Shown here piece after piece: positions 1 through 64,000 of a stretch of 64,000 nt of DNA (positions are counted from its first letter, which is position 1; each line of letters starts with the position of its first letter). The notes under the pieces are model-generated. The model did no database searches and was not told where the DNA came from. It saw nothing but the letters and a program-made list of their open reading frames with translations. This DNA comes from an uncultured Gemmatimonadales bacterium (GTDB lineage Bacteria; Gemmatimonadota; Gemmatimonadetes; Gemmatimonadales; GWC2-71-9), in the NCBI GenBank assembly GCA_963821525.1, contig CAWGED010000019.1:224001-288000 (forward strand), written 5' to 3'. The position numbers were made by a program, and so were the translations under genes.

Positions 1-202
1 TGCGCACCGGATCCAGCCTCGCCGTGATCCGATAGTCCACGCGCTGTTGCCAGTAAGCCGAACCCGGACGCCCGGATCCGGTCCGGACGGCATTGGGCGC
101 TGGCAGCGGAAGCTCCCGGAATGGCGAGCTGTCGGAAACGGCGGATTGAGCGTGAAGCGGTGCGGCAGAGAGGAACGCCAGGAGTGCGAGGCTAAGTCGC
201 AT
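1..202 (-). CDS. M1-family metallopeptidase, N-terminal part (truncated by window edge)
   Basis: Not in the ORF track. My translation from the ATG at 202 gives MRLSLALLAFLSAAPLHAQ (signal peptide) ... GRPGSAYWQQRVDYRITARLD, typical of secreted M1 aminopeptidase N-termini. Confidence 0.7.
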   Translation of the reverse strand, partial: MRLSLALLAFLSAAPLHAQSAVSDSSPFRELPLPAPNAVRTGSGRPGSAYWQQRVDYRITARLDPVR

Positions 203-342
203 GGATGGGCGCGATGTTGAATGAGTGGAAGACTGGGGCGGTGCGACGAAGTTACGGTTCCTCGAATGGGTGTCCAGAGTCGGGACCCGGAATCTGGTCA
301 TAATGGCGTGAGAGACCGGCTTGGCGCTAAATCTAAGGGACG

Positions 343-1254
343 ATGACTTCCTCAAGCGGAGGCCTCTACCTCGCGGTGACAGGCGCGAGCGGCCTGATCG
401 GCTCGGCGCTGGTGCCCTCCCTCGAGGCGGCGGGGCATCGCACGTTGCGGGTGACGCGGAGACCGGCCGGTCCGGGGCAGACCCGATGGGACCCGGAAAG
501 CCAGACTATCGACGCGGCCGCGTTCGAGGGAATCGACGGGGCCATTCACCTCGCGGGAGAGAACATCGCGGAACGGTGGACCGAAGGACACAAGCGGGCG
601 ATCCTCGAAAGCCGGCGACAAGGCACCCAGCTCCTCGCCGGAACGATGGCGAAGCTCAATCCGAAGCCACGGTTCCTGATCCAGGCCTCCGCGGTCGGAA
701 TCTATGGCAATCGAGGGAGCGAACCGCTGACGGAGCGGAGTGCGCCCGGCCAGGGCTTCGCCCCGGAGGTAGCGGAAATCTGGGAGGCCTCATCCGGAGC
801 GGCGGAGGCGGCGGGGATTCGGGTCGCGAAGCTGCGTTTCGGCCTCGTGCTGACTTCGGCCGGCGGTGTCCTGGGCAAGATGTTGCCTCCGTTCAAGCTC
901 GGACTGGGCGGCAAGCTGGGCGATGGGAAGCAGTACATGAGCTGGATCTCACTCGTGGACCTCATCGACGTGGTGCACCGCGTGATTGGTGGGCAGGAGC
1001 TGAGCGGTCCCATCAACGTCACCTCGCCGAACCCGGTAACCAACGAGGAGTTTACTCACACCCTGGGACGGGTGCTGGAGCGACCGACCTCCTTCGCGGT
1101 TCCGGGAATGGTGTTACACGCGATGTTCGGTCAGATGGCTGAGGAAGTCCTGCTGGGAGGTGCGCGGGTGCTGCCTGAGAAACTGCAGCAGATCGGGTTT
1201 CCCTTTCGCTACCCCGAGCTGGAGCCGGCGATGCGCGTCGCGCTCCAGCAGTAA
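343..1254 (+). CDS. TIGR01777-type NAD-dependent epimerase/SDR (YfcH-like)
   Basis: TGASGLIG Rossmann motif, HLAGENI, GDGKQYMSWI, C-terminal LPEKLQQIGFPFRYP. Confidence 0.9.
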   Translation: MTSSSGGLYLAVTGASGLIGSALVPSLEAAGHRTLRVTRRPAGPGQTRWDPESQTIDAAAFEGIDGAIHLAGENIAERWTEGHKRAILESRRQGTQLLAGTMAKLNPKPRFLIQASAVGIYGNRGSEPLTERSAPGQGFAPEVAEIWEASSGAAEAAGIRVAKLRFGLVLTSAGGVLGKMLPPFKLGLGGKLGDGKQYMSWISLVDLIDVVHRVIGGQELSGPINVTSPNPVTNEEFTHTLGRVLERPTSFAVPGMVLHAMFGQMAEEVLLGGARVLPEKLQQIGFPFRYPELEPAMRVALQQ

Positions 1255-1266
1255 CCGCCGGGTGCC

Positions 1267-2007
1267 GTGGTGACTAAACGCCGCGCCATCGTCCTCCTCT
1301 CCGGCGGACTCGATTCGGCGACCGTGCTCGCCATCGCCAAGGCCGAGGGCTATGACGTCATGGCCTTGAGCTTTCGATACGGCCAACGTCACGCCGTTGA
1401 GTTGAAAGCGGCTCGTGCGGTCGCCCATGCCGCCGGAGTGGCACGGCACCTGGAAGTCGACTTGGACCTCCGTGCGATGGGCGGCTCCGCCCTCACGGCA
1501 GATATCCCGGTTCCAAGAAACCGTTCGATGGACGAGCAGAGCAGCGAGATCCCGGTGACCTACGTGCCGGCCCGCAATACAATCTTCCTGGCCTACGCGC
1601 TCGGCTTCGCCGAGGTAGAAGGAGCGGCGGATCTCTTCCTGGGAGTGAACGCGCTGGACTACAGCGGATACCCAGACTGCCGGCCGGAATACGTCGCCGC
1701 GTTCGAGCGCCTCGCCAATCTCGCGACCAAAGCGGGAGTCGAAGGAACGGCGAAGTTTCGCATCCACACGCCGCTCATTGACCTGTCGAAACGAGAAATC
1801 ATCGCGCGAGGCCTGGCGTTGGGCGTGGATTACAGTCTCACCCACAGCTGCTACGACCCGAGTCCCCATGGAGAGGCCTGTGGCGAGTGCGACTCTTGTC
1901 AGTTAAGGCTCAAAGGGTTCAGGGAGAATGGCATCGAAGACCCAGCATCGTATGTCAGGACCAAAGCGGGAACAGGGAACAGGGAACAGGGAACGGGAAA
2001 TGAGTGA
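1267..2007 (+). CDS. queC: 7-cyano-7-deazaguanine synthase
   Basis: SGGLDS PP-loop, [15 protein letters not shown] and Zn motif CY...CGECDSC. The last ~12 codons come from a heptamer repeat. Confidence 0.95.
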
Positions 2008-2113
2008 GGATCTCAATTCGGAAGAAGCACCTCATCCTGAGGAGCGAAGCGACGAAGGATCTTGTCTCCGGCCGCTGTTCCGGTTCCCTGTTCCCCGTTC
2101 CCGGTTCCCGCTT
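1964..2113. repeat. Inverted heptamer-array element, (GGGAACA)n ... (TGTTCCC)n, with a REP-like core
   Basis: Arms 1964-2000 and 2076-2113 are reverse complements with about 4 mismatches. Core TCATCCTGAGGAGCGAAGCGACGAAGGATCT at 2032-2062. Confidence 0.9.
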
Positions 2114-2120
2114 CTTGGCT

Positions 2121-2762
2121 ATGAGCTACTCGGTCAAAGAGATCTACTACACTCTCCAGGGCGAAGGGATGAACGCCGGCCGGCCGGCGGTCTTCTGTCG
2201 TTTTGCGGGGTGTAACCTGTGGACCGGGCGGGAGAGTGATCGGGCGAGCGCGACTTGCAACTTCTGCGATACCGACTTTGTGGGGACGGACGGTCCGGGT
2301 GGCGGCAAGTTTGCCACGGCGGAAGAGCTGGCTCGGGCGATCGCGGAGAAGTGGCCGGCCAATTCGTCGCCGACGGCACGCAGGATGGCAGTCTGCACCG
2401 GCGGAGAGCCGCTGCTCCAGCTCGACGCGGCCGCGATAGAGGCACTCCATTCACTCGGCTTCCTGGTCGCGGTCGAGTCGAACGGCACCATCATCCCGCC
2501 GCCCGGCCTCGACTGGATCTGTGTAAGCCCCAAGGTGGGTGCCGAACTGGTGCTGCGGTCCGGCAACGAGCTCAAACTGGTGTACCCACAGGATGGGGGC
2601 GAGCCGGAGCAGTATCTCAACCTCGCCTTCGATCACTTCCTGCTGCAGCCGATGGACGGGGCCGAGCGGCAGCGGAATACCGAGCTGGCGCTGGAGTACT
2701 GTCTGCGTCACCCGGAGTGGCGGTTGAGCCTGCAGACCCATAAGATGCTGGGCATCCCCTGA
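2121..2762 (+). CDS. queE: 7-carboxy-7-deazaguanine synthase, CX14CX2C radical-SAM subtype
   Basis: KEIYYTLQGEG, C-NLWTGRESDRASAT-C-NF-C, TGGEPLLQ, SLQTHK. True start is the ATG at 2121; the ORF extension to 2004 is repeat-derived. Confidence 0.95.
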   Translation: MSYSVKEIYYTLQGEGMNAGRPAVFCRFAGCNLWTGRESDRASATCNFCDTDFVGTDGPGGGKFATAEELARAIAEKWPANSSPTARRMAVCTGGEPLLQLDAAAIEALHSLGFLVAVESNGTIIPPPGLDWICVSPKVGAELVLRSGNELKLVYPQDGGEPEQYLNLAFDHFLLQPMDGAERQRNTELALEYCLRHPEWRLSLQTHKMLGIP

Positions 2763-2765
2763 CCC

Positions 2766-3386
2766 ATGTCCACCAGCCACGGTTATTCCGACCGGATCAG
2801 CCACGCCTTCGCCTTCGCGGCGAAGCATCTCCCGCCCCGAGCGCGGCGGGGCAGCGGGGGGCTCCACCTGACCCAGCCGGCCAACGTCGCGGTGATCCTC
2901 GCCCGATACGGCTGCGACGAGATCACGATCATCTCGGGGATCCTGAGCCACCTGGTCAACGAGGCCTCCTACGGGAGCCGAACCCAACTGTCCAACAAGA
3001 TCGCCGAGAAGTTCGGCGCGATGGTCTCCCAGGTGATCGGCGATGTGGCGGAACCGCGATACGATTCGCGGGGACGGGAGCGGAATTGGGAAGTCTGCCG
3101 GATGGACTATCTCGCCAACCTCTCGGCGGCGGGACCCCGCTCCCTCGACATCTGCGCCGCCAACCAGATTCACCTCTGTGGCTCAACCCTCACCGACATC
3201 CGGCGACTGGGCATCGAATATCTCTCGACCTATGCGGAAGCGCCGGCGGAACAGACGCTCTGGTGGTATGGCAGCGTCATCACCGCACTCGAGGCAGTGC
3301 CCAGCGGACCGAGGACCGGGATGCTCCTCGAACTGAAGGGCCTGATTGAGCTCCTGGCCCAGGAATTGGAACAGCAGGGGAGCTGA
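2766..3386 (+). CDS. Mesh1/SpoT-type HD-domain protein with degenerate catalytic motifs
   Basis: AFAFAAKH...RRGSG...P.NVAVILARYGCDE...KFGAMV follows the HD_4/small alarmone hydrolase layout, but HD is replaced by SH. Confidence 0.7.
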   Translation: MSTSHGYSDRISHAFAFAAKHLPPRARRGSGGLHLTQPANVAVILARYGCDEITIISGILSHLVNEASYGSRTQLSNKIAEKFGAMVSQVIGDVAEPRYDSRGRERNWEVCRMDYLANLSAAGPRSLDICAANQIHLCGSTLTDIRRLGIEYLSTYAEAPAEQTLWWYGSVITALEAVPSGPRTGMLLELKGLIELLAQELEQQGS

Positions 3387-3432
3387 CTCGACCACTCCCT
3401 GCCGCCTCCCTCCCCAGTAGACTATCGCTATA

Positions 3433-4788
3433 TTGCACTTACAGATGGACAATTCCCCCACGCTGCCGGCCCTCGCCACGCTGCCCAGTGCCTTCGCTGC
3501 TGCGTGTCGCCATTCCCGTACCGACAGTGAGTTGTTCGAGCGCTGTCGCGAAGCGTTGGTCCGGCGATTCAACAGCGACCGCATCTGGCTCTCCGTAAAC
3601 GCCCCCAATGGTGTCCGACCGGTCGTAGCCGCTACTCCCGAGTGGGTAGCGAGCGCCAAGGAAGTCACCCGGCTCTCCAGCGGACAGACCGAGGTAATAG
3701 TCCACGCCGATCCCGAGCCGGCGAGGCAGATGGCCAGTGCGGCCGTCCCAATCGCCCTTGGCCTCGCGGTCATGGTAGAGCTGCATTCGGTATTGCGGGA
3801 GCGGCAAGAAGCGCTCGAGGATGCGGCATTCCAGCTTCGGGCCCTTCGGCAGGTGGCCCGGCTGCTCTCTTCGGTGCACTCGTCGGAAGAAACCGAGAAT
3901 CTGATTCTCGATTTCATGACCGAAGTGTTCTTCGCATGGTGGGCGTGCCTGTACCGCCCGCAGGCCGATGCCTACATCCCGAAGGTCTTCCGGTCCCTGA
4001 AGGGACCGATGGCGCTCACGCCGATCGATCTGGCGGCACTCGACAAGGAGCTGCCGAGCGGGACGCCAGCGCTGAGCACCGCCGATGCCGCGCTGGCGCG
4101 CCTGCTACCTCCCGATACCCAGCTGGTGGTCACGCTGGATGCTGGCGTCGAACGGCTGGCGGTTCTCGCGCTGGGGCCGCGGCTGCAGGAGCAGGGCTAT
4201 GGCGCACCGGAATACGAATTGGCCGGCACCCTCGCCTTCGCGGCGGCGATCGCGCTGAAGAACGCTCACCTCGTGGAGCAGTTGCAGAGCGCCGCGACCA
4301 CCGATCCGCTGACTTCACTCGGCAACCGGCGTGCGATGGAAGAGCGGCTGGATGCCGAACTGTCGCGCGGCCGCAGGCACTCGCTGCATACCAGCGTCGT
4401 CCTGGTTGACGTAGACCGGTTCAAGCTGGTCAACGACACCCTGGGGCACGCCGCCGGAGACCGTCTGCTGGTCTTGATCGGCCAGATTCTCCAGCACCAG
4501 TGCCGGACGCTCGATGCCGTGGGACGCATGGGAGGGGATGAATTCCTGGTCATCCTGCCCATGACCACCGCCGAGGAGGCGATGGCCTTCATCAGTCGGG
4601 TGCAGGGTAGCGTCGCGGCGCTGGAGCGGAGCCATCCCGAATTCGGCCGCCCCTCGCTCAGCATGGGCATCGCCGAGGCACCGCGGCACGGCGCGAGCCC
4701 GAGCACGCTGCTCGCCGGTGCGGACTCGGCACTGTACCGGGCCAAGCGGGGTGGCCGCAATGCGGTCGAAGTCGCCGAGGATATGTAG
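3433..4788 (+). CDS. GAF-like sensor diguanylate cyclase
   Basis: TDPLTSLGNRR, DVDRFKLVNDTLGHAAGD, intact GGDEF with RxxD I-site (RTLD). Start may be the ATG at 3445. Confidence 0.9.
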   Translation: MHLQMDNSPTLPALATLPSAFAAACRHSRTDSELFERCREALVRRFNSDRIWLSVNAPNGVRPVVAATPEWVASAKEVTRLSSGQTEVIVHADPEPARQMASAAVPIALGLAVMVELHSVLRERQEALEDAAFQLRALRQVARLLSSVHSSEETENLILDFMTEVFFAWWACLYRPQADAYIPKVFRSLKGPMALTPIDLAALDKELPSGTPALSTADAALARLLPPDTQLVVTLDAGVERLAVLALGPRLQEQGYGAPEYELAGTLAFAAAIALKNAHLVEQLQSAATTDPLTSLGNRRAMEERLDAELSRGRRHSLHTSVVLVDVDRFKLVNDTLGHAAGDRLLVLIGQILQHQCRTLDAVGRMGGDEFLVILPMTTAEEAMAFISRVQGSVAALERSHPEFGRPSLSMGIAEAPRHGASPSTLLAGADSALYRAKRGGRNAVEVAEDM

Positions 4789-5340
4789 ATGGCGGATCCC
4801 GAGTTCATCCTCCTGGGCGACGCGCTCTGGCTGGACTTCGCGAACACCGCTCCGTTCCTTCCGCATCGCCACGATCACCTTCCCGACCATGCGGCGTACG
4901 TCCGCTGGAACCGAGCGCTCAAGTTGAGCGCCGAGAGCGATGTCGCCATCGACCGGGTGCGGCGGCTGCGAGATCAGTTGCTGGAGATGGCCCAGTGCCT
5001 CGATGCCGGCCGAACTCCATCGTCGGCGCTGACCCAGGCGATCAACGGTGTGCTCGGCGGACTGGAGGGAACCGAGCAGTTGATCCGGGTGGGCGGAGCC
5101 TGGCGCCTTCGATTTCAGACGATGCGACCCCCTACGCCGGTCGAGGCGATTGCCGCCTCGGCCGCGGCTACGCTGGCCAACCCACTGGCCTACGTGCGCC
5201 GGTGCGCTGGCATTGATTGCGGTCTGTACTTCACCGACCTCACTCCCCAACAGAGCCGTCGTTGGTGCAGCCCGGGGCGTTGCGGCCACCGCGGGCGAGT
5301 TGAACGACGCCGGGTGAGTCGCGCGACCCCGCTGCTATGA
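4789..5340 (+). CDS. CGNR zinc-finger (ABATE) protein
   Basis: LWLDFANT at the N-terminus; RRCAGIDCGLYFTD...RRWCSPGRCGHR. Confidence 0.85.
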   Translation: MADPEFILLGDALWLDFANTAPFLPHRHDHLPDHAAYVRWNRALKLSAESDVAIDRVRRLRDQLLEMAQCLDAGRTPSSALTQAINGVLGGLEGTEQLIRVGGAWRLRFQTMRPPTPVEAIAASAAATLANPLAYVRRCAGIDCGLYFTDLTPQQSRRWCSPGRCGHRGRVERRRVSRATPLL

Positions 5341-5362
5341 CCCTCGTGCGGCAGGCCGCCGC

Positions 5363-7120
5363 ATGACCACTCCGACGCCTTTCAATTATTTCCAGCGGAC
5401 CGAGGCGGCCCTCGGCCACCGGTATCGGCTCGAGAACATGGTGGCGTCCTCGCGGGAGCGAGTGCTGTTCATCGCCCACGACAAGACGCTCAATCGCCGG
5501 GTCAGTCTCCGGGTCAACTTCTACCCGGATGACAAGATCCGCGCCTGGTTCCTGAGAGAGGCCGAGGCGTTGGCTCAGCTGGATCACCCAGCGCTGCGGC
5601 ACGTCTATGACGCGGGGGTGGTCGGAGAACTCGCCTACCGGGTCGGCAACTGGATCGAAGGCGAAAGCCTGCAGGAGGCGGTGCAGCGCGGGCCGCGTCC
5701 CTTCCCCACCGTCCACACGCTGGCGCGGGACATCCTCACCGGACTCGAGCACGCGCACGCCCATGGCATCATCGCCCGCCGGGTAGTGCCGGCCTCGCTG
5801 CTCTTGAACCTGGCGGGACGCGGTACGGTCACCGACCTCCGGTACTGCAACTGGACCCTCCCCGTCATCCCACCGGGAGAGGAGCCGTCGGGAAAGCCGT
5901 TCATGGCGCCTGAAATCCGGGGTGGCGCCGCGGGCGACCCGACGAGCGACATCTACACCGCCGGCACCATCCTCTACTTCGCCGTCACCGGTCACGAGCC
6001 GCCGCTCGACCCGCTGACCCTGAAAGCACCCTCAGAACTTCGCCCCAACTGCCCCCGCACCATCGAACGGATCCTGCTCCGGTCCCTGCGCCCGTCTCCG
6101 GACGACCGGTACCTGACTGCGGCCGAGATGCTCGAGGACTTCGCTTCGGATGCGGGGACATTCGACAATCCCGCGGCCGCCCCGGGGCCTCGCCTCGGAG
6201 TTACCGAAAGCGAAGATGGCCGGCATTGGGAGAAGCGGCTCCGTCGCGCGTTGGGGGACGACTACGAGTTGCTGAGCTCGCTGGGCACCGGAGGATACGG
6301 CCGGGTCTACCGGGTCCGGGACCTCCATCTGGAGCGGGAAGTCGCCCTCAAGGTCCTGCATCCCCACTTCACCCGGGAACCGGCGGTGGTCGAGCGATTC
6401 CGGCGGGAGGCGCAGCTCGCGGCGAGGCTCAACCACCCCAACATTGTCAATATTTATGACATCGGAGGAAGAGCCGGCTTGATTTGGTACACCATGGCGT
6501 TCGTCCGCGGACCGAACGTCGCCCAGGTGGTGGAGCGCGACGGGCCGTTGCCGGTGGATCGGATCGTAAGGTTACTCAAGGAAGCGCTCTCCGCCTTGGC
6601 CCAGGCCCATAGCGCCGGGTTAGTGCACCGAGACATCAAACCTGAGAACATGCTCACCGAGCCGGACGGAAGCCTTCGCATCACAGACTTCGGCCTGGCG
6701 CTCGCGCTGCGCGGCCAGGGAAAATTCGGCGGCGCGACGAGCCAATCAGGAACCCCGATGTTTGCGAGTCCGGAACAGCTTCTGGGAGAACGAGTTGACC
6801 AACGCTCCGATCTCTACAGCCTGGCGGCAGTCGCTTGTTTTGCGCTGCTCGGACGGCCGCCTTTCTCGGGGTCGACCGTGGAACAGGTGCTGGGTCGGCA
6901 GACCACGAACCAGCTTCCGCCGCTTCGTGAAGAACGTCCCGATTTGAGCGAAGACCTGGAGCGAGTACTTGCTCGCGCGCTCCATGCAGAGGTTGAACAG
7001 CGGTTTCCATCGGCGGCTGAATTCTTACAGGCAGTCAATCGCGCGACTGGTAGCGGGCTTCGAAGACGCAGCGGTGAATGGGCCAAAACAGCACTCAAAT
7101 GGTGGAAACCGACCCCTTGA
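5363..7120 (+). CDS. Cytoplasmic tandem pseudokinase-kinase (Hanks-type Ser/Thr kinase)
   Basis: The C-terminal domain has GTGGYG, VALK, HRDIKPEN, DFG and SPE. The N-terminal domain keeps APE/DIY but has VSLR, ARR and DLR in place of the catalytic motifs. Confidence 0.9.
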   Translation: MTTPTPFNYFQRTEAALGHRYRLENMVASSRERVLFIAHDKTLNRRVSLRVNFYPDDKIRAWFLREAEALAQLDHPALRHVYDAGVVGELAYRVGNWIEGESLQEAVQRGPRPFPTVHTLARDILTGLEHAHAHGIIARRVVPASLLLNLAGRGTVTDLRYCNWTLPVIPPGEEPSGKPFMAPEIRGGAAGDPTSDIYTAGTILYFAVTGHEPPLDPLTLKAPSELRPNCPRTIERILLRSLRPSPDDRYLTAAEMLEDFASDAGTFDNPAAAPGPRLGVTESEDGRHWEKRLRRALGDDYELLSSLGTGGYGRVYRVRDLHLEREVALKVLHPHFTREPAVVERFRREAQLAARLNHPNIVNIYDIGGRAGLIWYTMAFVRGPNVAQVVERDGPLPVDRIVRLLKEALSALAQAHSAGLVHRDIKPENMLTEPDGSLRITDFGLALALRGQGKFGGATSQSGTPMFASPEQLLGERVDQRSDLYSLAAVACFALLGRPPFSGSTVEQVLGRQTTNQLPPLREERPDLSEDLERVLARALHAEVEQRFPSAAEFLQAVNRATGSGLRRRSGEWAKTALKWWKPTP

Positions 7121-7144
7121 CTACAGTGGTCAACTGCCCATTTT
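7117..7144 (+). promoter_or_regulatory. Possible sigma-70 promoter upstream of the csp leader
   Basis: TTGACT (7117-7122), 16 bp spacer, CATTTT (7139-7144). Confidence 0.4.
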
Positions 7145-7213
7145 TATGTCGGCTTAAGTGGCCAACTAATTGGCCGGGTAGACGACCAGCAGGATCCCCT
7201 TCTGGCTCAACGA

Positions 7214-7244
7214 GAGACCCGGGTACGATGCCCGGGTCTTTTTT
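7214..7244 (+). terminator. Rho-independent terminator
   Basis: GAGACCCGGGTA-CGA-TGCCCGGGTCTT stem followed by a T run. Confidence 0.8.
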
Positions 7245-7347
7245 CTAACTGGTGAGGCGGGATTGGCCCGCTCTCACTCAGCGGTCGGCCGGTGTGGGTG
7301 CTTCACCAACACCCCGACGATTTCCACCCCAGCAGGAGTTTGGCAGC

Positions 7348-7563
7348 ATGGCACGCACCACCGGCACTGTGAAGTGGTTCAACGACGCGAAGGGCTATGG
7401 CTTCATCACGCCCGAGAACGGAAGCAAGGATTGCTTCGTGCACCACACCGCCATCAAGGCCGACGGCTTCCGCAGCCTGGCCGAGGGCGATCGCGTCGAG
7501 TTCGACATCGTGGAAGGCCAGAAGGGGCCGGCCGCCGAGAACGTCATGAAAGTGGGTAAGTAA
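7348..7563 (+). CDS. cspA: Cold-shock protein
   Basis: [15 protein letters not shown] (RNP1) and CFVHHTAI (RNP2); AGGAG RBS upstream. Paralogue identity is uncertain. Confidence 0.95.
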
Positions 7564-7596
7564 GCCCAACGAGCAGCGCAGCTTTGCGGGCAACGG

Positions 7597-7629
7597 GGGC
7601 AGGGTCGCGCGTCAGGGCGTCCCCTGCCC
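7597..7629. terminator. GC hairpin between convergent csp and infA
   Basis: GGGCAGGG ... CCCTGCCC inverted repeat with no clear U-tract. Confidence 0.4.
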
Positions 7630-7633
7630 TCGT

Positions 7634-7852
7634 CTATTTGTGGCGGTAGATGACCCGGCCGCGGGTGAGGTCGTACGGGCTGAGCACCACCGTGACCCGG
7701 TCTCCCTCAAGCACCCGGATCTTGAACTTGCTCATCTTGCCCGCCGCGTACGCCAGGATGGAGTGCCCGTTCTCGAGGAGCACCCGGTAGTTACGGTCGG
7801 GGAGCACCTCGCTCACGACGCCTTCCATCTCGATTCCCTCTTCCTTGGCCAT
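7634..7852 (-). CDS. infA: Translation initiation factor IF-1
   Basis: [13 protein letters not shown]...[21 protein letters not shown], 72 aa. Confidence 0.97.
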
Positions 7853-7927
7853 CCAGTTCGCTCCCTGTAGGTGGGGTTTCCGGGTGAGGAATCTCGCCTC
7901 CGGCTGTTCCGGAGGCAACCTGCAGGA

Positions 7928-9649
7928 CTACACGCCCGTAGTCCCCTGCCCCAACCGCTCCAGCTCCGATTCGACCAGCTTCGCCAGCTCCTCGATCACC
8001 CCGACATCGAAGGTGAATTTCGCTCCGGCCGCCTGATACAGCTCGGGCAGCGATCGGGTTGCGCCAAGCGCCAGGGCCGAGCGGTATTGGCGCACCGCTT
8101 CAGCGGAATTCTGCATGCTGTTCCGCCAGACCTGGAGCGCTCCGATCTGGGCCAGGCCGTATTCGATGTAGTAGAAGGGGTGGAGAAAGATGTGGAGCTG
8201 GCGGTACCAGCGGGCCACTCGTTCCTGTTCGAGGCCCGACCAGTCCACCCCCCGCTCGAAGCGGCTGCGGATCCGGAGCCACGCGGCGTCTCTCGCGTCC
8301 CGGTCCCCGCCCTCACCGCTGGTGTAGAGCCAACTCTGAAACGCATCCACCGACGCGACGTGCGAGAGCGTCAGCAGCACGTCTTCCAGGTGCTCAATCC
8401 GGGCGCGCCGGAAGTCTTCGGCATCGAAGAATCCCCCGTCCTGCCGATCCAGGTAGGGCGAGGCGAGCAACTCCATCGACATCGACGCCAGCTCGCACAT
8501 CTCGAGGCCGGGGTGGCGCAGCCAGATGAGCGGCTGGCGCCGTGCGGCAAAGGCGTGGAACGCGTGTCCGCCTTCGTGCAGCAGGGTCGATACGTCCTCG
8601 AGGACGCCAACCGCGTTCATGAAAATGAACGGCCGCCCGCGATAGTGAAGCGTCTCACAGTAGCCGCCTGGCGCCTTGCCTTTGCGGGAGTCGAGATCCA
8701 GCAGCTGTTCCGCCATCATGGTCCTGAACTCGGCGCCGCAGGCCGGTGAGACGCGCTCAAAGACGTGGCTCGTGCTCTGAATGAGCTGTGCCGCTGATTC
8801 AAACGGCCGGATCGGAGGGCGGCCGTCGGGGTCGGCGCCCACATCCCAGGGGCGCAGCTTGTCGAGTCCCAGCCGCTCGGCCCGCCGGCGCATCAGGCGT
8901 TCGACCGCAGGGGCGATCACCGCCTCGACTGCCTCATGGAAACGGCGACAGTCCGCCGGGGTGTAGTCGAAGCGGCACTTGGAGCGGAAGGCGTACTCTT
9001 CAACGTTGGGGAATCCCGCATTGGCGGCGATGCGCGAACGCAGGTCGAACAGCACGTCGAAGATGTCCATCAGCTGGGTTCGCTGCTCGAAATAGGCGCC
9101 GGCACCCAGCCGGAAAGCCCGCTCCCGTACCTCACGATCGGTGCTCTGGAGGAAGGGCTGGAGTTGCGGAATGGTCTTCTCGCTCCCATTCCATTGCACC
9201 GTCAACCCACCGGTCAGCTTCTGATAGCGCGCGCCGTACTCCTCGACCTGGGTCATGAGGGGCACGTTGGCTTCGCGGAAGATTTCGATATGGGTTCGGA
9301 ACTGGGCCAGCGCCTGCTCCAGGTCGGGGTGGCTGTAGCCGCTCTCCACCAGGCGTCGGGCGAGCTCGACTCCCTGCTCATCCGCCCGCGGGATGACCAC
9401 ACCGGAGAAGCGGAGATGGCGCGCCTCCTTCACCTGATCGGTCGTGTCGGAGGTATAGGCAATCATGGCGAGACCTGCGGCCTCACTGAGCACTTCCTCC
9501 AGGCGTGACCAGTCTGCGAGCCACGGCTCCATCCCTTCTTGCGAAAGCGGGCGTATTGCCAGCTCCCTGTAGAAGGGCAGGACGTCGTCCCAGTTTGCCT
9601 CGATGAACTCGTCTGGTGTCAGACTGCTGATGGGGCGTTTCGGCGGCAT
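7928..9649 (-). CDS. pepF: M3B oligoendopeptidase F
   Basis: RKGKAPGGYC, HEGGH zincin motif, ELASMSMEL, HPFYYIEY. Confidence 0.9.
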   Translation of the reverse strand: MPPKRPISSLTPDEFIEANWDDVLPFYRELAIRPLSQEGMEPWLADWSRLEEVLSEAAGLAMIAYTSDTTDQVKEARHLRFSGVVIPRADEQGVELARRLVESGYSHPDLEQALAQFRTHIEIFREANVPLMTQVEEYGARYQKLTGGLTVQWNGSEKTIPQLQPFLQSTDREVRERAFRLGAGAYFEQRTQLMDIFDVLFDLRSRIAANAGFPNVEEYAFRSKCRFDYTPADCRRFHEAVEAVIAPAVERLMRRRAERLGLDKLRPWDVGADPDGRPPIRPFESAAQLIQSTSHVFERVSPACGAEFRTMMAEQLLDLDSRKGKAPGGYCETLHYRGRPFIFMNAVGVLEDVSTLLHEGGHAFHAFAARRQPLIWLRHPGLEMCELASMSMELLASPYLDRQDGGFFDAEDFRRARIEHLEDVLLTLSHVASVDAFQSWLYTSGEGGDRDARDAAWLRIRSRFERGVDWSGLEQERVARWYRQLHIFLHPFYYIEYGLAQIGALQVWRNSMQNSAEAVRQYRSALALGATRSLPELYQAAGAKFTFDVGVIEELAKLVESELERLGQGTTGV

Positions 9650-9701
9650 GGCCGGCTGATCTGGTCCCCTCGGCTACCGGCCGGTGAGTGTGGTTAGAGG
9701 A

Positions 9702-11682
9702 CTAGCTGCTGCTTTCATCTGTCCCGACCATGGCGCGTTGGTGATAGAGATAGGCCAGACCCAGCGAGACCAGACCCAGGATGAACGCCGACCCGACCCG
9801 ATACAGGGCGTCGAGCGACGAGAGGTCAGAGAATACCACCTTCAAGACCGCGATGCCCAGTACGCCCATGCCGGCCTGCCGCAGGACCTTGATGGAACGG
9901 CGGAACCCGGCGGCGACCAGCCCGCCTGCGAACGCGATCCACCAGGCGCTCACCGAGAGACCGCTCGCAAGGTTCGCGGTCTGATCGTCCAGCGAACTCT
10001 GGTCGAACAAGGTAATCAGCTCACCGGTGACGCCCAGCCAGACCAGCACCCCGCCCAGTAACCACAGGAGAGCCCGCCCGTTCATTCCCCGGAGGAGTCG
10101 GGCTTGTGCCGTACCGCTCTTCAGCAACCCTGCCGCGAGAGCGAAGACAGTGCCGCAGGTGGCCCAGAGCGCTAAAGCCCAGGGACCGACGAAGGCACGC
10201 TCGGTATCGTCACGGCGGGGAAGATCATCGCCGACAAGGTGAGTCAACGCGAGCGCCAGCGCGATCAGAGAATACCAGCGTCCGTCATCGCGATTCAGCT
10301 TGTGATCGGCCGCGGCCCAGATCAGGGTGAGCGCCAGCAAGGCCCAAACCGCGGGTAGACCTGTCCATTGGTTCATCGCCGCGGCCGCGAGGGCCGAGGT
10401 GCCGACCATCGCAAACGCACGGCGAGGAGTGCCGTAGCCAACCAGGAGGTAGGGAATCCCGATGATAGCCGCGATGAGTCCCGGCTGGTGGTCGAACAAG
10501 TCTGGAGCAAACCCGTGGAGCGCCCAACCGAGGAGAATCGGGGTGATGTAGAAGTAGAACGTCTCCCCGATCGAGATCCGCGGCCCACCGGGAGCGACGG
10601 TGAACCCGGGCGCCCAGATCCCCGAAGCGCGCCAGGCCCGCCACCAGACCGGGGCGGCGAGAACCAACCCACCCAGCGCGGTCATTCGATGCGAGTCGGT
10701 GAGCTTGTCGTCGGCAAGGCCGAGGATACCCCATCCGCCGGCGAAGGAGAGGAGCCGCGTCTCCCACCAGCCTTCGCGTAACCCGACGAAGAGTCCGGCA
10801 GCGCCGCCCAACAGCGCGTAGGCGAAGAGCCACGTGGTCGCGGCCTCGCGCAGGATTCCCGAGGTGGCGATGCCGAAGTAACTCAGCGCAACGAGGAAGG
10901 TCGCGATCCTCCAGTGCCGCTGGGCGGAGACCCAGCCGAGGCCTATGGCCATCGTGGCGAGATAGAGCAGAAGCGCGTTGACGCTCCCCGTCTCCTTGCC
11001 GAGCAGGATCGGAGCGAAGAAGGCACCAAGTACGGCGGTGGCTCCCAGGGCCTCGCGATTGATCGCGTAGGCCAGGAAAGCGACGGCCACCGACACCAGT
11101 GCGAGTCCCACTATGCCGGTGAAGGGCGGAAGGAACCCGTAGAGGCGAGTCGCGGCCCAGACCGCGAGGTAGACAATCGCTCCGCCGGCGCCGATCAGTG
11201 CCGCGCCATAGGTCCGGAGGCCCTTCTCATGGAGCCTCCATCCGATCGCTCCCACCGCGACGCCGGCGAGCGCTCCTCCGCTGCAACGGACGAGCGGCGA
11301 GATCCAGCCCCGATCGAAAGAGAGCTTGAGCAGGAATCCCGCGGCCACGACGACGAAGATCACGCCGACCGCAAGCAGGCCGCGTTGCCCCAGCCACTGT
11401 TCCGAGTCGGTCTTCGCGCGACGGCGCGGAGGAGCAGAGGGTGCAACCGAGGGCCGCTCTGGTGTGGAACTGGAAACCCAGGGAATCGCTGGTGGAGGAG
11501 GCGCTGCATGCTCCGGAGGTGGTTCTGCGGCTTCCACCGGCCGTGGCGGCTCGAAAAGGCGGGCGCTCGACGGAGGCTTCTCTCGGGCTCTCGGTGAGGG
11601 CAGCCCCGGCCAACTGACGGACCAGCCGCTCCAGCGTCGCGACGCGCTGCTCCAACAGCTCGAACCGCTTGTCGGTGCTCAC
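9702..11682 (-). CDS. DUF2339-type polytopic membrane protein (frameshift near 11550)
   Basis: GTG start at 11682 with AGGAGG RBS and coiled-coil N-terminus (LEQRVATLE), continuing in ORF 9702..11537. EQWLGQRGL and KVVFSDLSSL...YRVGS are family-like. Confidence 0.75.
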
Positions 11683-11700
11683 GTCAGACCCTCCTTGTCG

Positions 11701-13701
11701 TCAGACCCGAACCCGATCCAGCGCCTGGTGGAACTCCTCTGCCGTCTGCCAGCGGTCGGCCGGCTTCTTCGCGAGTGCCTTGAGGATCAGCTCGGCGAAG
11801 GCAGGTGGGAGGCCGGGAACCATCGTGCGGGGATCCGGCGGTGTCTCCTGCACCTGCTTCAGCAGAATCGAGCCGAACGATGTCGCGTTGAACACTCGCT
11901 TGCCGGTCGCGCATTCGAAGAGCACGGTCCCCGCGGCATAGAGATCGGCCCGGCCATCAACCGATTCGCCCATCAACTGCTCCGGCGCCATGTACTCCGG
12001 CGTGCCGATGATGCTGCCCGAGGCGGTGAGCTGGTCGCGCGGCTGGCGGGCCTCCATCAGGCGAGCGATTCCAAAATCCATCACTTTCAAGAAACCTTGA
12101 GCATCCAGCACCAGGTTGGGCGGCTTGATGTCACGATGAACAATGCCCTGGGCATGCGCGACCTCAAGCGCCCGGCAGAGCTGCCGCCCAATGGTCAGGA
12201 TCACGCCGAGGGGCAGCGCTCCCCGCTGGTCGAGCAGCTCATCCAGCCCGGTGCCCTCGACGTACTCCATGGTGATGAAGTAGGTGCCATCCGACTCGCC
12301 GAGGTCGTGGGTGCGCACCACGTTGGGGTGGGAGATTTTGCGGGCGAGCCGGATTTCCTGCTTGAAGCGCTCCAGCAGATGGGCATCGCCGAGCAGGCCG
12401 GGTTGCAGAGTCTTGATCGCGATCTGCTCTTGCAGCTCCCGGTCGAACGCGCGATAGACGACGCCCATTCCACCCGCGCCGAGCTGTTCCCGTATTTCGT
12501 AGCGATTGGCGAGCACCGAGCCCGGCATGAGCTTGCTTGGAGTGTGAACCGCGGAACTCGGCGAGGACACCGAGACGGTGCGGCTGCCACTCGTGCCGCC
12601 CAGGAACTCGACCAGCCGCTGCTTCTCCCGCAACTCGACCAGCATGCGCTGGAAGGCTTCGGCCAGCTCGCCGATCTCGTCGTGGGACTTGATATCGAGG
12701 TTACCCTCGTAACGACCCTCGGCCACTTCCCGGGTCATGTCCACCAGTTGGCGCAGGGGACTCGTGATCTGGCGGGCGAGGATGAGCGAGATGATCAGCG
12801 CGATGCCGAGTGCGGCGAAGAACGCGTAAACGATCGAGCGCTGCAGCAAGGTGAAAGGCGCCAGCTCCGCCTCGCGGGCGCGCAGACCGGCGTACTCTCC
12901 CACCGTGACACCGGAAGCGGTCTGGAGCGGTCCTACCGCCGCCATCCAGGTCATTCCCCCTGCCTTCACTCCGAGTCGCTTGGGAACACTGTCGGGAGCC
13001 GTTCCCTCGGCGGTACGCTTGCGCAGCGCCTCGTCGAGCGTACCGGCGGGAAGGGTTGATGCCGCGACCCGTGGAACCCCTAGCGTATCGAACGCGATGA
13101 ACACGACTTCCGAAGCAGTCTGACGTTTGAGCCGGTCGGCAAACCCCGTGTCGATCGCCAACGCCATGACCAGGGCGCCGACCACGGAGCCGCTGGGAGG
13201 GACCAACGGGACGGCGATCGCCTGAAACAATGAGTCACCAGCAGGAGTAGACTCCACCCAGATTCCCTGCGTCGGAGTGCCACCTAGTGCCTCGCCGATC
13301 AGGACGCTGTTCCCGAGTGAATCGCCGAATGCCGTAGCCGAGCGGGTCGAGGCCTGCAACACGCCGGCCTGATCGGTGATCATCGCCCAGGCTGCGTCTC
13401 CCTGCTTGCGGAACTCATCGGCCTGGTCCAGGAGATCGGCGCGATTGACGATGTGGAGCGCTTTTTCGATGCGAGAGATATTGGTGGGAAACTGGGCCAG
13501 CACCCGTGACGACTGCTGCAACGCGTGACTCCGGCCCGCCAAGGCATCGTCGATCGCCGACTGAGTCGCCTGGAGACCGCGGTCAATCGCGGCGTCGGCC
13601 GCCTGGCTCGCGCGAAGCCGGATCAGCGCCAGCGCGCCGCCCAGGATGGCGACCACCAGGAGGACGATCGCCAGGAAGAGTTTGAGGCCCAGGCCTCGCA
13701 A
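11701..13701 (-). CDS. Membrane Ser/Thr kinase: TM, periplasmic Cache-like sensor, TM, HAMP, kinase
   Basis: Two TM helices, HAMP (ITSPLRQL...DEIGELAEAF), GAGGMG, IAIK, HRDIKPPN, DFG, GTPEYMAPE. Confidence 0.9.
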   Translation of the reverse strand: MRGLGLKLFLAIVLLVVAILGGALALIRLRASQAADAAIDRGLQATQSAIDDALAGRSHALQQSSRVLAQFPTNISRIEKALHIVNRADLLDQADEFRKQGDAAWAMITDQAGVLQASTRSATAFGDSLGNSVLIGEALGGTPTQGIWVESTPAGDSLFQAIAVPLVPPSGSVVGALVMALAIDTGFADRLKRQTASEVVFIAFDTLGVPRVAASTLPAGTLDEALRKRTAEGTAPDSVPKRLGVKAGGMTWMAAVGPLQTASGVTVGEYAGLRAREAELAPFTLLQRSIVYAFFAALGIALIISLILARQITSPLRQLVDMTREVAEGRYEGNLDIKSHDEIGELAEAFQRMLVELREKQRLVEFLGGTSGSRTVSVSSPSSAVHTPSKLMPGSVLANRYEIREQLGAGGMGVVYRAFDRELQEQIAIKTLQPGLLGDAHLLERFKQEIRLARKISHPNVVRTHDLGESDGTYFITMEYVEGTGLDELLDQRGALPLGVILTIGRQLCRALEVAHAQGIVHRDIKPPNLVLDAQGFLKVMDFGIARLMEARQPRDQLTASGSIIGTPEYMAPEQLMGESVDGRADLYAAGTVLFECATGKRVFNATSFGSILLKQVQETPPDPRTMVPGLPPAFAELILKALAKKPADRWQTAEEFHQALDRVRV

Positions 13702-13711
13702 GAGCGGCGAC

Positions 13712-14401
13712 TTAATACCGGCGGCTCCGGTCGGAGTAGGACCTGCCGTTCTTGTCCTTGTGCTGCACTAAACGATAGCCGCGGGCGTCCAGAGTCAACG
13801 CCAACGGCGCCGTACTACTCTGCGTCACCTTGAGCGGACTGGTCACCTCGGGCGCTCGTTCGTGCCAGGCGTGCAGGATGTAGTCCCCAGGCGGTACTCC
13901 GGCCATGCGAAAGGTCCCGTCAGCCCCCGGCTGAGCGTACAGCGACGTCTCCTGTACTACAACCAGACCCCGCATGCTTGCGTGCACATTGCAGTACACC
14001 TTGATGACGCCGGCCCGGTCGAAGCGCACCGACTTCGCGGTCCCGCGCCCATACAGTCCCAGATCGAATGGATCCTCGGGTGAAACCGAGAAGACATTGT
14101 GATTGAACGGATCGTGATTGGGGAAGGCGACGGTGGAGCCGCGGGGTACCACGATCAGCCGGGGCACGAATTGCTTATCCTCGGTCGCGATCTCTACTGT
14201 AGTGGGAGTTCCGGCCGGGGCTTGATCGCCGGTGAGCCACAAGACAGCCTGGCCTACATCGGAAGGACGATCGCTGTTGTCGAGGAGGGTCACCTGCCCC
14301 GTCACGGTTACGCCCTGAGCCAAAAGGGGTACCTTCCCTGCCGAGATCGCCAGGGCCACTGGTACGATCCAAATCCCAAATGACCGGCGTATCTTACGCA
14401 T
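13712..14401 (-). CDS. Exported cupredoxin-like / carboxypeptidase-regulatory-like protein
   Basis: Signal peptide; FPNHDPFNHNVFS and YCNVHASM give a His/Cys/His/Met type-1 Cu ligand set; C-terminal GTFRMAGVPPGDY. Confidence 0.8.
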   Translation of the reverse strand: MRKIRRSFGIWIVPVALAISAGKVPLLAQGVTVTGQVTLLDNSDRPSDVGQAVLWLTGDQAPAGTPTTVEIATEDKQFVPRLIVVPRGSTVAFPNHDPFNHNVFSVSPEDPFDLGLYGRGTAKSVRFDRAGVIKVYCNVHASMRGLVVVQETSLYAQPGADGTFRMAGVPPGDYILHAWHERAPEVTSPLKVTQSSTAPLALTLDARGYRLVQHKDKNGRSYSDRSRRY

Positions 14402-14408
14402 TGTTCAT

Positions 14409-14438
14409 AGCTTAGCCCCTCGACCCGAGGGGCGTCAA
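14409..14438 (-). promoter_or_regulatory. Sigma-70 promoter with a dyad in the spacer
   Basis: On the - strand: TTGACG, 18 bp, TAAGCT, 7 nt, ATG. Palindrome GCCCCTCG-ACC-CGAGGGGC at 14415-14433. Confidence 0.55.
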
Positions 14439-14466
14439 CCGGGAACCACAAGGCGGTTTTCCACTT

Positions 14467-15627
14467 ATGAAGAGCGCGACCCTCAGAGCGGTCTGCCTTT
14501 CTTGCGTCGTCGCGACCCCGCTCTGGGCCCAGGACAATCCCAAGCCGGAAGTGGATCTCAAGGTGATGGTCCTGATGAACGGCTTCTACACGAGCGGAAA
14601 GACCAACAACGTCGACTTGCCGCAGGTGGCTGTGCCTCCGAGTGCCGGGGACAGTTTCCCGGCCGACGGACTGGGTGCCACGATACGGCAGAGCCGGGTA
14701 ACCGCTCATGGCTTCCTGGCCGGCGTTGCAGGTGGAGACTTCAATGCGGAACTGGACGTGGATTTCTGGGGTGGACAGCAACCCTCGAACGGCGGACGAA
14801 CCTTCCCGCTGCTGAGAATCCGGCGGGCCTGGGCTCAGATGACGTGGGACTGGTTCAATGTTCTCGTGGGCCAGGAGGCGCCGCCGATCGTCGAGCTGAA
14901 TCCCTCCTCGCTCGCGAGTATCGGGCTATCCTCACTCTCGGCTTCCGGAAACCTCTGGCTCTGGATTCCTCAGATCCGGCTGACCGGAGATCTCCTCACC
15001 AGCGACAAAGGGAGACTGAGCCTCGAGGCGACGGTGTTGGCTCCAACAGGATATGAGGCGCAGGGCGCATTCCTGACCCAACCCGACGAAGCCGAGGCGA
15101 GCAAGCGGCCCTATCTGCAGAGCCGAATTCTCTACCGCTGGGGCGAGGGGGATCACAGTGGACAAGTCAGCGTCGGCGGTCACCTCGGCTGGTTCGCGAC
15201 GACGGGAGATTCGCTGCTGGATTCGAAGGCGGCGGCATTCCTGCTCCAAGCCCCGATCGGTCGCATGGTGGAGATCCGGGGCGAGGCCTTCGTCGGCCAG
15301 GCGGTCGCGGGACTAGGAGGCGGCGCGATCGGACAGAACTTCGGGTTGAATGGCGTGCCGGTTCGGACCAATGGCGGATGGGGACAACTTCTGGTGAGAC
15401 CTTCGCCCGGCTGGGAAATCGGGGCGAGTTATGGAATAGATGATCCCAAGGACGACGACCTGGATATCGCGACGCAGCGGCTCAAGAACGAAACTGTGGT
15501 CGGCGAGATCCAATGGCGCCCCGCCCCCCTCATCCTCGGCATCGAGTTCCGCCACATCGCGACGACGTATGGTGGCGGGACGGAGACGGCGAACCACGTG
15601 AATCTTGCGCTTGGTGCGGAGTTCTGA
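14467..15627 (+). CDS. Outer-membrane beta-barrel / porin (DcaP-like)
   Basis: Signal peptide, RQSRV...ELDVDFWG...LRIRRAWAQM pattern, alternating strands, C-terminal Phe. Confidence 0.7.
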   Translation: MKSATLRAVCLSCVVATPLWAQDNPKPEVDLKVMVLMNGFYTSGKTNNVDLPQVAVPPSAGDSFPADGLGATIRQSRVTAHGFLAGVAGGDFNAELDVDFWGGQQPSNGGRTFPLLRIRRAWAQMTWDWFNVLVGQEAPPIVELNPSSLASIGLSSLSASGNLWLWIPQIRLTGDLLTSDKGRLSLEATVLAPTGYEAQGAFLTQPDEAEASKRPYLQSRILYRWGEGDHSGQVSVGGHLGWFATTGDSLLDSKAAAFLLQAPIGRMVEIRGEAFVGQAVAGLGGGAIGQNFGLNGVPVRTNGGWGQLLVRPSPGWEIGASYGIDDPKDDDLDIATQRLKNETVVGEIQWRPAPLILGIEFRHIATTYGGGTETANHVNLALGAEF

Positions 15628-15639
15628 GTAGCGGGCGTC

Positions 15640-15722
15640 TAGCTGTTAAGCTGTTAGCTCGTAAGCTGGCTAGTCGCTCAGCGACGGCTAATGGCTAATA
15701 GCTCACGACTCGCGACTCACGG
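15640..15722. repeat. Degenerate heptamer arrays around a small hairpin
   Basis: TAGCTGT/TAAGCTG units, GTCGC-TCA-GCGAC core, then GGCTAAT x2 and GACTCRC units, between convergent genes. Confidence 0.7.
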
Positions 15723-15726
15723 CCGG

Positions 15727-16968
15727 CTAAGGCTTCTGGCTTACGGCTTCAACCTCCGGCACCGGCGTCTCCCCCGTATGCATCGGAATGTGATCCACGT
15801 GGAAGGCGAGAATGCTCACCAGCGCCACGATGACTGATCCGGCATAGAATGGCGCGCCGTGACCGATGTACTGGAAAAGGTTGGTTGCGAAGAGCGGTCC
15901 GATGATCCGGCTGATCCCCGCGTAGGTCTGCGCCACTCCCATCGTCGTTCCCAGCTCGTCCTTCTCCGAAACTCGTGACATCAGCGCCGTCGTCGAAGGG
16001 AAAAGGAGTGCGGTACCCACCGGCACCAGAGGAATGAGCAGGGCGAGCTGCCAGAGATTGCGGGCCAAGGGGTAGACGGCAAGACCCACGATCAGAAACA
16101 GGGCACCGAGCCGCATTGCGCGCGTCTCCCCAATCCGGTCCACGATCGGCCCCAGCACTGCCACCCGCATCACGATGTTGAGGAGCCCGGTATAGGTGAA
16201 GAAGAAGCCGATGGTCTTCTCGGTGACGCCGTGCTCCTCCTTCAGGAACAGCGCGAGGATAGCGGTGAGCGAGGTGAAGGCCAGCATTCCGATGCCGTAG
16301 ATCCACACATAGCGAGACACCGACCGTGTCGGGTGGCGCAGCACCATCCAGGCCGCGTGCCAGATCGGTTTGCGCTCCCGGGGCTGGGGGCTGGCCGTCG
16401 CCTTCCGGGATTCGGGGAGCCAGCGCCAGGCGAAGTACGCATTCGTCGCACAGAGCGCCGCCGCGATGAATCCGGGCCACGACCGGCCCAGATGAATGGC
16501 GAGCCCGCCGATTACCGGCCCAAATACCACACCCACATTGGTTGATGCCGAGAGCCATCCCAGCGCCTTGGCCCGATCGGAAGGCCGGACAGTGTCCGCC
16601 ACGTAGGCCTGCGCCACGCCCGTCGTCCCGCCGCCCGCGCCCTGAATCAAGCGAGACAGGAACAGCAGCCAGACCGTCGTGGCGAGCCCGAAGACGAGGA
16701 ACGCAATCGCAGAAGCGGTGAGTCCGACGACGAGCGCGGGTCGGCGACCATAGCGATCCGAGACTCGGCCCCACACCGGTGCCGCGATCAATTGGGCGAT
16801 GGAGAAGGCGCCGATCAGCCAGCCGATCATTACCGGTGATGCGCCCAGGTCAGTGGCGTAGAAGGGAAGGATCGGGAGCACGAGCATCAACCCGATCATG
16901 TCCACGAAATTGACCGCGATCAGCACCGAGAGGCGCTTGATCTCGGGAGTCATCCTGGGCCCGGTCAT
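15727..16968 (-). CDS. MFS transporter, TetA/DHA1-like
   Basis: Motif A WGRVSDRYGRRP, SRLIQGAGGG, about 12 TM segments. Confidence 0.9.
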   Translation of the reverse strand: MTGPRMTPEIKRLSVLIAVNFVDMIGLMLVLPILPFYATDLGASPVMIGWLIGAFSIAQLIAAPVWGRVSDRYGRRPALVVGLTASAIAFLVFGLATTVWLLFLSRLIQGAGGGTTGVAQAYVADTVRPSDRAKALGWLSASTNVGVVFGPVIGGLAIHLGRSWPGFIAAALCATNAYFAWRWLPESRKATASPQPRERKPIWHAAWMVLRHPTRSVSRYVWIYGIGMLAFTSLTAILALFLKEEHGVTEKTIGFFFTYTGLLNIVMRVAVLGPIVDRIGETRAMRLGALFLIVGLAVYPLARNLWQLALLIPLVPVGTALLFPSTTALMSRVSEKDELGTTMGVAQTYAGISRIIGPLFATNLFQYIGHGAPFYAGSVIVALVSILAFHVDHIPMHTGETPVPEVEAVSQKP

Positions 16969-18626
16969 CCCGACACCGCAGGGCGTTCACTGCCAAGCAA
17001 GAAGACGACGGCGCTCAACACCATCAAGAGAACTCCATAGGCCGCCGCGACACCGACGTCGCCCTGGCGCAGGCTGGAAAGGATTTCGAGTGACAGTGGA
17101 CGGGTGTCGTACGTGTAGAGGACAACCGAGGTGACAAAGTCTCCGAGTCCCGTAACGAAGGCGAGTGTCGCTCCGGCCGCGATCGCCGGCCGCAACAATG
17201 GAAGCGTCACCCGCCACAGAGTCCGCCACCTTCCCGCGCCCAGAGAGGCCGCGGCCTCGTCCAGCGAAGGATCGAGCGCGCGAAATCCGGCGAGGATGGA
17301 ACGGCTGCTGATGGGCAGATTCCGGACGAGATACGCGAGCGGAAGCAGCCAGACCGTTCCGATCAGCACCACTCGTCCCGCCAGCGGTGCGTGAACGCTG
17401 AACATCGTGGCCAGGGCGATTGCGAAGACCGTCCCCGGAACGACCCAGGGAAGACCCAGCGCCGCCTCGAGGGCGGGACCGAGCGGCGATCGCCGGCGGA
17501 CCACGAGCAGCCCCGCAGCGAGAGCTATTGCCAGAGCCACCAGCGTCGAACCACTCGCCATCCAGAGACTGTTGACGAGCGGGTGGAGCCGCTCCGGCTC
17601 GCTGAACAGAGCGGTGTAGTTGGATGTGGTGTAAGCGGGAGGGAGGAGTTGGGTGGTCCAGGTCCCGATTGGCACGAAGGACAGCAGCAGCAGGGTGAGA
17701 TGAGGCAGCAAGAGCAGCACTGCGAAGACCCAGCCTCCTACCGTTGCGGCCGCACGCGCCGCAGGACTTTCGATGTGCCGCCGCTCGGGAGCGGTTCCCT
17801 TCTGTCCTCGCGTCCCCGTCTGCCCCGCACTACCCCTCAAGAACCAGAGTCCCGCGAGCGCCACCAGGCTCAGCGCGACTGTCTGCACCATCGCCATGCC
17901 GTACTCGCCGTTGAGCCGGGTGAAGACGATTTGAGTCGGCATCACCCGGAACCCGCCGCCGAAGATGTAGGGGGCGCTGAAGGAGGCGAGTGCCGTCATG
18001 AAGGTGAGCAGCGCCGCACCCAGGAGCGAAGGGGCCATCAACGGGACCACCACACGCCGCATCAGGCGCCAGCGTCCCGCGCCGAGCGATGCCGCGGCCT
18101 CGAGCATGGCGGGGTCGAGCCGCGCGAGACCAGCACGGGTCAGCAGGTAGAAGTAGACGTACATCGAATAGGCGTGGACGAGCAGGATGGCCCAGGCCCC
18201 CTGCAGTCGCCAAGGCGCTTCCTCCAAACCAAAGACGGCCTGCACCAGTCGCGCGGCGAACCCCGTCTCACCGTACAGGAAGAGAAAGGCAACCACACCC
18301 ACGAGCGGCGGGAGCACCACGGGCAAGGCGACCAGGGCGCCCAGCACGCGCCGTCCAGGGAAAGTGAACCACTCGAAGAGAAAGGCGAGCGGAATACCGA
18401 TCAGGGCACAGAGGGCGACACTGGCCACCGAAATCCAGACACTGTTCCAGAGCGCATGCCACTCGCGCGGCTCGGAGACGAATCGCTGCACGTAGGCCAG
18501 GGTCCAGCCTTGCGGCGAATGGACGCTCTCGGTCAACACCAGGATGAGGGGATAGACGACGAGCCATACGACGAGCAGGAGCAGTCCGAGAGCCGCGAGG
18601 CGAGACCGGGAGGTGCTCGGACTCAT
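16965..18626 (-). CDS. ABC permease, FbpB-type double domain
   Basis: Two EAA loops (LEAAASLGA, DEAAASLGA). Confidence 0.9.
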   Translation of the reverse strand: MSPSTSRSRLAALGLLLLVVWLVVYPLILVLTESVHSPQGWTLAYVQRFVSEPREWHALWNSVWISVASVALCALIGIPLAFLFEWFTFPGRRVLGALVALPVVLPPLVGVVAFLFLYGETGFAARLVQAVFGLEEAPWRLQGAWAILLVHAYSMYVYFYLLTRAGLARLDPAMLEAAASLGAGRWRLMRRVVVPLMAPSLLGAALLTFMTALASFSAPYIFGGGFRVMPTQIVFTRLNGEYGMAMVQTVALSLVALAGLWFLRGSAGQTGTRGQKGTAPERRHIESPAARAAATVGGWVFAVLLLLPHLTLLLLSFVPIGTWTTQLLPPAYTTSNYTALFSEPERLHPLVNSLWMASGSTLVALAIALAAGLLVVRRRSPLGPALEAALGLPWVVPGTVFAIALATMFSVHAPLAGRVVLIGTVWLLPLAYLVRNLPISSRSILAGFRALDPSLDEAAASLGAGRWRTLWRVTLPLLRPAIAAGATLAFVTGLGDFVTSVVLYTYDTRPLSLEILSSLRQGDVGVAAAYGVLLMVLSAVVFLLGSERPAVSG

Positions 18627-19699
18627 CGCTCGCCAGCCGGAAAGAGGTGCAGCCCGCGCTCCGCGGGCTCGATGCCGACTACGGTGTCCGGTTGCGCGGC
18701 CTCGGGCAGTCCCTCGACCTCGATGGACCGTCCATCCGAAAGCTGCACGGTGTAATACGCCGTGGCGCCGGTGAACCGGCGTTCGACCACTCGGCCGGTT
18801 ACCGCTCCGTTGCCCGGAATGCCGAGACGGATTGCCTCCGGTCGGGCAATCAGGAGCGCCTTGGCTCCAGCCGGCAGGCTCGCGGCAAACGGAAGCCTCC
18901 AGGAGCCGTCGGCAACTCCGATCACCGTATGACTCGGGCTCTGCTCCATCACGGTGACCTCGAGCGCGCTGGACCGCCCCACGAACCTCGCCACGAAGGG
19001 ATTGGCCGGTTGGGAGTACAACTGATCGGGACTGCCCACCTGCTCCACTCGGCCAGCACTCAGCACCGCGACGATCTGTCCCAGGTCGAAGGCTTCGTCC
19101 TGCTCGTGGGTGACGATGACGGTGGTAATTCCCACCCGCTCGATGACACCGCGGATCTCCCGTCGGGTCCGCTCACGCAGGGTGGGATCCAGATTGGAGA
19201 GCGGTTCGTCGAGCAGGAGGACCCGAGGTTCCGGCGCGATCGCTCGCGCCAGGGCGACCCGTTGCTGTTGTCCACCGGAGAGCTCTCCCACCCGCCGCCG
19301 TTCGTATCCCTCCAGTTCCACCAGGCGGAGCGATTCCGCGATGCGACTCCGCAGTGCCTCGCCTTTGACACCGAGCGATTCCAGCCCGAAGGCAATGTTC
19401 TCGCCCACGTCGAGATGGGGGAAGAGCGCATAGTGCTGAAACACCATGCCGAAACGCCGAGCCGCGGGCGGAACCCGGGTGACATCTTCACCATCCACGA
19501 CGATGCGACCCGAGTCGGGCGTCTCGAACCCGGCCAGGAGCCGCAGTGTTGTCGTCTTCCCACTCCCACTCGGCCCGAGCAGCGCCAATACCTGGCCTCG
19601 ACTCAGCTCTATCGAGACGCCGTCCGCCGCGACGGTCTCGCCGAAGCGCTTGCTCACCCGATCGAGGACGAGATACGGAGGCTTCACTTCGGTGCTCAC
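18623..19699 (-). CDS. ABC ATP-binding protein, PotA/FbpC-like
   Basis: GPSGSGKT, LSGGQQQR, LLLDEP, TOBE tail. Likely GTG start overlaps the upstream stop (GTGA). Confidence 0.9.
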   Translation of the reverse strand: MSTEVKPPYLVLDRVSKRFGETVAADGVSIELSRGQVLALLGPSGSGKTTTLRLLAGFETPDSGRIVVDGEDVTRVPPAARRFGMVFQHYALFPHLDVGENIAFGLESLGVKGEALRSRIAESLRLVELEGYERRRVGELSGGQQQRVALARAIAPEPRVLLLDEPLSNLDPTLRERTRREIRGVIERVGITTVIVTHEQDEAFDLGQIVAVLSAGRVEQVGSPDQLYSQPANPFVARFVGRSSALEVTVMEQSPSHTVIGVADGSWRLPFAASLPAGAKALLIARPEAIRLGIPGNGAVTGRVVERRFTGATAYYTVQLSDGRSIEVEGLPEAAQPDTVVGIEPAERGLHLFPAGER

Positions 19700-20763
19700 G
19701 GTTTCCATCTCCCTGAGCCTCGCACGTGCTGATCCCAGTAGGTCATCCAATCGCCGCCTTTAGTGGCGAGCATCTCCCAGTCCATCGGCGCCACCTTCAT
19801 CTCCTGTTCGACATCGGCTACCCATTGGGGAACCGAATCGGCCGGGAGATCGAGTCGAGCGGGTAGCCGAAAGACCTTCCGCGCGGTCAGCAGTTGTCCC
19901 TCGATGCTGCCGACGAACTCGATGTACTCCTTCGCCGCTTCGGGGTGCTTGGCACCGCGCACCAGGGCCACCGCATCATCGATCACCACCGTCCCGCTCG
20001 AGGGAAAGGTGTAGCCGAACGGCATGCCCTTGGAGCGGCTGATCAGGATATCGGGGAGGTCCCACAAGGTCACCAGCCCCTCCTGCCGCGCGAGCTTCTC
20101 GTCGAGCAGTGCCGGATTCAACGCATAAGTTCGGGTTTGCGCGTCGAGCCGGCGCAGCCACGCCATCGCACGAGTGGTGTCGCCCGTCTCCCGGATGCTC
20201 CGCTCGATGATCAGCCCCCAGATCGCGCGCATGGTTCCACTCGCAACCGGATCGCGAATCAGCACTCGATCGTGCCAGCGCGGCGCCAGCACATCGTCCC
20301 AGTCCTTGGGTGCCTCGCTGGCCGACACCGCCGCGGAGTTGTAGGCGATGATGGCCGGCGTTCGGTAGACCGGGAAGTATTGATCTCCTCCGGTCTTCGG
20401 GACCGAGGATGCCCAGCTGGGACGATAGTCGGCCAGGAGTGAATCGGCTGCACCGCGCTGGAAGATGGTCGTGGGCCCGCCAAACCACACGTCGGCCTGG
20501 GGATTCACCTTCTCGAAGCGCAGGCGCTCGAGAATTTCCTGGCTGCCCAGGTCGAGCCAGCGGACGTCGATGTCGGGATGATGCGCTTCGAAAGCGTGCT
20601 CGATCAGAATGAGCTGGTCACGTCCGTGGGGCGAGTAGACGGTGAGCGGAACGCGATGGTCACGCCCACAATGGAGGAGGGCGCCCGACAAGAGAAGCGT
20701 GAGCAGTGAGCGGTGAGAGGTAAGCGGGCTGAATACCCACGCCTTACGGCGCACTGCCGCCAC
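19696..20763 (-). CDS. ABC substrate-binding lipoprotein, Fe3+/AfuA-like cluster
   Basis: Lipobox-like ALLHC, NPQADVWFGG, PKDWDDVL, DPVASGT. Exact start is uncertain. Confidence 0.85.
   Translation of the reverse strand: MAAVRRKAWVFSPLTSHRSLLTLLLSGALLHCGRDHRVPLTVYSPHGRDQLILIEHAFEAHHPDIDVRWLDLGSQEILERLRFEKVNPQADVWFGGPTTIFQRGAADSLLADYRPSWASSVPKTGGDQYFPVYRTPAIIAYNSAAVSASEAPKDWDDVLAPRWHDRVLIRDPVASGTMRAIWGLIIERSIRETGDTTRAMAWLRRLDAQTRTYALNPALLDEKLARQEGLVTLWDLPDILISRSKGMPFGYTFPSSGTVVIDDAVALVRGAKHPEAAKEYIEFVGSIEGQLLTARKVFRLPARLDLPADSVPQWVADVEQEMKVAPMDWEMLATKGGDWMTYWDQHVRGSGRWKP
20699..20726. repeat. Heptamer array inside the SBP signal-peptide coding region
   Basis: GTGAGCA GTGAGCG GTGAGAG GTAAGCG. 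Confidence 0.65.
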
Positions 20764-23512
20764 TCTTGGTTTCAGCCAGGGCCAGCAGATTGGCGAACAG
20801 CCTGAAGGCGCCGGGCACCCCGGCAGGAAGCTGTCGGAAGAAGCTCAGGCCGGTGTAGACGTAGGTCCCCGCACCCACCTTCGCGATCAGCAACCCGCCT
20901 TCGAGCGGCGGGTCTCCCGGATCATGCATCGACATGACCGAGTGATACTGGGGATCCCACGAGTGGGCGAAATAGAGGCCCCGTTCCTGGACCCACCCGG
21001 CCCAGTCACCCTGGCCGATGCGATTGGGACGAAGCAGGACGGGAGACACCGGCTGTACCGGAGTCACGTCGGCCGTTTCGTCCGTCACTCGGTCGTGGCC
21101 CCCGAGCAGCGCGGTTCCGCCGACCGAAGGAGATCCCCGCCGAGTCGTCGAGACTGTAGTAGTCCCCGGTGCGCGGCTTCCCACAGTGAGCGGATACGGA
21201 GCGTAGTCATTCAGGAAAAAGGCATACTGCTGGTACTGCACCAGGACGAGTCCGCCCTTTCGCGCAAAGGCGAGCAGGTTGTCGTTGTTCCCGGGCAGAT
21301 CGGGGTCGGTTTCATACGCCCTGGGACCGACGATGATCGCCCTGAAGCTGGAGAGATCGGTCCGGTCCAGCGCCTTGCCGTCGAGCAGCTCGACCTTGAG
21401 ACCGATGGTCTGCAACGCCTCGGGAACGCGATCCGCCGCGCCCCGGATGTATCCGATGCGCGCCACGTGCGGCAGCGTGAGGCTCGCCGAGTGGATCGTC
21501 GACTTGGCGTCCCGGTAGTAACTACGCGGCCTGATGTGGGAGTACGCGATCGTGAAACTTCCGCCGTCGTAGCGGTTGCCTGCCTCGTCCTGCGCAACTG
21601 CGAAGACCTCGTAGGAACCGGCGGTGAGCTTCTGAGGAGGCGGCAGTGTGAAGGTGAAGCTGGCCCGTTCGCCCTCCCGGCTGAAGTGAAACGGCTGCGC
21701 TGCGGGAGCGCTCCAGCCCTTCGGAACAGTCAGCGTCACCTTCCCTCGAGTCGAGTCGCGCGCGCCATGAGTCAGAGTCACGACGAACTTCCGGGCTCCG
21801 CTGCCGACCGGCCACAGTTCGGTCTCCGGCTGCAGCTTCACGTCAATTCGAGAAACAACGTTGACGGGAGAACGGATCTCGCCGCGGGCCTGATCGTTGG
21901 TGCGGTACACCACCTCCCGCGGCAGGTATCCGGTTCCGGAGCCCAGTGGGACCTGCGCCTCGACTTTGAATGGGGGATCCTCGAAGGGTAGACCCCAGCT
22001 GGAACGATTCGCCGGATCCCAGCGATAGAGATCGCCGTCCCGGGGCTCACGAAGGAAGTACGGTGTGGTCGGTTTCCACTGCTCGGGAACCTTCAGCCGG
22101 AGCCGCGCCGATGCGACGGTATTGGGCGCCAGCTGGCCGCCGCCTTTGCTCAGGGGTCTCCACCCCGAATCGCCCAGGCCGAGACAGGTGCCCCGGTGAA
22201 TCGCCATCGGGACCGGGACGCTGGTGGCCGAATCCACATCGAGCCGCCAACCCAGCGACGGAGACACGAAGCAGAGATCCACGGCCTGCGCCGTGGCGCC
22301 CGCGTTCCAGACCGATGCCATTGCTCTCAGCTCCTGGCCGGGAACGACGCTGGAATCGTCGCTGTAGGCATCGACCAGGAGGTTGGAACTCCGCGCGATC
22401 GCGTCGCCCAGCCGGCCCGCCTCGCCTTCGAAATCCTCTTCGGGACCGGTTTGCCGAATCAGCTTCGCCGCCTCCGACAGATCCGAGCGGGCGGAGATGA
22501 GCAGTGCTGGAACCTTGGCCGCCTCTGTGGGCGAAATCGCCGCCCGGGCCTCGGCGAGCTTCGCGTTGTAGCGCTGCACGGCGCGATCCAGATTCGCCCG
22601 ATCGGCGGGCTTGAGTGTCGCCGCGTCTGGGGTTCCGGCGAGCGTCGTGTCGATTCCCTCGAAGATCCCGCTGGTTCCCTTCCCGGTGCGGTCCTTGATC
22701 AACGCCAGCCGGATGACCGAGGGTCCGATGTGCTGCAGCTGACCCATGTCCTGCGACCGGTGCAGGCTGCGGCCCCGCATCGCGATCTGGTGGAATGATT
22801 GTCCAACGGCAGGATCCAGGGTGCCGCCCTGCAGCGTGATGGTTGTAGCCGCGGTATCGAACCGGGCACTGCGGTACAGTTTGAGCGGAGTCCAGGGAGC
22901 AAATCCCTCCTCCGTAAACAATTCGGGAAATCGAGTCGAGTCGCCCGCTATCTCGAACACTTCCGAAGCGGCCCAGCCAGCCGCCTGGTGCTGTCCATGC
23001 CCATCGCGGGGCGTGCCCGAGAAGATCGAAACGATGACCTGAGGACGGAACCGGCGGACGATCCGGACCACGTCCTTGAGCACGCTGTCCTTGGGCCAGT
23101 GGTCCCAGGTGTCGTCCAGCGACTTGGAGTATCCAAAATCGTAGGCCCGGGTGAAGAACTGTTGCGCGCCGTCGAGCTGTCGCGCCGCCAGTAGTTCCTC
23201 GCTCCTCAGCAATCCCAGCTCTTCCCCCAACTCCTCTCCGATCAGATTCTGTCCGCCTTCGCCACGATTGAGTGAGAGATACGCCGCGGCGGCTCCCGTA
23301 CCCCGGACGAGCACGGTCAGCAGTTCGGTGTCCTCGTCGTCCGGATGAGCGCCGATCAGAAGGACCCGTTTGTACTGACCCAGCAGGCGAAGCTGTTGTT
23401 CCAGCGCTGGCAAACCCCCGGTTGACGGGGGCTGGAGTTGAGCAACGAGGGGCTGATAGAGGGCCTGCGCGGCGAGGAAGAGGACTGCCGCGCGCAGGGG
23501 TCGCAGAAGCAC
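20744..23512 (-). CDS. Secreted PIG-L/LmbE-family deacetylase with Ig-like and C-terminal GATase-like domains
   Basis: Signal peptide, AHPDDE, RGEGGQN, DGHGQH, WVQERGLYF tail. Confidence 0.85.
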   Translation of the reverse strand: MLLRPLRAAVLFLAAQALYQPLVAQLQPPSTGGLPALEQQLRLLGQYKRVLLIGAHPDDEDTELLTVLVRGTGAAAAYLSLNRGEGGQNLIGEELGEELGLLRSEELLAARQLDGAQQFFTRAYDFGYSKSLDDTWDHWPKDSVLKDVVRIVRRFRPQVIVSIFSGTPRDGHGQHQAAGWAASEVFEIAGDSTRFPELFTEEGFAPWTPLKLYRSARFDTAATTITLQGGTLDPAVGQSFHQIAMRGRSLHRSQDMGQLQHIGPSVIRLALIKDRTGKGTSGIFEGIDTTLAGTPDAATLKPADRANLDRAVQRYNAKLAEARAAISPTEAAKVPALLISARSDLSEAAKLIRQTGPEEDFEGEAGRLGDAIARSSNLLVDAYSDDSSVVPGQELRAMASVWNAGATAQAVDLCFVSPSLGWRLDVDSATSVPVPMAIHRGTCLGLGDSGWRPLSKGGGQLAPNTVASARLRLKVPEQWKPTTPYFLREPRDGDLYRWDPANRSSWGLPFEDPPFKVEAQVPLGSGTGYLPREVVYRTNDQARGEIRSPVNVVSRIDVKLQPETELWPVGSGARKFVVTLTHGARDSTRGKVTLTVPKGWSAPAAQPFHFSREGERASFTFTLPPPQKLTAGSYEVFAVAQDEAGNRYDGGSFTIAYSHIRPRSYYRDAKSTIHSASLTLPHVARIGYIRGAADRVPEALQTIGLKVELLDGKALDRTDLSSFRAIIVGPRAYETDPDLPGNNDNLLAFARKGGLVLVQYQQYAFFLNDYAPYPLTVGSRAPGTTTVSTTRRGSPSVGGTALLGGHDRVTDETADVTPVQPVSPVLLRPNRIGQGDWAGWVQERGLYFAHSWDPQYHSVMSMHDPGDPPLEGGLLIAKVGAGTYVYTGLSFFRQLPAGVPGAFRLFANLLALAETKSGGSAP

Positions 23513-23588
23513 GAGGGCCGTCAGGTCGGGTTACAGCGCAAGGTAACGGGCCCCCGCGGGCGGAGAAAGGACGTTGCGACCTGTTCCG

Positions 23589-24080
23589 TCAGGCGCCGAG
23601 CGGCTCGCGCTTGAGCGCCCGGCTGAGTTCCGGGTAGCGCTTCCAGAGATAGACACCCATGACCGCCGTGGCGACCAGGTTGGCCCCGAGTACCCAGAGG
23701 AGGGGGAACATCCGGCTCACTTCGTCGGCCACCGTCTGCAGGACGACGTAGAACGCCACTTCGAAACAGGCGAAAAGAATGACGAGCGCAATCAGGCAGG
23801 CCGGCTCGCGCGCGGCAATCCGGACCAGCATGGTGACCAGAAACCCGAACGCGAGAAAGGCGAGGAAGTGGACGGCGGTGTAGAGGACGACCGCGGCGAA
23901 GTCGATGTTGGCCGTGTCCGGTGTCGAGGAGCCGAAGACCAGCACCTGCCCCAGCACACTGGGCGTAAGCAACGGCTTGCCGTGGAAGAGATCACGCAGC
24001 AGAAAGAGAACGGCGACTGCCGTGCCGCCGAGAAATCCGGTGTCGGTTGCTTCACCCCAGACCGAATGCCGGTGCACCAT
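23589..24080 (-). CDS. Hypothetical 4-TM membrane protein
   Basis: AGGAGG RBS before the ATG at 24080; hydrophobic helices. Confidence 0.7.
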   Translation of the reverse strand: MVHRHSVWGEATDTGFLGGTAVAVLFLLRDLFHGKPLLTPSVLGQVLVFGSSTPDTANIDFAAVVLYTAVHFLAFLAFGFLVTMLVRIAAREPACLIALVILFACFEVAFYVVLQTVADEVSRMFPLLWVLGANLVATAVMGVYLWKRYPELSRALKREPLGA

Positions 24081-24203
24081 CGGTCCCTCCTGACCAGCGA
24101 GAGGGCTGGATCCGGCGTCCGGTCGCCGGTCAGGAAAACCGGGCGCATTCATGAGATAGCCGCGTCCGGCGATGGGAGCAAGGGGCTGCAGGCGGGATGC
24201 CCG

Positions 24204-24471
24204 CTACTCGTTCTTCCGGCCGATCACGAAAGCAGAGACGAACATGACGAGAGCGGAGAACAACAGGAGGGAGGCGAAGATCTGAAGCGTGTTCTGGAGG
24301 AGGAGAATCATCCCCACGGAGACCAGGATGGTCCCGCGCTCCACGCAGGATCTCGTCCAGATTCTTCCAGTTGGTATGTCGCCCCCAGTTGAGCGCGGGA
24401 ATGAACCCGGCGATTCCCAGCGCCAGGATGGCCACCCAGATCCAGATCCAATACGTGCCGCCGAAGATCAC
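24204..24471 (-). CDS. Small membrane protein (frameshift near 24336)
   Basis: GTG start overlaps the DUF971 stop. Removing one base joins [12 protein letters not shown]...EILRGA to [13 protein letters not shown]...GRKNE*. Confidence 0.55.
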
Positions 24472-24812
24472 GCGGGCTCCCTGGTATGCCGGTGGGCGCT
24501 GCAGTTGGGACAGGGACACTGGGCCAGCAGACGCTCGAAGGTGTAGATCCCGGTGCCGTGACCGTCGCTCCACTGCACCTTGATGCCATAGGCGCCGACC
24601 AGGGCGACAGTCAGAGGACGGACCTCCGCCTCGATGGCGGCGGGATCCAGCAGCGGACGCCCGGTCATCTCCTCGATACAGGCGGCACACGGGCAGGCGA
24701 GGCGCAACGGCCGGGCCGGGAAGAATCCGACGTGGCCCGCGGTATCCCACTCGATGATGATCCCGTCATCGCGCCGGGTGATCGCGTGAGGGACTACAGT
24801 GGTTTTGGTCAT
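24468..24812 (-). CDS. DUF971 (GBBH-like N-terminal) metal-binding protein
   Basis: [29 protein letters not shown]. Confidence 0.85.
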
Positions 24813-24871
24813 CGCCCTGCCGCGGTTTATACTTGGACCTACCAAACCCGCTACTCGGTCCCGTCAGGCTT

Positions 24872-27654
<2,783 letters not shown>

Positions 27655-27659
<5 letters not shown>

Positions 27660-27788
27660 GCCTAATGAGCGGGAACGGAGGTGAGCGGTGAACGTAGAAG
27701 CTCCGAAACGAAGAAGCCCTCCGAGAATCTCGGAGGGCTTCGACTATTACGAACTCCCGCTTACTGCTCACCGCTCACAGCTTACGGT
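27655..27788. repeat. Inverted heptamer arms (GTGAGCG / CGCTCAC) around a terminator-like hairpin
   Basis: Hairpin GAAGCCCTCCGAG-AAT-CTCGGAGGGCTTC at 27713-27741; right arm CGCTTAC TGCTCAC CGCTCAC AGCTTAC; lies between convergent genes. Confidence 0.85.
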
Positions 27789-28682
27789 TTAGGCTACCAG
27801 GTCCTTCAGCCGCTGTCCCTGGTCTCCCTCGCGGAGGCGAGTGAGGGCACGGTCCCGGAGCTGACGGATCCGCTCGCGGGTAACACCCATCATGCGGCCG
27901 ATCTCCTCGAGCGTCCGGCTGTTGCCATCGTCCAGCCCGAAGTAGAGCCGGAGAACCTTCGCGTCGCGCGGAGGCAGGGTCGCCAGAGCCTCCTCGATGT
28001 CATGAGTCTGGCTGTTGGCGATGGCCGAGCTGTCGGTGCCCTCCTGGTCGAGCGCGGTGAAGCGCTCGATCCGCTCGCTCGAATCTCCATCCCGGGTGGG
28101 ATGGTCGAGCCGCACTGCTTCGGTGTTGAGGGCGCCCAGACTGCGAACCGCCTCCACCGTGAGGCCCGTGGCGCGAGCCAGTTCCTCGGTGGTAGGCATC
28201 CGCCCCAGCCGGTCCTTGAGCAGGGTCGTAGTACGCCCCAGACGACTCAGGTCGGCGGTGCGGTTGAGCGGCACCCTGACCGGACGGCCATGGCGCGCAA
28301 TAGCGGCCTGGACCGCCTGGCGAATCCACCAGACAGCGTAGGAGATGAACTTGACCCCCCGGTCCGGATCGAACTTCCGGGCGGCGGTCATCAAGCCGAG
28401 GTTCCCCTCGCCGATCAGGTCGACCAGGGGGACGCCACGATTCTGGAACTTCTTCGCGACCGACACCACGAATCGAACGTTGTGGCGGGCCAGCTTCTCC
28501 TGCGCCGCGATGTTGCCCCGGAACGCCTTCCTTGCCAGGGCCATCTCTTCGTCCCGACTCAACAGGGGGACTCGGCTGATTTCATCCAGGTACAGATCGA
28601 GACTCTCACGCCCTTCGTCCACCGCCTTTGCGATCTGGGCGGGACGAACCTGACGCCGCTTCCGGCGTGGCTGAATCGTCAC
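27789..28682 (-). CDS. RpoD/RpoS-family sigma-70 factor lacking region 1.1
   Basis: LDLYLDEI, NVRFVVSVAKKF, DLIGEGNLGL, KFISYAVWWIRQ, TLEEIG...TRERIRQ. Confidence 0.92.
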   Translation of the reverse strand: MTIQPRRKRRQVRPAQIAKAVDEGRESLDLYLDEISRVPLLSRDEEMALARKAFRGNIAAQEKLARHNVRFVVSVAKKFQNRGVPLVDLIGEGNLGLMTAARKFDPDRGVKFISYAVWWIRQAVQAAIARHGRPVRVPLNRTADLSRLGRTTTLLKDRLGRMPTTEELARATGLTVEAVRSLGALNTEAVRLDHPTRDGDSSERIERFTALDQEGTDSSAIANSQTHDIEEALATLPPRDAKVLRLYFGLDDGNSRTLEEIGRMMGVTRERIRQLRDRALTRLREGDQGQRLKDLVA

Positions 28683-29007
28683 TTGACTCTCACCTCCTCA
28701 GGCCCTCTCTTGCCGCCCCGTCCGGGGAGGTGCCAAAAGAGGACGCCAAATATAAAGACATTTACCCCTAAAAATCAAAAAATCTCTATAAATCGTTGCA
28801 GTGAAGCAATTTACATTATTCGGGACCGGTAAGCTAGGAATTTACAAACCTTGAACAGTTACCGGGACCCTCATATGATCGCCTTTGCACCACTTTCCGT
28901 TGTCGTCAGGCGGCTCAGCAATGGACGCCCGCCCAATGGGGCATTGCACGTTCAAGATGCCTCAGGCCCGAAAACGTCGCAGTGCGCGACCCCACGAACC
29001 CTCCCGC

Positions 29008-29590
29008 ATGAATACGGACCCGGCCTACGAGCTGTTGCGTGAATTTGCCTCTCCGGTGGTCGCGATCACGTCGGCCTGGGGGGGCCGGACCAATGGGATG
29101 ATTTCCGACAGTGCGGTCCGGGCCTCCATTTCGCCCAAGGTTCCTCGGCTGGCGGTGCAGGTTCACAAATGGCACCTGAGCCATGAGTTCATCTGGCAAA
29201 GCGGCCTCTTCACGATCCACCTGCTACACCGCGGAGCAGTTCGACCTGGTGCACCGGCTGGGATTCGTGAGCGGTCGCGACAAGGACAAACTCGCCGAGG
29301 TCCCCCATCGTACCGGAGTCACCGGAGTTCCGGTCCTGGATGATTGCTATGCCGCCTTCGAGTGCCGGGTGATCAACACGATGGACGTGGGGTATGCCAC
29401 GAGCTTCCTGGGCGACGTGGTCCAAACAACGCGGGGCAAAGGCGAGGAGGTCATGACCGCCAGCTTCTTCCGCTCAGCGATGCCGGCGGCCTGGCGAGAC
29501 GAGTTCCTGGCGAACTACCAGATCGCGCAGGAGGTGATCGAGAGGGAGAGGGAGATTAAGGACGTGATTTGGAAAAGGCGTGAGCGGTAA
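29008..29590 (+). CDS. Flavin reductase-like FMN-binding protein (frameshift near 29230)
   Basis: PVVAITS...NGM, then GFVSGRDKDK, GVPVLDDCYAAFECRV. Confidence 0.75.
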
Positions 29591-29780
29591 GCGGTAAGCG
29601 GGAACTGCGTAAGACGTGAGACGTAGGACGTGAGACGTAAGACGTGAGACGTAAGACGTGAGACGTGAGAAGTGAGATGTAAGAAGGAGTTCCGATACGA
29701 CGAAGCCCTCCGTTGGCCACGGAGGGCTTCGGTGTATCGGAACTCCTTCTTACCTCTCACTTCTGACTGCTCACGCCTTT
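29574..29780. repeat. Heptamer array plus 97-nt near-perfect hairpin
   Basis: 11 CGT(A/G)AGA-type units at 29608-29684; stem-loop at 29668-29764; terminal 12-bp inverted repeat AAAGGCGTGAGC/GCTCACGCCTTT. Confidence 0.92.
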
Positions 29781-29781
29781 G

Positions 29782-30429
29782 TTACTGATGCTGCATCATA
29801 TCTCCCATGTCCACCGGCTTCTCGGTGATCGATGACTTGGCACCGGTGCCGTTGGCAACCAGAAGGATCTCGCCGGCCTTGTCGGGGAAGTTGCCCTTGA
29901 CCAGCCCGAACGCGACGTCCTTGGAGACCCACACTTCATTGCTGGACTTGGTGTCCTTGTAGTGCACGGTCTTGAAGGTGCCGGCCGGAACGGTGACGGA
30001 TTCGTCTCCCACCTTGGTCCAGCTGGCGCAGTCACGGAGCGCCGCTGCAGTGGGGCTGTCGGTCATGTGACTCCGCATCATGGAGAGCATCTGGTCCGAG
30101 GCCTTCATGGCGGGCTTCCCCTCTGTCTTCATCACCATGCCCTGAATGTTGCCCGGCTCATAGGGGAACGCGGGGACCAGGACCTGCAAGATGCCGCCAT
30201 TGCCATCCGGTCCTCCCCGCTGTCCCTGCATCTCGATCCAGTAGAGATCCTTCCCGTCTTTCTGCTCGGTGCCGATGGCCGCGAGCTTCAGCTTGCCTTC
30301 CTTCGACTGCCACTCCGACCAGCCGCCGATCGTCGGGTTCCGGGAGTATTCGGCACAGGAGTTCTGGGCCGCCGCCGGGGCGGCGGCGAGCGAAATGGCC
30401 AATCCAGCAAGAATGAGAGCGCGCTGCAT
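29782..30429 (-). CDS. Secreted hypothetical protein (DUF3108-like motif)
   Basis: Signal peptide MQRALILAGLAISLAAAPAAAQ; ESVTVPAGTF motif. Confidence 0.7.
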   Translation of the reverse strand: MQRALILAGLAISLAAAPAAAQNSCAEYSRNPTIGGWSEWQSKEGKLKLAAIGTEQKDGKDLYWIEMQGQRGGPDGNGGILQVLVPAFPYEPGNIQGMVMKTEGKPAMKASDQMLSMMRSHMTDSPTAAALRDCASWTKVGDESVTVPAGTFKTVHYKDTKSSNEVWVSKDVAFGLVKGNFPDKAGEILLVANGTGAKSSITEKPVDMGDMMQHQ

Positions 30430-30488
30430 GAGCTGATCTCCGGGTACACGGGCCTGGGATGCAAGAAACGACGGTCCCCAAAATCTAC

Positions 30489-31897
30489 TCAGTGCATCCC
30501 GCTCCCGCCTGACAACTGTTTCACCAGCTCCCCGATCACGTTCTTCGCGTCTCCGAACAGCATCCAGGTCCGGTCGGAGAAGTAGAGCTCGTTGTCGATC
30601 CCGGCGAAGCCGGGGTTCTTGCTGCGTTTGATGGCGAACACGGTGCGGGCCTTGTCGGCGTCGATGATCGGCATCCCATAGATCGGGCTGGTCTTGTCGG
30701 TCCGTGCCGCGGGATTCACCACATCGTTGGCCCCGACGACCAGCGCCACGTCGCACTGCGGCATGTCGGGGTTGATCTCATCCATCTCGACCAGGTCGGT
30801 ATACGGGATGTCCGCCTCGGCCAGCAGGACGTTCATGTGTCCCGGCATCCGGCCAGCCACGGGATGGATGGCGAACTTGACCGTGATGCCCCGCTTCTTG
30901 AGCTGATCGTAGAGTTCCCGTACCCTGTGCTGGGCCTGGGCCACTGCCATGCCGTAGCCCGGAATGACAACCACCAGGTTGGCCTGCTCCAGCACCTGCG
31001 CCGCTCCTTCGATGGTCTCCGCCTTGTAGACCTTGGCCTCGCCGTCAACTGCGCCTGCTGCACCTGGCCGAAGGCGCCGAACAGCACGTTGGCGAACGAG
31101 CGGTTCATCGCCTTGCACATGATGATCGCGAGGATGAGTCCGCTGGATCCGTCCAGCGCGCCTGCGGTGATCAGCAGCTTGTTGTCCAGGACGAAGCCCA
31201 TCGCGACGGCGGACAGTCCGGCGTAGGCATTCAGGATCGCGATCACAGTGGGCATGTCGGCCCCGCCGATCGGGATGATCAGCAGGATGCCGAAGAGCAG
31301 CGCCAGCGCGATGATCGCCGGAAAGAGTCGGGGAGCCCAGTCCGAGGCGGGATGCAGCACTAGCGCAATGCCCAGCCCAATCGCGATCACGAGCAGCGCC
31401 AGGTTGATGACGTTCTGGAACGGATACGTGACCGGCCGCTGCGGGACCCACTTCACTTCCTGGAGTTTCCCCGCCGCCATGAGACTGCCGGTGAAGGTGA
31501 GGTAACCCAGGATGATCTCGACGATGATCGCGACCATCCGGAAGGCGGTCAGGTTTTCGGGCCCTTCGGACAGCCAGAGGTAGTACTTCGCGGTTCCCAC
31601 GAGACCCGCGGCGAGACCGCCGAAGGCGTGCGACAGGGCGGTTCGCTGCGGGACGGCGGTGAGGGGAACCCGGGCCAACGGAATCCCGACCGCGAATCCA
31701 GCGATGATCGGGAAGATGACCCAGGCGTGGTTCACCACCTCGGGCTGGGCCCAGGTGACCGCGATCGCCACGACCATGGCGGCCACGCCGGCATACACGC
31801 CGTTCCGCGCCGTCGCGGGCGTGTTCATCCAATGCAGGGCGAAGATGAACAGGACGGTGGCGAGGATGTAAGCCAGCTGAACGACGGCCTGGCTCAT
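30489..31897 (-). CDS. pntB: NAD(P) transhydrogenase beta subunit (frameshift near 31045)
   Basis: PIGGADMP, KAMNRS, then PGYGMAVAQAQH, HPVAGRMPGHMNVLLAEA. Confidence 0.93.
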
Positions 31898-32223
31898 GAC
31901 TGCTCTCCCGCGGCGGGCTTCCGTTCGGTCTTGAACATCTTGAGCATGCGATCGGTGATCAGGAAGCCGCTCACGATGTTGGTCATCGAGGCGAACAGCG
32001 CGATCGCGCCGAGGATCCGGATCTTGAGGGGATACTCGCCGCCGGCCACGATGATCGAACCCACCACGGCGATGGCGGAGATGGCGTTGGTGATGGACAT
32101 CAGCGGCGTGTGCAGCAACCGGGACACCCGGCGGATCACGCCCAGGCCGATGAACGAGGACAGGACGAACACGAAGAGCATCGACCAGAAGTCGAGGGCG
32201 GGAGGTGCCGCTTCGGGCGTCAT
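31894..32223 (-). CDS. pntAB: NAD(P) transhydrogenase alpha, membrane part
   Basis: LHTPLMSITNAIS, NIVSGFLITDRMLKMF. Confidence 0.93.
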   Translation of the reverse strand: MTPEAAPPALDFWSMLFVFVLSSFIGLGVIRRVSRLLHTPLMSITNAISAIAVVGSIIVAGGEYPLKIRILGAIALFASMTNIVSGFLITDRMLKMFKTERKPAAGEQS

Positions 32224-33368
32224 ACCGGCGCTTTCTCCAGGGCTTCCCTGGTCCGGGCGTTCCGCACCTCACCCTCGTGGGTGATCAGCGCGCCCTGCTG
32301 GATGTCGTCGTTGAAGTCGAGCTGAAATGCCTTGTCTTTGGTGAAGGCCTGGATGAAGGCGGTCAGGTTCCGGGAGAAGAGCAGGCTCGCATGATTGGGC
32401 ATGCTGGCCGGCAGATTGAGTGGGGCCATGATCGTGACACCGTTGACCGAGACGGTCTCTCCCGGGCGGGACAGCTCGCAGTTGCCGCCGCCGTCCGCCG
32501 CGAGGTCCACGACGATGGAGCCCGGCTTCATCGATTGCACCATGGCGGCCGTCAGCAGCTTCGGAGCGAAGACGCCGCCGATCAGTGCCGTGGTGATGAC
32601 CACGTCCGACTGGGCACACTGTTCGGCCAGGAGCTGGCGCTGGCGGTCGCGGTCTTCCTGCGAAAGCTCCTTGGCGTAGCCGCCACCCGCCGCCGCACTC
32701 TCCTTGAGCTCGATGCCGACATACTTGGCGCCGACGCTTTCGATCTGCTCCTTCACCTCGGGCCGCACGTCGGTGGCCAGCACGTTGGCGCCGAGTCGCC
32801 GCGCGGTGGCGATGGCCTGCAGGCCGGCGACGGCGGCGCCGATCACGAACACCTTGGCGGGGAACACCATCCCCGCCGCGGTCGTGAGCATGGGGAAGTA
32901 GCGATTGAGCTGGGATGCGGCGAGCAGGACACCCTTGTAGCCGGCGATGCTGGCCATGGACGACAGGGTGTCCATCGACTGGGCTCGGGTGGTCCGCGGG
33001 ATCGCGTCGGTGGAGAAGGCGGTCACCTTGCGCGCGGCGAGCGCCCGCACCGCGGCGAGATTGCGCAGCGGCATGAGCGAGCCGAGGTAGATCGAGCCGG
33101 GCCGGAGCCAGGCGGCTTCGTCAGGCCCGGTGAGCGCCGGTGGAGTCACTTTGAGCAGCAGGTCGGCCGAGCCGAAGAGTGTCGCGGCATCGCCTACGGG
33201 AACGGCACCGCTGTCCCGGTAGGCGGCATCGGGAAATCCGGCCGCCACCCCAGCGCCGTTCTCGACCGCCACCTCGTACCCCAGCTGCACCAGCTTCTTG
33301 CACGACTCGGGCACCAGGGCAACACGAGCCTCGCCCGGCTGAACTTCTCTGGGCACTCCGATTCGCAT
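32220..33368 (-). CDS. pntAA: NAD(P) transhydrogenase alpha, domain I
   Basis: MRIGVPREV, RAQSMDTLSS, AVAGLQAI, DLAADGGGNC. Confidence 0.93.
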   Translation of the reverse strand: MRIGVPREVQPGEARVALVPESCKKLVQLGYEVAVENGAGVAAGFPDAAYRDSGAVPVGDAATLFGSADLLLKVTPPALTGPDEAAWLRPGSIYLGSLMPLRNLAAVRALAARKVTAFSTDAIPRTTRAQSMDTLSSMASIAGYKGVLLAASQLNRYFPMLTTAAGMVFPAKVFVIGAAVAGLQAIATARRLGANVLATDVRPEVKEQIESVGAKYVGIELKESAAAGGGYAKELSQEDRDRQRQLLAEQCAQSDVVITTALIGGVFAPKLLTAAMVQSMKPGSIVVDLAADGGGNCELSRPGETVSVNGVTIMAPLNLPASMPNHASLLFSRNLTAFIQAFTKDKAFQLDFNDDIQQGALITHEGEVRNARTREALEKAPV

Positions 33369-33453
33369 TCGTCCTCTGGGATAAAACGGAAGCGGGAAAT
33401 CTACAGGAGCCCGGGACGCCCCGTGAGGGGCGTTTTGTCACATGAAGCGCAGC

Positions 33454-35280
33454 TCACAGTTTCGGCAGCTTGATGCCGCCCGGAAGGCCGCCAGTGTAGC
33501 GCTTGAGTTGGGCCTCGAGCAGCTTCTGCGCGTCGTCCAGCTGCTTCCTGTCGAGTCCGAGCTGTTGCGCTGCCTGACCCTTCGCTCCATCCAACTTGGC
33601 CTGCAGCGGCGCCACCTTGTCGGCGACGATCTTGTCCACCGCCGCCTTGGCCTTGGCCTCGCCTTTGGCCAGCTCTTCACCGGCGATGGCCCGAAGCTGG
33701 TTCGAGATCGCGTTGTCCAGGTTCGAACTGACTTTGAGAGTCGGCGCGCTGATGGTTCCGCCAAGCTCCGCGTTTACCGTGAGCTGGTTCAATCCCGAGA
33801 CCACTCGCCAGATGGTGTTCTCCACCAGGCCGAAGCTCGCCTGACTCGCGGAGTCGGCGGACCATTCTGCGTGATTGGCCTGGATACTCCATTTACCGGA
33901 GATCCGGTCACCGGAGAGAGCGAAGCTGAAATCGGCATTCCCGACTCCCGGGGTCACCGAGAACGGCAGGCCGGGAACGCTCAACTTGGGCAAAGGGACG
34001 CCTTGCAGCTGCGCCTCCGCCTGATCCTTCGGGACGCCACCGACGTGATCCGAAAGGCCTTTTATCTCGACCACGAGCGGTGTGGCGAGCGCGATCTTCC
34101 CGCTCGCGGCGAGAGTCGCAGGCTTGCCGTAGAGCGCCGGTTGGGTGGTAAGACCGGTAAGCGCAGCCTTGAATTGTCCCTTGGAAGTATCCGCGCCGAA
34201 GGCGAAATCGATGTCGCCCCGCTCGAGAAGGAACTTGGGATACTCGTGTTCCCTGGGAAAATCCACCGTGGTACCCGCCATGCGGAGACGCCTGGGACCC
34301 GGCCGATTGAGCGGCCGCAGTCCGGGCGGCAGATACCGCTGGGCGAGTTGGGCGTAGTACAACGCCTTCTGGAAGTAATCCAGGCTCGGTTGACCGAAGA
34401 GGGCCTGGCTGATCTCCGGAGCGGAGACCAGCGGAAGATTGAGAAGCCCCTTGGCGAACGCGTAGTCCCGCTGACGCGCCTCGTCCACATCTTTCAGTCC
34501 CTGATTGAGCACCGTCAGCGAGCTGTTGACGTTCTTCTCCAGGTCTTCCAGCTGCTTCTCGGTCTGCTCGATCTGATCGATGTTGCGCTTGACGTCAGTC
34601 ACCGCACCCGCGACACCGGTGACGCCCAGCTTCCCCGGATCGGTCTTGGCCAGCCGGTTCGCGAGCGCGGTTGCCGAATCGACGACCGGCTTCACCTGGA
34701 TGGATTGGAGGGTCTGGGTAAGCGCCTGCCGGGTTGAATCGGCCTTTGCGGCGAGCGCCTCCGCCGCCTTCACCGTGCCGAGCTGGGTGGGATCGAGGAC
34801 GAGGCTCTTCACGGTGTCCACTCGCTGCATCGCGATCTTGGGCAGCGCGAAGTTCTGTTTAACCCAATCCTGCGTCTGCTCCCACAGCTTGCGGGAGGGG
34901 CTGTCCTTGGGGGCGGGACGTGCGGGGTGCTCGCGAGTCGTCCCGAAGCGAAGCCCCGACAGCGTCAGTCGTTCGATGACGACCTTTTTTTCTGCCGCCG
35001 GCAGCGCCACCAGGTCCGCGGTGATGGTCTTGGCCTCGATGAGGTTCTTCTTCGGGTCACTGGGATTGGCGATCTGCAGCCCTCCCATGTCCATCGCCGC
35101 GTCGCGCTCTCGAAGCTGGAATGAGGCCAGGTCGAGCTCGGTGCCCAGGGTCGAGGAGCCGATGCTCTCGATCTGAGAGCGGAGGATCCGGTCGGCGAAG
35201 ATGATCCAGAGAATCGTCACCAGGGCCAGGAACAGCACCACCGGGACGATCGCCTTCCAGCGGAAGATCTTCTTCGCCAT
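33454..35280 (-). CDS. TIGR03545-like protein (N-terminal anchor, beta-rich plus coiled coil)
   Basis: IFRWKA TM anchor, LQIANPSDPKKNL, VSSNLD tail; translationally coupled to the TIGR03546-like gene. Confidence 0.75.
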   Translation of the reverse strand: MAKKIFRWKAIVPVVLFLALVTILWIIFADRILRSQIESIGSSTLGTELDLASFQLRERDAAMDMGGLQIANPSDPKKNLIEAKTITADLVALPAAEKKVVIERLTLSGLRFGTTREHPARPAPKDSPSRKLWEQTQDWVKQNFALPKIAMQRVDTVKSLVLDPTQLGTVKAAEALAAKADSTRQALTQTLQSIQVKPVVDSATALANRLAKTDPGKLGVTGVAGAVTDVKRNIDQIEQTEKQLEDLEKNVNSSLTVLNQGLKDVDEARQRDYAFAKGLLNLPLVSAPEISQALFGQPSLDYFQKALYYAQLAQRYLPPGLRPLNRPGPRRLRMAGTTVDFPREHEYPKFLLERGDIDFAFGADTSKGQFKAALTGLTTQPALYGKPATLAASGKIALATPLVVEIKGLSDHVGGVPKDQAEAQLQGVPLPKLSVPGLPFSVTPGVGNADFSFALSGDRISGKWSIQANHAEWSADSASQASFGLVENTIWRVVSGLNQLTVNAELGGTISAPTLKVSSNLDNAISNQLRAIAGEELAKGEAKAKAAVDKIVADKVAPLQAKLDGAKGQAAQQLGLDRKQLDDAQKLLEAQLKRYTGGLPGGIKLPKL

Positions 35281-35801
35281 CAGCTCTCGGGATCGAACAA
35301 GCGGTAGAGGTTGTACAGCCTGGAGGCGGTAACCGCCTGGTAGAGCTTGGAGCGGCGGACCATGTCACCGATCGTCGCGCGGTATTTCGCTATTCCCCAT
35401 CGGGCCAGGAAGTAGATCGGTATCGCCAGGACGAGCCACGAGACGAAGCTCCCCAGGACGACCGAGTTGTTGAAGTTGGTGAAGGGGACGATCGGGGTGT
35501 TGAACCAGGTGGTCCACAGCGATCGCAGTCCCGGCGAGTTCAGGAGACCGAGTCCCACACGATGGAAGATGGGATCCAGCGCGAACCCGAACGGCGTGAA
35601 GAACGCAATGCCCAGCATGCCTCCGCCGAAGGAGACATTGAGCAACGCGATCAGCGAGATGATGACCAGGTTGTGCAGGTTGAGGAGCGGAGTGAGCCCG
35701 ATGCAGGCTCCGAGTGCTATTCCCACGGCCACCTGGCGGGGCGTCCCCTCCGAATGGAGCGTCTTGAAGATGGACTGAATCAGCTTGAGAATCGCGAGCA
35801 T
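35280..35801 (-). CDS. TIGR03546-like (DUF2062) membrane protein
   Basis: LHSEGTPRQVAVGIALG..GLTP, FTNFNNSVVLGS. Confidence 0.8.
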   Translation of the reverse strand: MLAILKLIQSIFKTLHSEGTPRQVAVGIALGACIGLTPLLNLHNLVIISLIALLNVSFGGGMLGIAFFTPFGFALDPIFHRVGLGLLNSPGLRSLWTTWFNTPIVPFTNFNNSVVLGSFVSWLVLAIPIYFLARWGIAKYRATIGDMVRRSKLYQAVTASRLYNLYRLFDPES

Positions 35802-35821
35802 TGGGGAAGGTAGGCGGGGAT

Positions 35822-35928
35822 GGCGGGAGGGCGGTAGGGCGATCAGGCGGTAGGGGTTGTGGGTGGTGGGTGGTCGATGGTCGATGGTCTTGTGCTTACC
35901 GCCTTACCGCCCTACCGCCTTCCCGTCC
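35822..35928. repeat. Inverted octamer arms (GGCGGTAG / CTACCGCC) with an inner TGGTCGA heptamer run
   Basis: 35822-35853 and 35895-35928 are imperfect reverse complements. Confidence 0.8.
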
Positions 35929-37539
35929 AACCCCGAAAGACACCCCTCATCCCGCGACACCCGGAATCGAAGCGGAAAGTTCCCCGATTCGGCGCCCACC
36001 CACGTCAAAACCGCGGGGCATTGCTTCCGAACCGCTTCCAGATCCCGAATGATCGGGCTTCCGGGAACTCCCACGACGACCACGCTTATCGAGTCCTCCA
36101 GGATGTGATGGGCCAGGTAGCGGCCCGGCACTTCGAAGGCCGAGGGGAGCACCGCGCTCTCCGCCGGATTGGCCGGCACGGTCTTGCGGCCCGTGTAGAG
36201 GTAGATAGCAGCCGGATAGTCGATGAGGAGGTGATCCTGCTCACCGGTATTCGCCATGACCCAGCGTGAAGCTGAAGCGAGATAGCGGCTGGTGAGTGGC
36301 AGCAGATGACTCGGTGAATAGAACGGGGCGGGCTTGCGATCGGCGAAGGCCGCTGAGCGCCTCGCGATGCACCGTCACCTGTCGAAGAAGTACCAGACCG
36401 GTCGCGAGACCGAGGACGGGAGCGAACCAGCGAGTTCGAACCGCCGGGAGTCGCTCGAAACTGACGCAGGCCGCGAGGCCGAGAAAAGGTAACGCCGAGA
36501 GGAGCAGGCGATCCTGGGCGAAGGGCCATGCCAGGATGACCGCAACACCGCCCAGGGCGGATCCCGCGAGCAACGGATAGCGTCGCAACGCAGCAAGGGC
36601 TCCTCCCAGCAGGACGAGCAGCAGGAGACCGACCAGGACTCGTCCCCCGCTCGCATTCCCGATCAAGTACGGGCCCAGCTGCTCCAGGTACTTCGCCGCA
36701 TTCGAGGCCACGCCTAACACGACCGACTTGAGCGATCCCACGACGCCGGCTCCGGCAAACCATCCCAGGTAGCCACCCTCGTCCGGCAGATCAGCAACGG
36801 GACCGCGATGGACCATGACGACGTGCAGAAGTTTCCACGCGATCAGGGGCCCAAGTGCAGCCACGGTCACGATTGCGCGATGCGCTGCACTTCGTTTCCG
36901 GAGCCAGGCCCCCGCGAGCACCGCGACCACCAGCACGATGGCCTGGGTGCGGAAGAGGGTGGTGACGGAGGCGAGGAGGGCGGAGAGGGCGGTTCGGCGG
37001 TTCGGCGGTTCGGCGGCGATCACACTCGACGGCTCCGCGTGATACCAGCTCACCAGAACTGCGGCCCAGCCCAACATGAACCAGGGTTCCGACAACGGAA
37101 TGGTGAAGTACTGAATCGACGCGTCGAACAGGAGCGGTGCGACCACAAACGCACCGAGGAGAATCCGGGGAATTCCGAATCTTTCGCGTCCAAGCCACCA
37201 GAGCAGTCCCGCGACGGCCCCGATGACAATCGGATGGAGCAGGCTGACCAGACGCTGCACTCCGTCTACCGAACCGGTCAACCGCCACAATAGGGCAAGA
37301 AGAACCGGGAAGCCGGGGGGATACTTCACCTGCACCGGATCACCCACCAGGTGGAGCGAGTGATAGCCGTGGCCTTCGGCCAGCGACTTACCGAGGACGG
37401 TGTAGACCCCGTCGTCATTCCAGGCTCCCACCAGCAACGCGGTGGAAAGGCTGGCGGCGAGATAGATGGTCGCGATCAGCACCCCGGCGAGGAGGGCTTC
37501 GCGACCGGGTGAGGGAGAGATTGATGGCCTTTCAGGCAC
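35904..37539 (-). CDS. GT-C-like (ArnT/PMT) membrane glycosyltransferase (frameshift near 36355)
   Basis: WNDDGVY...KYPPGFP...LSEPWF and many TM segments; C-terminus continues in ORF 35904..36257. Confidence 0.65.
36988..37011. repeat. (GGCGGTTC)3 frame-preserving repeat inside a CDS
   Basis: Three perfect octamers totalling 24 bp. Confidence 0.8.
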
Positions 37540-37591
37540 GGTGGATAATAGCCTTCCCGCCTCTAGGGGCATGGGGTACACTTCCCGCCCT

Positions 37592-40111
37592 ATGCCCTCA
37601 ACAAGACAGCCGCTCGAGGTTCACAAGTTCGGCGGCGCCTCGCTGGCCGACCCAGCGGCGATAAGGCGCGCCATCGCCATTCTCGCCGAGCGGCCGGGAC
37701 GGCGGGTCGTCGTCGTTTCGGCGATGGCCGGGGTCACTGACATGTTGCTGACGGCGGCCGCCAAGGCCCAGCGTGGCGATGTCGCGAGCGCGCTCGAGAC
37801 CGCGGCGTCGCTTCGGGAGCGGCACCGGGCGGCGGCGCGCGCATTGATCCGTACCGGCGTCGAGCGGAATGAGCTGATCGCGTTCATTGACGCACAGAGC
37901 GCGGAACTGGAGGGCCTAGTCCGCGGTCTCGCCATCCTCCGAGAACTCACCGCCCGCACGGCAGACTTCGTGGTTGCCCGGGGTGAGCGTCTCAGCGCGA
38001 GACTCGTCGCCGCAGCTCTTGCCGCAGCCGGCCAGCCGACTCGCTACGTGGACGCCCTCGAAGTGGTCCGCACCGATGGGCATTTCGGGAATGCATCCCC
38101 CGACCTCGAGGCGACGGACAAGGCGATGGCCAAGGCGTTCCGCCCGCTCATCGCCAAAGGGATCACCCCCGTGGTACCCGGCTTCCTCGGCGCCACTCCC
38201 GATGGGGAGGTGGTCACCATGGGGCGTGGAGGCTCGGACCTGACGGCCGCGCTGGTGGGCCGAGCCCTGGGTGCGACGCAGGTGAATCTCTGGAAGGATG
38301 TTCCTGGTCTGTTGACCGCCGATCCCAAGGTGGTGCCGGACGCACGGGTGATGCCCCAGCTCAATGTGAGAGAGGCCGCAGAGCTGGCCTATTACGGCGC
38401 CCGGGTGCTGCATCCGAGAGCGTTGATTCCGATCATCGGACGCAAGCTCCCGATCTGGGTGCGCCCCTTCAGCAATTCAGCCTTCCCGGGCACCGAGGTT
38501 TCCGAGCGGGAAACCGGACTCGAGGTGCCGGTAAAGGCGCTCTCCGGGGCACCGGGCCAGGCGCTGCTCACGGTCGAAGGGAACGGGATGATCGGAGTGC
38601 CGGGTGTCGCGGCACGGACCTTCGCCGCTCTGCAGCGGGAGCGGATTTCCGTCTCGCTCATCTCTCAGGCATCCTCGGAGCATTCGATCTGCCTTACCGT
38701 GCCGCAGGCGAGCGGAGAGCGGGCGAAGCTCTGCCTCGAGGCGGCGTTTCGCGAGGAGATCGCTCACCGGGAGATCGATGGCGTCCAGCTGCACCCGGGG
38801 GTGGCCACGATTGCCGTCGTCGGTCTCGGCATGCACGGGACTCGCGGTGTCGCCGCCCGGGTCTTCTCCGCCCTCTCTGCGGCCGGGATCAACGTGATCG
38901 CGATCGCCCAGGGATCGTCCGAGCTGAATATCTCCGTCGTCGTGGAAGACGCCGATGCGGCGGCGGCACAGCGCGCAATCCACTCGGCGTTCCAACTTTC
39001 GAAGGTGGGAGGCGGCTCCGCGGCCCCGCGCGACCGGATCGATGTCTTTATCCTGGGATTCGGGCAGATCGGACGCGCGCTGGGACAGATGGTCGCGGAT
39101 CTTCCGGAGAGAGGGCCCAGAATCCGGGTAGTCGGTGTCTCGGATCGCAGCGGATACGTATTCGATCCCGAAGGGATCAGCACCCGGCGGCTCGATGCCA
39201 TCGCTCGAGAGAAGCGCAACGGGCATTCTCTGCGCCGGCTCGAAGGCGGGCGGTCTGGCTCCGCGGAGGAAGCGGTCGAAGCGGTGAGCCGTCATGCGCT
39301 GTCACATCCGGTTTTGGTAGATGTGACCGCCGATGATACCGGACCCGCGCTCAAGGCCGCACTCACTCATGGGATGGATCTGGTGCTGGCGAATAAACGG
39401 CCGCTGGCAGCCTCTACCGACGAGGTAGACAAACTGTTCGCCCTGGCGCGCAGTCAGGGCCGGCGGGTGCGCTACGAAGCGACGGTGGGGGCCGGACTGC
39501 CGGTGATGGACACTCTGGCCAAGCTGGTGGAGACTGGCGATTCGATCGTCCGTATCGAAGGCTGCGTCTCGGGAACGCTGGGATTCCTGCTCTCGGGAAT
39601 GGAGCGGGGGCGGCGCTTCTCCGAGATCCTGAGAGAAGCGGTCGTGAAGGGTTACAGCGAACCCGATCCCCGGGATGATCTGTCCGGCGCCGATGTCGCG
39701 CGAAAGGCGCTCATCCTGGGGAGATTGATCGGCTTCCGAGGCGAGCCTCGTGCGGTCGGAGTCGAATCGCTGGTGCCAGCGGCCGCCCGAAGCATGGACC
39801 TCAAATCGTTCCTCGCCCGTCTGGAGAACTGGGATGCGGAGTGGCAGCAGCGCATCGCGGCCGCCCGTTCCCGGGACCGGGTGCTGCGCTACGTGGCGAG
39901 CGTCTCGCCGGAGCGCATTCGCGTGGCCCTGACGCCGGTTCCCCGTGAAGGTCCGTTCGGATCGCTTCAGGGTACCGACAACCAGATCGTGTTCACTACC
40001 GCGCGCTACACCGATCATCCACTGGTGATTCGCGGGCCCGGCGCGGGTCCGGTTGTAACCGCGGCCGGAGTGCTGAACGACATACTCGCGCTTGCTCGAA
40101 GGTCGAGATGA
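37592..40111 (+). CDS. thrA: Bifunctional aspartokinase / homoserine dehydrogenase I
   Basis: KFGGASL, GRGGSD, two ACT domains, GFGQIG, YEATVGAGLP, EPDPRDDLSG. Confidence 0.95.
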   Translation: MPSTRQPLEVHKFGGASLADPAAIRRAIAILAERPGRRVVVVSAMAGVTDMLLTAAAKAQRGDVASALETAASLRERHRAAARALIRTGVERNELIAFIDAQSAELEGLVRGLAILRELTARTADFVVARGERLSARLVAAALAAAGQPTRYVDALEVVRTDGHFGNASPDLEATDKAMAKAFRPLIAKGITPVVPGFLGATPDGEVVTMGRGGSDLTAALVGRALGATQVNLWKDVPGLLTADPKVVPDARVMPQLNVREAAELAYYGARVLHPRALIPIIGRKLPIWVRPFSNSAFPGTEVSERETGLEVPVKALSGAPGQALLTVEGNGMIGVPGVAARTFAALQRERISVSLISQASSEHSICLTVPQASGERAKLCLEAAFREEIAHREIDGVQLHPGVATIAVVGLGMHGTRGVAARVFSALSAAGINVIAIAQGSSELNISVVVEDADAAAAQRAIHSAFQLSKVGGGSAAPRDRIDVFILGFGQIGRALGQMVADLPERGPRIRVVGVSDRSGYVFDPEGISTRRLDAIAREKRNGHSLRRLEGGRSGSAEEAVEAVSRHALSHPVLVDVTADDTGPALKAALTHGMDLVLANKRPLAASTDEVDKLFALARSQGRRVRYEATVGAGLPVMDTLAKLVETGDSIVRIEGCVSGTLGFLLSGMERGRRFSEILREAVVKGYSEPDPRDDLSGADVARKALILGRLIGFRGEPRAVGVESLVPAAARSMDLKSFLARLENWDAEWQQRIAAARSRDRVLRYVASVSPERIRVALTPVPREGPFGSLQGTDNQIVFTTARYTDHPLVIRGPGAGPVVTAAGVLNDILALARRSR

Positions 40112-41058
40112 ACGCGAAAACCGCGGTCCGCGCCTTCGCCCCGGGATCGGTGGGGAATATCGGTCCGGGACTCGACATCATGGGGCTCGCCCTGACCGGC
40201 CCGGGAGATACCGTCGAGGCCAGAGTCGGTGCCGCCCCGGGTGTCACAGTCGCAGACGCCGGTCATCCCGATCTGCCCCTCGACCCGACGCTCAATACCG
40301 CAGCACTTGCCGCGGCTGCCGTGGCCAAGCTCGCCGGAAGGCCCGAGGCATCGATCGAGATCCGAATCCGCAAGGGCCTTCCGCTCTCGGGAGGACAGGG
40401 AGGAAGCGCCGCATCGGCCGTGGCCGGAGCGGTCGCGGCGAACGCGCTGCTGGGTGCCGGTCTGTCTCACCTGGGCCTGCTCGAGGCGGCGCTCGCGGCC
40501 GAAATGGTCGTGGCCGGTACCCATCTCGACAATATCCTCCCGTCCCTGCTCGGCGGCATCGTCCTCGTGCGCGACGAAGCGAGCCGAGACTTCATTCGGC
40601 TCCGAGTGCCCGACCAGCTTCGGGTCGTTCTCGCCCATCCAGCGCAGCAACTCAAGACCAAAGAAGCCCGGTCTGTGCTCCCGGCGTCGCTGTCGCGTGC
40701 CGATGCCCTGTATCAGGCGGCTCAGGTTGCCGCGATGACGGCCGCGTTCGTGAGCGGGGAGCTTGGGCTGCTGCGCCGCGCGGTGGACGATCGCATCGCC
40801 GAGCCGGCAAGGGCGGTGTTGCTACCCGGGTTCAGGGAAGCGAAGGCGGCTGCACTCGGTGCCGGTGCCCTGGGGTGTTCGATCTCGGGGAGTGGTCCGA
40901 CCAGCTTCGCCTTTGCCGACAGCGACCCCCAGGCGGCGCGAGTCGCCCAGGCCATGGCGGACGCGTACCGGAAGGCCGGCGTCGCCTGCTCCACTCGAGT
41001 CGAGCGAATCAGCGTCGAGGGGGCGCGGGTGCTGCACGGGACGGAACCCGGAACATGA
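40108..41058 (+). CDS. thrB: Homoserine kinase
   Basis: GNIGPGLD, PLSGGQGGSAAS (GHMP), HLDN, ISGSGPT. Confidence 0.93.
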   Translation: MNAKTAVRAFAPGSVGNIGPGLDIMGLALTGPGDTVEARVGAAPGVTVADAGHPDLPLDPTLNTAALAAAAVAKLAGRPEASIEIRIRKGLPLSGGQGGSAASAVAGAVAANALLGAGLSHLGLLEAALAAEMVVAGTHLDNILPSLLGGIVLVRDEASRDFIRLRVPDQLRVVLAHPAQQLKTKEARSVLPASLSRADALYQAAQVAAMTAAFVSGELGLLRRAVDDRIAEPARAVLLPGFREAKAAALGAGALGCSISGSGPTSFAFADSDPQAARVAQAMADAYRKAGVACSTRVERISVEGARVLHGTEPGT

Positions 41059-42326
41059 CCACCTGGCAGCAGTGCTCGACATGCGGGACCCGCATGAGCG
41101 AGCTGGATCCCCGAGTGCGCTGCGATTGTGGTGGCCTCCTCGAGGTCCACCACGATGCTCCAGCTCTCCGAGCAGCCGAGCTTCGCGCGCTCTTCGACGA
41201 GCGCTGGAACCTGCGGGTGGACGTCAACCTCTCGGGTGTCTGGCGCTATCGAGAGCTGGTCCTGCCGGGCGCGGCACCGCACGCCGTGACCCATCCCGAA
41301 GGGAACACTCCCCTGCTCCGCCGTGCCGCTCTCACGGAGTGGGCCGGGCTCGATGAGCTGCTGCTCAAGCACGAAGGGCACAATCCCACCGGGTCGTTCA
41401 AAGACCGCGGGATGACGGTCGGCGTGACCCAGGCGCGCCGGATCGGCGCTTCCGCCGTAGCGTGCGCCTCGACCGGGAACACCTCTGCCTCTCTCGCGGC
41501 GTACGGGGCACAGGCCGGGATTCCCGCGCTGGTGTTCGTTCCCGCCGGCCAGGTGGCGATGGGCAAACTGGCGCAGTCACTCGCCTACGGAGCGAAGACC
41601 CTCCTGGTCCGCGGCGATTTCGACGCCTGCCTCCGGCTCGCCGAGGAGGCCGGTGCCCGCCTCGGTGTCTATCTCCTGAACTCGATCAATCCATTTCGGG
41701 TCGAAGGGCAGAAGACGATCGTCTTCGAGCTGCTGCATCAGCTGGACTGGGAACCGCCCGACTGGATCGTGCTTCCGGCGGGCAACCTCGGTAACACTGC
41801 GGCATTCGGCAAAGCGCTGGTCGAGGCTCGATCGCTTGGCCTGATAGACCGGCTGCCACGGCTCGCCGCGGTGCAGGCCGCAGGCGCTGCTCCCTTTGCT
41901 CAGGGATTTGCCGAGGGATTCACGACTCGCCACCGGGTCAAGGCGGAGACCGTCGCCACCGCGATCAAGATTGGAGATCCGGCTTCATGGGACCGGGGCG
42001 TCAAATCGATCCGGGAGACGAATGGCGTGGTCATCGCCGTCGAAGATGGGGAAATCCTCGAGGCGAAAGCAGTAATCGACGCGGCGGGTGTCGGCTGCGA
42101 GCCGGCCAGTGCCGCGAGCCTGGCGGGAACCCGGCAACTCGCCGAGCGCGGGATCATTCGGCGCGATGAGCGAGTGGTCGCGGTTCTCACCGGCCACCTG
42201 CTCAAGGATCCAGGGATTCTGCTCGACTATCACCAACGTGATCCTGCACCGCCTGGCGCGAACAGACCGATAGAAATCGAGGCGGATATTCGAGAGGTGG
42301 AGAGGGTGGTGGGGAGTGGGGGGTAG
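41055..42326 (+). CDS. thrC: Threonine synthase
   Basis: N-terminal Zn ribbon, NPTGSFKDRG, ASTGNTS, GNLGN, LTGHLLKD; ATG overlaps the thrB stop. Confidence 0.95.
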   Translation: MTTWQQCSTCGTRMSELDPRVRCDCGGLLEVHHDAPALRAAELRALFDERWNLRVDVNLSGVWRYRELVLPGAAPHAVTHPEGNTPLLRRAALTEWAGLDELLLKHEGHNPTGSFKDRGMTVGVTQARRIGASAVACASTGNTSASLAAYGAQAGIPALVFVPAGQVAMGKLAQSLAYGAKTLLVRGDFDACLRLAEEAGARLGVYLLNSINPFRVEGQKTIVFELLHQLDWEPPDWIVLPAGNLGNTAAFGKALVEARSLGLIDRLPRLAAVQAAGAAPFAQGFAEGFTTRHRVKAETVATAIKIGDPASWDRGVKSIRETNGVVIAVEDGEILEAKAVIDAAGVGCEPASAASLAGTRQLAERGIIRRDERVVAVLTGHLLKDPGILLDYHQRDPAPPGANRPIEIEADIREVERVVGSGG

Positions 42327-42489
42327 GACGGGAGACGGGAGACGGGAGACGGGAGACGGGAGACGGGAGACGGGAGACGGGAGCACCGCGAGGGTACGGC
42401 TACTGCTGCGCAAATAGCCATTGGCTGCGTCCTGGTAGCAGCTAATGGCTAATTGCTAACAGCTTATGGCTTACGGCCTACAGCTTATG
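42327..42489. repeat. (GACGGGA)8 perfect array plus seven degenerate GCTWAYR heptamers
   Basis: 42327-42382 starts right after the thrC stop; 42441-42489 includes the peroxiredoxin stop. Confidence 0.92.
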
Positions 42490-43060
42490 GCGTTCCCTTC
42501 ACCGAGTCGACCGCCGCACCCAGCGCGACGTACGCCTGCGGATCCACCTCCTGGAACTCCGCCGCGACGTAACTGATCTTGCCACCCGGAGCGATCACGT
42601 AGAGGGTCCGGTTGTCCAGCTTGTACTTGCTATCGAAGGCCCCGTAGAGCTTGCCGACCTTGCCATCGGGATCGCTCAGGAACCGGAACGGATAGTTGCG
42701 ATCCTTGGCCCACGAGGCGAGCTCGGTGATCGGATCTACACTCACCGCCAGCAGCGTCACCTTTTTTCCATCGTTAAACAGCTTCGCGTACTGATCACGG
42801 TACGCGTCCATTTGGATGGTTCAGCCGCTGGTCCGTGCCTTGTAGAAGAAGGCAATCACCACGGTCTGATCCTTCAGGTCAGTAAGCCGCACCGAATCAG
42901 GCTGAACGCCGTCGCGCGTGGCGCTCTGCAGAGTGAAATCGGGGGCGGGATCGCCCACCTTGAGCGGACCGGATTGCTGAGCCGGCACCACCGACGTCGC
43001 GCCCAGTAGCAATCCTCCTACCAGGAGGAAACGAGTCAAACGGGAATTACGCTCTGCCAT
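42485..43060 (-). CDS. Exported BCP/AhpC-TSA peroxiredoxin, probable selenoprotein
   Basis: Two in-frame ORFs joined by TGA at 42821-42823: FFYKARTSG-U-TIQMDAYRD aligns with the Prx motif FYPKxxTxGCT. Confidence 0.85.
42785..42806 (-). promoter_or_regulatory. Candidate bacterial SECIS hairpin
   Basis: CGCGUAC-CGUGAUCA-GUACGCG starting 14 nt after the UGA; GU at loop positions 2-3. Confidence 0.7.
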
Positions 43061-43087
43061 AGCTGCTCTCCCGCGAAAGAAGACGTC

Positions 43088-44311
43088 CTACTTTGCCACC
43101 TCTACCCGCCAGATCTTGCCGTTGGCGTCGGCAGAGATATAAAGCGATCCCTCAGGTCCCACCGCAACACCCGAGGCGCGAAGGTCGGTCGGTCCCTTAC
43201 TACTCGTCGCGAACGTCGTGTATTGCCCCGTCGGACGGCCCGAGGCGAACGGTACGAAGACTATCCGGTATCCCTGCTGGGGCAACGGCGCGCGATTCCA
43301 CGATCCATGAAACGCGATGAAGGCCCCTTCCCGATAGGATGCAGGGAATTGATTCCCGTGGTAGAAGGCAATGGCCATCGGGGCCCAGTGGCCGGGGAAG
43401 CCAATCAGCGGGTCTTTCTTCGTCGAGCAACGACCGACGGCCTTCCCGTCTCCGCCGTACTCGGGAGCCAGGACCTTTTTCTTTTGCTGCCAGTCGTAGT
43501 AGCAGTATGGCCAGCCGAAATCGTCCCCCGCCTTCACCTGCATGAACTCCTCGGCCGGCAACTCGGCGTTCTGAGCATCGCTGAAACCCCAGTTGGCACC
43601 CAGCTGGTCTCGCCCGTGGGGAGCAGCGTACAGGTTGCCGCTTCGATCAACCGCCGTCGCCATCGCATTGCGAAGGCCGGTCGCATAGCGGACGCCGTCC
43701 TTCGCGGTCTGCCCCGTGCGTGACGCGCTGAACCGCCACAACCCGGCGCGGGTCTCCAGCTCGGTGCAGGGATCGTGTCCAGGCGACTGGGCGGTCCGGT
43801 CCCGCTCCTGACAGCTGTTGGTGGCGGAGCCGATGTTGACGATCAGGGTATCCCCTCCCAGCAGCACCAGCGTCTTGGCCCGGTGTCCCCCCGTGGGCAA
43901 TCCGTCCACGATGGTTTCCGGTTGACCGGGCGGAACCAGCTCACCCGCGGGCAACCGCCACCGGACCACCTTGGTCGCGGTCGCGAAGTACAGATTGTCT
44001 CCCCTCAGCGCGATGCCGGTTCCGCCTCCGGGGCCGAAGGACTTCTTCACATCGGCGACGCCGTCGCCGTTGGTATCCCTCAATGCCAGCACACCTTCGC
44101 CCCCCTCGACAGCGGCGAAAATGTCTCCGTTGGGAGCGACGGTGATGTGGCGGACCTCACCCAGGTCCGACCCAACCAGCACCGCGCAAAAGCCGTCGGG
44201 AAGGTCGAGACCACTGGTGCGGGTGCAGGCATCAGAGGGGCGCAGAGGGGAAACTGCAGAGACCGGCAGGCCTGCGAGGAGGCCAAGAGAAAGCAATAGA
44301 ACGAGACGCAC
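43088..44311 (-). CDS. PQQ-dependent sugar/sorbosone dehydrogenase family beta-propeller
   Basis: Signal peptide, ATGLRN, DFGWPYC, AFHGSWNR. Confidence 0.88.
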   Translation of the reverse strand: MRLVLLLSLGLLAGLPVSAVSPLRPSDACTRTSGLDLPDGFCAVLVGSDLGEVRHITVAPNGDIFAAVEGGEGVLALRDTNGDGVADVKKSFGPGGGTGIALRGDNLYFATATKVVRWRLPAGELVPPGQPETIVDGLPTGGHRAKTLVLLGGDTLIVNIGSATNSCQERDRTAQSPGHDPCTELETRAGLWRFSASRTGQTAKDGVRYATGLRNAMATAVDRSGNLYAAPHGRDQLGANWGFSDAQNAELPAEEFMQVKAGDDFGWPYCYYDWQQKKKVLAPEYGGDGKAVGRCSTKKDPLIGFPGHWAPMAIAFYHGNQFPASYREGAFIAFHGSWNRAPLPQQGYRIVFVPFASGRPTGQYTTFATSSKGPTDLRASGVAVGPEGSLYISADANGKIWRVEVAK

Positions 44312-44333
44312 GGGACACTCTCGAGATCGGTTT

Positions 44334-44420
44334 CAGAGGGAAAATAGCCCGCTTTATCCCGGATTCCAGAGGGAAAATCACGATTTTCCCTCTTGCAACT
44401 GGGAAGCGATGCCTTACTTT
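44334..44420 (+). promoter_or_regulatory. Operator-like palindrome/direct repeat and sigma-70 promoter
   Basis: AGAGGGAAAATC-AC-GATTTTCCCTCT at 44368-44393; extra half-site at 44334-44345; TTGCAA (44393), 16 bp, TACTTT (44415). Confidence 0.6.
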
Positions 44421-44485
44421 GGGTGCGGACGGCTCCCGCCTTGTAGCGCGTGACCGCCTCATTTTCCCCCTCACGGAGGCTCTCG

Positions 44486-44770
44486 ATGGCCAAGAAAGCA
44501 GCGAAGAAAAAGTCGAAGCGGAAGCCGAACGCGGCGTTCATGCGCCCGGTAACGCCCGACGCGAAGCTCGCCGAAGTCGTTGGCTCAAAAGGCCTGCCGC
44601 GGACTGAACTCACCAAGAAGCTCTGGGCGTACATCAAGAAGAACGGCCTGCAGGACAAGAAGAACCGGCGGATGATCAATGCCGATGGCGCACTCATGGC
44701 CGTCTTTGGCGGCAAGAAGCAGGTCTCGATGTTCGAGATGACCAAACTGGTCAGCCGTCACGTGAAGTAG
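44486..44770 (+). CDS. Stand-alone SWIB/MDM2-domain protein
   Basis: PRTELTKKLWAYIKKNGLQD...VSMFEMTKLV; GGAGG RBS. Confidence 0.92.
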   Translation: MAKKAAKKKSKRKPNAAFMRPVTPDAKLAEVVGSKGLPRTELTKKLWAYIKKNGLQDKKNRRMINADGALMAVFGGKKQVSMFEMTKLVSRHVK

Positions 44771-44896
44771 TCCGCAGGAGAGAGAAAGGCGGCCCGCCAG
44801 GGTCGCCGAGGCAGCAGTAATGCGGTAACAAGAGGGGCGCGCCCGTCGGCGCGCCCCGTGCCGTTTCTACCGGGCCCGGCTATCTTAATCCGCCCT

Positions 44897-46573
44897 ATGG
44901 CCGGCGAATACATCTTCACTATGCGCGACCTGCGAAAGGTCGTGCCTCCCTCCCGAGAGATCCTCAAAGGCATCTACCTCGCCTTCTATCCCGGCGCCAA
45001 GATCGGCGTCCTGGGTGCCAACGGCGCGGGGAAAAGTTCGCTGCTGCGGATCATGGCGGGGGTGGATAAGGACTTCATCGGCGAGGCCAAGCCGCTCGCG
45101 GGCACTCGCATCGGATACCTGCCGCAGGAGCCGCAGCTCGATGCTGCCAAAGACGTGCGAGGCAACGTCGAGGAAGGCGTGCGGGAGCTGCGCCAGCTAC
45201 TCGACGATTTCAACACCATCTCGGCCCGCTTCACCGAACCGATGAGCGATGACGAGATGAATCGGCTCCTGGAAAAGCAGGGCCGGCTCCAGGACCAGAT
45301 CGATCACCTCGGCGTCTGGGACCTGGACCACAAGCTCGACATCGCGATGGACGCGCTCCGCCTGCCCCCGGGCGATGCCTCGGTCAGCACACTGTCGGGT
45401 GGAGAGCGCCGCCGAGTCGCGCTGTGCCGCCTGCTGCTCGAACAACCGGAGATGCTGCTTCTCGATGAACCGACCAACCACCTGGACGCCGAAAGCGTCG
45501 CGTGGCTGGAGAAGTATCTCGAAGGGTTTCCGGGAACCGTTGTGGCTATCACCCACGACCGCTACTTCCTGGACAACGTTGCCAAGTGGATCCTGGAGCT
45601 GGATCGCGGCGCCGGGATTCCCTGGGAAGGCAACTACTCGAGCTGGCTGGACCAGAAGCGCAAACGCCTCGCCACCGAGGAGAAACAGGCCTCCGCGAGG
45701 CAGAAGACCCTGGAGCGGGAACTGGAATGGGTACGGATGGCTCCCAAAGCCCGGCAGGCCAAGAGCAAGGCACGTCTGCAGCGCTACGAGGAGTTGCGCC
45801 AGGAAGCAGATCGCCAGACCGAAGGCTCGGTCGAGATCCTCATACCGGTGCCAGAGCGACTGGGAGACGAGGTAGTGGTCGCGGAGAAGCTATCCAAGGG
45901 CTATGGCGACCGCCTGCTCTTCGAGAACCTCAACTTCGCGCTGCCCCGCGGCGGGATCGTCGGGGTGATCGGGCCCAATGGCGCGGGCAAGACGACGCTG
46001 TTTCGCATGATCGCGGGTCAGGAAAAGCCCGACAGCGGGAACCTGACGATCGGCAAGACCGTCAAGCTGGCCTACGTGGATCAGAGTCGAGATTCGCTCG
46101 ACGGCACCAAGACGGTGTACGAAGAGATCTCCGGAGGAGAAGACGAGTTGATCTTCGGTTCCCGCAAGGTGAACGCGAGAGCCTACTGTGCGGGCTTCAA
46201 CTTCAGGGGATCCGACCAGCAGAAGAAGGTCAAGGATCTCTCCGGCGGCGAGCGGAACCGGGTCCATCTCGCCAAGCTGCTCAAGAGCGGGGGCAACCTG
46301 CTCCTGCTTGACGAACCTACCAACGATCTGGACGTTGACACCCTGCGGGCGCTGGAAGACGCATTGGTGGCCTTCGCAGGATGTGCGGTCGTCATCAGCC
46401 ACGACCGCTGGTTCCTCGACCGGATCGCAACCCATATTCTCGCCTTCGAAGGGGAGAGCGAGGCGTACTGGTACGAGGGGAACTATCAGGACTACGCCGC
46501 GGATTTCAAGAAGCGCAAAGGAGTCGATGCCAATCAGCCGCACCGGATCCGGTACAAGAAGCTCCACCACTAG
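44897..46573 (+). CDS. ettA: Energy-dependent translational throttle (ABC-F)
   Basis: [17 protein letters not shown], two ABC domains, PHRIRYKKL tail. Confidence 0.95.
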
Positions 46574-46594
46574 CGCTCCTCACACTCCGCTCCG

Positions 46595-48734
46595 ATGACC
46601 CACCCCTCGCGCATTCCCTACCTGCCGGCCCGAATCGAGCATCTGGCCGATCTGGCGGAGAATCTCTGGTGGAGCTGGCAGCTGGATGCCCGTGGCCTGT
46701 TCCGGACGATCGACGAGCCCCTCTGGCATCTGGTGAAGCACAATCCGCTCGCGCTGCTCCGGCGGGTAGATCCCTCCCGGCTCGCCGGCTGCGCGAGCGA
46801 CCCGACCTTCCTCGCCCGTTACGACCGGGTGCTGGAACGGTACCGCCTCGCGCTCGAGAGCAACGAGACCTGGTTCCACAACAACTATCCCTCGGTCGAC
46901 CGGCCGATCGCCTACTTCTGTGCCGAGTTCGGTCTCCACAACTCGGTCCCCATCTACTCGGGCGGCCTCGGCATTCTGGCCGGCGACCATTGCAAGGCAG
47001 CGTCGGATCTCGGCGTGCCCCTCGTCGGCGTTGGGCTCTTCTACACGAAGGGCTACTTCGACCAGCAGCTGAGGTTGGATGGCTGGCAGGAGGACAGCGA
47101 TGTCCTCTTCGATGTGAGCCTGACGCCGCTCGAGCGGGTCGCCGGACCGGGAGGTGTCCCCTATCTCGCCGTGGTGGAGACCTTCGGGCGGCCGGTGCAC
47201 ATCGGCGTCTGGCGGATGAAGGTCGGACGGGTGCCGGTTTACCTCCTGGACACAAACCTGGAACAGAACGACCCTGCCGACCGTGACCTTTCCGGAAAGC
47301 TTTACGCGGGCGGGCCGGACATGCGGCTCCGCCAGGAATGGATCCTCGGCGTTGGCGGCGTGCGGGTGCTGCGGGCCGTGGGACTCGATCCGGCCGCCTG
47401 GCACGCCAACGAGGGACACGCCGCGTTCATGCTCGTCGAGCGGCTGCGCGAGCTGACCACCGGAGGAATGCCGCTCAAGGACGCGGTGCGAGAGGTGCGG
47501 GCCCGGAGCATCTTCACGACCCACACTCCCGTCCCGGCGGGTCACGACCGCTTCAGCCGGGAGGAGGTGCAGGCCTGCGCGGGCCCGATCTGGACCGAGT
47601 TGGGCATCGGTCCCGAAGAATTCATGGCGATCGGTGCGCTGCCCGAGGATGACCTCTTCCACATGACGGCCACCGCGCTTCGGCTCTCCCGGCGGGTCAA
47701 CGGCGTCGCGAAGCGGCATGGAGAGGTCTCCCGCGAGCTGTGGCAGCCACTCTGGCCCGGCAAAGCAGTTGAGGACGTTCCCATCGGGCATGTGACCAAC
47801 GGGGTTCACGTCGCTACCTGGATGGCGAGCCGGATGCAGCGACTGCTCGACAAACATCTCGGCGATGGCTGGCTCGACCGGGTGGATCAGCCCGGCTTCT
47901 GGGACCGGGTCGCTCGAGCTGGACGATCAGGAACTCTGGAGCCAGCATCTCGAGATGAAGCGAGGCCTGCTGACTTATATCCGCGAAGAAGCGCGCCGGC
48001 GCTGGGCCGACCGATGGAAAGAGGCGGCCCATGTCGTCGGAGCGGGCACCCTGATCAATCCGGACCCGCTCATCATCGGGTTCGCGCGGCGCTTCGCGAC
48101 CTACAAGAGGGCCTACCTGCTATTCGAGGACTTCGACCGGCTGCACGAGATGCTGGTGAATCCCTGGCGGCCGGTCCAGCTGATTTTCGCGGGGAAGGCG
48201 CATCCCGAGGATGCGCCGGGTAAAGAAGTCCTGCAGCGGGTCTACACCATGACCCGCGACCCCCGCCTCGAGGGGCGTGTAGCATTCATCGAGGACTATG
48301 AGATGCACCTCGCCCATCGCCTGGTGCAGGGGGTGGACCTCTGGCTCAATGTCCCGCGGGCGCCGCTCGAGGCATGCGGCACCAGCGGCATGAAGGCCGC
48401 GCTGAACTCAGTCCCTCAGCTGAGCACACTCGACGGATGGTGGTACGAGGGCTATATGGGAGTGAACGGCTGGGCCCTGCCGCCATCCGAACCTGGGGAT
48501 CAGGATGCAGTTGATGCCGGACACCTTTACACCCTGTTGGAGGAGCAGGTCATCCCGCTCTACTACAAGCGCGATGCACGTGGCCTGCCGGTCGAATGGC
48601 TCCAGAAGATGAAACACGCCCTCCGTATCGCCGGCGAGAAGTTCGACGCCCGTCGGATGGTGCAGGAATACGTGAACCAGTACTACGTACCCGCGGCGTC
48701 GGGAGACCTCTCCGACCCCAACCCCCCGGTGTAG
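46595..48734 (+). CDS. glgP: Alpha-glucan phosphorylase (frameshift near 47912)
   Basis: AEFG...YSGGLGILAGD, NEGH, FARRFATYKR, PLP site EACGTSGMK. Confidence 0.93.
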
Positions 48735-48798
48735 CCCGGATGGACCGGCCTCCCAGCCAGTCTCGACGCTGCTGGCCCCCGACGGCTCGCCGGTAGGC

Positions 48799-50232
48799 GT
48801 GGTGCATGTCGCCGCGGAATACGGCTGGCTGGCCCGGACCGGTGGACTCGCGGAGGCGGTAGCAGGCCTGGCCACGAACCAGGCGCGCTCGGGCATTCCG
48901 GTCGCCGCGGTGATTCCCCTCCACCGATCGGTGCGAAGCGCGGCGAACGGACTCGAGCGGATGGGGGGACCCTTCACCGTTCAGGTCGGACCTCGTACCG
49001 AAGAAGGGCGACTCTACCGCATTCCCGCCGGCCCGGGCGAGCCGCGGGTCTACTGCATCGAGCACCCCTATTTCGACCGGAACGGCCTCTACGGAGAGTC
49101 CGGCGGTGACTACGCCGACAATCTCCAGCGGTACGCATTCTTCTGCCGCGCGGCTCTGGAGATCCTCCACCGGATCACCCGGACACCCTGCGTCCTGCAT
49201 TGCCACGACTGGCACGCGTCGCTCGCCCCGGTGTATCTGCGGACCTATTACCCGGACCAGGCCTTCGCCCAGAACGTGCGGACGGTCATGACGGTCCACA
49301 ACGCGGGATTCCAGGGACATTTCCCGCCATCGGCCATGCCGGAGATAGGGCTCCCCTGGGAGCTGTTCAACTACAAGGTCATGGAGTGGCATGACAAGGT
49401 GAATCTGCTCAAGGGCGGGCTCGCCTTCACGGATGCCGTGACCACGGTGAGCCCGACTCACGCGCACGAGCTGCGCACCGCGGTAGGCGGGTTCGGTCTC
49501 CACGACGTGTTTCTCTCTCTGGGAGACCGCTTCACCGGCATCGTCAACGGGATCGACATGGACGAGTGGAATCCCGCGACCGACCAGCACATCACCTCGC
49601 ATTACTCGGTGCACGATCTCTCCGGCAAGGCGCGCTGCAAGGCCGCGCTGCAGCGGAGTGTGGGTCTGCCGCAGAAGCGCCGGATCCCGGTCTTCGCGAT
49701 GACCGCGCGGCTCACCCACCAGAAGGGTCTCGAGCTGATCGTGGGAGACTACACCCTCTTCATGCTGGAGGCGCAGTTCATCTTCCTGGGCACCGGAGAG
49801 CCGAAGTACGAGGCGATGCTCAAGATGTACGAGGCGCGCTGGCCCGGACGGATCGCCGTGCACCTGGGCTTTTCGGAGCGGCTGGAGCATCGGCTCATGG
49901 CGGGCGCCGACGTCTACCTCATGCCCTCACTCTATGAGCCGTGCGGGCTGGCTCAGCTCCGCGCGGAGCGCTACGGTGCGGTGCCGATCGGCCGCCGGGT
50001 CGGCGGTCTGGCCGACACCATCGAGGACGGAACTACCGGGTTCCTGTTCGACGAGTACAGCTCCGAGGATCTGCTCCGGGTCGCACGGCATGTGATGGAC
50101 CGCTACTACGACCCGCCGGCCTGGGAATGGATGATGAAGCAGGCAATGTCCAGGGATTTCGGCTGGCCCCGTTCCGCCGAGAAGTATCTGCAGGTCTACC
50201 GCCGCGCCCTCGAGGCGTTGCGTCACGCCTGA
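48799..50232 (+). CDS. glgA: Glycogen synthase (GT5)
   Basis: RTGGL, HCHDWH, TVHNAGFQG, MPSLYEPCGL. True start may be the ATG at 48740 with an indel. Confidence 0.92.
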   Translation: MVHVAAEYGWLARTGGLAEAVAGLATNQARSGIPVAAVIPLHRSVRSAANGLERMGGPFTVQVGPRTEEGRLYRIPAGPGEPRVYCIEHPYFDRNGLYGESGGDYADNLQRYAFFCRAALEILHRITRTPCVLHCHDWHASLAPVYLRTYYPDQAFAQNVRTVMTVHNAGFQGHFPPSAMPEIGLPWELFNYKVMEWHDKVNLLKGGLAFTDAVTTVSPTHAHELRTAVGGFGLHDVFLSLGDRFTGIVNGIDMDEWNPATDQHITSHYSVHDLSGKARCKAALQRSVGLPQKRRIPVFAMTARLTHQKGLELIVGDYTLFMLEAQFIFLGTGEPKYEAMLKMYEARWPGRIAVHLGFSERLEHRLMAGADVYLMPSLYEPCGLAQLRAERYGAVPIGRRVGGLADTIEDGTTGFLFDEYSSEDLLRVARHVMDRYYDPPAWEWMMKQAMSRDFGWPRSAEKYLQVYRRALEALRHA

Positions 50233-51914
50233 TGCCCCGCCCCGCCGTCGATTTCGTACTGGGACTCCACAGCCATCTCCCATACGTCCTGAATCACGGG
50301 AGGTGGCCCCACGGGAGCGACTGGATCTGCGAGGCGGCGATCGACACCTACCTGCCGCTGCTCGAAGCGCTGGAGAAGTTGCGCCACGAGGGAGTGCCGG
50401 CGCCGGTCACCCTCGGCATCACTCCCATCCTCGCCAGCCAGCTGGCGAGTCCTGTCTTCGTGGAAGAGCTCGAGGCCTACTTCGCTCAACGCCTCGCGAG
50501 CTGTGACGAGGCGGCAGCCTCACTCACTTCGACTGGCGACCAGCACCTGATTCCTCTCGCCGATTTCTGGAGGGAGCGACTCACCCGGCTTCGCGCGCGG
50601 TTCCGTGCCCATGGTGGTGATCTGATCAGCGCGCTGCGCGCGCTCGAGCGGGAGGGCAGGCTCGAGATCATGAGTAGCGCCGCCACCCACGGTTTCCTCC
50701 CCCTGCTCTCTCGCGACGAGAGCATCCGGCTCCAGCTTGGGCTCGGTCGTGCCGAACACCGGAGGCTCTTCGGTAAGGAGCCCGCCGGATTGTGGCTGCC
50801 AGAGTGCGCCTACCGCGTTCGAGGCCCCTGGGCGCCGTTGCCTGGGGCCCCTGCCACCGGGCCTCGACGCGGCATCGAGGAGCACGTGGCGGATGCGGGG
50901 TTCAAGTATTTCTTCACCGACGCGCACATGGCCGGCGCGGGACAGGTCTTCAAGCTGTACGGTGCGGAAGAGCTCGAGGAGACGGGCACTGCGGAAGGCA
51001 AAGGCAAGCACTCGCCCTATCGCGCGTATCGAGTGACCTCGAACCGGAGCGGGCGCGAGGTCGCGACGCTGATTCGCGATCCGCTGACCTCGCGCCAGGT
51101 CTGGAGCCGGCAGGAGGGTTACCCGGGCGACCCGTGGTACCTCGAGTTCCACAAGATCCGCTGGCCGGGTGGACTCAAGTACTGGCGGGTGAGCGCTGCC
51201 GGCTCGGACCTCGGCGCCAAGCTGCCATACGATCCCGCGCAGGCACTGGCCCACGCAGACGGCCACGCGGGACACTTCGTGAGCCTGCTCGAGCGGGCCG
51301 CTACCGAGAAGGAAGTCCAGTCCGGCGGGTTGATTGCGGTCCCCTTCGACACCGAGCTGTTCGGCCACTGGTGGTTCGAGGGAGTGGATTTCCTCGCGGC
51401 AGTCTACCACCGGCTGGGTGGAACCAAGACGATCCGCCCCTACACCGCTTCGGCGGCGCTGGCCGCGCGGCCTCCACGTCGCGGGATCCATCTCTCGACC
51501 GGATCGTGGGGCGCCAACGGCGACTTCTCGATGTGGCTCAACAGCGGCACCGAATGGACCTGGCGCAAGTTGTGGGAGCTGGAAGAGAACTTCTGGGACG
51601 TGGCGCCCGCGGCGCTCGAGCGCGGAGACCAGCATCTGGTGCTCGCGCAGGCAGCGCGGGAGCTGCTGCTTGCTCAATCATCGGACTGGCAATTCATCAT
51701 GACGACCGGTCAGGTGACCGACTACGCTGTGAAACGGTTCACCGAGCATTGCGCCGACGCCGAGTCCTTGATCGCGGCAATGCAGCCTGGAGCAGGGGAC
51801 CAGGATGCTGCCAGGTCGCGCGCGGAGAAACTCTGGCAGCGGGACCATGTGTTCCCCGAGATCCTGCCTGCAGTGCGGGCTGCGATGGAAGGCAGCCGGG
51901 CGGTAGTCGTGTGA
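50232..51914 (+). CDS. GH57 1,4-alpha-glucan branching enzyme (DUF1957 type)
   Basis: HSHLPY, WLPECAY, FDTELFGHWWFEG, LLAQSSDWQF. Confidence 0.9.
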   Translation: MPRPAVDFVLGLHSHLPYVLNHGRWPHGSDWICEAAIDTYLPLLEALEKLRHEGVPAPVTLGITPILASQLASPVFVEELEAYFAQRLASCDEAAASLTSTGDQHLIPLADFWRERLTRLRARFRAHGGDLISALRALEREGRLEIMSSAATHGFLPLLSRDESIRLQLGLGRAEHRRLFGKEPAGLWLPECAYRVRGPWAPLPGAPATGPRRGIEEHVADAGFKYFFTDAHMAGAGQVFKLYGAEELEETGTAEGKGKHSPYRAYRVTSNRSGREVATLIRDPLTSRQVWSRQEGYPGDPWYLEFHKIRWPGGLKYWRVSAAGSDLGAKLPYDPAQALAHADGHAGHFVSLLERAATEKEVQSGGLIAVPFDTELFGHWWFEGVDFLAAVYHRLGGTKTIRPYTASAALAARPPRRGIHLSTGSWGANGDFSMWLNSGTEWTWRKLWELEENFWDVAPAALERGDQHLVLAQAARELLLAQSSDWQFIMTTGQVTDYAVKRFTEHCADAESLIAAMQPGAGDQDAARSRAEKLWQRDHVFPEILPAVRAAMEGSRAVVV

Positions 51915-53921
51915 GGGTCGTCATCCACGGCCACTTCTACCAACCGCCGCGCGAAGATCCGTGGATCGAGCAAGTCGAGACCGAGCCGTCAGCCGCTCCC
52001 TTCCACGACTGGAATGAGCGAATAGAGCAGGAGTGCTACCGCGCCGTGGCCGCGGCCCGAATCCCCGGGCACGAAGGCCGGATCCTCCGCATCGTCAACA
52101 CCCTCGAACAGATCAGCTTCAACTTCGGCCCTACCCTTCTCGAGTGGATGGAAGGGCAAGCGCCCGCGACCTATGCCGCGGTGCTGGCGGCCGACCGTAA
52201 CAGTGTCGCACGGCTGGGTCACGGCAATGCCGTGGCGATGCCCTATCACCACGCGATTCTCCCGCTCAGTACCAGGCGGGAGAAGGTGACCGAGGTGCGC
52301 TGGGGCATCGCCGATTTCCGCCGCCGGTTCGGCCGGGAACCGGAGGGGATGTGGTTGCCGGAGACGGCGATGGATGAGGAGACGCTCGAGGTTCTCGCAG
52401 GCGAGGGCATTCGCTTCACGATCCTGGCGCCACACCAGGTAACCGGCGCTCCCGCTTCCGGCGCGCCGGGTCTGTACCGCTGCCCCGGCGGGGAAACCAT
52501 CGCGCTCTTCGTGTACGACGGCCCGATGTCGCACGATGTCGCCTTCGGACCGCTGGTGCGTGACGCTGACCAATGGGTGCGTAGAACGCTGGCGGCCGCG
52601 GACAGCGTCGCCCAAGCGGGAGTTGGTTTCGGTCGCCACCGACGGCGAGACCTACGGCCATCACCATGTCTTCGGAGAAATGGCGCTGGCTCTCGTCCTC
52701 GACCGGTTACAGGAAAGCGCGGGGATCAGCCTGGGCAACTTTGCCCAACACCTGGCCGACTCGCCGGCGACCAAAGAAGTGCAGCTGGTGAGTCCCAGCT
52801 CCTGGAGCTGTCCGCACGGAGTGGAGCGGTGGCGTTCCGACTGCGGCTGCCGCATGGCGACCGAGCTTCCACCGCAGCAAGCCTGGCGCGCGCCGCTCCG
52901 CGAAGGATTGGCATGGCTGACGAGCCAGCTGCACGAGATCCACGACAAGGAGGCACCGCTCCACCTGAGGGACGCCACCGCCGCACGGGAAGGCTACGGT
53001 GCCGTGGTGGGTGCGAGTCCGGAGGTGATTCGGGCCTACGTGCTCTCTCATGCTCTCAAGCCCGACGACCCTGGATCGGTGGTCCGAGCGGCGGAATTGC
53101 TCGAACTGGAGCGCGGGGCCCTCCGCTCGCTGACGTCCTGCGCCTGGTTCTTCGACGACATCGGTGGGATCGAGACCCTCCAGGTCCTGCGCTACGCGGC
53201 CTGGGCGGCGGCGCTCGCGGGAGAGGAACAGACGCGCCTGGAAAGCGGATTGATCGAGCGTCTCGCGCCCGCGAGAAGCCGAGACCCCACCATGGGCACA
53301 GGGGCAGATATCTACCGCCGGAAGGTTCGGCCGAGGCTTCCACCCGATGCACGCATCGCCGCGGGGCTCGGTGCCGTTCAGTCCCTCGTGCCTGATCCCG
53401 CGGACGACCCGGCCTATACCCTCGAAGCCCATGGCGATTCGAAGGTGCTCCGCCACAAGCGAACGGGTCGAGGTGTGCCCTGCAGGGTAACGATCGAGCG
53501 GAACGGTCTCGATCTGGCCGTTTCGGTGACGATCGAAGAGCGAACACCGCTTCGGGTGAGAGTTGATCAGCTGCCTGAGCGCTCCCGCCTCACAGTCGCC
53601 GATACGCTGCGCCGCGGTACCCTGTCCCGCCTGCTGTCGAGCAGCGATCTGGCCGCGCTTTCCACCGGAGAGGAAACCAAGCCGGTGGTGCGGCGCGCTC
53701 TGCTCAGGGCGGCGCAGTCACTCGAGACCGATCACTCGGCCGCTGCCTGCACCCACGTAGCCGACCTGGCCGAGCTGCTGGCACACCTTGGGCAGGCGGT
53801 GCCGTTCGATGTACAAACTGTTTTCTATCGGATCTGGTCTTCAGGCGAGCAGCGAGATCCGGCCATGCTGGATCTCGCCGTGAAACTGGGCTTCGACGTC
53901 ACCCACCTGCGGCAGCGATGA
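51911..53921 (+). CDS. GH57 / DUF3536 protein (frameshift near 52610)
   Basis: HGHFYQPPRE, WLPET, then ATDGETYGHH, SWSCPHGVERW, TSCAWFFDD. Confidence 0.88.
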
Positions 53922-54651
53922 AGGCGCGGAAGAGGTGGCGCGTGTGAGGGTCGGCCATTTCGAAGACCTCCGGATGCCACTGCACGCCGATCAGGAAGTG
54001 GTCCAACGCCCCCTCGAGTGCTTCAATGAGTCCGTCCGGCGCGGTAGCACTTACCATTAGTCCGGTCCCAACCTGCTTCACCCCCTGATGATGCATGCTG
54101 TTCACAATCAGGTTGGGTTGTTCCAGGGCACCGCGGAGCCGAGACCCCGAGGCGAGAGCCACCTCATGGGCCGGATGGTCCCGCTCGAAGCCCTGAGTAG
54201 GGAAATAATCGTGCTTGATAGCCCCCGGCAGTTCCGACCGGACGTCCTGGTAGAGTGAACCTCCCAGCGCCACGTTGATTACTTGGATTCCACGGCAGAG
54301 TCCGAGGATAGGCTTCCGGTCTTCAATGGCCCACCGGGTCAGTTGCAACTCCACACGATCCCGGGCGGGGTCAACGCGGCCGCACTCCGGCTTCGGTGCC
54401 TCGCCATAAGTCCTCGGGTCCATGTCCACGCCTCCGGGAAGCAGGATCCCGTCCAGCCGGTCATAGATCTCGCGCAACGTGTCCGGATCGTCGTCCAGAA
54501 GTGGAATCATCCATGGTACCCCCCCGACGATAGTCACCGCCAGGAAATACCGCTGGTTCATGACCCAGGACTGCGGCAGCGCCTCGGGAATTCCGTCCAT
54601 GGCGTGCAGCGTCTGGGTGGGGATGCCGATGACCGGTCGGGGAGACTTCAT
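53899..54651 (-). CDS. Peptidase C26 / gamma-glutamyl-amide hydrolase (PuuD-like)
   Basis: LPGGVD, GLCRGIQ, NSMHHQ, QWHPE triad. Confidence 0.9.
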
Positions 54652-55856
54652 TCAGTGTCGAGTAAGAGGACTGGGGACTGAGGACCGAGTGAAGCAAATT
54701 TAATCAAATTTTGGGCCAACTCATCCCTTCGTCGCCGCGGCTCCCGCCGGCACACGACGCCCTCTGCCGTCTCCCGTACCAGCTGGTCCACCACGGCCTT
54801 CAGGTCACCAGTCTTCTGGAACGTCGCAATCTGGCGGTCGGCGCTGGTGCCTTCGCCCAGGATCCGGAAGGCGTACTCCACCTCCTTCCGGCTGCCCAGG
54901 TCATCCAACACGTCATCGACGAACCATTCGAGGAGCTCCTTGATCAGCTCCCGGGCGGGCAATTCCTGCCGCTTTCCGAAGTCGATCAGCTTGCCGTCCA
55001 ACCCGTAGCGAATCGCCCGCCACTTGTTCTCGTCGATCAGGGCCTGCGGGTAGAGCCGGAAGGTGAGGTTGTCCCGCCGCAGCTTCCACAGCTTCGCGAT
55101 GATAGCCTGGAAGATGGCGCCGATGCACACCGCCTCGTCCACCCTGGTGCAGACGTCGCACACCCGGAATTCCAGGGTCGGATAGCTCCAGCTGGGGCGG
55201 ACGTCCCACCAGAGCTTCGAGGCGTTGGGAATGCAATTGGTGCTGACCATCGTGTTCACCAGGCCCTCGAACTCGGCCCAGGATGCGAGCGTCCGCGGGA
55301 TGCCGGTGCGGGGGAAGTCCCTGAACACGATGCTGCGGTACGATTTGAGGCCAGTCATCCGCCCCATCCAGAAGGGCGAGCTGGTGGAGAGCGCGAGGAC
55401 GTGGGGCAGGAAATAGCGCGACACGTTCATCGCATCGATCAGGAATTCCTTGTCTTCGATCCCGATGTGGACGTGGGTGCCGAAGATCAGCAGGCGCTGC
55501 GCCAGGTCCTGGAGATCTTCCTTCACTCCGATGTAGCGGTCGAGCGGAGTAATCTTCTGCTGCATCCAGGAGGAAAACGGATGACTTCCCGCCGCGGCGA
55601 CCACCAATCCCTGCTTCGCGGCGAGGCCCATCACCAGTTTGCGGAGCCGGACCAGCTCTTCGCGCACCTCCGCGGGTGTGCGGCAGACCTTGGTCCCCAC
55701 TTCGACCATCGACTGGTGCAGTTCCGGCTTGACCTCCCCCAGCACCATCGAGTCTTCGTTCAGGATCTCGGTAATGTACGACCGAAGCTCCCGGGTCTCG
55801 GGGTCGATGATCTGGTATTCCTCTTCGATGCCGATGGTGAGGGTTGGCTCTGCCAT
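54648..55856 (-). CDS. Carboxylate-amine ligase (GCS2/YbdK family)
   Basis: [36 protein letters not shown]. True stop is probably 54721-54723, with an indel causing read-through. Confidence 0.92.
54666..54686. repeat. Short GAGGACT heptamer array
   Basis: GAGGACT GGGGACT GAGGACC. Confidence 0.5.
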
Positions 55857-55867
55857 GGGTGGCGAAC

Positions 55868-55947
55868 TCGATGGTCGATGGTCGATGGTCAATGGTCGAT
55901 TGGAGTAGTCGTTGAAGGACCATCGGACTACCGACTATCGACTATCG
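55868..55947. repeat. Inverted heptamer arms (TCGATGG)n / (GACTATC)n
   Basis: About five units on the left and four on the right, inside an operon junction. Confidence 0.88.
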
Positions 55948-55954
55948 CCTTCCC

Positions 55955-57301
55955 TTAACGCTTCTCCACAACAAACGTCGGCACCGTCGATCCGCCGCCC
56001 GCCGTCACGTTGAGCAAGGCCGCGGTCGAGAGACGGGTCAGCAGACCTTCCATGTATTCGCCGTGTACCACAAACGGTGCCGTATCCAGCATCCGGTCCA
56101 GAATATGAACCGAGCCATCTACCAGGCTGGGATAGGGCTCGCTCGGAATCGGAACGCGCTGCTGTACGATGTACGGCTCGCTCAAGGCCCGCGCTATCCC
56201 CTGACGCCATTCCTCGGCGTTCACGGTCCAGCCCAACACGATGCCAGCCCCACCGTAATCGTCGTTCGGCTTGAGCACGAGACGGGCCTGATTGGCCTCG
56301 ATGAACGGCAGCAGGTCGACTTTCGAGCCGTTATGGACCGTGGCTCGCTCCTCGACCACGCGAGTCCACGGCACGTGGGCCGCGATCGCCGCCTGGTCCG
56401 CCGCATCAAAGAGTCCCGCGTTCCGCTCGTCGCTCAGTACCGCGAGGCTCGCCTTCTTGTGCAGGATCTTGCAGCGGAAGGGATTCACCATACAAACCGC
56501 TCGTTCCCGCACCGCGCGAATCAGCGGGTGCTGGAGGCCACACCGCTCCACCAGCTCATGAATCAGCACGCGCTTGTAGACCACGTCGATGGGGCCCGCC
56601 GGACCCGTCAACTGACTCCTGCGATACTCGAGCGCCTGCGGCGTCGTGATCTCGCAGCTCATCCCCAGCCCGCGGAAGTATTCCTGAAAGAGCACGAACT
56701 CGGTTCGGGTCGGGACGTCATCCCAGTCCACGATGGCGACGCGCGGGAGTGCCTGGCGTCCCGAGAACTGGTGCCAGGCCTCGAGCAGCGCGTGCCCGAC
56801 GTGGTGCCGAGCGGGCAATGGCCTGACGGCATAGTGCCGGGCGAATGCCCGCATCACCGGCAAATCGGCGAACGCATCAGTGAGTGCGTCGTTGTAAGCC
56901 GCCCCCGCCGGAGTCTCGGCGTTGTATTCGGTGAGGGCGAAGGTACCGGCGTCTTCCATCAGGAATCCATCGAGCCGCGAGGAAGGACTCGCGGCCCGGA
57001 AACCCGGGTCATCCCTGATCAGCTCCTCTTCCCAGTCGGCCAGACGGAATTGCGCTCGCAGAGCGGTGTCTCGCACCGCCGCCTCACCGGCCTTGCGGAA
57101 GGCTCGGGTAATCGCGGCAACCCGACGTTCGAGCAGGCCCAGCTGCTCCGGCGACATGAGCCTGGGGCGCAGCACCGTGGCCAGGGCCCGCTCGCCAAAG
57201 ATCAGTCCCCGCGCCCGCAGCTGATCCTCCAGCATCACGTGGGAGGCTTCCGCGATGTCGGGCGTCAACAGACTGTGATAGAAGTCGATGGCGGGGTTCA
57301 T
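55955..57301 (-). CDS. Circularly permuted ATP-grasp amide ligase
   Basis: SRLDGF, EYNAETPAG, VVYKR, VLKPNDDYGGAG, LLNVTAGGG. Confidence 0.82.
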   Translation of the reverse strand: MNPAIDFYHSLLTPDIAEASHVMLEDQLRARGLIFGERALATVLRPRLMSPEQLGLLERRVAAITRAFRKAGEAAVRDTALRAQFRLADWEEELIRDDPGFRAASPSSRLDGFLMEDAGTFALTEYNAETPAGAAYNDALTDAFADLPVMRAFARHYAVRPLPARHHVGHALLEAWHQFSGRQALPRVAIVDWDDVPTRTEFVLFQEYFRGLGMSCEITTPQALEYRRSQLTGPAGPIDVVYKRVLIHELVERCGLQHPLIRAVRERAVCMVNPFRCKILHKKASLAVLSDERNAGLFDAADQAAIAAHVPWTRVVEERATVHNGSKVDLLPFIEANQARLVLKPNDDYGGAGIVLGWTVNAEEWRQGIARALSEPYIVQQRVPIPSEPYPSLVDGSVHILDRMLDTAPFVVHGEYMEGLLTRLSTAALLNVTAGGGSTVPTFVVEKR

Positions 57302-57327
57302 GGTCAGTATCAGGTGAGACCGTCGAC

Positions 57328-58275
57328 TCAGTACTTCAACCTATTCCTCCCCTTAAGAAACATCTTGTCCCATTTCAAATCCTTCACCTGTCGCCTCGGC
57401 TTCTTGGCCAGCGCGATCGCGAGGTCGGTCATGTGCTGAACCACCCAGTCGAAATAGGTCGGGGTCAGGGAGTTGATGTCCATGTCCGGGGCTGGATTCA
57501 TGAAGTCGATGGCGTACGGGACCCCGTCCCGAATGGCGAATTCGATCGAGTTCATGTCGTAACCCAGGGCGCGACAGATCGTCAGGGCGTCGTTGATCAC
57601 CCGGGTCCGCAGCTGCGGCGCCAGGAAGTCGTCCCCCGGGATGTAGCGGCGTTCCCTGGGATCGTACTTGATCGGGAGGATGTCTTCCTGTCCGATGCAG
57701 AGGCAGCGTACGAACTCGTCCCAGTCGATGAATTCCTGGACGATCATCGTGAGCAGGCCGGACTGATCGTACCGGGCGATCAGCTCCTCCAGCGAGCGGC
57801 AGACGTGGACCTCCTTCCACCCGCCGCCGTGGGCATCCTTGAGGATGCAGGGCATCCCGATGTTGCGCGCGATGCCCTCCCAATCGAGAGGGAACTGGAG
57901 GTTGCGCAGGCTCTCGTCGTGCTTGATGCCGGGGATGTAGTCCTTGTTGGGCAGGAGCATCGTCTTCGGACTGGCCAGGCCGAGCTTGGTGATGAGCGAG
58001 GCGCCGAAGAACTTGTCGTCCGCGGTCCACATGAAGGGATTGTTGATGACCGGGACGCCCTGCAGCACCGCGTGCTTCAGATAGCTCCGGTAGAACGGCA
58101 CCTCGTGGGAGATGCGGTCGATCAACACATCATAGGGAACCGGATCGGTCATGCTCAGGGCGCCGGTCAAGACATACTCGGCGACCACGCCCGCGTTCCG
58201 CTGACTCACCGCTTCCATGAATGCCGGCGGGAACGACCATTCCCGACCTACGAAGAGACCAATTCGTTTCGTCAT
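57328..58275 (-). CDS. RimK/GshB-like ATP-grasp ligase
   Basis: DRISHE, INNPF...DDKF, LKDAHGGGW, VQEFI, IDFMNPAPD. Confidence 0.82.
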   Translation of the reverse strand: MTKRIGLFVGREWSFPPAFMEAVSQRNAGVVAEYVLTGALSMTDPVPYDVLIDRISHEVPFYRSYLKHAVLQGVPVINNPFMWTADDKFFGASLITKLGLASPKTMLLPNKDYIPGIKHDESLRNLQFPLDWEGIARNIGMPCILKDAHGGGWKEVHVCRSLEELIARYDQSGLLTMIVQEFIDWDEFVRCLCIGQEDILPIKYDPRERRYIPGDDFLAPQLRTRVINDALTICRALGYDMNSIEFAIRDGVPYAIDFMNPAPDMDINSLTPTYFDWVVQHMTDLAIALAKKPRRQVKDLKWDKMFLKGRNRLKY

Positions 58276-58322
58276 TGCCTGGTTGTGTGTGTTAGGCGGC
58301 TAGGGGGTCCGGCCATGTAATT

Positions 58323-58354
58323 GCCGAGCCGCCGAGCCGCGGTGCCGCCGAGCC
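58323..58354. repeat. (GCCGAGCC)4 octamer array
   Basis: Three exact units and one variant directly after the esterase stop. Confidence 0.7.
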
Positions 58355-58355
58355 G

Positions 58356-59075
58356 CTAGTCGTGCCCGCCGATGTAGGTCCGCACCATGTCCTCCCAATG
58401 GGGCCAGTCGTGGGCGTGACCGTCCCAGATGCGCAGCGCGTTCCCGATGCCCTTGCCCCACAAGAGCGCGGAGAACTCCCGGTTGTTATCGCATACCGGG
58501 TCGCCGCCTCCGATCGCGAAAATGATGTCCTGCCGGCGGAAGGCGTCGAGCCGGAGAGGATCATGCTCGTGGCGCATGAAGTCCATGGGATTGCAGCGAT
58601 ACAGATTGGCGTCGCTATACCCACCGATCAGGCGCTTGAGGTCGTAGAGGCCGCTCATGCCAAGGATCCGATTCACCGACTCCGGATAGCGCAGGCCGAA
58701 GGCGGCGGCATGGGTCGCCCCCAGGCTGGCACCGGTCGTGATGACGTATGCGTTGCTGTTCTTGCTCGCCGTAAAAGGGAGCACCTCGTCCCGAACATAG
58801 CTGTAGTACTGCAGGTGGACCCACGCGCGATGCCCGGCGTCGACCGCCTCGTTGCCCCAGTTCTCGTGATGCGGCTGGTCGAGGCAGAACAGCTGAATCC
58901 AGCCCTGGTCGATGTGGTCCTGCAGTACCTGGTGCATCCGCCGGTCCGGCCACTCCGAGTGGGTCCCCATGCTGGTCGGGAACGCCAGCACCCGGGCACC
59001 GGCGTGGCCGATCACCTGCAGGGTCATCTCGCGGCCCAGCACGGGGGAATGCCAGGTGTGGATTTCGTGGTTCAA
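58356..59075 (-). CDS. Alpha/beta-hydrolase (putative esterase family)
   Basis: SPVLGREM, FPTSMG, GASLG nucleophile elbow, HDWPHW; TTG start. Confidence 0.88.
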   Translation of the reverse strand: MNHEIHTWHSPVLGREMTLQVIGHAGARVLAFPTSMGTHSEWPDRRMHQVLQDHIDQGWIQLFCLDQPHHENWGNEAVDAGHRAWVHLQYYSYVRDEVLPFTASKNSNAYVITTGASLGATHAAAFGLRYPESVNRILGMSGLYDLKRLIGGYSDANLYRCNPMDFMRHEHDPLRLDAFRRQDIIFAIGGGDPVCDNNREFSALLWGKGIGNALRIWDGHAHDWPHWEDMVRTYIGGHD

Positions 59076-59250
59076 GAGGGTCTTGGGTCGTGAGTCTTGG
59101 GTCTTGGGTCAACGTCTCTAGCGATGTCGCTGGGGGGTGGAGAATCTACTCGGCATCTCAGCTTCAGGCATCCCCCAGAGGCATAGACCCAAGACGTCAT
59201 GGCTCAAGACTCACGACCCACGACCCATGACCCACGACCAACGACCCTCT
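59075..59250. repeat. Inverted heptamer arms (GGGTCTT)n / (GACCCAC)n filling a divergent intergenic region
   Basis: Ends AGAGGGTC and GACCCTCT are perfect complements; inner CTGGGGG/CCCCCAG pair. Confidence 0.9.
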
Positions 59251-59261
59251 ACCTTTCGCCC

Positions 59262-61214
59262 ATGCCCCAACCCATCCGCTTCATCTTCGGACTCCACCTG
59301 CATCAGCCGGTGGGGAATTTCGGGTCCGTCTTCAGCCAGCACTTGGACGAGGTCTACCTGCCCTTCCTGCAGAAGGTGGACGAGCGGGAGTTCTTCCCCC
59401 TGGTGCTCCACATCTCCGGCCCCCTGCTGGAGTGGCTGGAATCGAACGGCAAAGCCTATCTCGATATGGTCGGCCGTCTGGTTGATGCCGGCCGGCTGGA
59501 ATTGCTGTGCGCCGGCATGTACGAACCGGTCCTCGCTGCTCTCCCTCGGCAGGACCGCATCGAGCAGATCGGCTGGATGCGGGAGAAGCTCAGGAAACGG
59601 TTCGGGATCGATGCGCGGGGGCTCTGGCTCACCGAGCGGGTGTGGGAACCGGAGCTTGCTGCCGACTTGGCCGACGCCGGGGTACAGTATGCCCTGGTGG
59701 ATGACCGCCATTTCCTGGTGACCGGGTTTGAGCGAAACCAGCTGCACGCGCCGTGGATGACCGAGAGCGACGGCCGGCGAATCGCCCTGTTCCCGATTGA
59801 CGAGCGGCTCCGCTACCTCATCCCGTTCCGGCCTCCGGCCGAAACCGCCACCTATCTCCGAGAGCTGGCGAACGAAGGTCACCGCATGGCGGTGCTGGCG
59901 GACGACGGGGAGAAGTTCGGCGGCTGGCCCGGCACCCGCGAATGGGTCTACGAGAAGGGATGGCTGGATCAGTTCGTGACCACGATCTCGGCGCTGGTTG
60001 ATAACGGCGAGGTAGTGCTCTCGACCTTCGCCGAGACTCTTCCGGCAGTGCCGATCGCGGGGCTCGCCTACCTGCCAACCGCCTCCTATCGGGAGATGGA
60101 GGGTTGGTCGCTGCCGCCACTCGCGGCGCAGCGGCTCATCAACCTCGAGACCGAGTTGGGAGAGGAGCGGTTGTCGGGACCCGAGAGCGGGCTGCTCCGG
60201 GGCTCGCACTGGCTCAACTTCCTGGTCAAGTACGTCGAGGCCAACCGGATGCACAAGAAGATGCAGGCACTATCCCTGCTCTGCCGCGATCGAGGCGATC
60301 CCGCGGCAGCCCGCGTCGCCATTGGACGGGCCCAGTGCAACGACGCCTACTGGCACGGCGTCTTCGGCGGACTGTATCTCCCCCACCTGCGTGATGTGAT
60401 CTGGCGCGAGCTTGCGATTGCGGAGAGGGCGCTGCGTGTCCGGGAACCGCTGGAAGCCGAGGTCTTCGACATCGACGCGGATGGCCATCGGGAGATCTGG
60501 GTCCACAGCTCCGACTTCAGCGCGATCGTGAGTCCCGACCGTGGCGGAGGCATCGAGGAGTTCACGCTTTTCGGATCGGGGATCAACTTCGCGAACACGC
60601 TGACTCGGCGGAGGGAAGCCTACCACCTGGTAGTCGCGAAGCCAGGAAACCACGGTGAGGGCGACGAAAAAGGGACGCCGAGCATTCACGATCTGGAGAG
60701 CCGCATCCGGCTGAATGAACTGCCGCCGGTTGACGCGCTTCCGCGGGTGTTGCTGCACGAGCGGGGACTCCCGTCGGCGCTGGATCAAGAGAGTTACGAG
60801 CGAGGCGACTTCGACAGCCTGGATGTACCGGGTGACGGTCCCCTTCCCTACACCATCGAATCCTCGGCGGATCGCCTGATGCTGAGCTTCAAACTGGTTG
60901 AGACCGGGATCACGACCTTCGAGAAACACTACAGCTTTGCGCCGGACGGCAGACTCACGGCGACCTACCGCTGGTCGCCGGCCGCCCTCGCACCCGAAGG
61001 ATTGTTTGCCGTGGAAGTGTCGTATCGGGGGCCGCTCGAAATCACCGCCAGCCCGGCCGCAGACACCTGGAGCTTCGACATCACGACGGTGGCGAAATCA
61101 GAGAAGGGACTGGAAGAAACGGTGCAGGGCCGGTCGGTCACGTTCCGGTGGCCCGGCAACGTGGGGAGTGCGATGCTGGAGTTGTTGCCGGCAAGCGGAG
61201 TCGAAAGTCGATAG
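59262..61214 (+). CDS. GH57 alpha-amylase / 4-alpha-glucanotransferase (DUF1925/1926 type)
   Basis: HLHQPVGNF, WLTERVWE, DDGEKFGGWP, QCNDAYWHGVFGGLYLPHLR. Confidence 0.9.
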   Translation: MPQPIRFIFGLHLHQPVGNFGSVFSQHLDEVYLPFLQKVDEREFFPLVLHISGPLLEWLESNGKAYLDMVGRLVDAGRLELLCAGMYEPVLAALPRQDRIEQIGWMREKLRKRFGIDARGLWLTERVWEPELAADLADAGVQYALVDDRHFLVTGFERNQLHAPWMTESDGRRIALFPIDERLRYLIPFRPPAETATYLRELANEGHRMAVLADDGEKFGGWPGTREWVYEKGWLDQFVTTISALVDNGEVVLSTFAETLPAVPIAGLAYLPTASYREMEGWSLPPLAAQRLINLETELGEERLSGPESGLLRGSHWLNFLVKYVEANRMHKKMQALSLLCRDRGDPAAARVAIGRAQCNDAYWHGVFGGLYLPHLRDVIWRELAIAERALRVREPLEAEVFDIDADGHREIWVHSSDFSAIVSPDRGGGIEEFTLFGSGINFANTLTRRREAYHLVVAKPGNHGEGDEKGTPSIHDLESRIRLNELPPVDALPRVLLHERGLPSALDQESYERGDFDSLDVPGDGPLPYTIESSADRLMLSFKLVETGITTFEKHYSFAPDGRLTATYRWSPAALAPEGLFAVEVSYRGPLEITASPAADTWSFDITTVAKSEKGLEETVQGRSVTFRWPGNVGSAMLELLPASGVESR

Positions 61215-61233
61215 TCGAAAGTCAAAAGACGAT
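61197..61233. repeat. AGTCGAA heptamer array (G-rich arm)
   Basis: AGTCGAA AGTCGAT AGTCGAA AGTCAAA; contains the GH57 stop codon. Confidence 0.8.
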
Positions 61234-61263
61234 TGACACCGACCAGCGACCCTGCTGCCTCAG

Positions 61264-62979
61264 CTACTCGATGAAGTCCACCCAACCGGCTTCATTGGTG
61301 ACGACCGCAACGGTCCCTGCGGCGTTGACTCCGACCCGGCGCGGCGTTCCCCAGTATTGAGCAGAGTCCGCTGCTGTAAGGTTGTCCGGTCGAGAATCTC
61401 GATGGTCGCAAAAGTTTCGACCACGATGAGCTCGTTGGTTGTGACGCCCAGGCCGAAGCCAGGACCGGCCAACGGGACGCTCTTCACCTGCAGGCCCGAA
61501 CTGATGTTCCACACCTGCAGGTAGCCCGACTCGTTGGAGACGTAGAGTTCGGTTCCCGCAGGGGACAGCCCCAGACCCATGGGAGAACCATTTGTCATGT
61601 AGGTGCGGATTATCGTGCGGGTTACCGTGTTCACCTCCACTGCCGTGCCCGCCCCCGCCATGCTCACGTACAGCCGAGGCAACGTGGGATGAACCACCAT
61701 GAAGTTCGCGAAGCTTGCCGGGCAGCGAGTCCGTGAGTTGGTTGGTCGAGGCGTCGGCGAAGTACAGTCTCTCGTTCGTCCCGATGAAAATCGTCTTGTT
61801 GTCTGGGGACACCCCGACGGAGTAGGGGGTACTCCCAAGACCAGTGATTGGAGGAAGAACCAGATTGGTGGCCACATCAATCACCCCAACGGCGCCGTCG
61901 TTGTTCAGGGCTACATAGGCCCGGGTACCCGCGGGTTGATCGCCATGCCAAGTGGGAGGTTCCCCACCGTCACCGGCGATCGGAGAGTGTAGCCCGGGAG
62001 GGTTCCCCGTACGAAGCTCGACGAGTTCAACAGCCCCACGTATGTCTCGCCACCGGGCCCGACGGCGACTCCATAGGGATTTCCGGCGACCGGAGTCGTC
62101 GCTGCCCGGACCCCCTGCATCCCCGTGGTAACGAACACCGGGACCAAAAAGGTGAGACTGCCGCTCTTTGCGTTAAGGCTACCTGTGCCGGTACCGCCGA
62201 TTGAGGTAACCAACCCCGCCGCCGACAGGGAGAAGAGCGAAGGATCATGATTGACGTAGGTTACCGACCGCCGCGCAATTGGATTCCCCAGACTGTCCAG
62301 TACCTCAGACACGAGTTGTTTGGTTCCCCTGGCCGAATCACCACGCTGCTGGGCGTGGTCGGAACGCTCGTGGCAACGAGATAAACGGTGACCGGCACCT
62401 TGATTTGAATGGCGTCCACCACGACGGTGATCGTGGCGGTACCGGTCGGCCCGACGGCGATCACCTCTCCAGGACTGGCTGACTGTTACAACTGATGGCT
62501 TGCTGGACGTGAAGCTGAACAGTCCGACGTTGAAAACGGGATTGCCGAGGAAATCTGTGGCATCAAACGACAGGATCCTGGTGGTGTTCCGGTGCATCTG
62601 AATCGAGGTGGGCGTTACGGTGAGGTGCATCACCCGTTGCCGGACCAGTACCCGAACCGTATGAGTGAGACCATCATCTTCTGCCGTAATGAACGTGCTT
62701 CCCAGCGGCCCCACCGAGGTCATCAGGCCCGTAGCCGTGATGGTGACGACACTTGGGTTGTCGGAAGAGAACCTCACCGACCGGCCGGGGATGGAACGCC
62801 CAGCGGCATCCACTACGGTTCCCGTGAGCTGCAGGGTGAGCCCCCCTGTCGATGACCGGCTGATTGGGAATGAGAATGATGTCAGCTGGCACCCGGACTC
62901 AGGTGCTATCGCCCCCGCAGGACACGCCCAGGGCGAGGAGCGCAAGCAGACACAAGACCGCCCGCGTCGAACGAGTCAT
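61264..62979 (-). pseudogene. Lipoprotein with Big_2 Ig-like repeats and a YncE/YVTN beta-propeller, multiply frameshifted
   Basis: MTRSTRAVLCLLALLALGVSC lipobox; SSDNPSVVTI and TSSKPSVVTV Ig repeats; GNPYGVAV and GSPMGLGLSP blades spread over several frames. Confidence 0.65.
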
Positions 62980-63086
62980 TGCCGGATTTTCTTGTAGAGA
63001 GGGGTTTCGCGAATCTACTTCGGACTTGGGAAAACGGTAGCGGTGCCTAATAATTTGGCGGAGTGTTCAAAAGTTGACGGTATTCT

Positions 63087-63179
63087 AGTCGAGAGTCAAA
63101 AAGTCGTGGGTCTTGAGTCTCCCAAACTGAAGACTCAAGACCCACGACTCATGACTTTAGACTACCGACTCTCGACTCC
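63087..63179. repeat. Inverted heptamer arms with a perfect 19-bp inner stem
   Basis: AGTCGTGGGTCTTGAGTCT (63102-63120) pairs with AGACTCAAGACCCACGACT (63131-63149). Confidence 0.9.
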
Positions 63180-63182
63180 CAA

Positions 63183-64000
63183 CTACGGCGTCAACGTCTC
63201 CTGCTTCGGCTCAACCTTCAGAATCCAGAGGCCGGTATTGATGTCCGGCACGTAGATGTTGCCATTATTCACCACCGCGCCCCAGGCGAAGGTCGAACGG
63301 GGACGGAAGCCCAAGGAATCCGCAGTAAGAATCCAGCTGATCTCCCGGCCCTGCCGCATCAGGTCGCCCTTCAACTCGCCGGAGATATCCAGCACCCGCG
63401 CTCCGCCCTGATAGTTGCCGAGGTAGAGCGTGTCGCCCACGACCCAGACGTTATGGACACCGCCGTCAGTGGGCTCGTACCAGGCCACTTCCTTCGGGTG
63501 CTCGATGTTCGAGACGTCGATCACATGCAGCCGGCCGAAAGTGAGATCGTTCCCGTCCTGCAGGCCCTTCGCGTCCTTCGCCGCGTAGACCTCGTCTCCC
63601 ACGAACACATACTTGCCGGCCTTCCACGCGGTGTGGGTACCGCGCGCGGAGAGTCCCCAGATCCCTTCGACCCGGGCGTAGAGCGAGCTGAGATCGTACT
63701 TGAACTGGGAGACGAGCTTGGGAGACTCGGGACTGCCGCCCTTCATGCCATTCCCCACGTCGAGAATGACCAGGCCATCGTTCCAGTACGCGAGATAGGC
63801 CAGACCATCCACCACCATGATGTCGTGCAGATAGCGGCCAGCCTCGGTCTGCTCGGTCTGCCAGCGAGCCACTTCCTTGGGCGTCTTGGGATCCCGGATG
63901 TCGATGACCCGCATCGAGCCGGTCGCGTCGTCGGTGAGATACACGTGGCCCTGGTACACATAGCTCGAGTGCACTCCGCCCGAGACGGTAGACGTGTACT
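63183..64000 (-). CDS. LVIVD-repeat beta-propeller protein, C-terminal part (truncated by window edge)
   Basis: Repeated MRVIDIRDP, LVILDVGN, LHVIDVSN, ARVLDIS blades. Confidence 0.85.
   Translation of the reverse strand, partial: YTSTVSGGVHSSYVYQGHVYLTDDATGSMRVIDIRDPKTPKEVARWQTEQTEAGRYLHDIMVVDGLAYLAYWNDGLVILDVGNGMKGGSPESPKLVSQFKYDLSSLYARVEGIWGLSARGTHTAWKAGKYVFVGDEVYAAKDAKGLQDGNDLTFGRLHVIDVSNIEHPKEVAWYEPTDGGVHNVWVVGDTLYLGNYQGGARVLDISGELKGDLMRQGREISWILTADSLGFRPRSTFAWGAVVNNGNIYVPDINTGLWILKVEPKQETLTP

Follow-up and report, generated by a model that had tools for sequence, protein, structure and literature searches.

Inverted period-7/8 repeat arms at gene junctions of a Gemmatimonadales genome and their probable link to cassettes encoding TIGR02436 four-helix-bundle proteins

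The stretch of 64,000 nucleotides analysed here (the window), from an uncultured Gemmatimonadales bacterium, carries tandem arrays of seven- and eight-base units at one gene junction after another, which raises the question of where such arrays come from and what fixes their orientation. A first-pass annotation had named about 14 array sites, and all 14 hold a period-7/8 array (11 pass a stricter scan; 15640, 27655 and 54666 appear in TRF at a score of at least 30). It had also described the arrays as inverted arms. By eye, two matching arms are present at eight of the 14 sites; the two arms at 42327 differ in unit, one of the two at 58323 is clear and the other weak, and the sites at 20699, 36988, 54666 and 61197 consist mostly of a single arm. 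The elements of the window are listed in Table 1; an Rfam scan of the window gave no match, and promoter and terminator scans were empty.

Table 1. Repeat arms and associated features of the window, with their state in related genomes (G000 is the genome analysed here).
Feature	Position	Strand	Remarks
Forward arm, period 7	1968..2000	+	Within queC 3' tail
Half of a REP-like palindrome from a separate family	2029..2066	.	In loop; approximate ends; the family also brackets a small GIY-YIG gene elsewhere
Reverse arm	2080..2114	-	Matches 1968-2000; both arms carry another unit in G004
Decayed two-arm element	15641..15745	.	Convergent junction
Forward arm and short reverse remnant	20699..20727	+	Not seen in G004 or G016
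Forward arm	27655..27700	+	Overlaps acnA stop codon; both arms of this junction have other units in G001 and G002
Terminator-like host hairpin	27713..27741	.	Hairpin at this position in 7/7 relatives, including two genera without arms
Reverse arm	27757..27785	-	Adjoins stop of RpoD-family sigma gene
Two forward arms, stacked	29580..29684	+	
Hairpin and reverse arm	29701..29775	.	Hairpin 29701-29731; reverse arm ~29748-29775
Nested element	35817..35925	.	Forward and reverse arms of period 8; inner forward arms of period 7
Two-gene stretch	35926..37547	.	Bounded by repeat of reverse-arm end; in G000 and G003, missing from G001, G004 and G016
Single period-8 arm	36988-37016		Inside two-gene stretch
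Mismatched-arm element	42327..42491	.	3' of thrC; forward 42327-42383, reverse 42441-42491
Forward arm	54666..54689	+	Reverse arm of G003 and G004 missing here
Two-arm element	55868..55950	.	Both arms another unit in G003
Weak forward arm with a reverse arm of period 8	58295..58356	.	Reverse arm at 58323-58356; G003 carries another unit
Two arms	59078..59247	.	Around conserved divergent intergenic region
Forward arm	61199..61228	+	Overlaps stop of GH57 gene
1.85-kb stretch, Ig-like domains	61232..63085	-	Apparently frameshifted; missing from G003 and G004; bounded by ~20-base direct repeat of forward arm
Two-arm element	63087..63184	.	

The genome as a whole contains 791 arrays of period 7 and 153 of period 8; an order-6 Markov sequence of the same length yields 5 and 2, respectively, and TRF concurs with this enrichment. 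The earlier statement that the period is always 7 or 8 is nonetheless too narrow, because period-9 arrays also exceed the control (104 vs 8); periods 5, 10 and 11 yielded 5, 17 and 11 arrays. The proposed placement at gene junctions extends to the entire genome, where 812 of 905 period-7/8 arrays lie at junctions as defined by a hexamer-based gene caller. Likewise, the G-rich arm stands 5' in 439 of the 549 partnered arrays (89 opposite, 21 even), a polarity that is clearly non-random but that merely approximates an orientation rule specific to each unit, and the order of arms is forward-reverse at 248 and reverse-forward at only 4 among 445 junctions. The arrays are also present in short-read assemblies: Logan contigs from three of four runs span the element at 27655, and one contig bridges that at 29574 with a 45-base skip, all of these runs deriving from relatives and not from the strain itself. 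Together with the junctions of relatives, such contigs rule out an assembly artefact.

The link with four-helix-bundle genes suggested in that annotation is supported. The TIGR02436 profile has 13 matches in the genome, 12 of them over the curated cut-off, and all 12 of these genes lie inside period-7/8 arms (here termed cassettes), the nearest being located some 2 kb beyond the end of the window. The predicted fold of a congener protein (pLDDT 96.7) superimposes on 2gsc, the structure of its closest solved relative XCC0516, with a Z of 18.9 and an rmsd of 0.9. XCC0516 has been stated to be a homopentamer (PMC4990558) and 2gsc holds five chains; by likeness, the cassette proteins would be pentameric. 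They are under purifying selection, with dN/dS of 0.02-0.35 in 18 of 25 computable protein pairs. At one junction, cassettes with the same unit encode proteins 75-99% identical and those with clearly different units, as labelled by eye, proteins 50-69% identical, while all labelled rows of a 16-row clade (SH-aLRT 95 in a quick tree of 81 of 82 rows, one row of less than 60 aa being left out) have period 8/9. The array unit follows the protein lineage. One cassette has been duplicated recently, as G003 carries near-identical cassettes 7 kb apart with unrelated flanks, each directly after a host stop. Two other candidate pairs were discarded: a 98%-identical pair taken for a move between loci, whose two sites in G000 turned out to be a single junction present in duplicate, and the C9/C4 pair, which is an assembly overlap.

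The gene-less arrays share their vocabulary with these cassettes. Only 116 of 1172 possible heptamers are used as distinct period-7 units (the top 40 accounting for 86%), the commonest contributes 59 of the 791 arrays, and many units lack G-runs. The first-pass description of the arms as unconserved in sequence is not supported, because both units and arm ends are family-specific. A cassette unit, from a set of 131, is found in 664 of the 779 gene-less period-7 arrays, and congener cassettes alone cover 611, whereas a letter-shuffled vocabulary covers 121 on average and 263 at most. In the reciprocal comparison, the cassettes of G011, which belongs to another genus, cover 52 of the 66 G011 arrays and 185 of the 779 in G000, and G000's own cassettes cover 343 and only 4, respectively; another genus thus has its own cassette-matched vocabulary. 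Among 475 paired arms, 345 show the cassette orientation (52 of them C-rich) and none the opposite, with 40 ambiguous and 90 without a cassette unit. Since units and orientation match cassette ends, the gene-less arms are likely to be offspring of cassettes, and we hold it very probable that the two are linked. Units are not enriched near their own cassette (6 vs 4.7 expected within 20 kb), so that a cassette acting near its own gene is not supported.

The arms typically span about 4-5 units, and their inner ends favour one phase (modal class 33% vs 23% simulated, maximum 25%). Across 102 arm pairs, the order of unit variants matched better than shuffled in 48 and worse in 40, and arms score their own partner no higher than a same-unit arm elsewhere (4.76 vs 4.78). 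The two arms of an element are therefore independent and not mirror copies, and a template switch by which one arm is copied from its partner is not supported. Nor is a scheme in which the newest arm is innermost, since purity is no higher in the inner than in the outer arms of nested elements (0.89 vs 0.91, n=90). A check for target-site duplications gave one possible 5-base repeat.

We propose that gene-less arms are non-autonomous cassette derivatives, produced by inward copying at the two edges of an intergenic break, and give this reading, like the copying step itself, an even chance. An intergenic break or gap would leave DNA ends, each of which would be extended by copying a cassette arm; the cognate four-helix-bundle protein, every one recognising its own unit, is the predicted guide, and host enzymes would carry out the synthesis. 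Arm polarity would be fixed because both ends copy inward. Complete copying would install a cassette, aborted copying would leave two independent arms around a unique loop, and selection would limit survivors to gene boundaries. The earlier suggestion of a dedicated mechanism encoded outside the window stands as regards the source, but no enzyme was identified: no polymerase, nuclease or recombinase is tied to the arms in the genomes searched, and Ku is present in 23 of 31 genomes irrespective of arrays. GxxExxY proteins and small GIY-YIG nucleases were dismissed as partners, given that they are missing from G007, a 5.6-kb sample of which shows arrays. Several points count against the copying reading. 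Linkage alone could make the unit follow the clade, one unit type adjoins proteins just 28-30% alike, period-8 arrays are less well covered by cassette units (63/149), the arms are more than one letter apart at 91 of 257 two-arm junctions, and later slippage could have erased a mirrored order.

Cassette-filled and gene-less forms alternate at the same junctions among congeners, and at acnA|rpoD and C19:164.5k a single break fails to explain the outcome, because both arms change around a kept host hairpin. Between G000 and G003 (n=25), 12 elements are the same, 5 differ in both arms and 8 in one, and co-switching is not significant (Fisher p 0.19). An array lies at the breakpoint of 15 of 32 large indels, as compared with 74 of 322 wide junctions. 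Since this comparison set four windows against two, a role of arms as gene-gain hot spots is only suggestive; host genes between matching arms do not seem to be mobile passengers, occupying the same place in congeners in the two regions tested. The leading alternative, which we regard as unlikely, is that chance seeds grow into arms by local slippage and that these persist because a four-helix-bundle protein useful to the host binds them at gene boundaries, with no cassette copying. Purifying selection on the proteins, the arm length of 4-5 units, the hairpins kept between changing arms and the single changes that link many units are all in line with slippage. It does not account for the replacement of whole elements with new loops in four of five double switches between genomes about 94% alike, for the cassette-like outer ends of gene-less arms (17/32 in one family) or for the local sharing of units (27/157 arrays less than 2 kb apart share near units vs 8% shuffled). 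Nor does it fit the cassette carriers without dispersed arrays: G016 has 4 cassette genes but no array in 120 kb, and G025 has 8 but none in 65 kb, which implies in turn that the cassette gene is not sufficient.

Less probable still is that the arms are maintained for their role in RNA, as stems (terminators, RNase III sites or mRNA stabilisers) like those of 23S rRNA intervening sequences (IVS), the heptamer periodicity being a by-product. Five of the seven window elements folded have z below -4.6, arrays lie close to stops and favour convergent over divergent junctions (128/392 vs 56/503), and the Coxiella IVS combines heptamers with a stem and is cleaved by RNase III (PMC4990558). ORF-bearing IVS (S23p) encode proteins of the family discussed here, between inverted ends that contain tandem heptamers. 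The cassettes described here, by contrast, lie between protein-coding host genes and not in an rRNA gene, mostly head-on to the host gene (the downstream neighbour is antisense in 46 of 49 callable cases among 56 loci), are under purifying selection and are outnumbered by gene-less arms. Long RNA stems as a maintained feature, as first suggested, are not supported, because the arms are not mirror copies, divergent junctions are bracketed as well and G·U pairs are not in excess over A·C (144 vs 146 at co-directional junctions, 136 vs 147 at cassettes), even if the positive control for G·U is itself weak (31 vs 19, p 0.12). Stems would also require neither cassette units nor a fixed orientation, and only one arm type is present at 187 of the 445 junctions. 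The RNA data sets screened had word shares of at most 0.11 and yielded no evidence.

A classical MITE or REPIN, in which an unlinked transposase moves the whole arm-loop-arm and takes the four-helix-bundle gene along as a passenger, is also improbable. Defined arm ends, the cassette duplication and four Y1 transposase genes in the genome are compatible with it, but these genes have their own non-heptamer palindromes, the unit follows the protein lineage and, unlike in a MITE, whole elements do not recur as copies: 55 of 80 loops have no second copy, and the remainder match nested arms, a different palindrome family or contig ends that are duplicated. REPIN-RAYT systems (bioRxiv 10.1101/2021.07.10.451892) likewise comprise inverted extragenic doublets by the hundred, with spacers that vary, and gene groups flanked by their own repeat. 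Here, however, the gene encodes a four-helix bundle instead of an HUH/Y1 tyrosine transposase, the arms are tandem 7/8-mers and not short palindromes, and cassettes are replaced at a junction and duplicated, in contrast to the single-copy, static state described for RAYTs.

That a reverse transcriptase paired with an Avd-like protein writes the units, telomerase-style, is very improbable: independent arms, fixed polarity and the fold shared with Avd of diversity-generating retroelements (Z 14.7 to 4dwl and 14.6 to 8ub7; rmsd 1.7 over 102 residues) would suit it, but identity is 12%, host genes flank the cassettes, and RVT_1 was not found in the array-rich G000, G001, G003, G004 and G011 (two of them 98-100% complete, G000 81%), yet is present in array-poor G016. 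Distant reverse transcriptase classes could escape an RVT_1 search.

Heptamer repeats themselves have been published. In Xanthomonas and Nostoc they are intergenic and of about four units, and Xanthomonas genomes hold 70-75 inverted pairs each, with the G-rich strand directly after stops and the antisense directly before starts (Rehm et al. 2015, PMC4692102, which also cites the cyanobacterial STRR repeats). The arrays reported here are likewise dispersed, intergenic and of stop- and start-linked polarity. The Xanthomonas work, however, describes one consensus unit, read as a G-quadruplex, whereas dozens of units are used here, each tied to a cassette and many without G-runs, with no dominant G4-forming consensus. 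In the supplement of PMC4692102, one repeat copy and the start of XCC0516 overlap, whereas the main text of that paper makes no mention of 'four helix'. No four-helix passages were found in PMC10392669 and PMC4679880, and titles and abstract openings yielded no paper tying heptamer repeats to TIGR02436 proteins; within that literature, the link to this protein family was not found.

Copying from cassettes would thus join two old puzzles, the excess of heptamer repeats in bacteria and the unknown function of S23p/TIGR02436 proteins, and provide a testable source for the former. If the REPIN-like reading is true, an element population of that kind is maintained without a cognate transposase, and roughly one junction in eight is affected, with gene ends, terminators and gene gain reshaped. 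More tentatively, the pentamers may be specificity factors of a widespread DNA-writing system, free of transposase and reverse transcriptase, each recognising a 7-, 8- or 9-base unit of its own and directing its inward-facing insertion on the two sides of intergenic sites. Such a system would account for the heptamer excess across bacteria and supply a natural library of protein-unit pairs. The genus offers a dozen such pairs per genome and hundreds of gene-less sites in each, and binding specificity is therefore testable as a cross-matrix and repeat birth by a break-repair assay.

A period-7 or period-8 array is present at each of the 14 window sites named in the first-pass annotation. A periodicity scan of the whole 4.33-Mb assembly (81% complete) yielded 791 arrays of period 7, where an order-6 Markov control gave 5; the corresponding figures are 153 and 2 for period 8, and 104 and 8 for period 9. 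The arrays are real rather than chance products. After merging of the period-7 and period-8 arrays (n=905), 812 lie at gene junctions as defined by in-house gene calls, occupying 547 of 4498 junctions, and 63% of those whose nearest landmark is a stop codon lie within 10 bases of it. A reverse-complement partner is found within 1.5 kb for 549 of the 905, versus 73 in a swapped-neighbourhood control, and of the 354 elements left after collapsing, 296 have a loop shorter than 150 bases. Contigs from soil and rhizosphere DNA runs (four runs, four studies) contain related forms, differing in copy number, of the two window elements tested.

The genome carries 12 four-helix-bundle genes above the TIGR02436 cut-off, none of them inside the window, and each is bracketed by inverted arms of its own unit, forming a cassette; the four congeners carry 12 such genes apiece. 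The dominant units comprise 116 out of 1172 possible heptamers. Excluding arrays near the genome's own cassettes, cassette-arm units of the genus account for 664 of the remaining 779 period-7 arrays, all gene-less, and units from congener cassettes only for 611, compared with a mean of 121 and a maximum of 263 for letter-shuffled vocabularies; period-8 arrays are less well covered (63/149). In G011, which belongs to another genus, 52 of 66 arrays are explained by its own 48 cassette units and 4 by the 38 of the genome under study, 343 of whose 779 arrays are explained by its own units versus 185 by those of G011; when the vocabulary of the genus is pooled (131 units), it accounts for 39 of these 66 as well. 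The match between cassettes and gene-less arrays is lineage-specific. Among 475 paired arms, 345 follow the cassette orientation and none the opposite one, 40 being ambiguous and 90 having no cassette unit. The earlier statement that the G-rich arm is 5' holds only approximately and is a side effect, because 52 C-rich forward arms also obey the orientation that their unit has in cassettes.

Arm length peaks at 4-4.5 units, with detection biased to longer arms (cassette-arm median ~4.6), and arm ends are phased and specific to the family. Both arms share the unit in 166 of 257 two-arm elements, yet the order of variants is not common to the two, and an arm pairs with its own partner no better than with a same-unit arm elsewhere. 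No G·U excess was detected among arm mismatches on the mRNA strand, the positive control being weak. Loop sequences are unique, save where they hold nested arms or members of another family of palindromes. Strong folding is predicted to be possible because of how the elements are built, and shows no function.

Between congeners, both arms often switch unit jointly. At the acnA-rpoD junction they did so around a kept host hairpin, which G016 and G009, from other genera, possess without arms; a new loop is commoner, occurring in four of five double switches. Some gene-less junctions are cassette-filled in congeners, with the same or a different unit, and the converse is seen for one cassette junction just beyond the window. 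The congener G003 harbors two near-identical cassettes at unrelated junctions (dS 0.11). Out to 5-10 kb, junctions near each other have units in common at about twice the chance rate, and two window stretches absent from relatives have direct repeats of arm sequence at their bounds. The likeness listed below for the left half of acnA-rpoD in G003 suggests local conversion.

Features in the window and on other contigs (C) of the genome under study (G000)
Feature	Location	Remark
acnA-rpoD junction	window ~27655-27785	two arms round host hairpin
Left half of acnA-rpoD	window 27655-27741	G003 version resembles G000 element 2 kb downstream (29580-29731)
Cassette junction	G000:C19:290240-290807	2 kb beyond window; G003 counterpart gene-less, with unit of neighbouring cassette 1.6 kb away
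Ig-like domain gene	window 61232-63085	strain-specific, apparently frameshifted; flanked by direct repeats of arm
MFS transporter	window 15727-16968	like tetracycline efflux families; scores far under their cut-offs
GxxExxY (PF13366) genes	G000:C5:948723, C4:251119, C8:120644	own inverted arms, period-9-like units at 2/3; architecture as in cassettes, other protein
Small solitary GIY-YIG genes	G000:C12:227017, C5:845162, C8:283051	bracketed by REP-like palindromes
GIY-YIG palindrome family	e.g. window 2029-2066	dispersed; often fills heptamer-element loops, also at sites with four-helix-bundle gene in congeners
Very GC-rich stretches	G000:C8:33267, 41346	may be foreign to assembly
Duplicated contig ends	C12/C13, C9/C4	overlaps

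With units labelled by eye, protein identity at a given junction is 75-99% for identical units, 71-77% for near-variants and 50-69% for clearly different ones; it is 36-46% at the duplicated C11/C5 junction, and AcnA identity is 96-97% in three of four congeners. In a quick tree, period-8/9 units fill one 16-row clade, one other period-8 unit (two rows) falling outside it; linkage alone could make unit and clade coincide. The cassette proteins are under purifying selection and their genes lie mostly head-on to the 3' end of a host gene. A set of 78 distant loci spans many phyla; at 62 of them the best repeat lying no more than 300 bases away is a period-7 array, and a strict pairing control, inflated by related loci, was beaten at 20 only. 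The closest solved relative is XCC0516 (E 2e-22; Z 18.9), followed by BT_0352 (Z 17.3) and Avd (Z 14.7). In the supplement to Rehm et al. (PMC4692102), a four-unit Xanthomonas heptamer copy overlaps the XCC0516 start and is flagged there as having no inverted partner.

It seems reasonable to postulate that the arms on the two sides are written independently, invariably in the inward direction, off a template common with the cassette, and that the four-helix-bundle protein may choose its own unit. The simplest route would be two-ended copying at a DNA break or gap, with the inverted arms of the cassette itself as template, giving a new cassette if finished and a gene-less pair if aborted. We infer this route, and the mechanism is uncertain: it would account for polarity, vocabulary, arm independence, unique loops and slot exchange, but does not explain kept hairpins, unless through two coordinated events, or cassette carriers such as G016 and G025 that are devoid of dispersed arrays in the DNA sampled. 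Four sampled genomes without a TIGR02436 gene hold 2 arrays in ~263 kb, while members of the genus have 18-36 for every 100 kb. Searches of the genome and its relatives found no enzyme behind the arms; the first-pass annotation had inferred one encoded outside the window.

The arrays are a variant of known repeat systems. Their working mode is like that of a REPIN-RAYT population (10.1101/2021.07.10.451892), from which they differ in having neither HUH transposase nor palindromic unit; 23S rRNA intervening sequences (PMC4990558) have the gene in common with the cassettes but differ in location, and the Xanthomonas heptamers, as documented in PMC4692102, match the gene-less form. No link between heptamer repeats and TIGR02436 proteins was found in the literature searched, PMC4679880 and PMC10392669 included, though subscription journals and supplements could contain one. 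The link between this protein and heptamer arrays is, as far as searched, unpublished, and it is directly testable.
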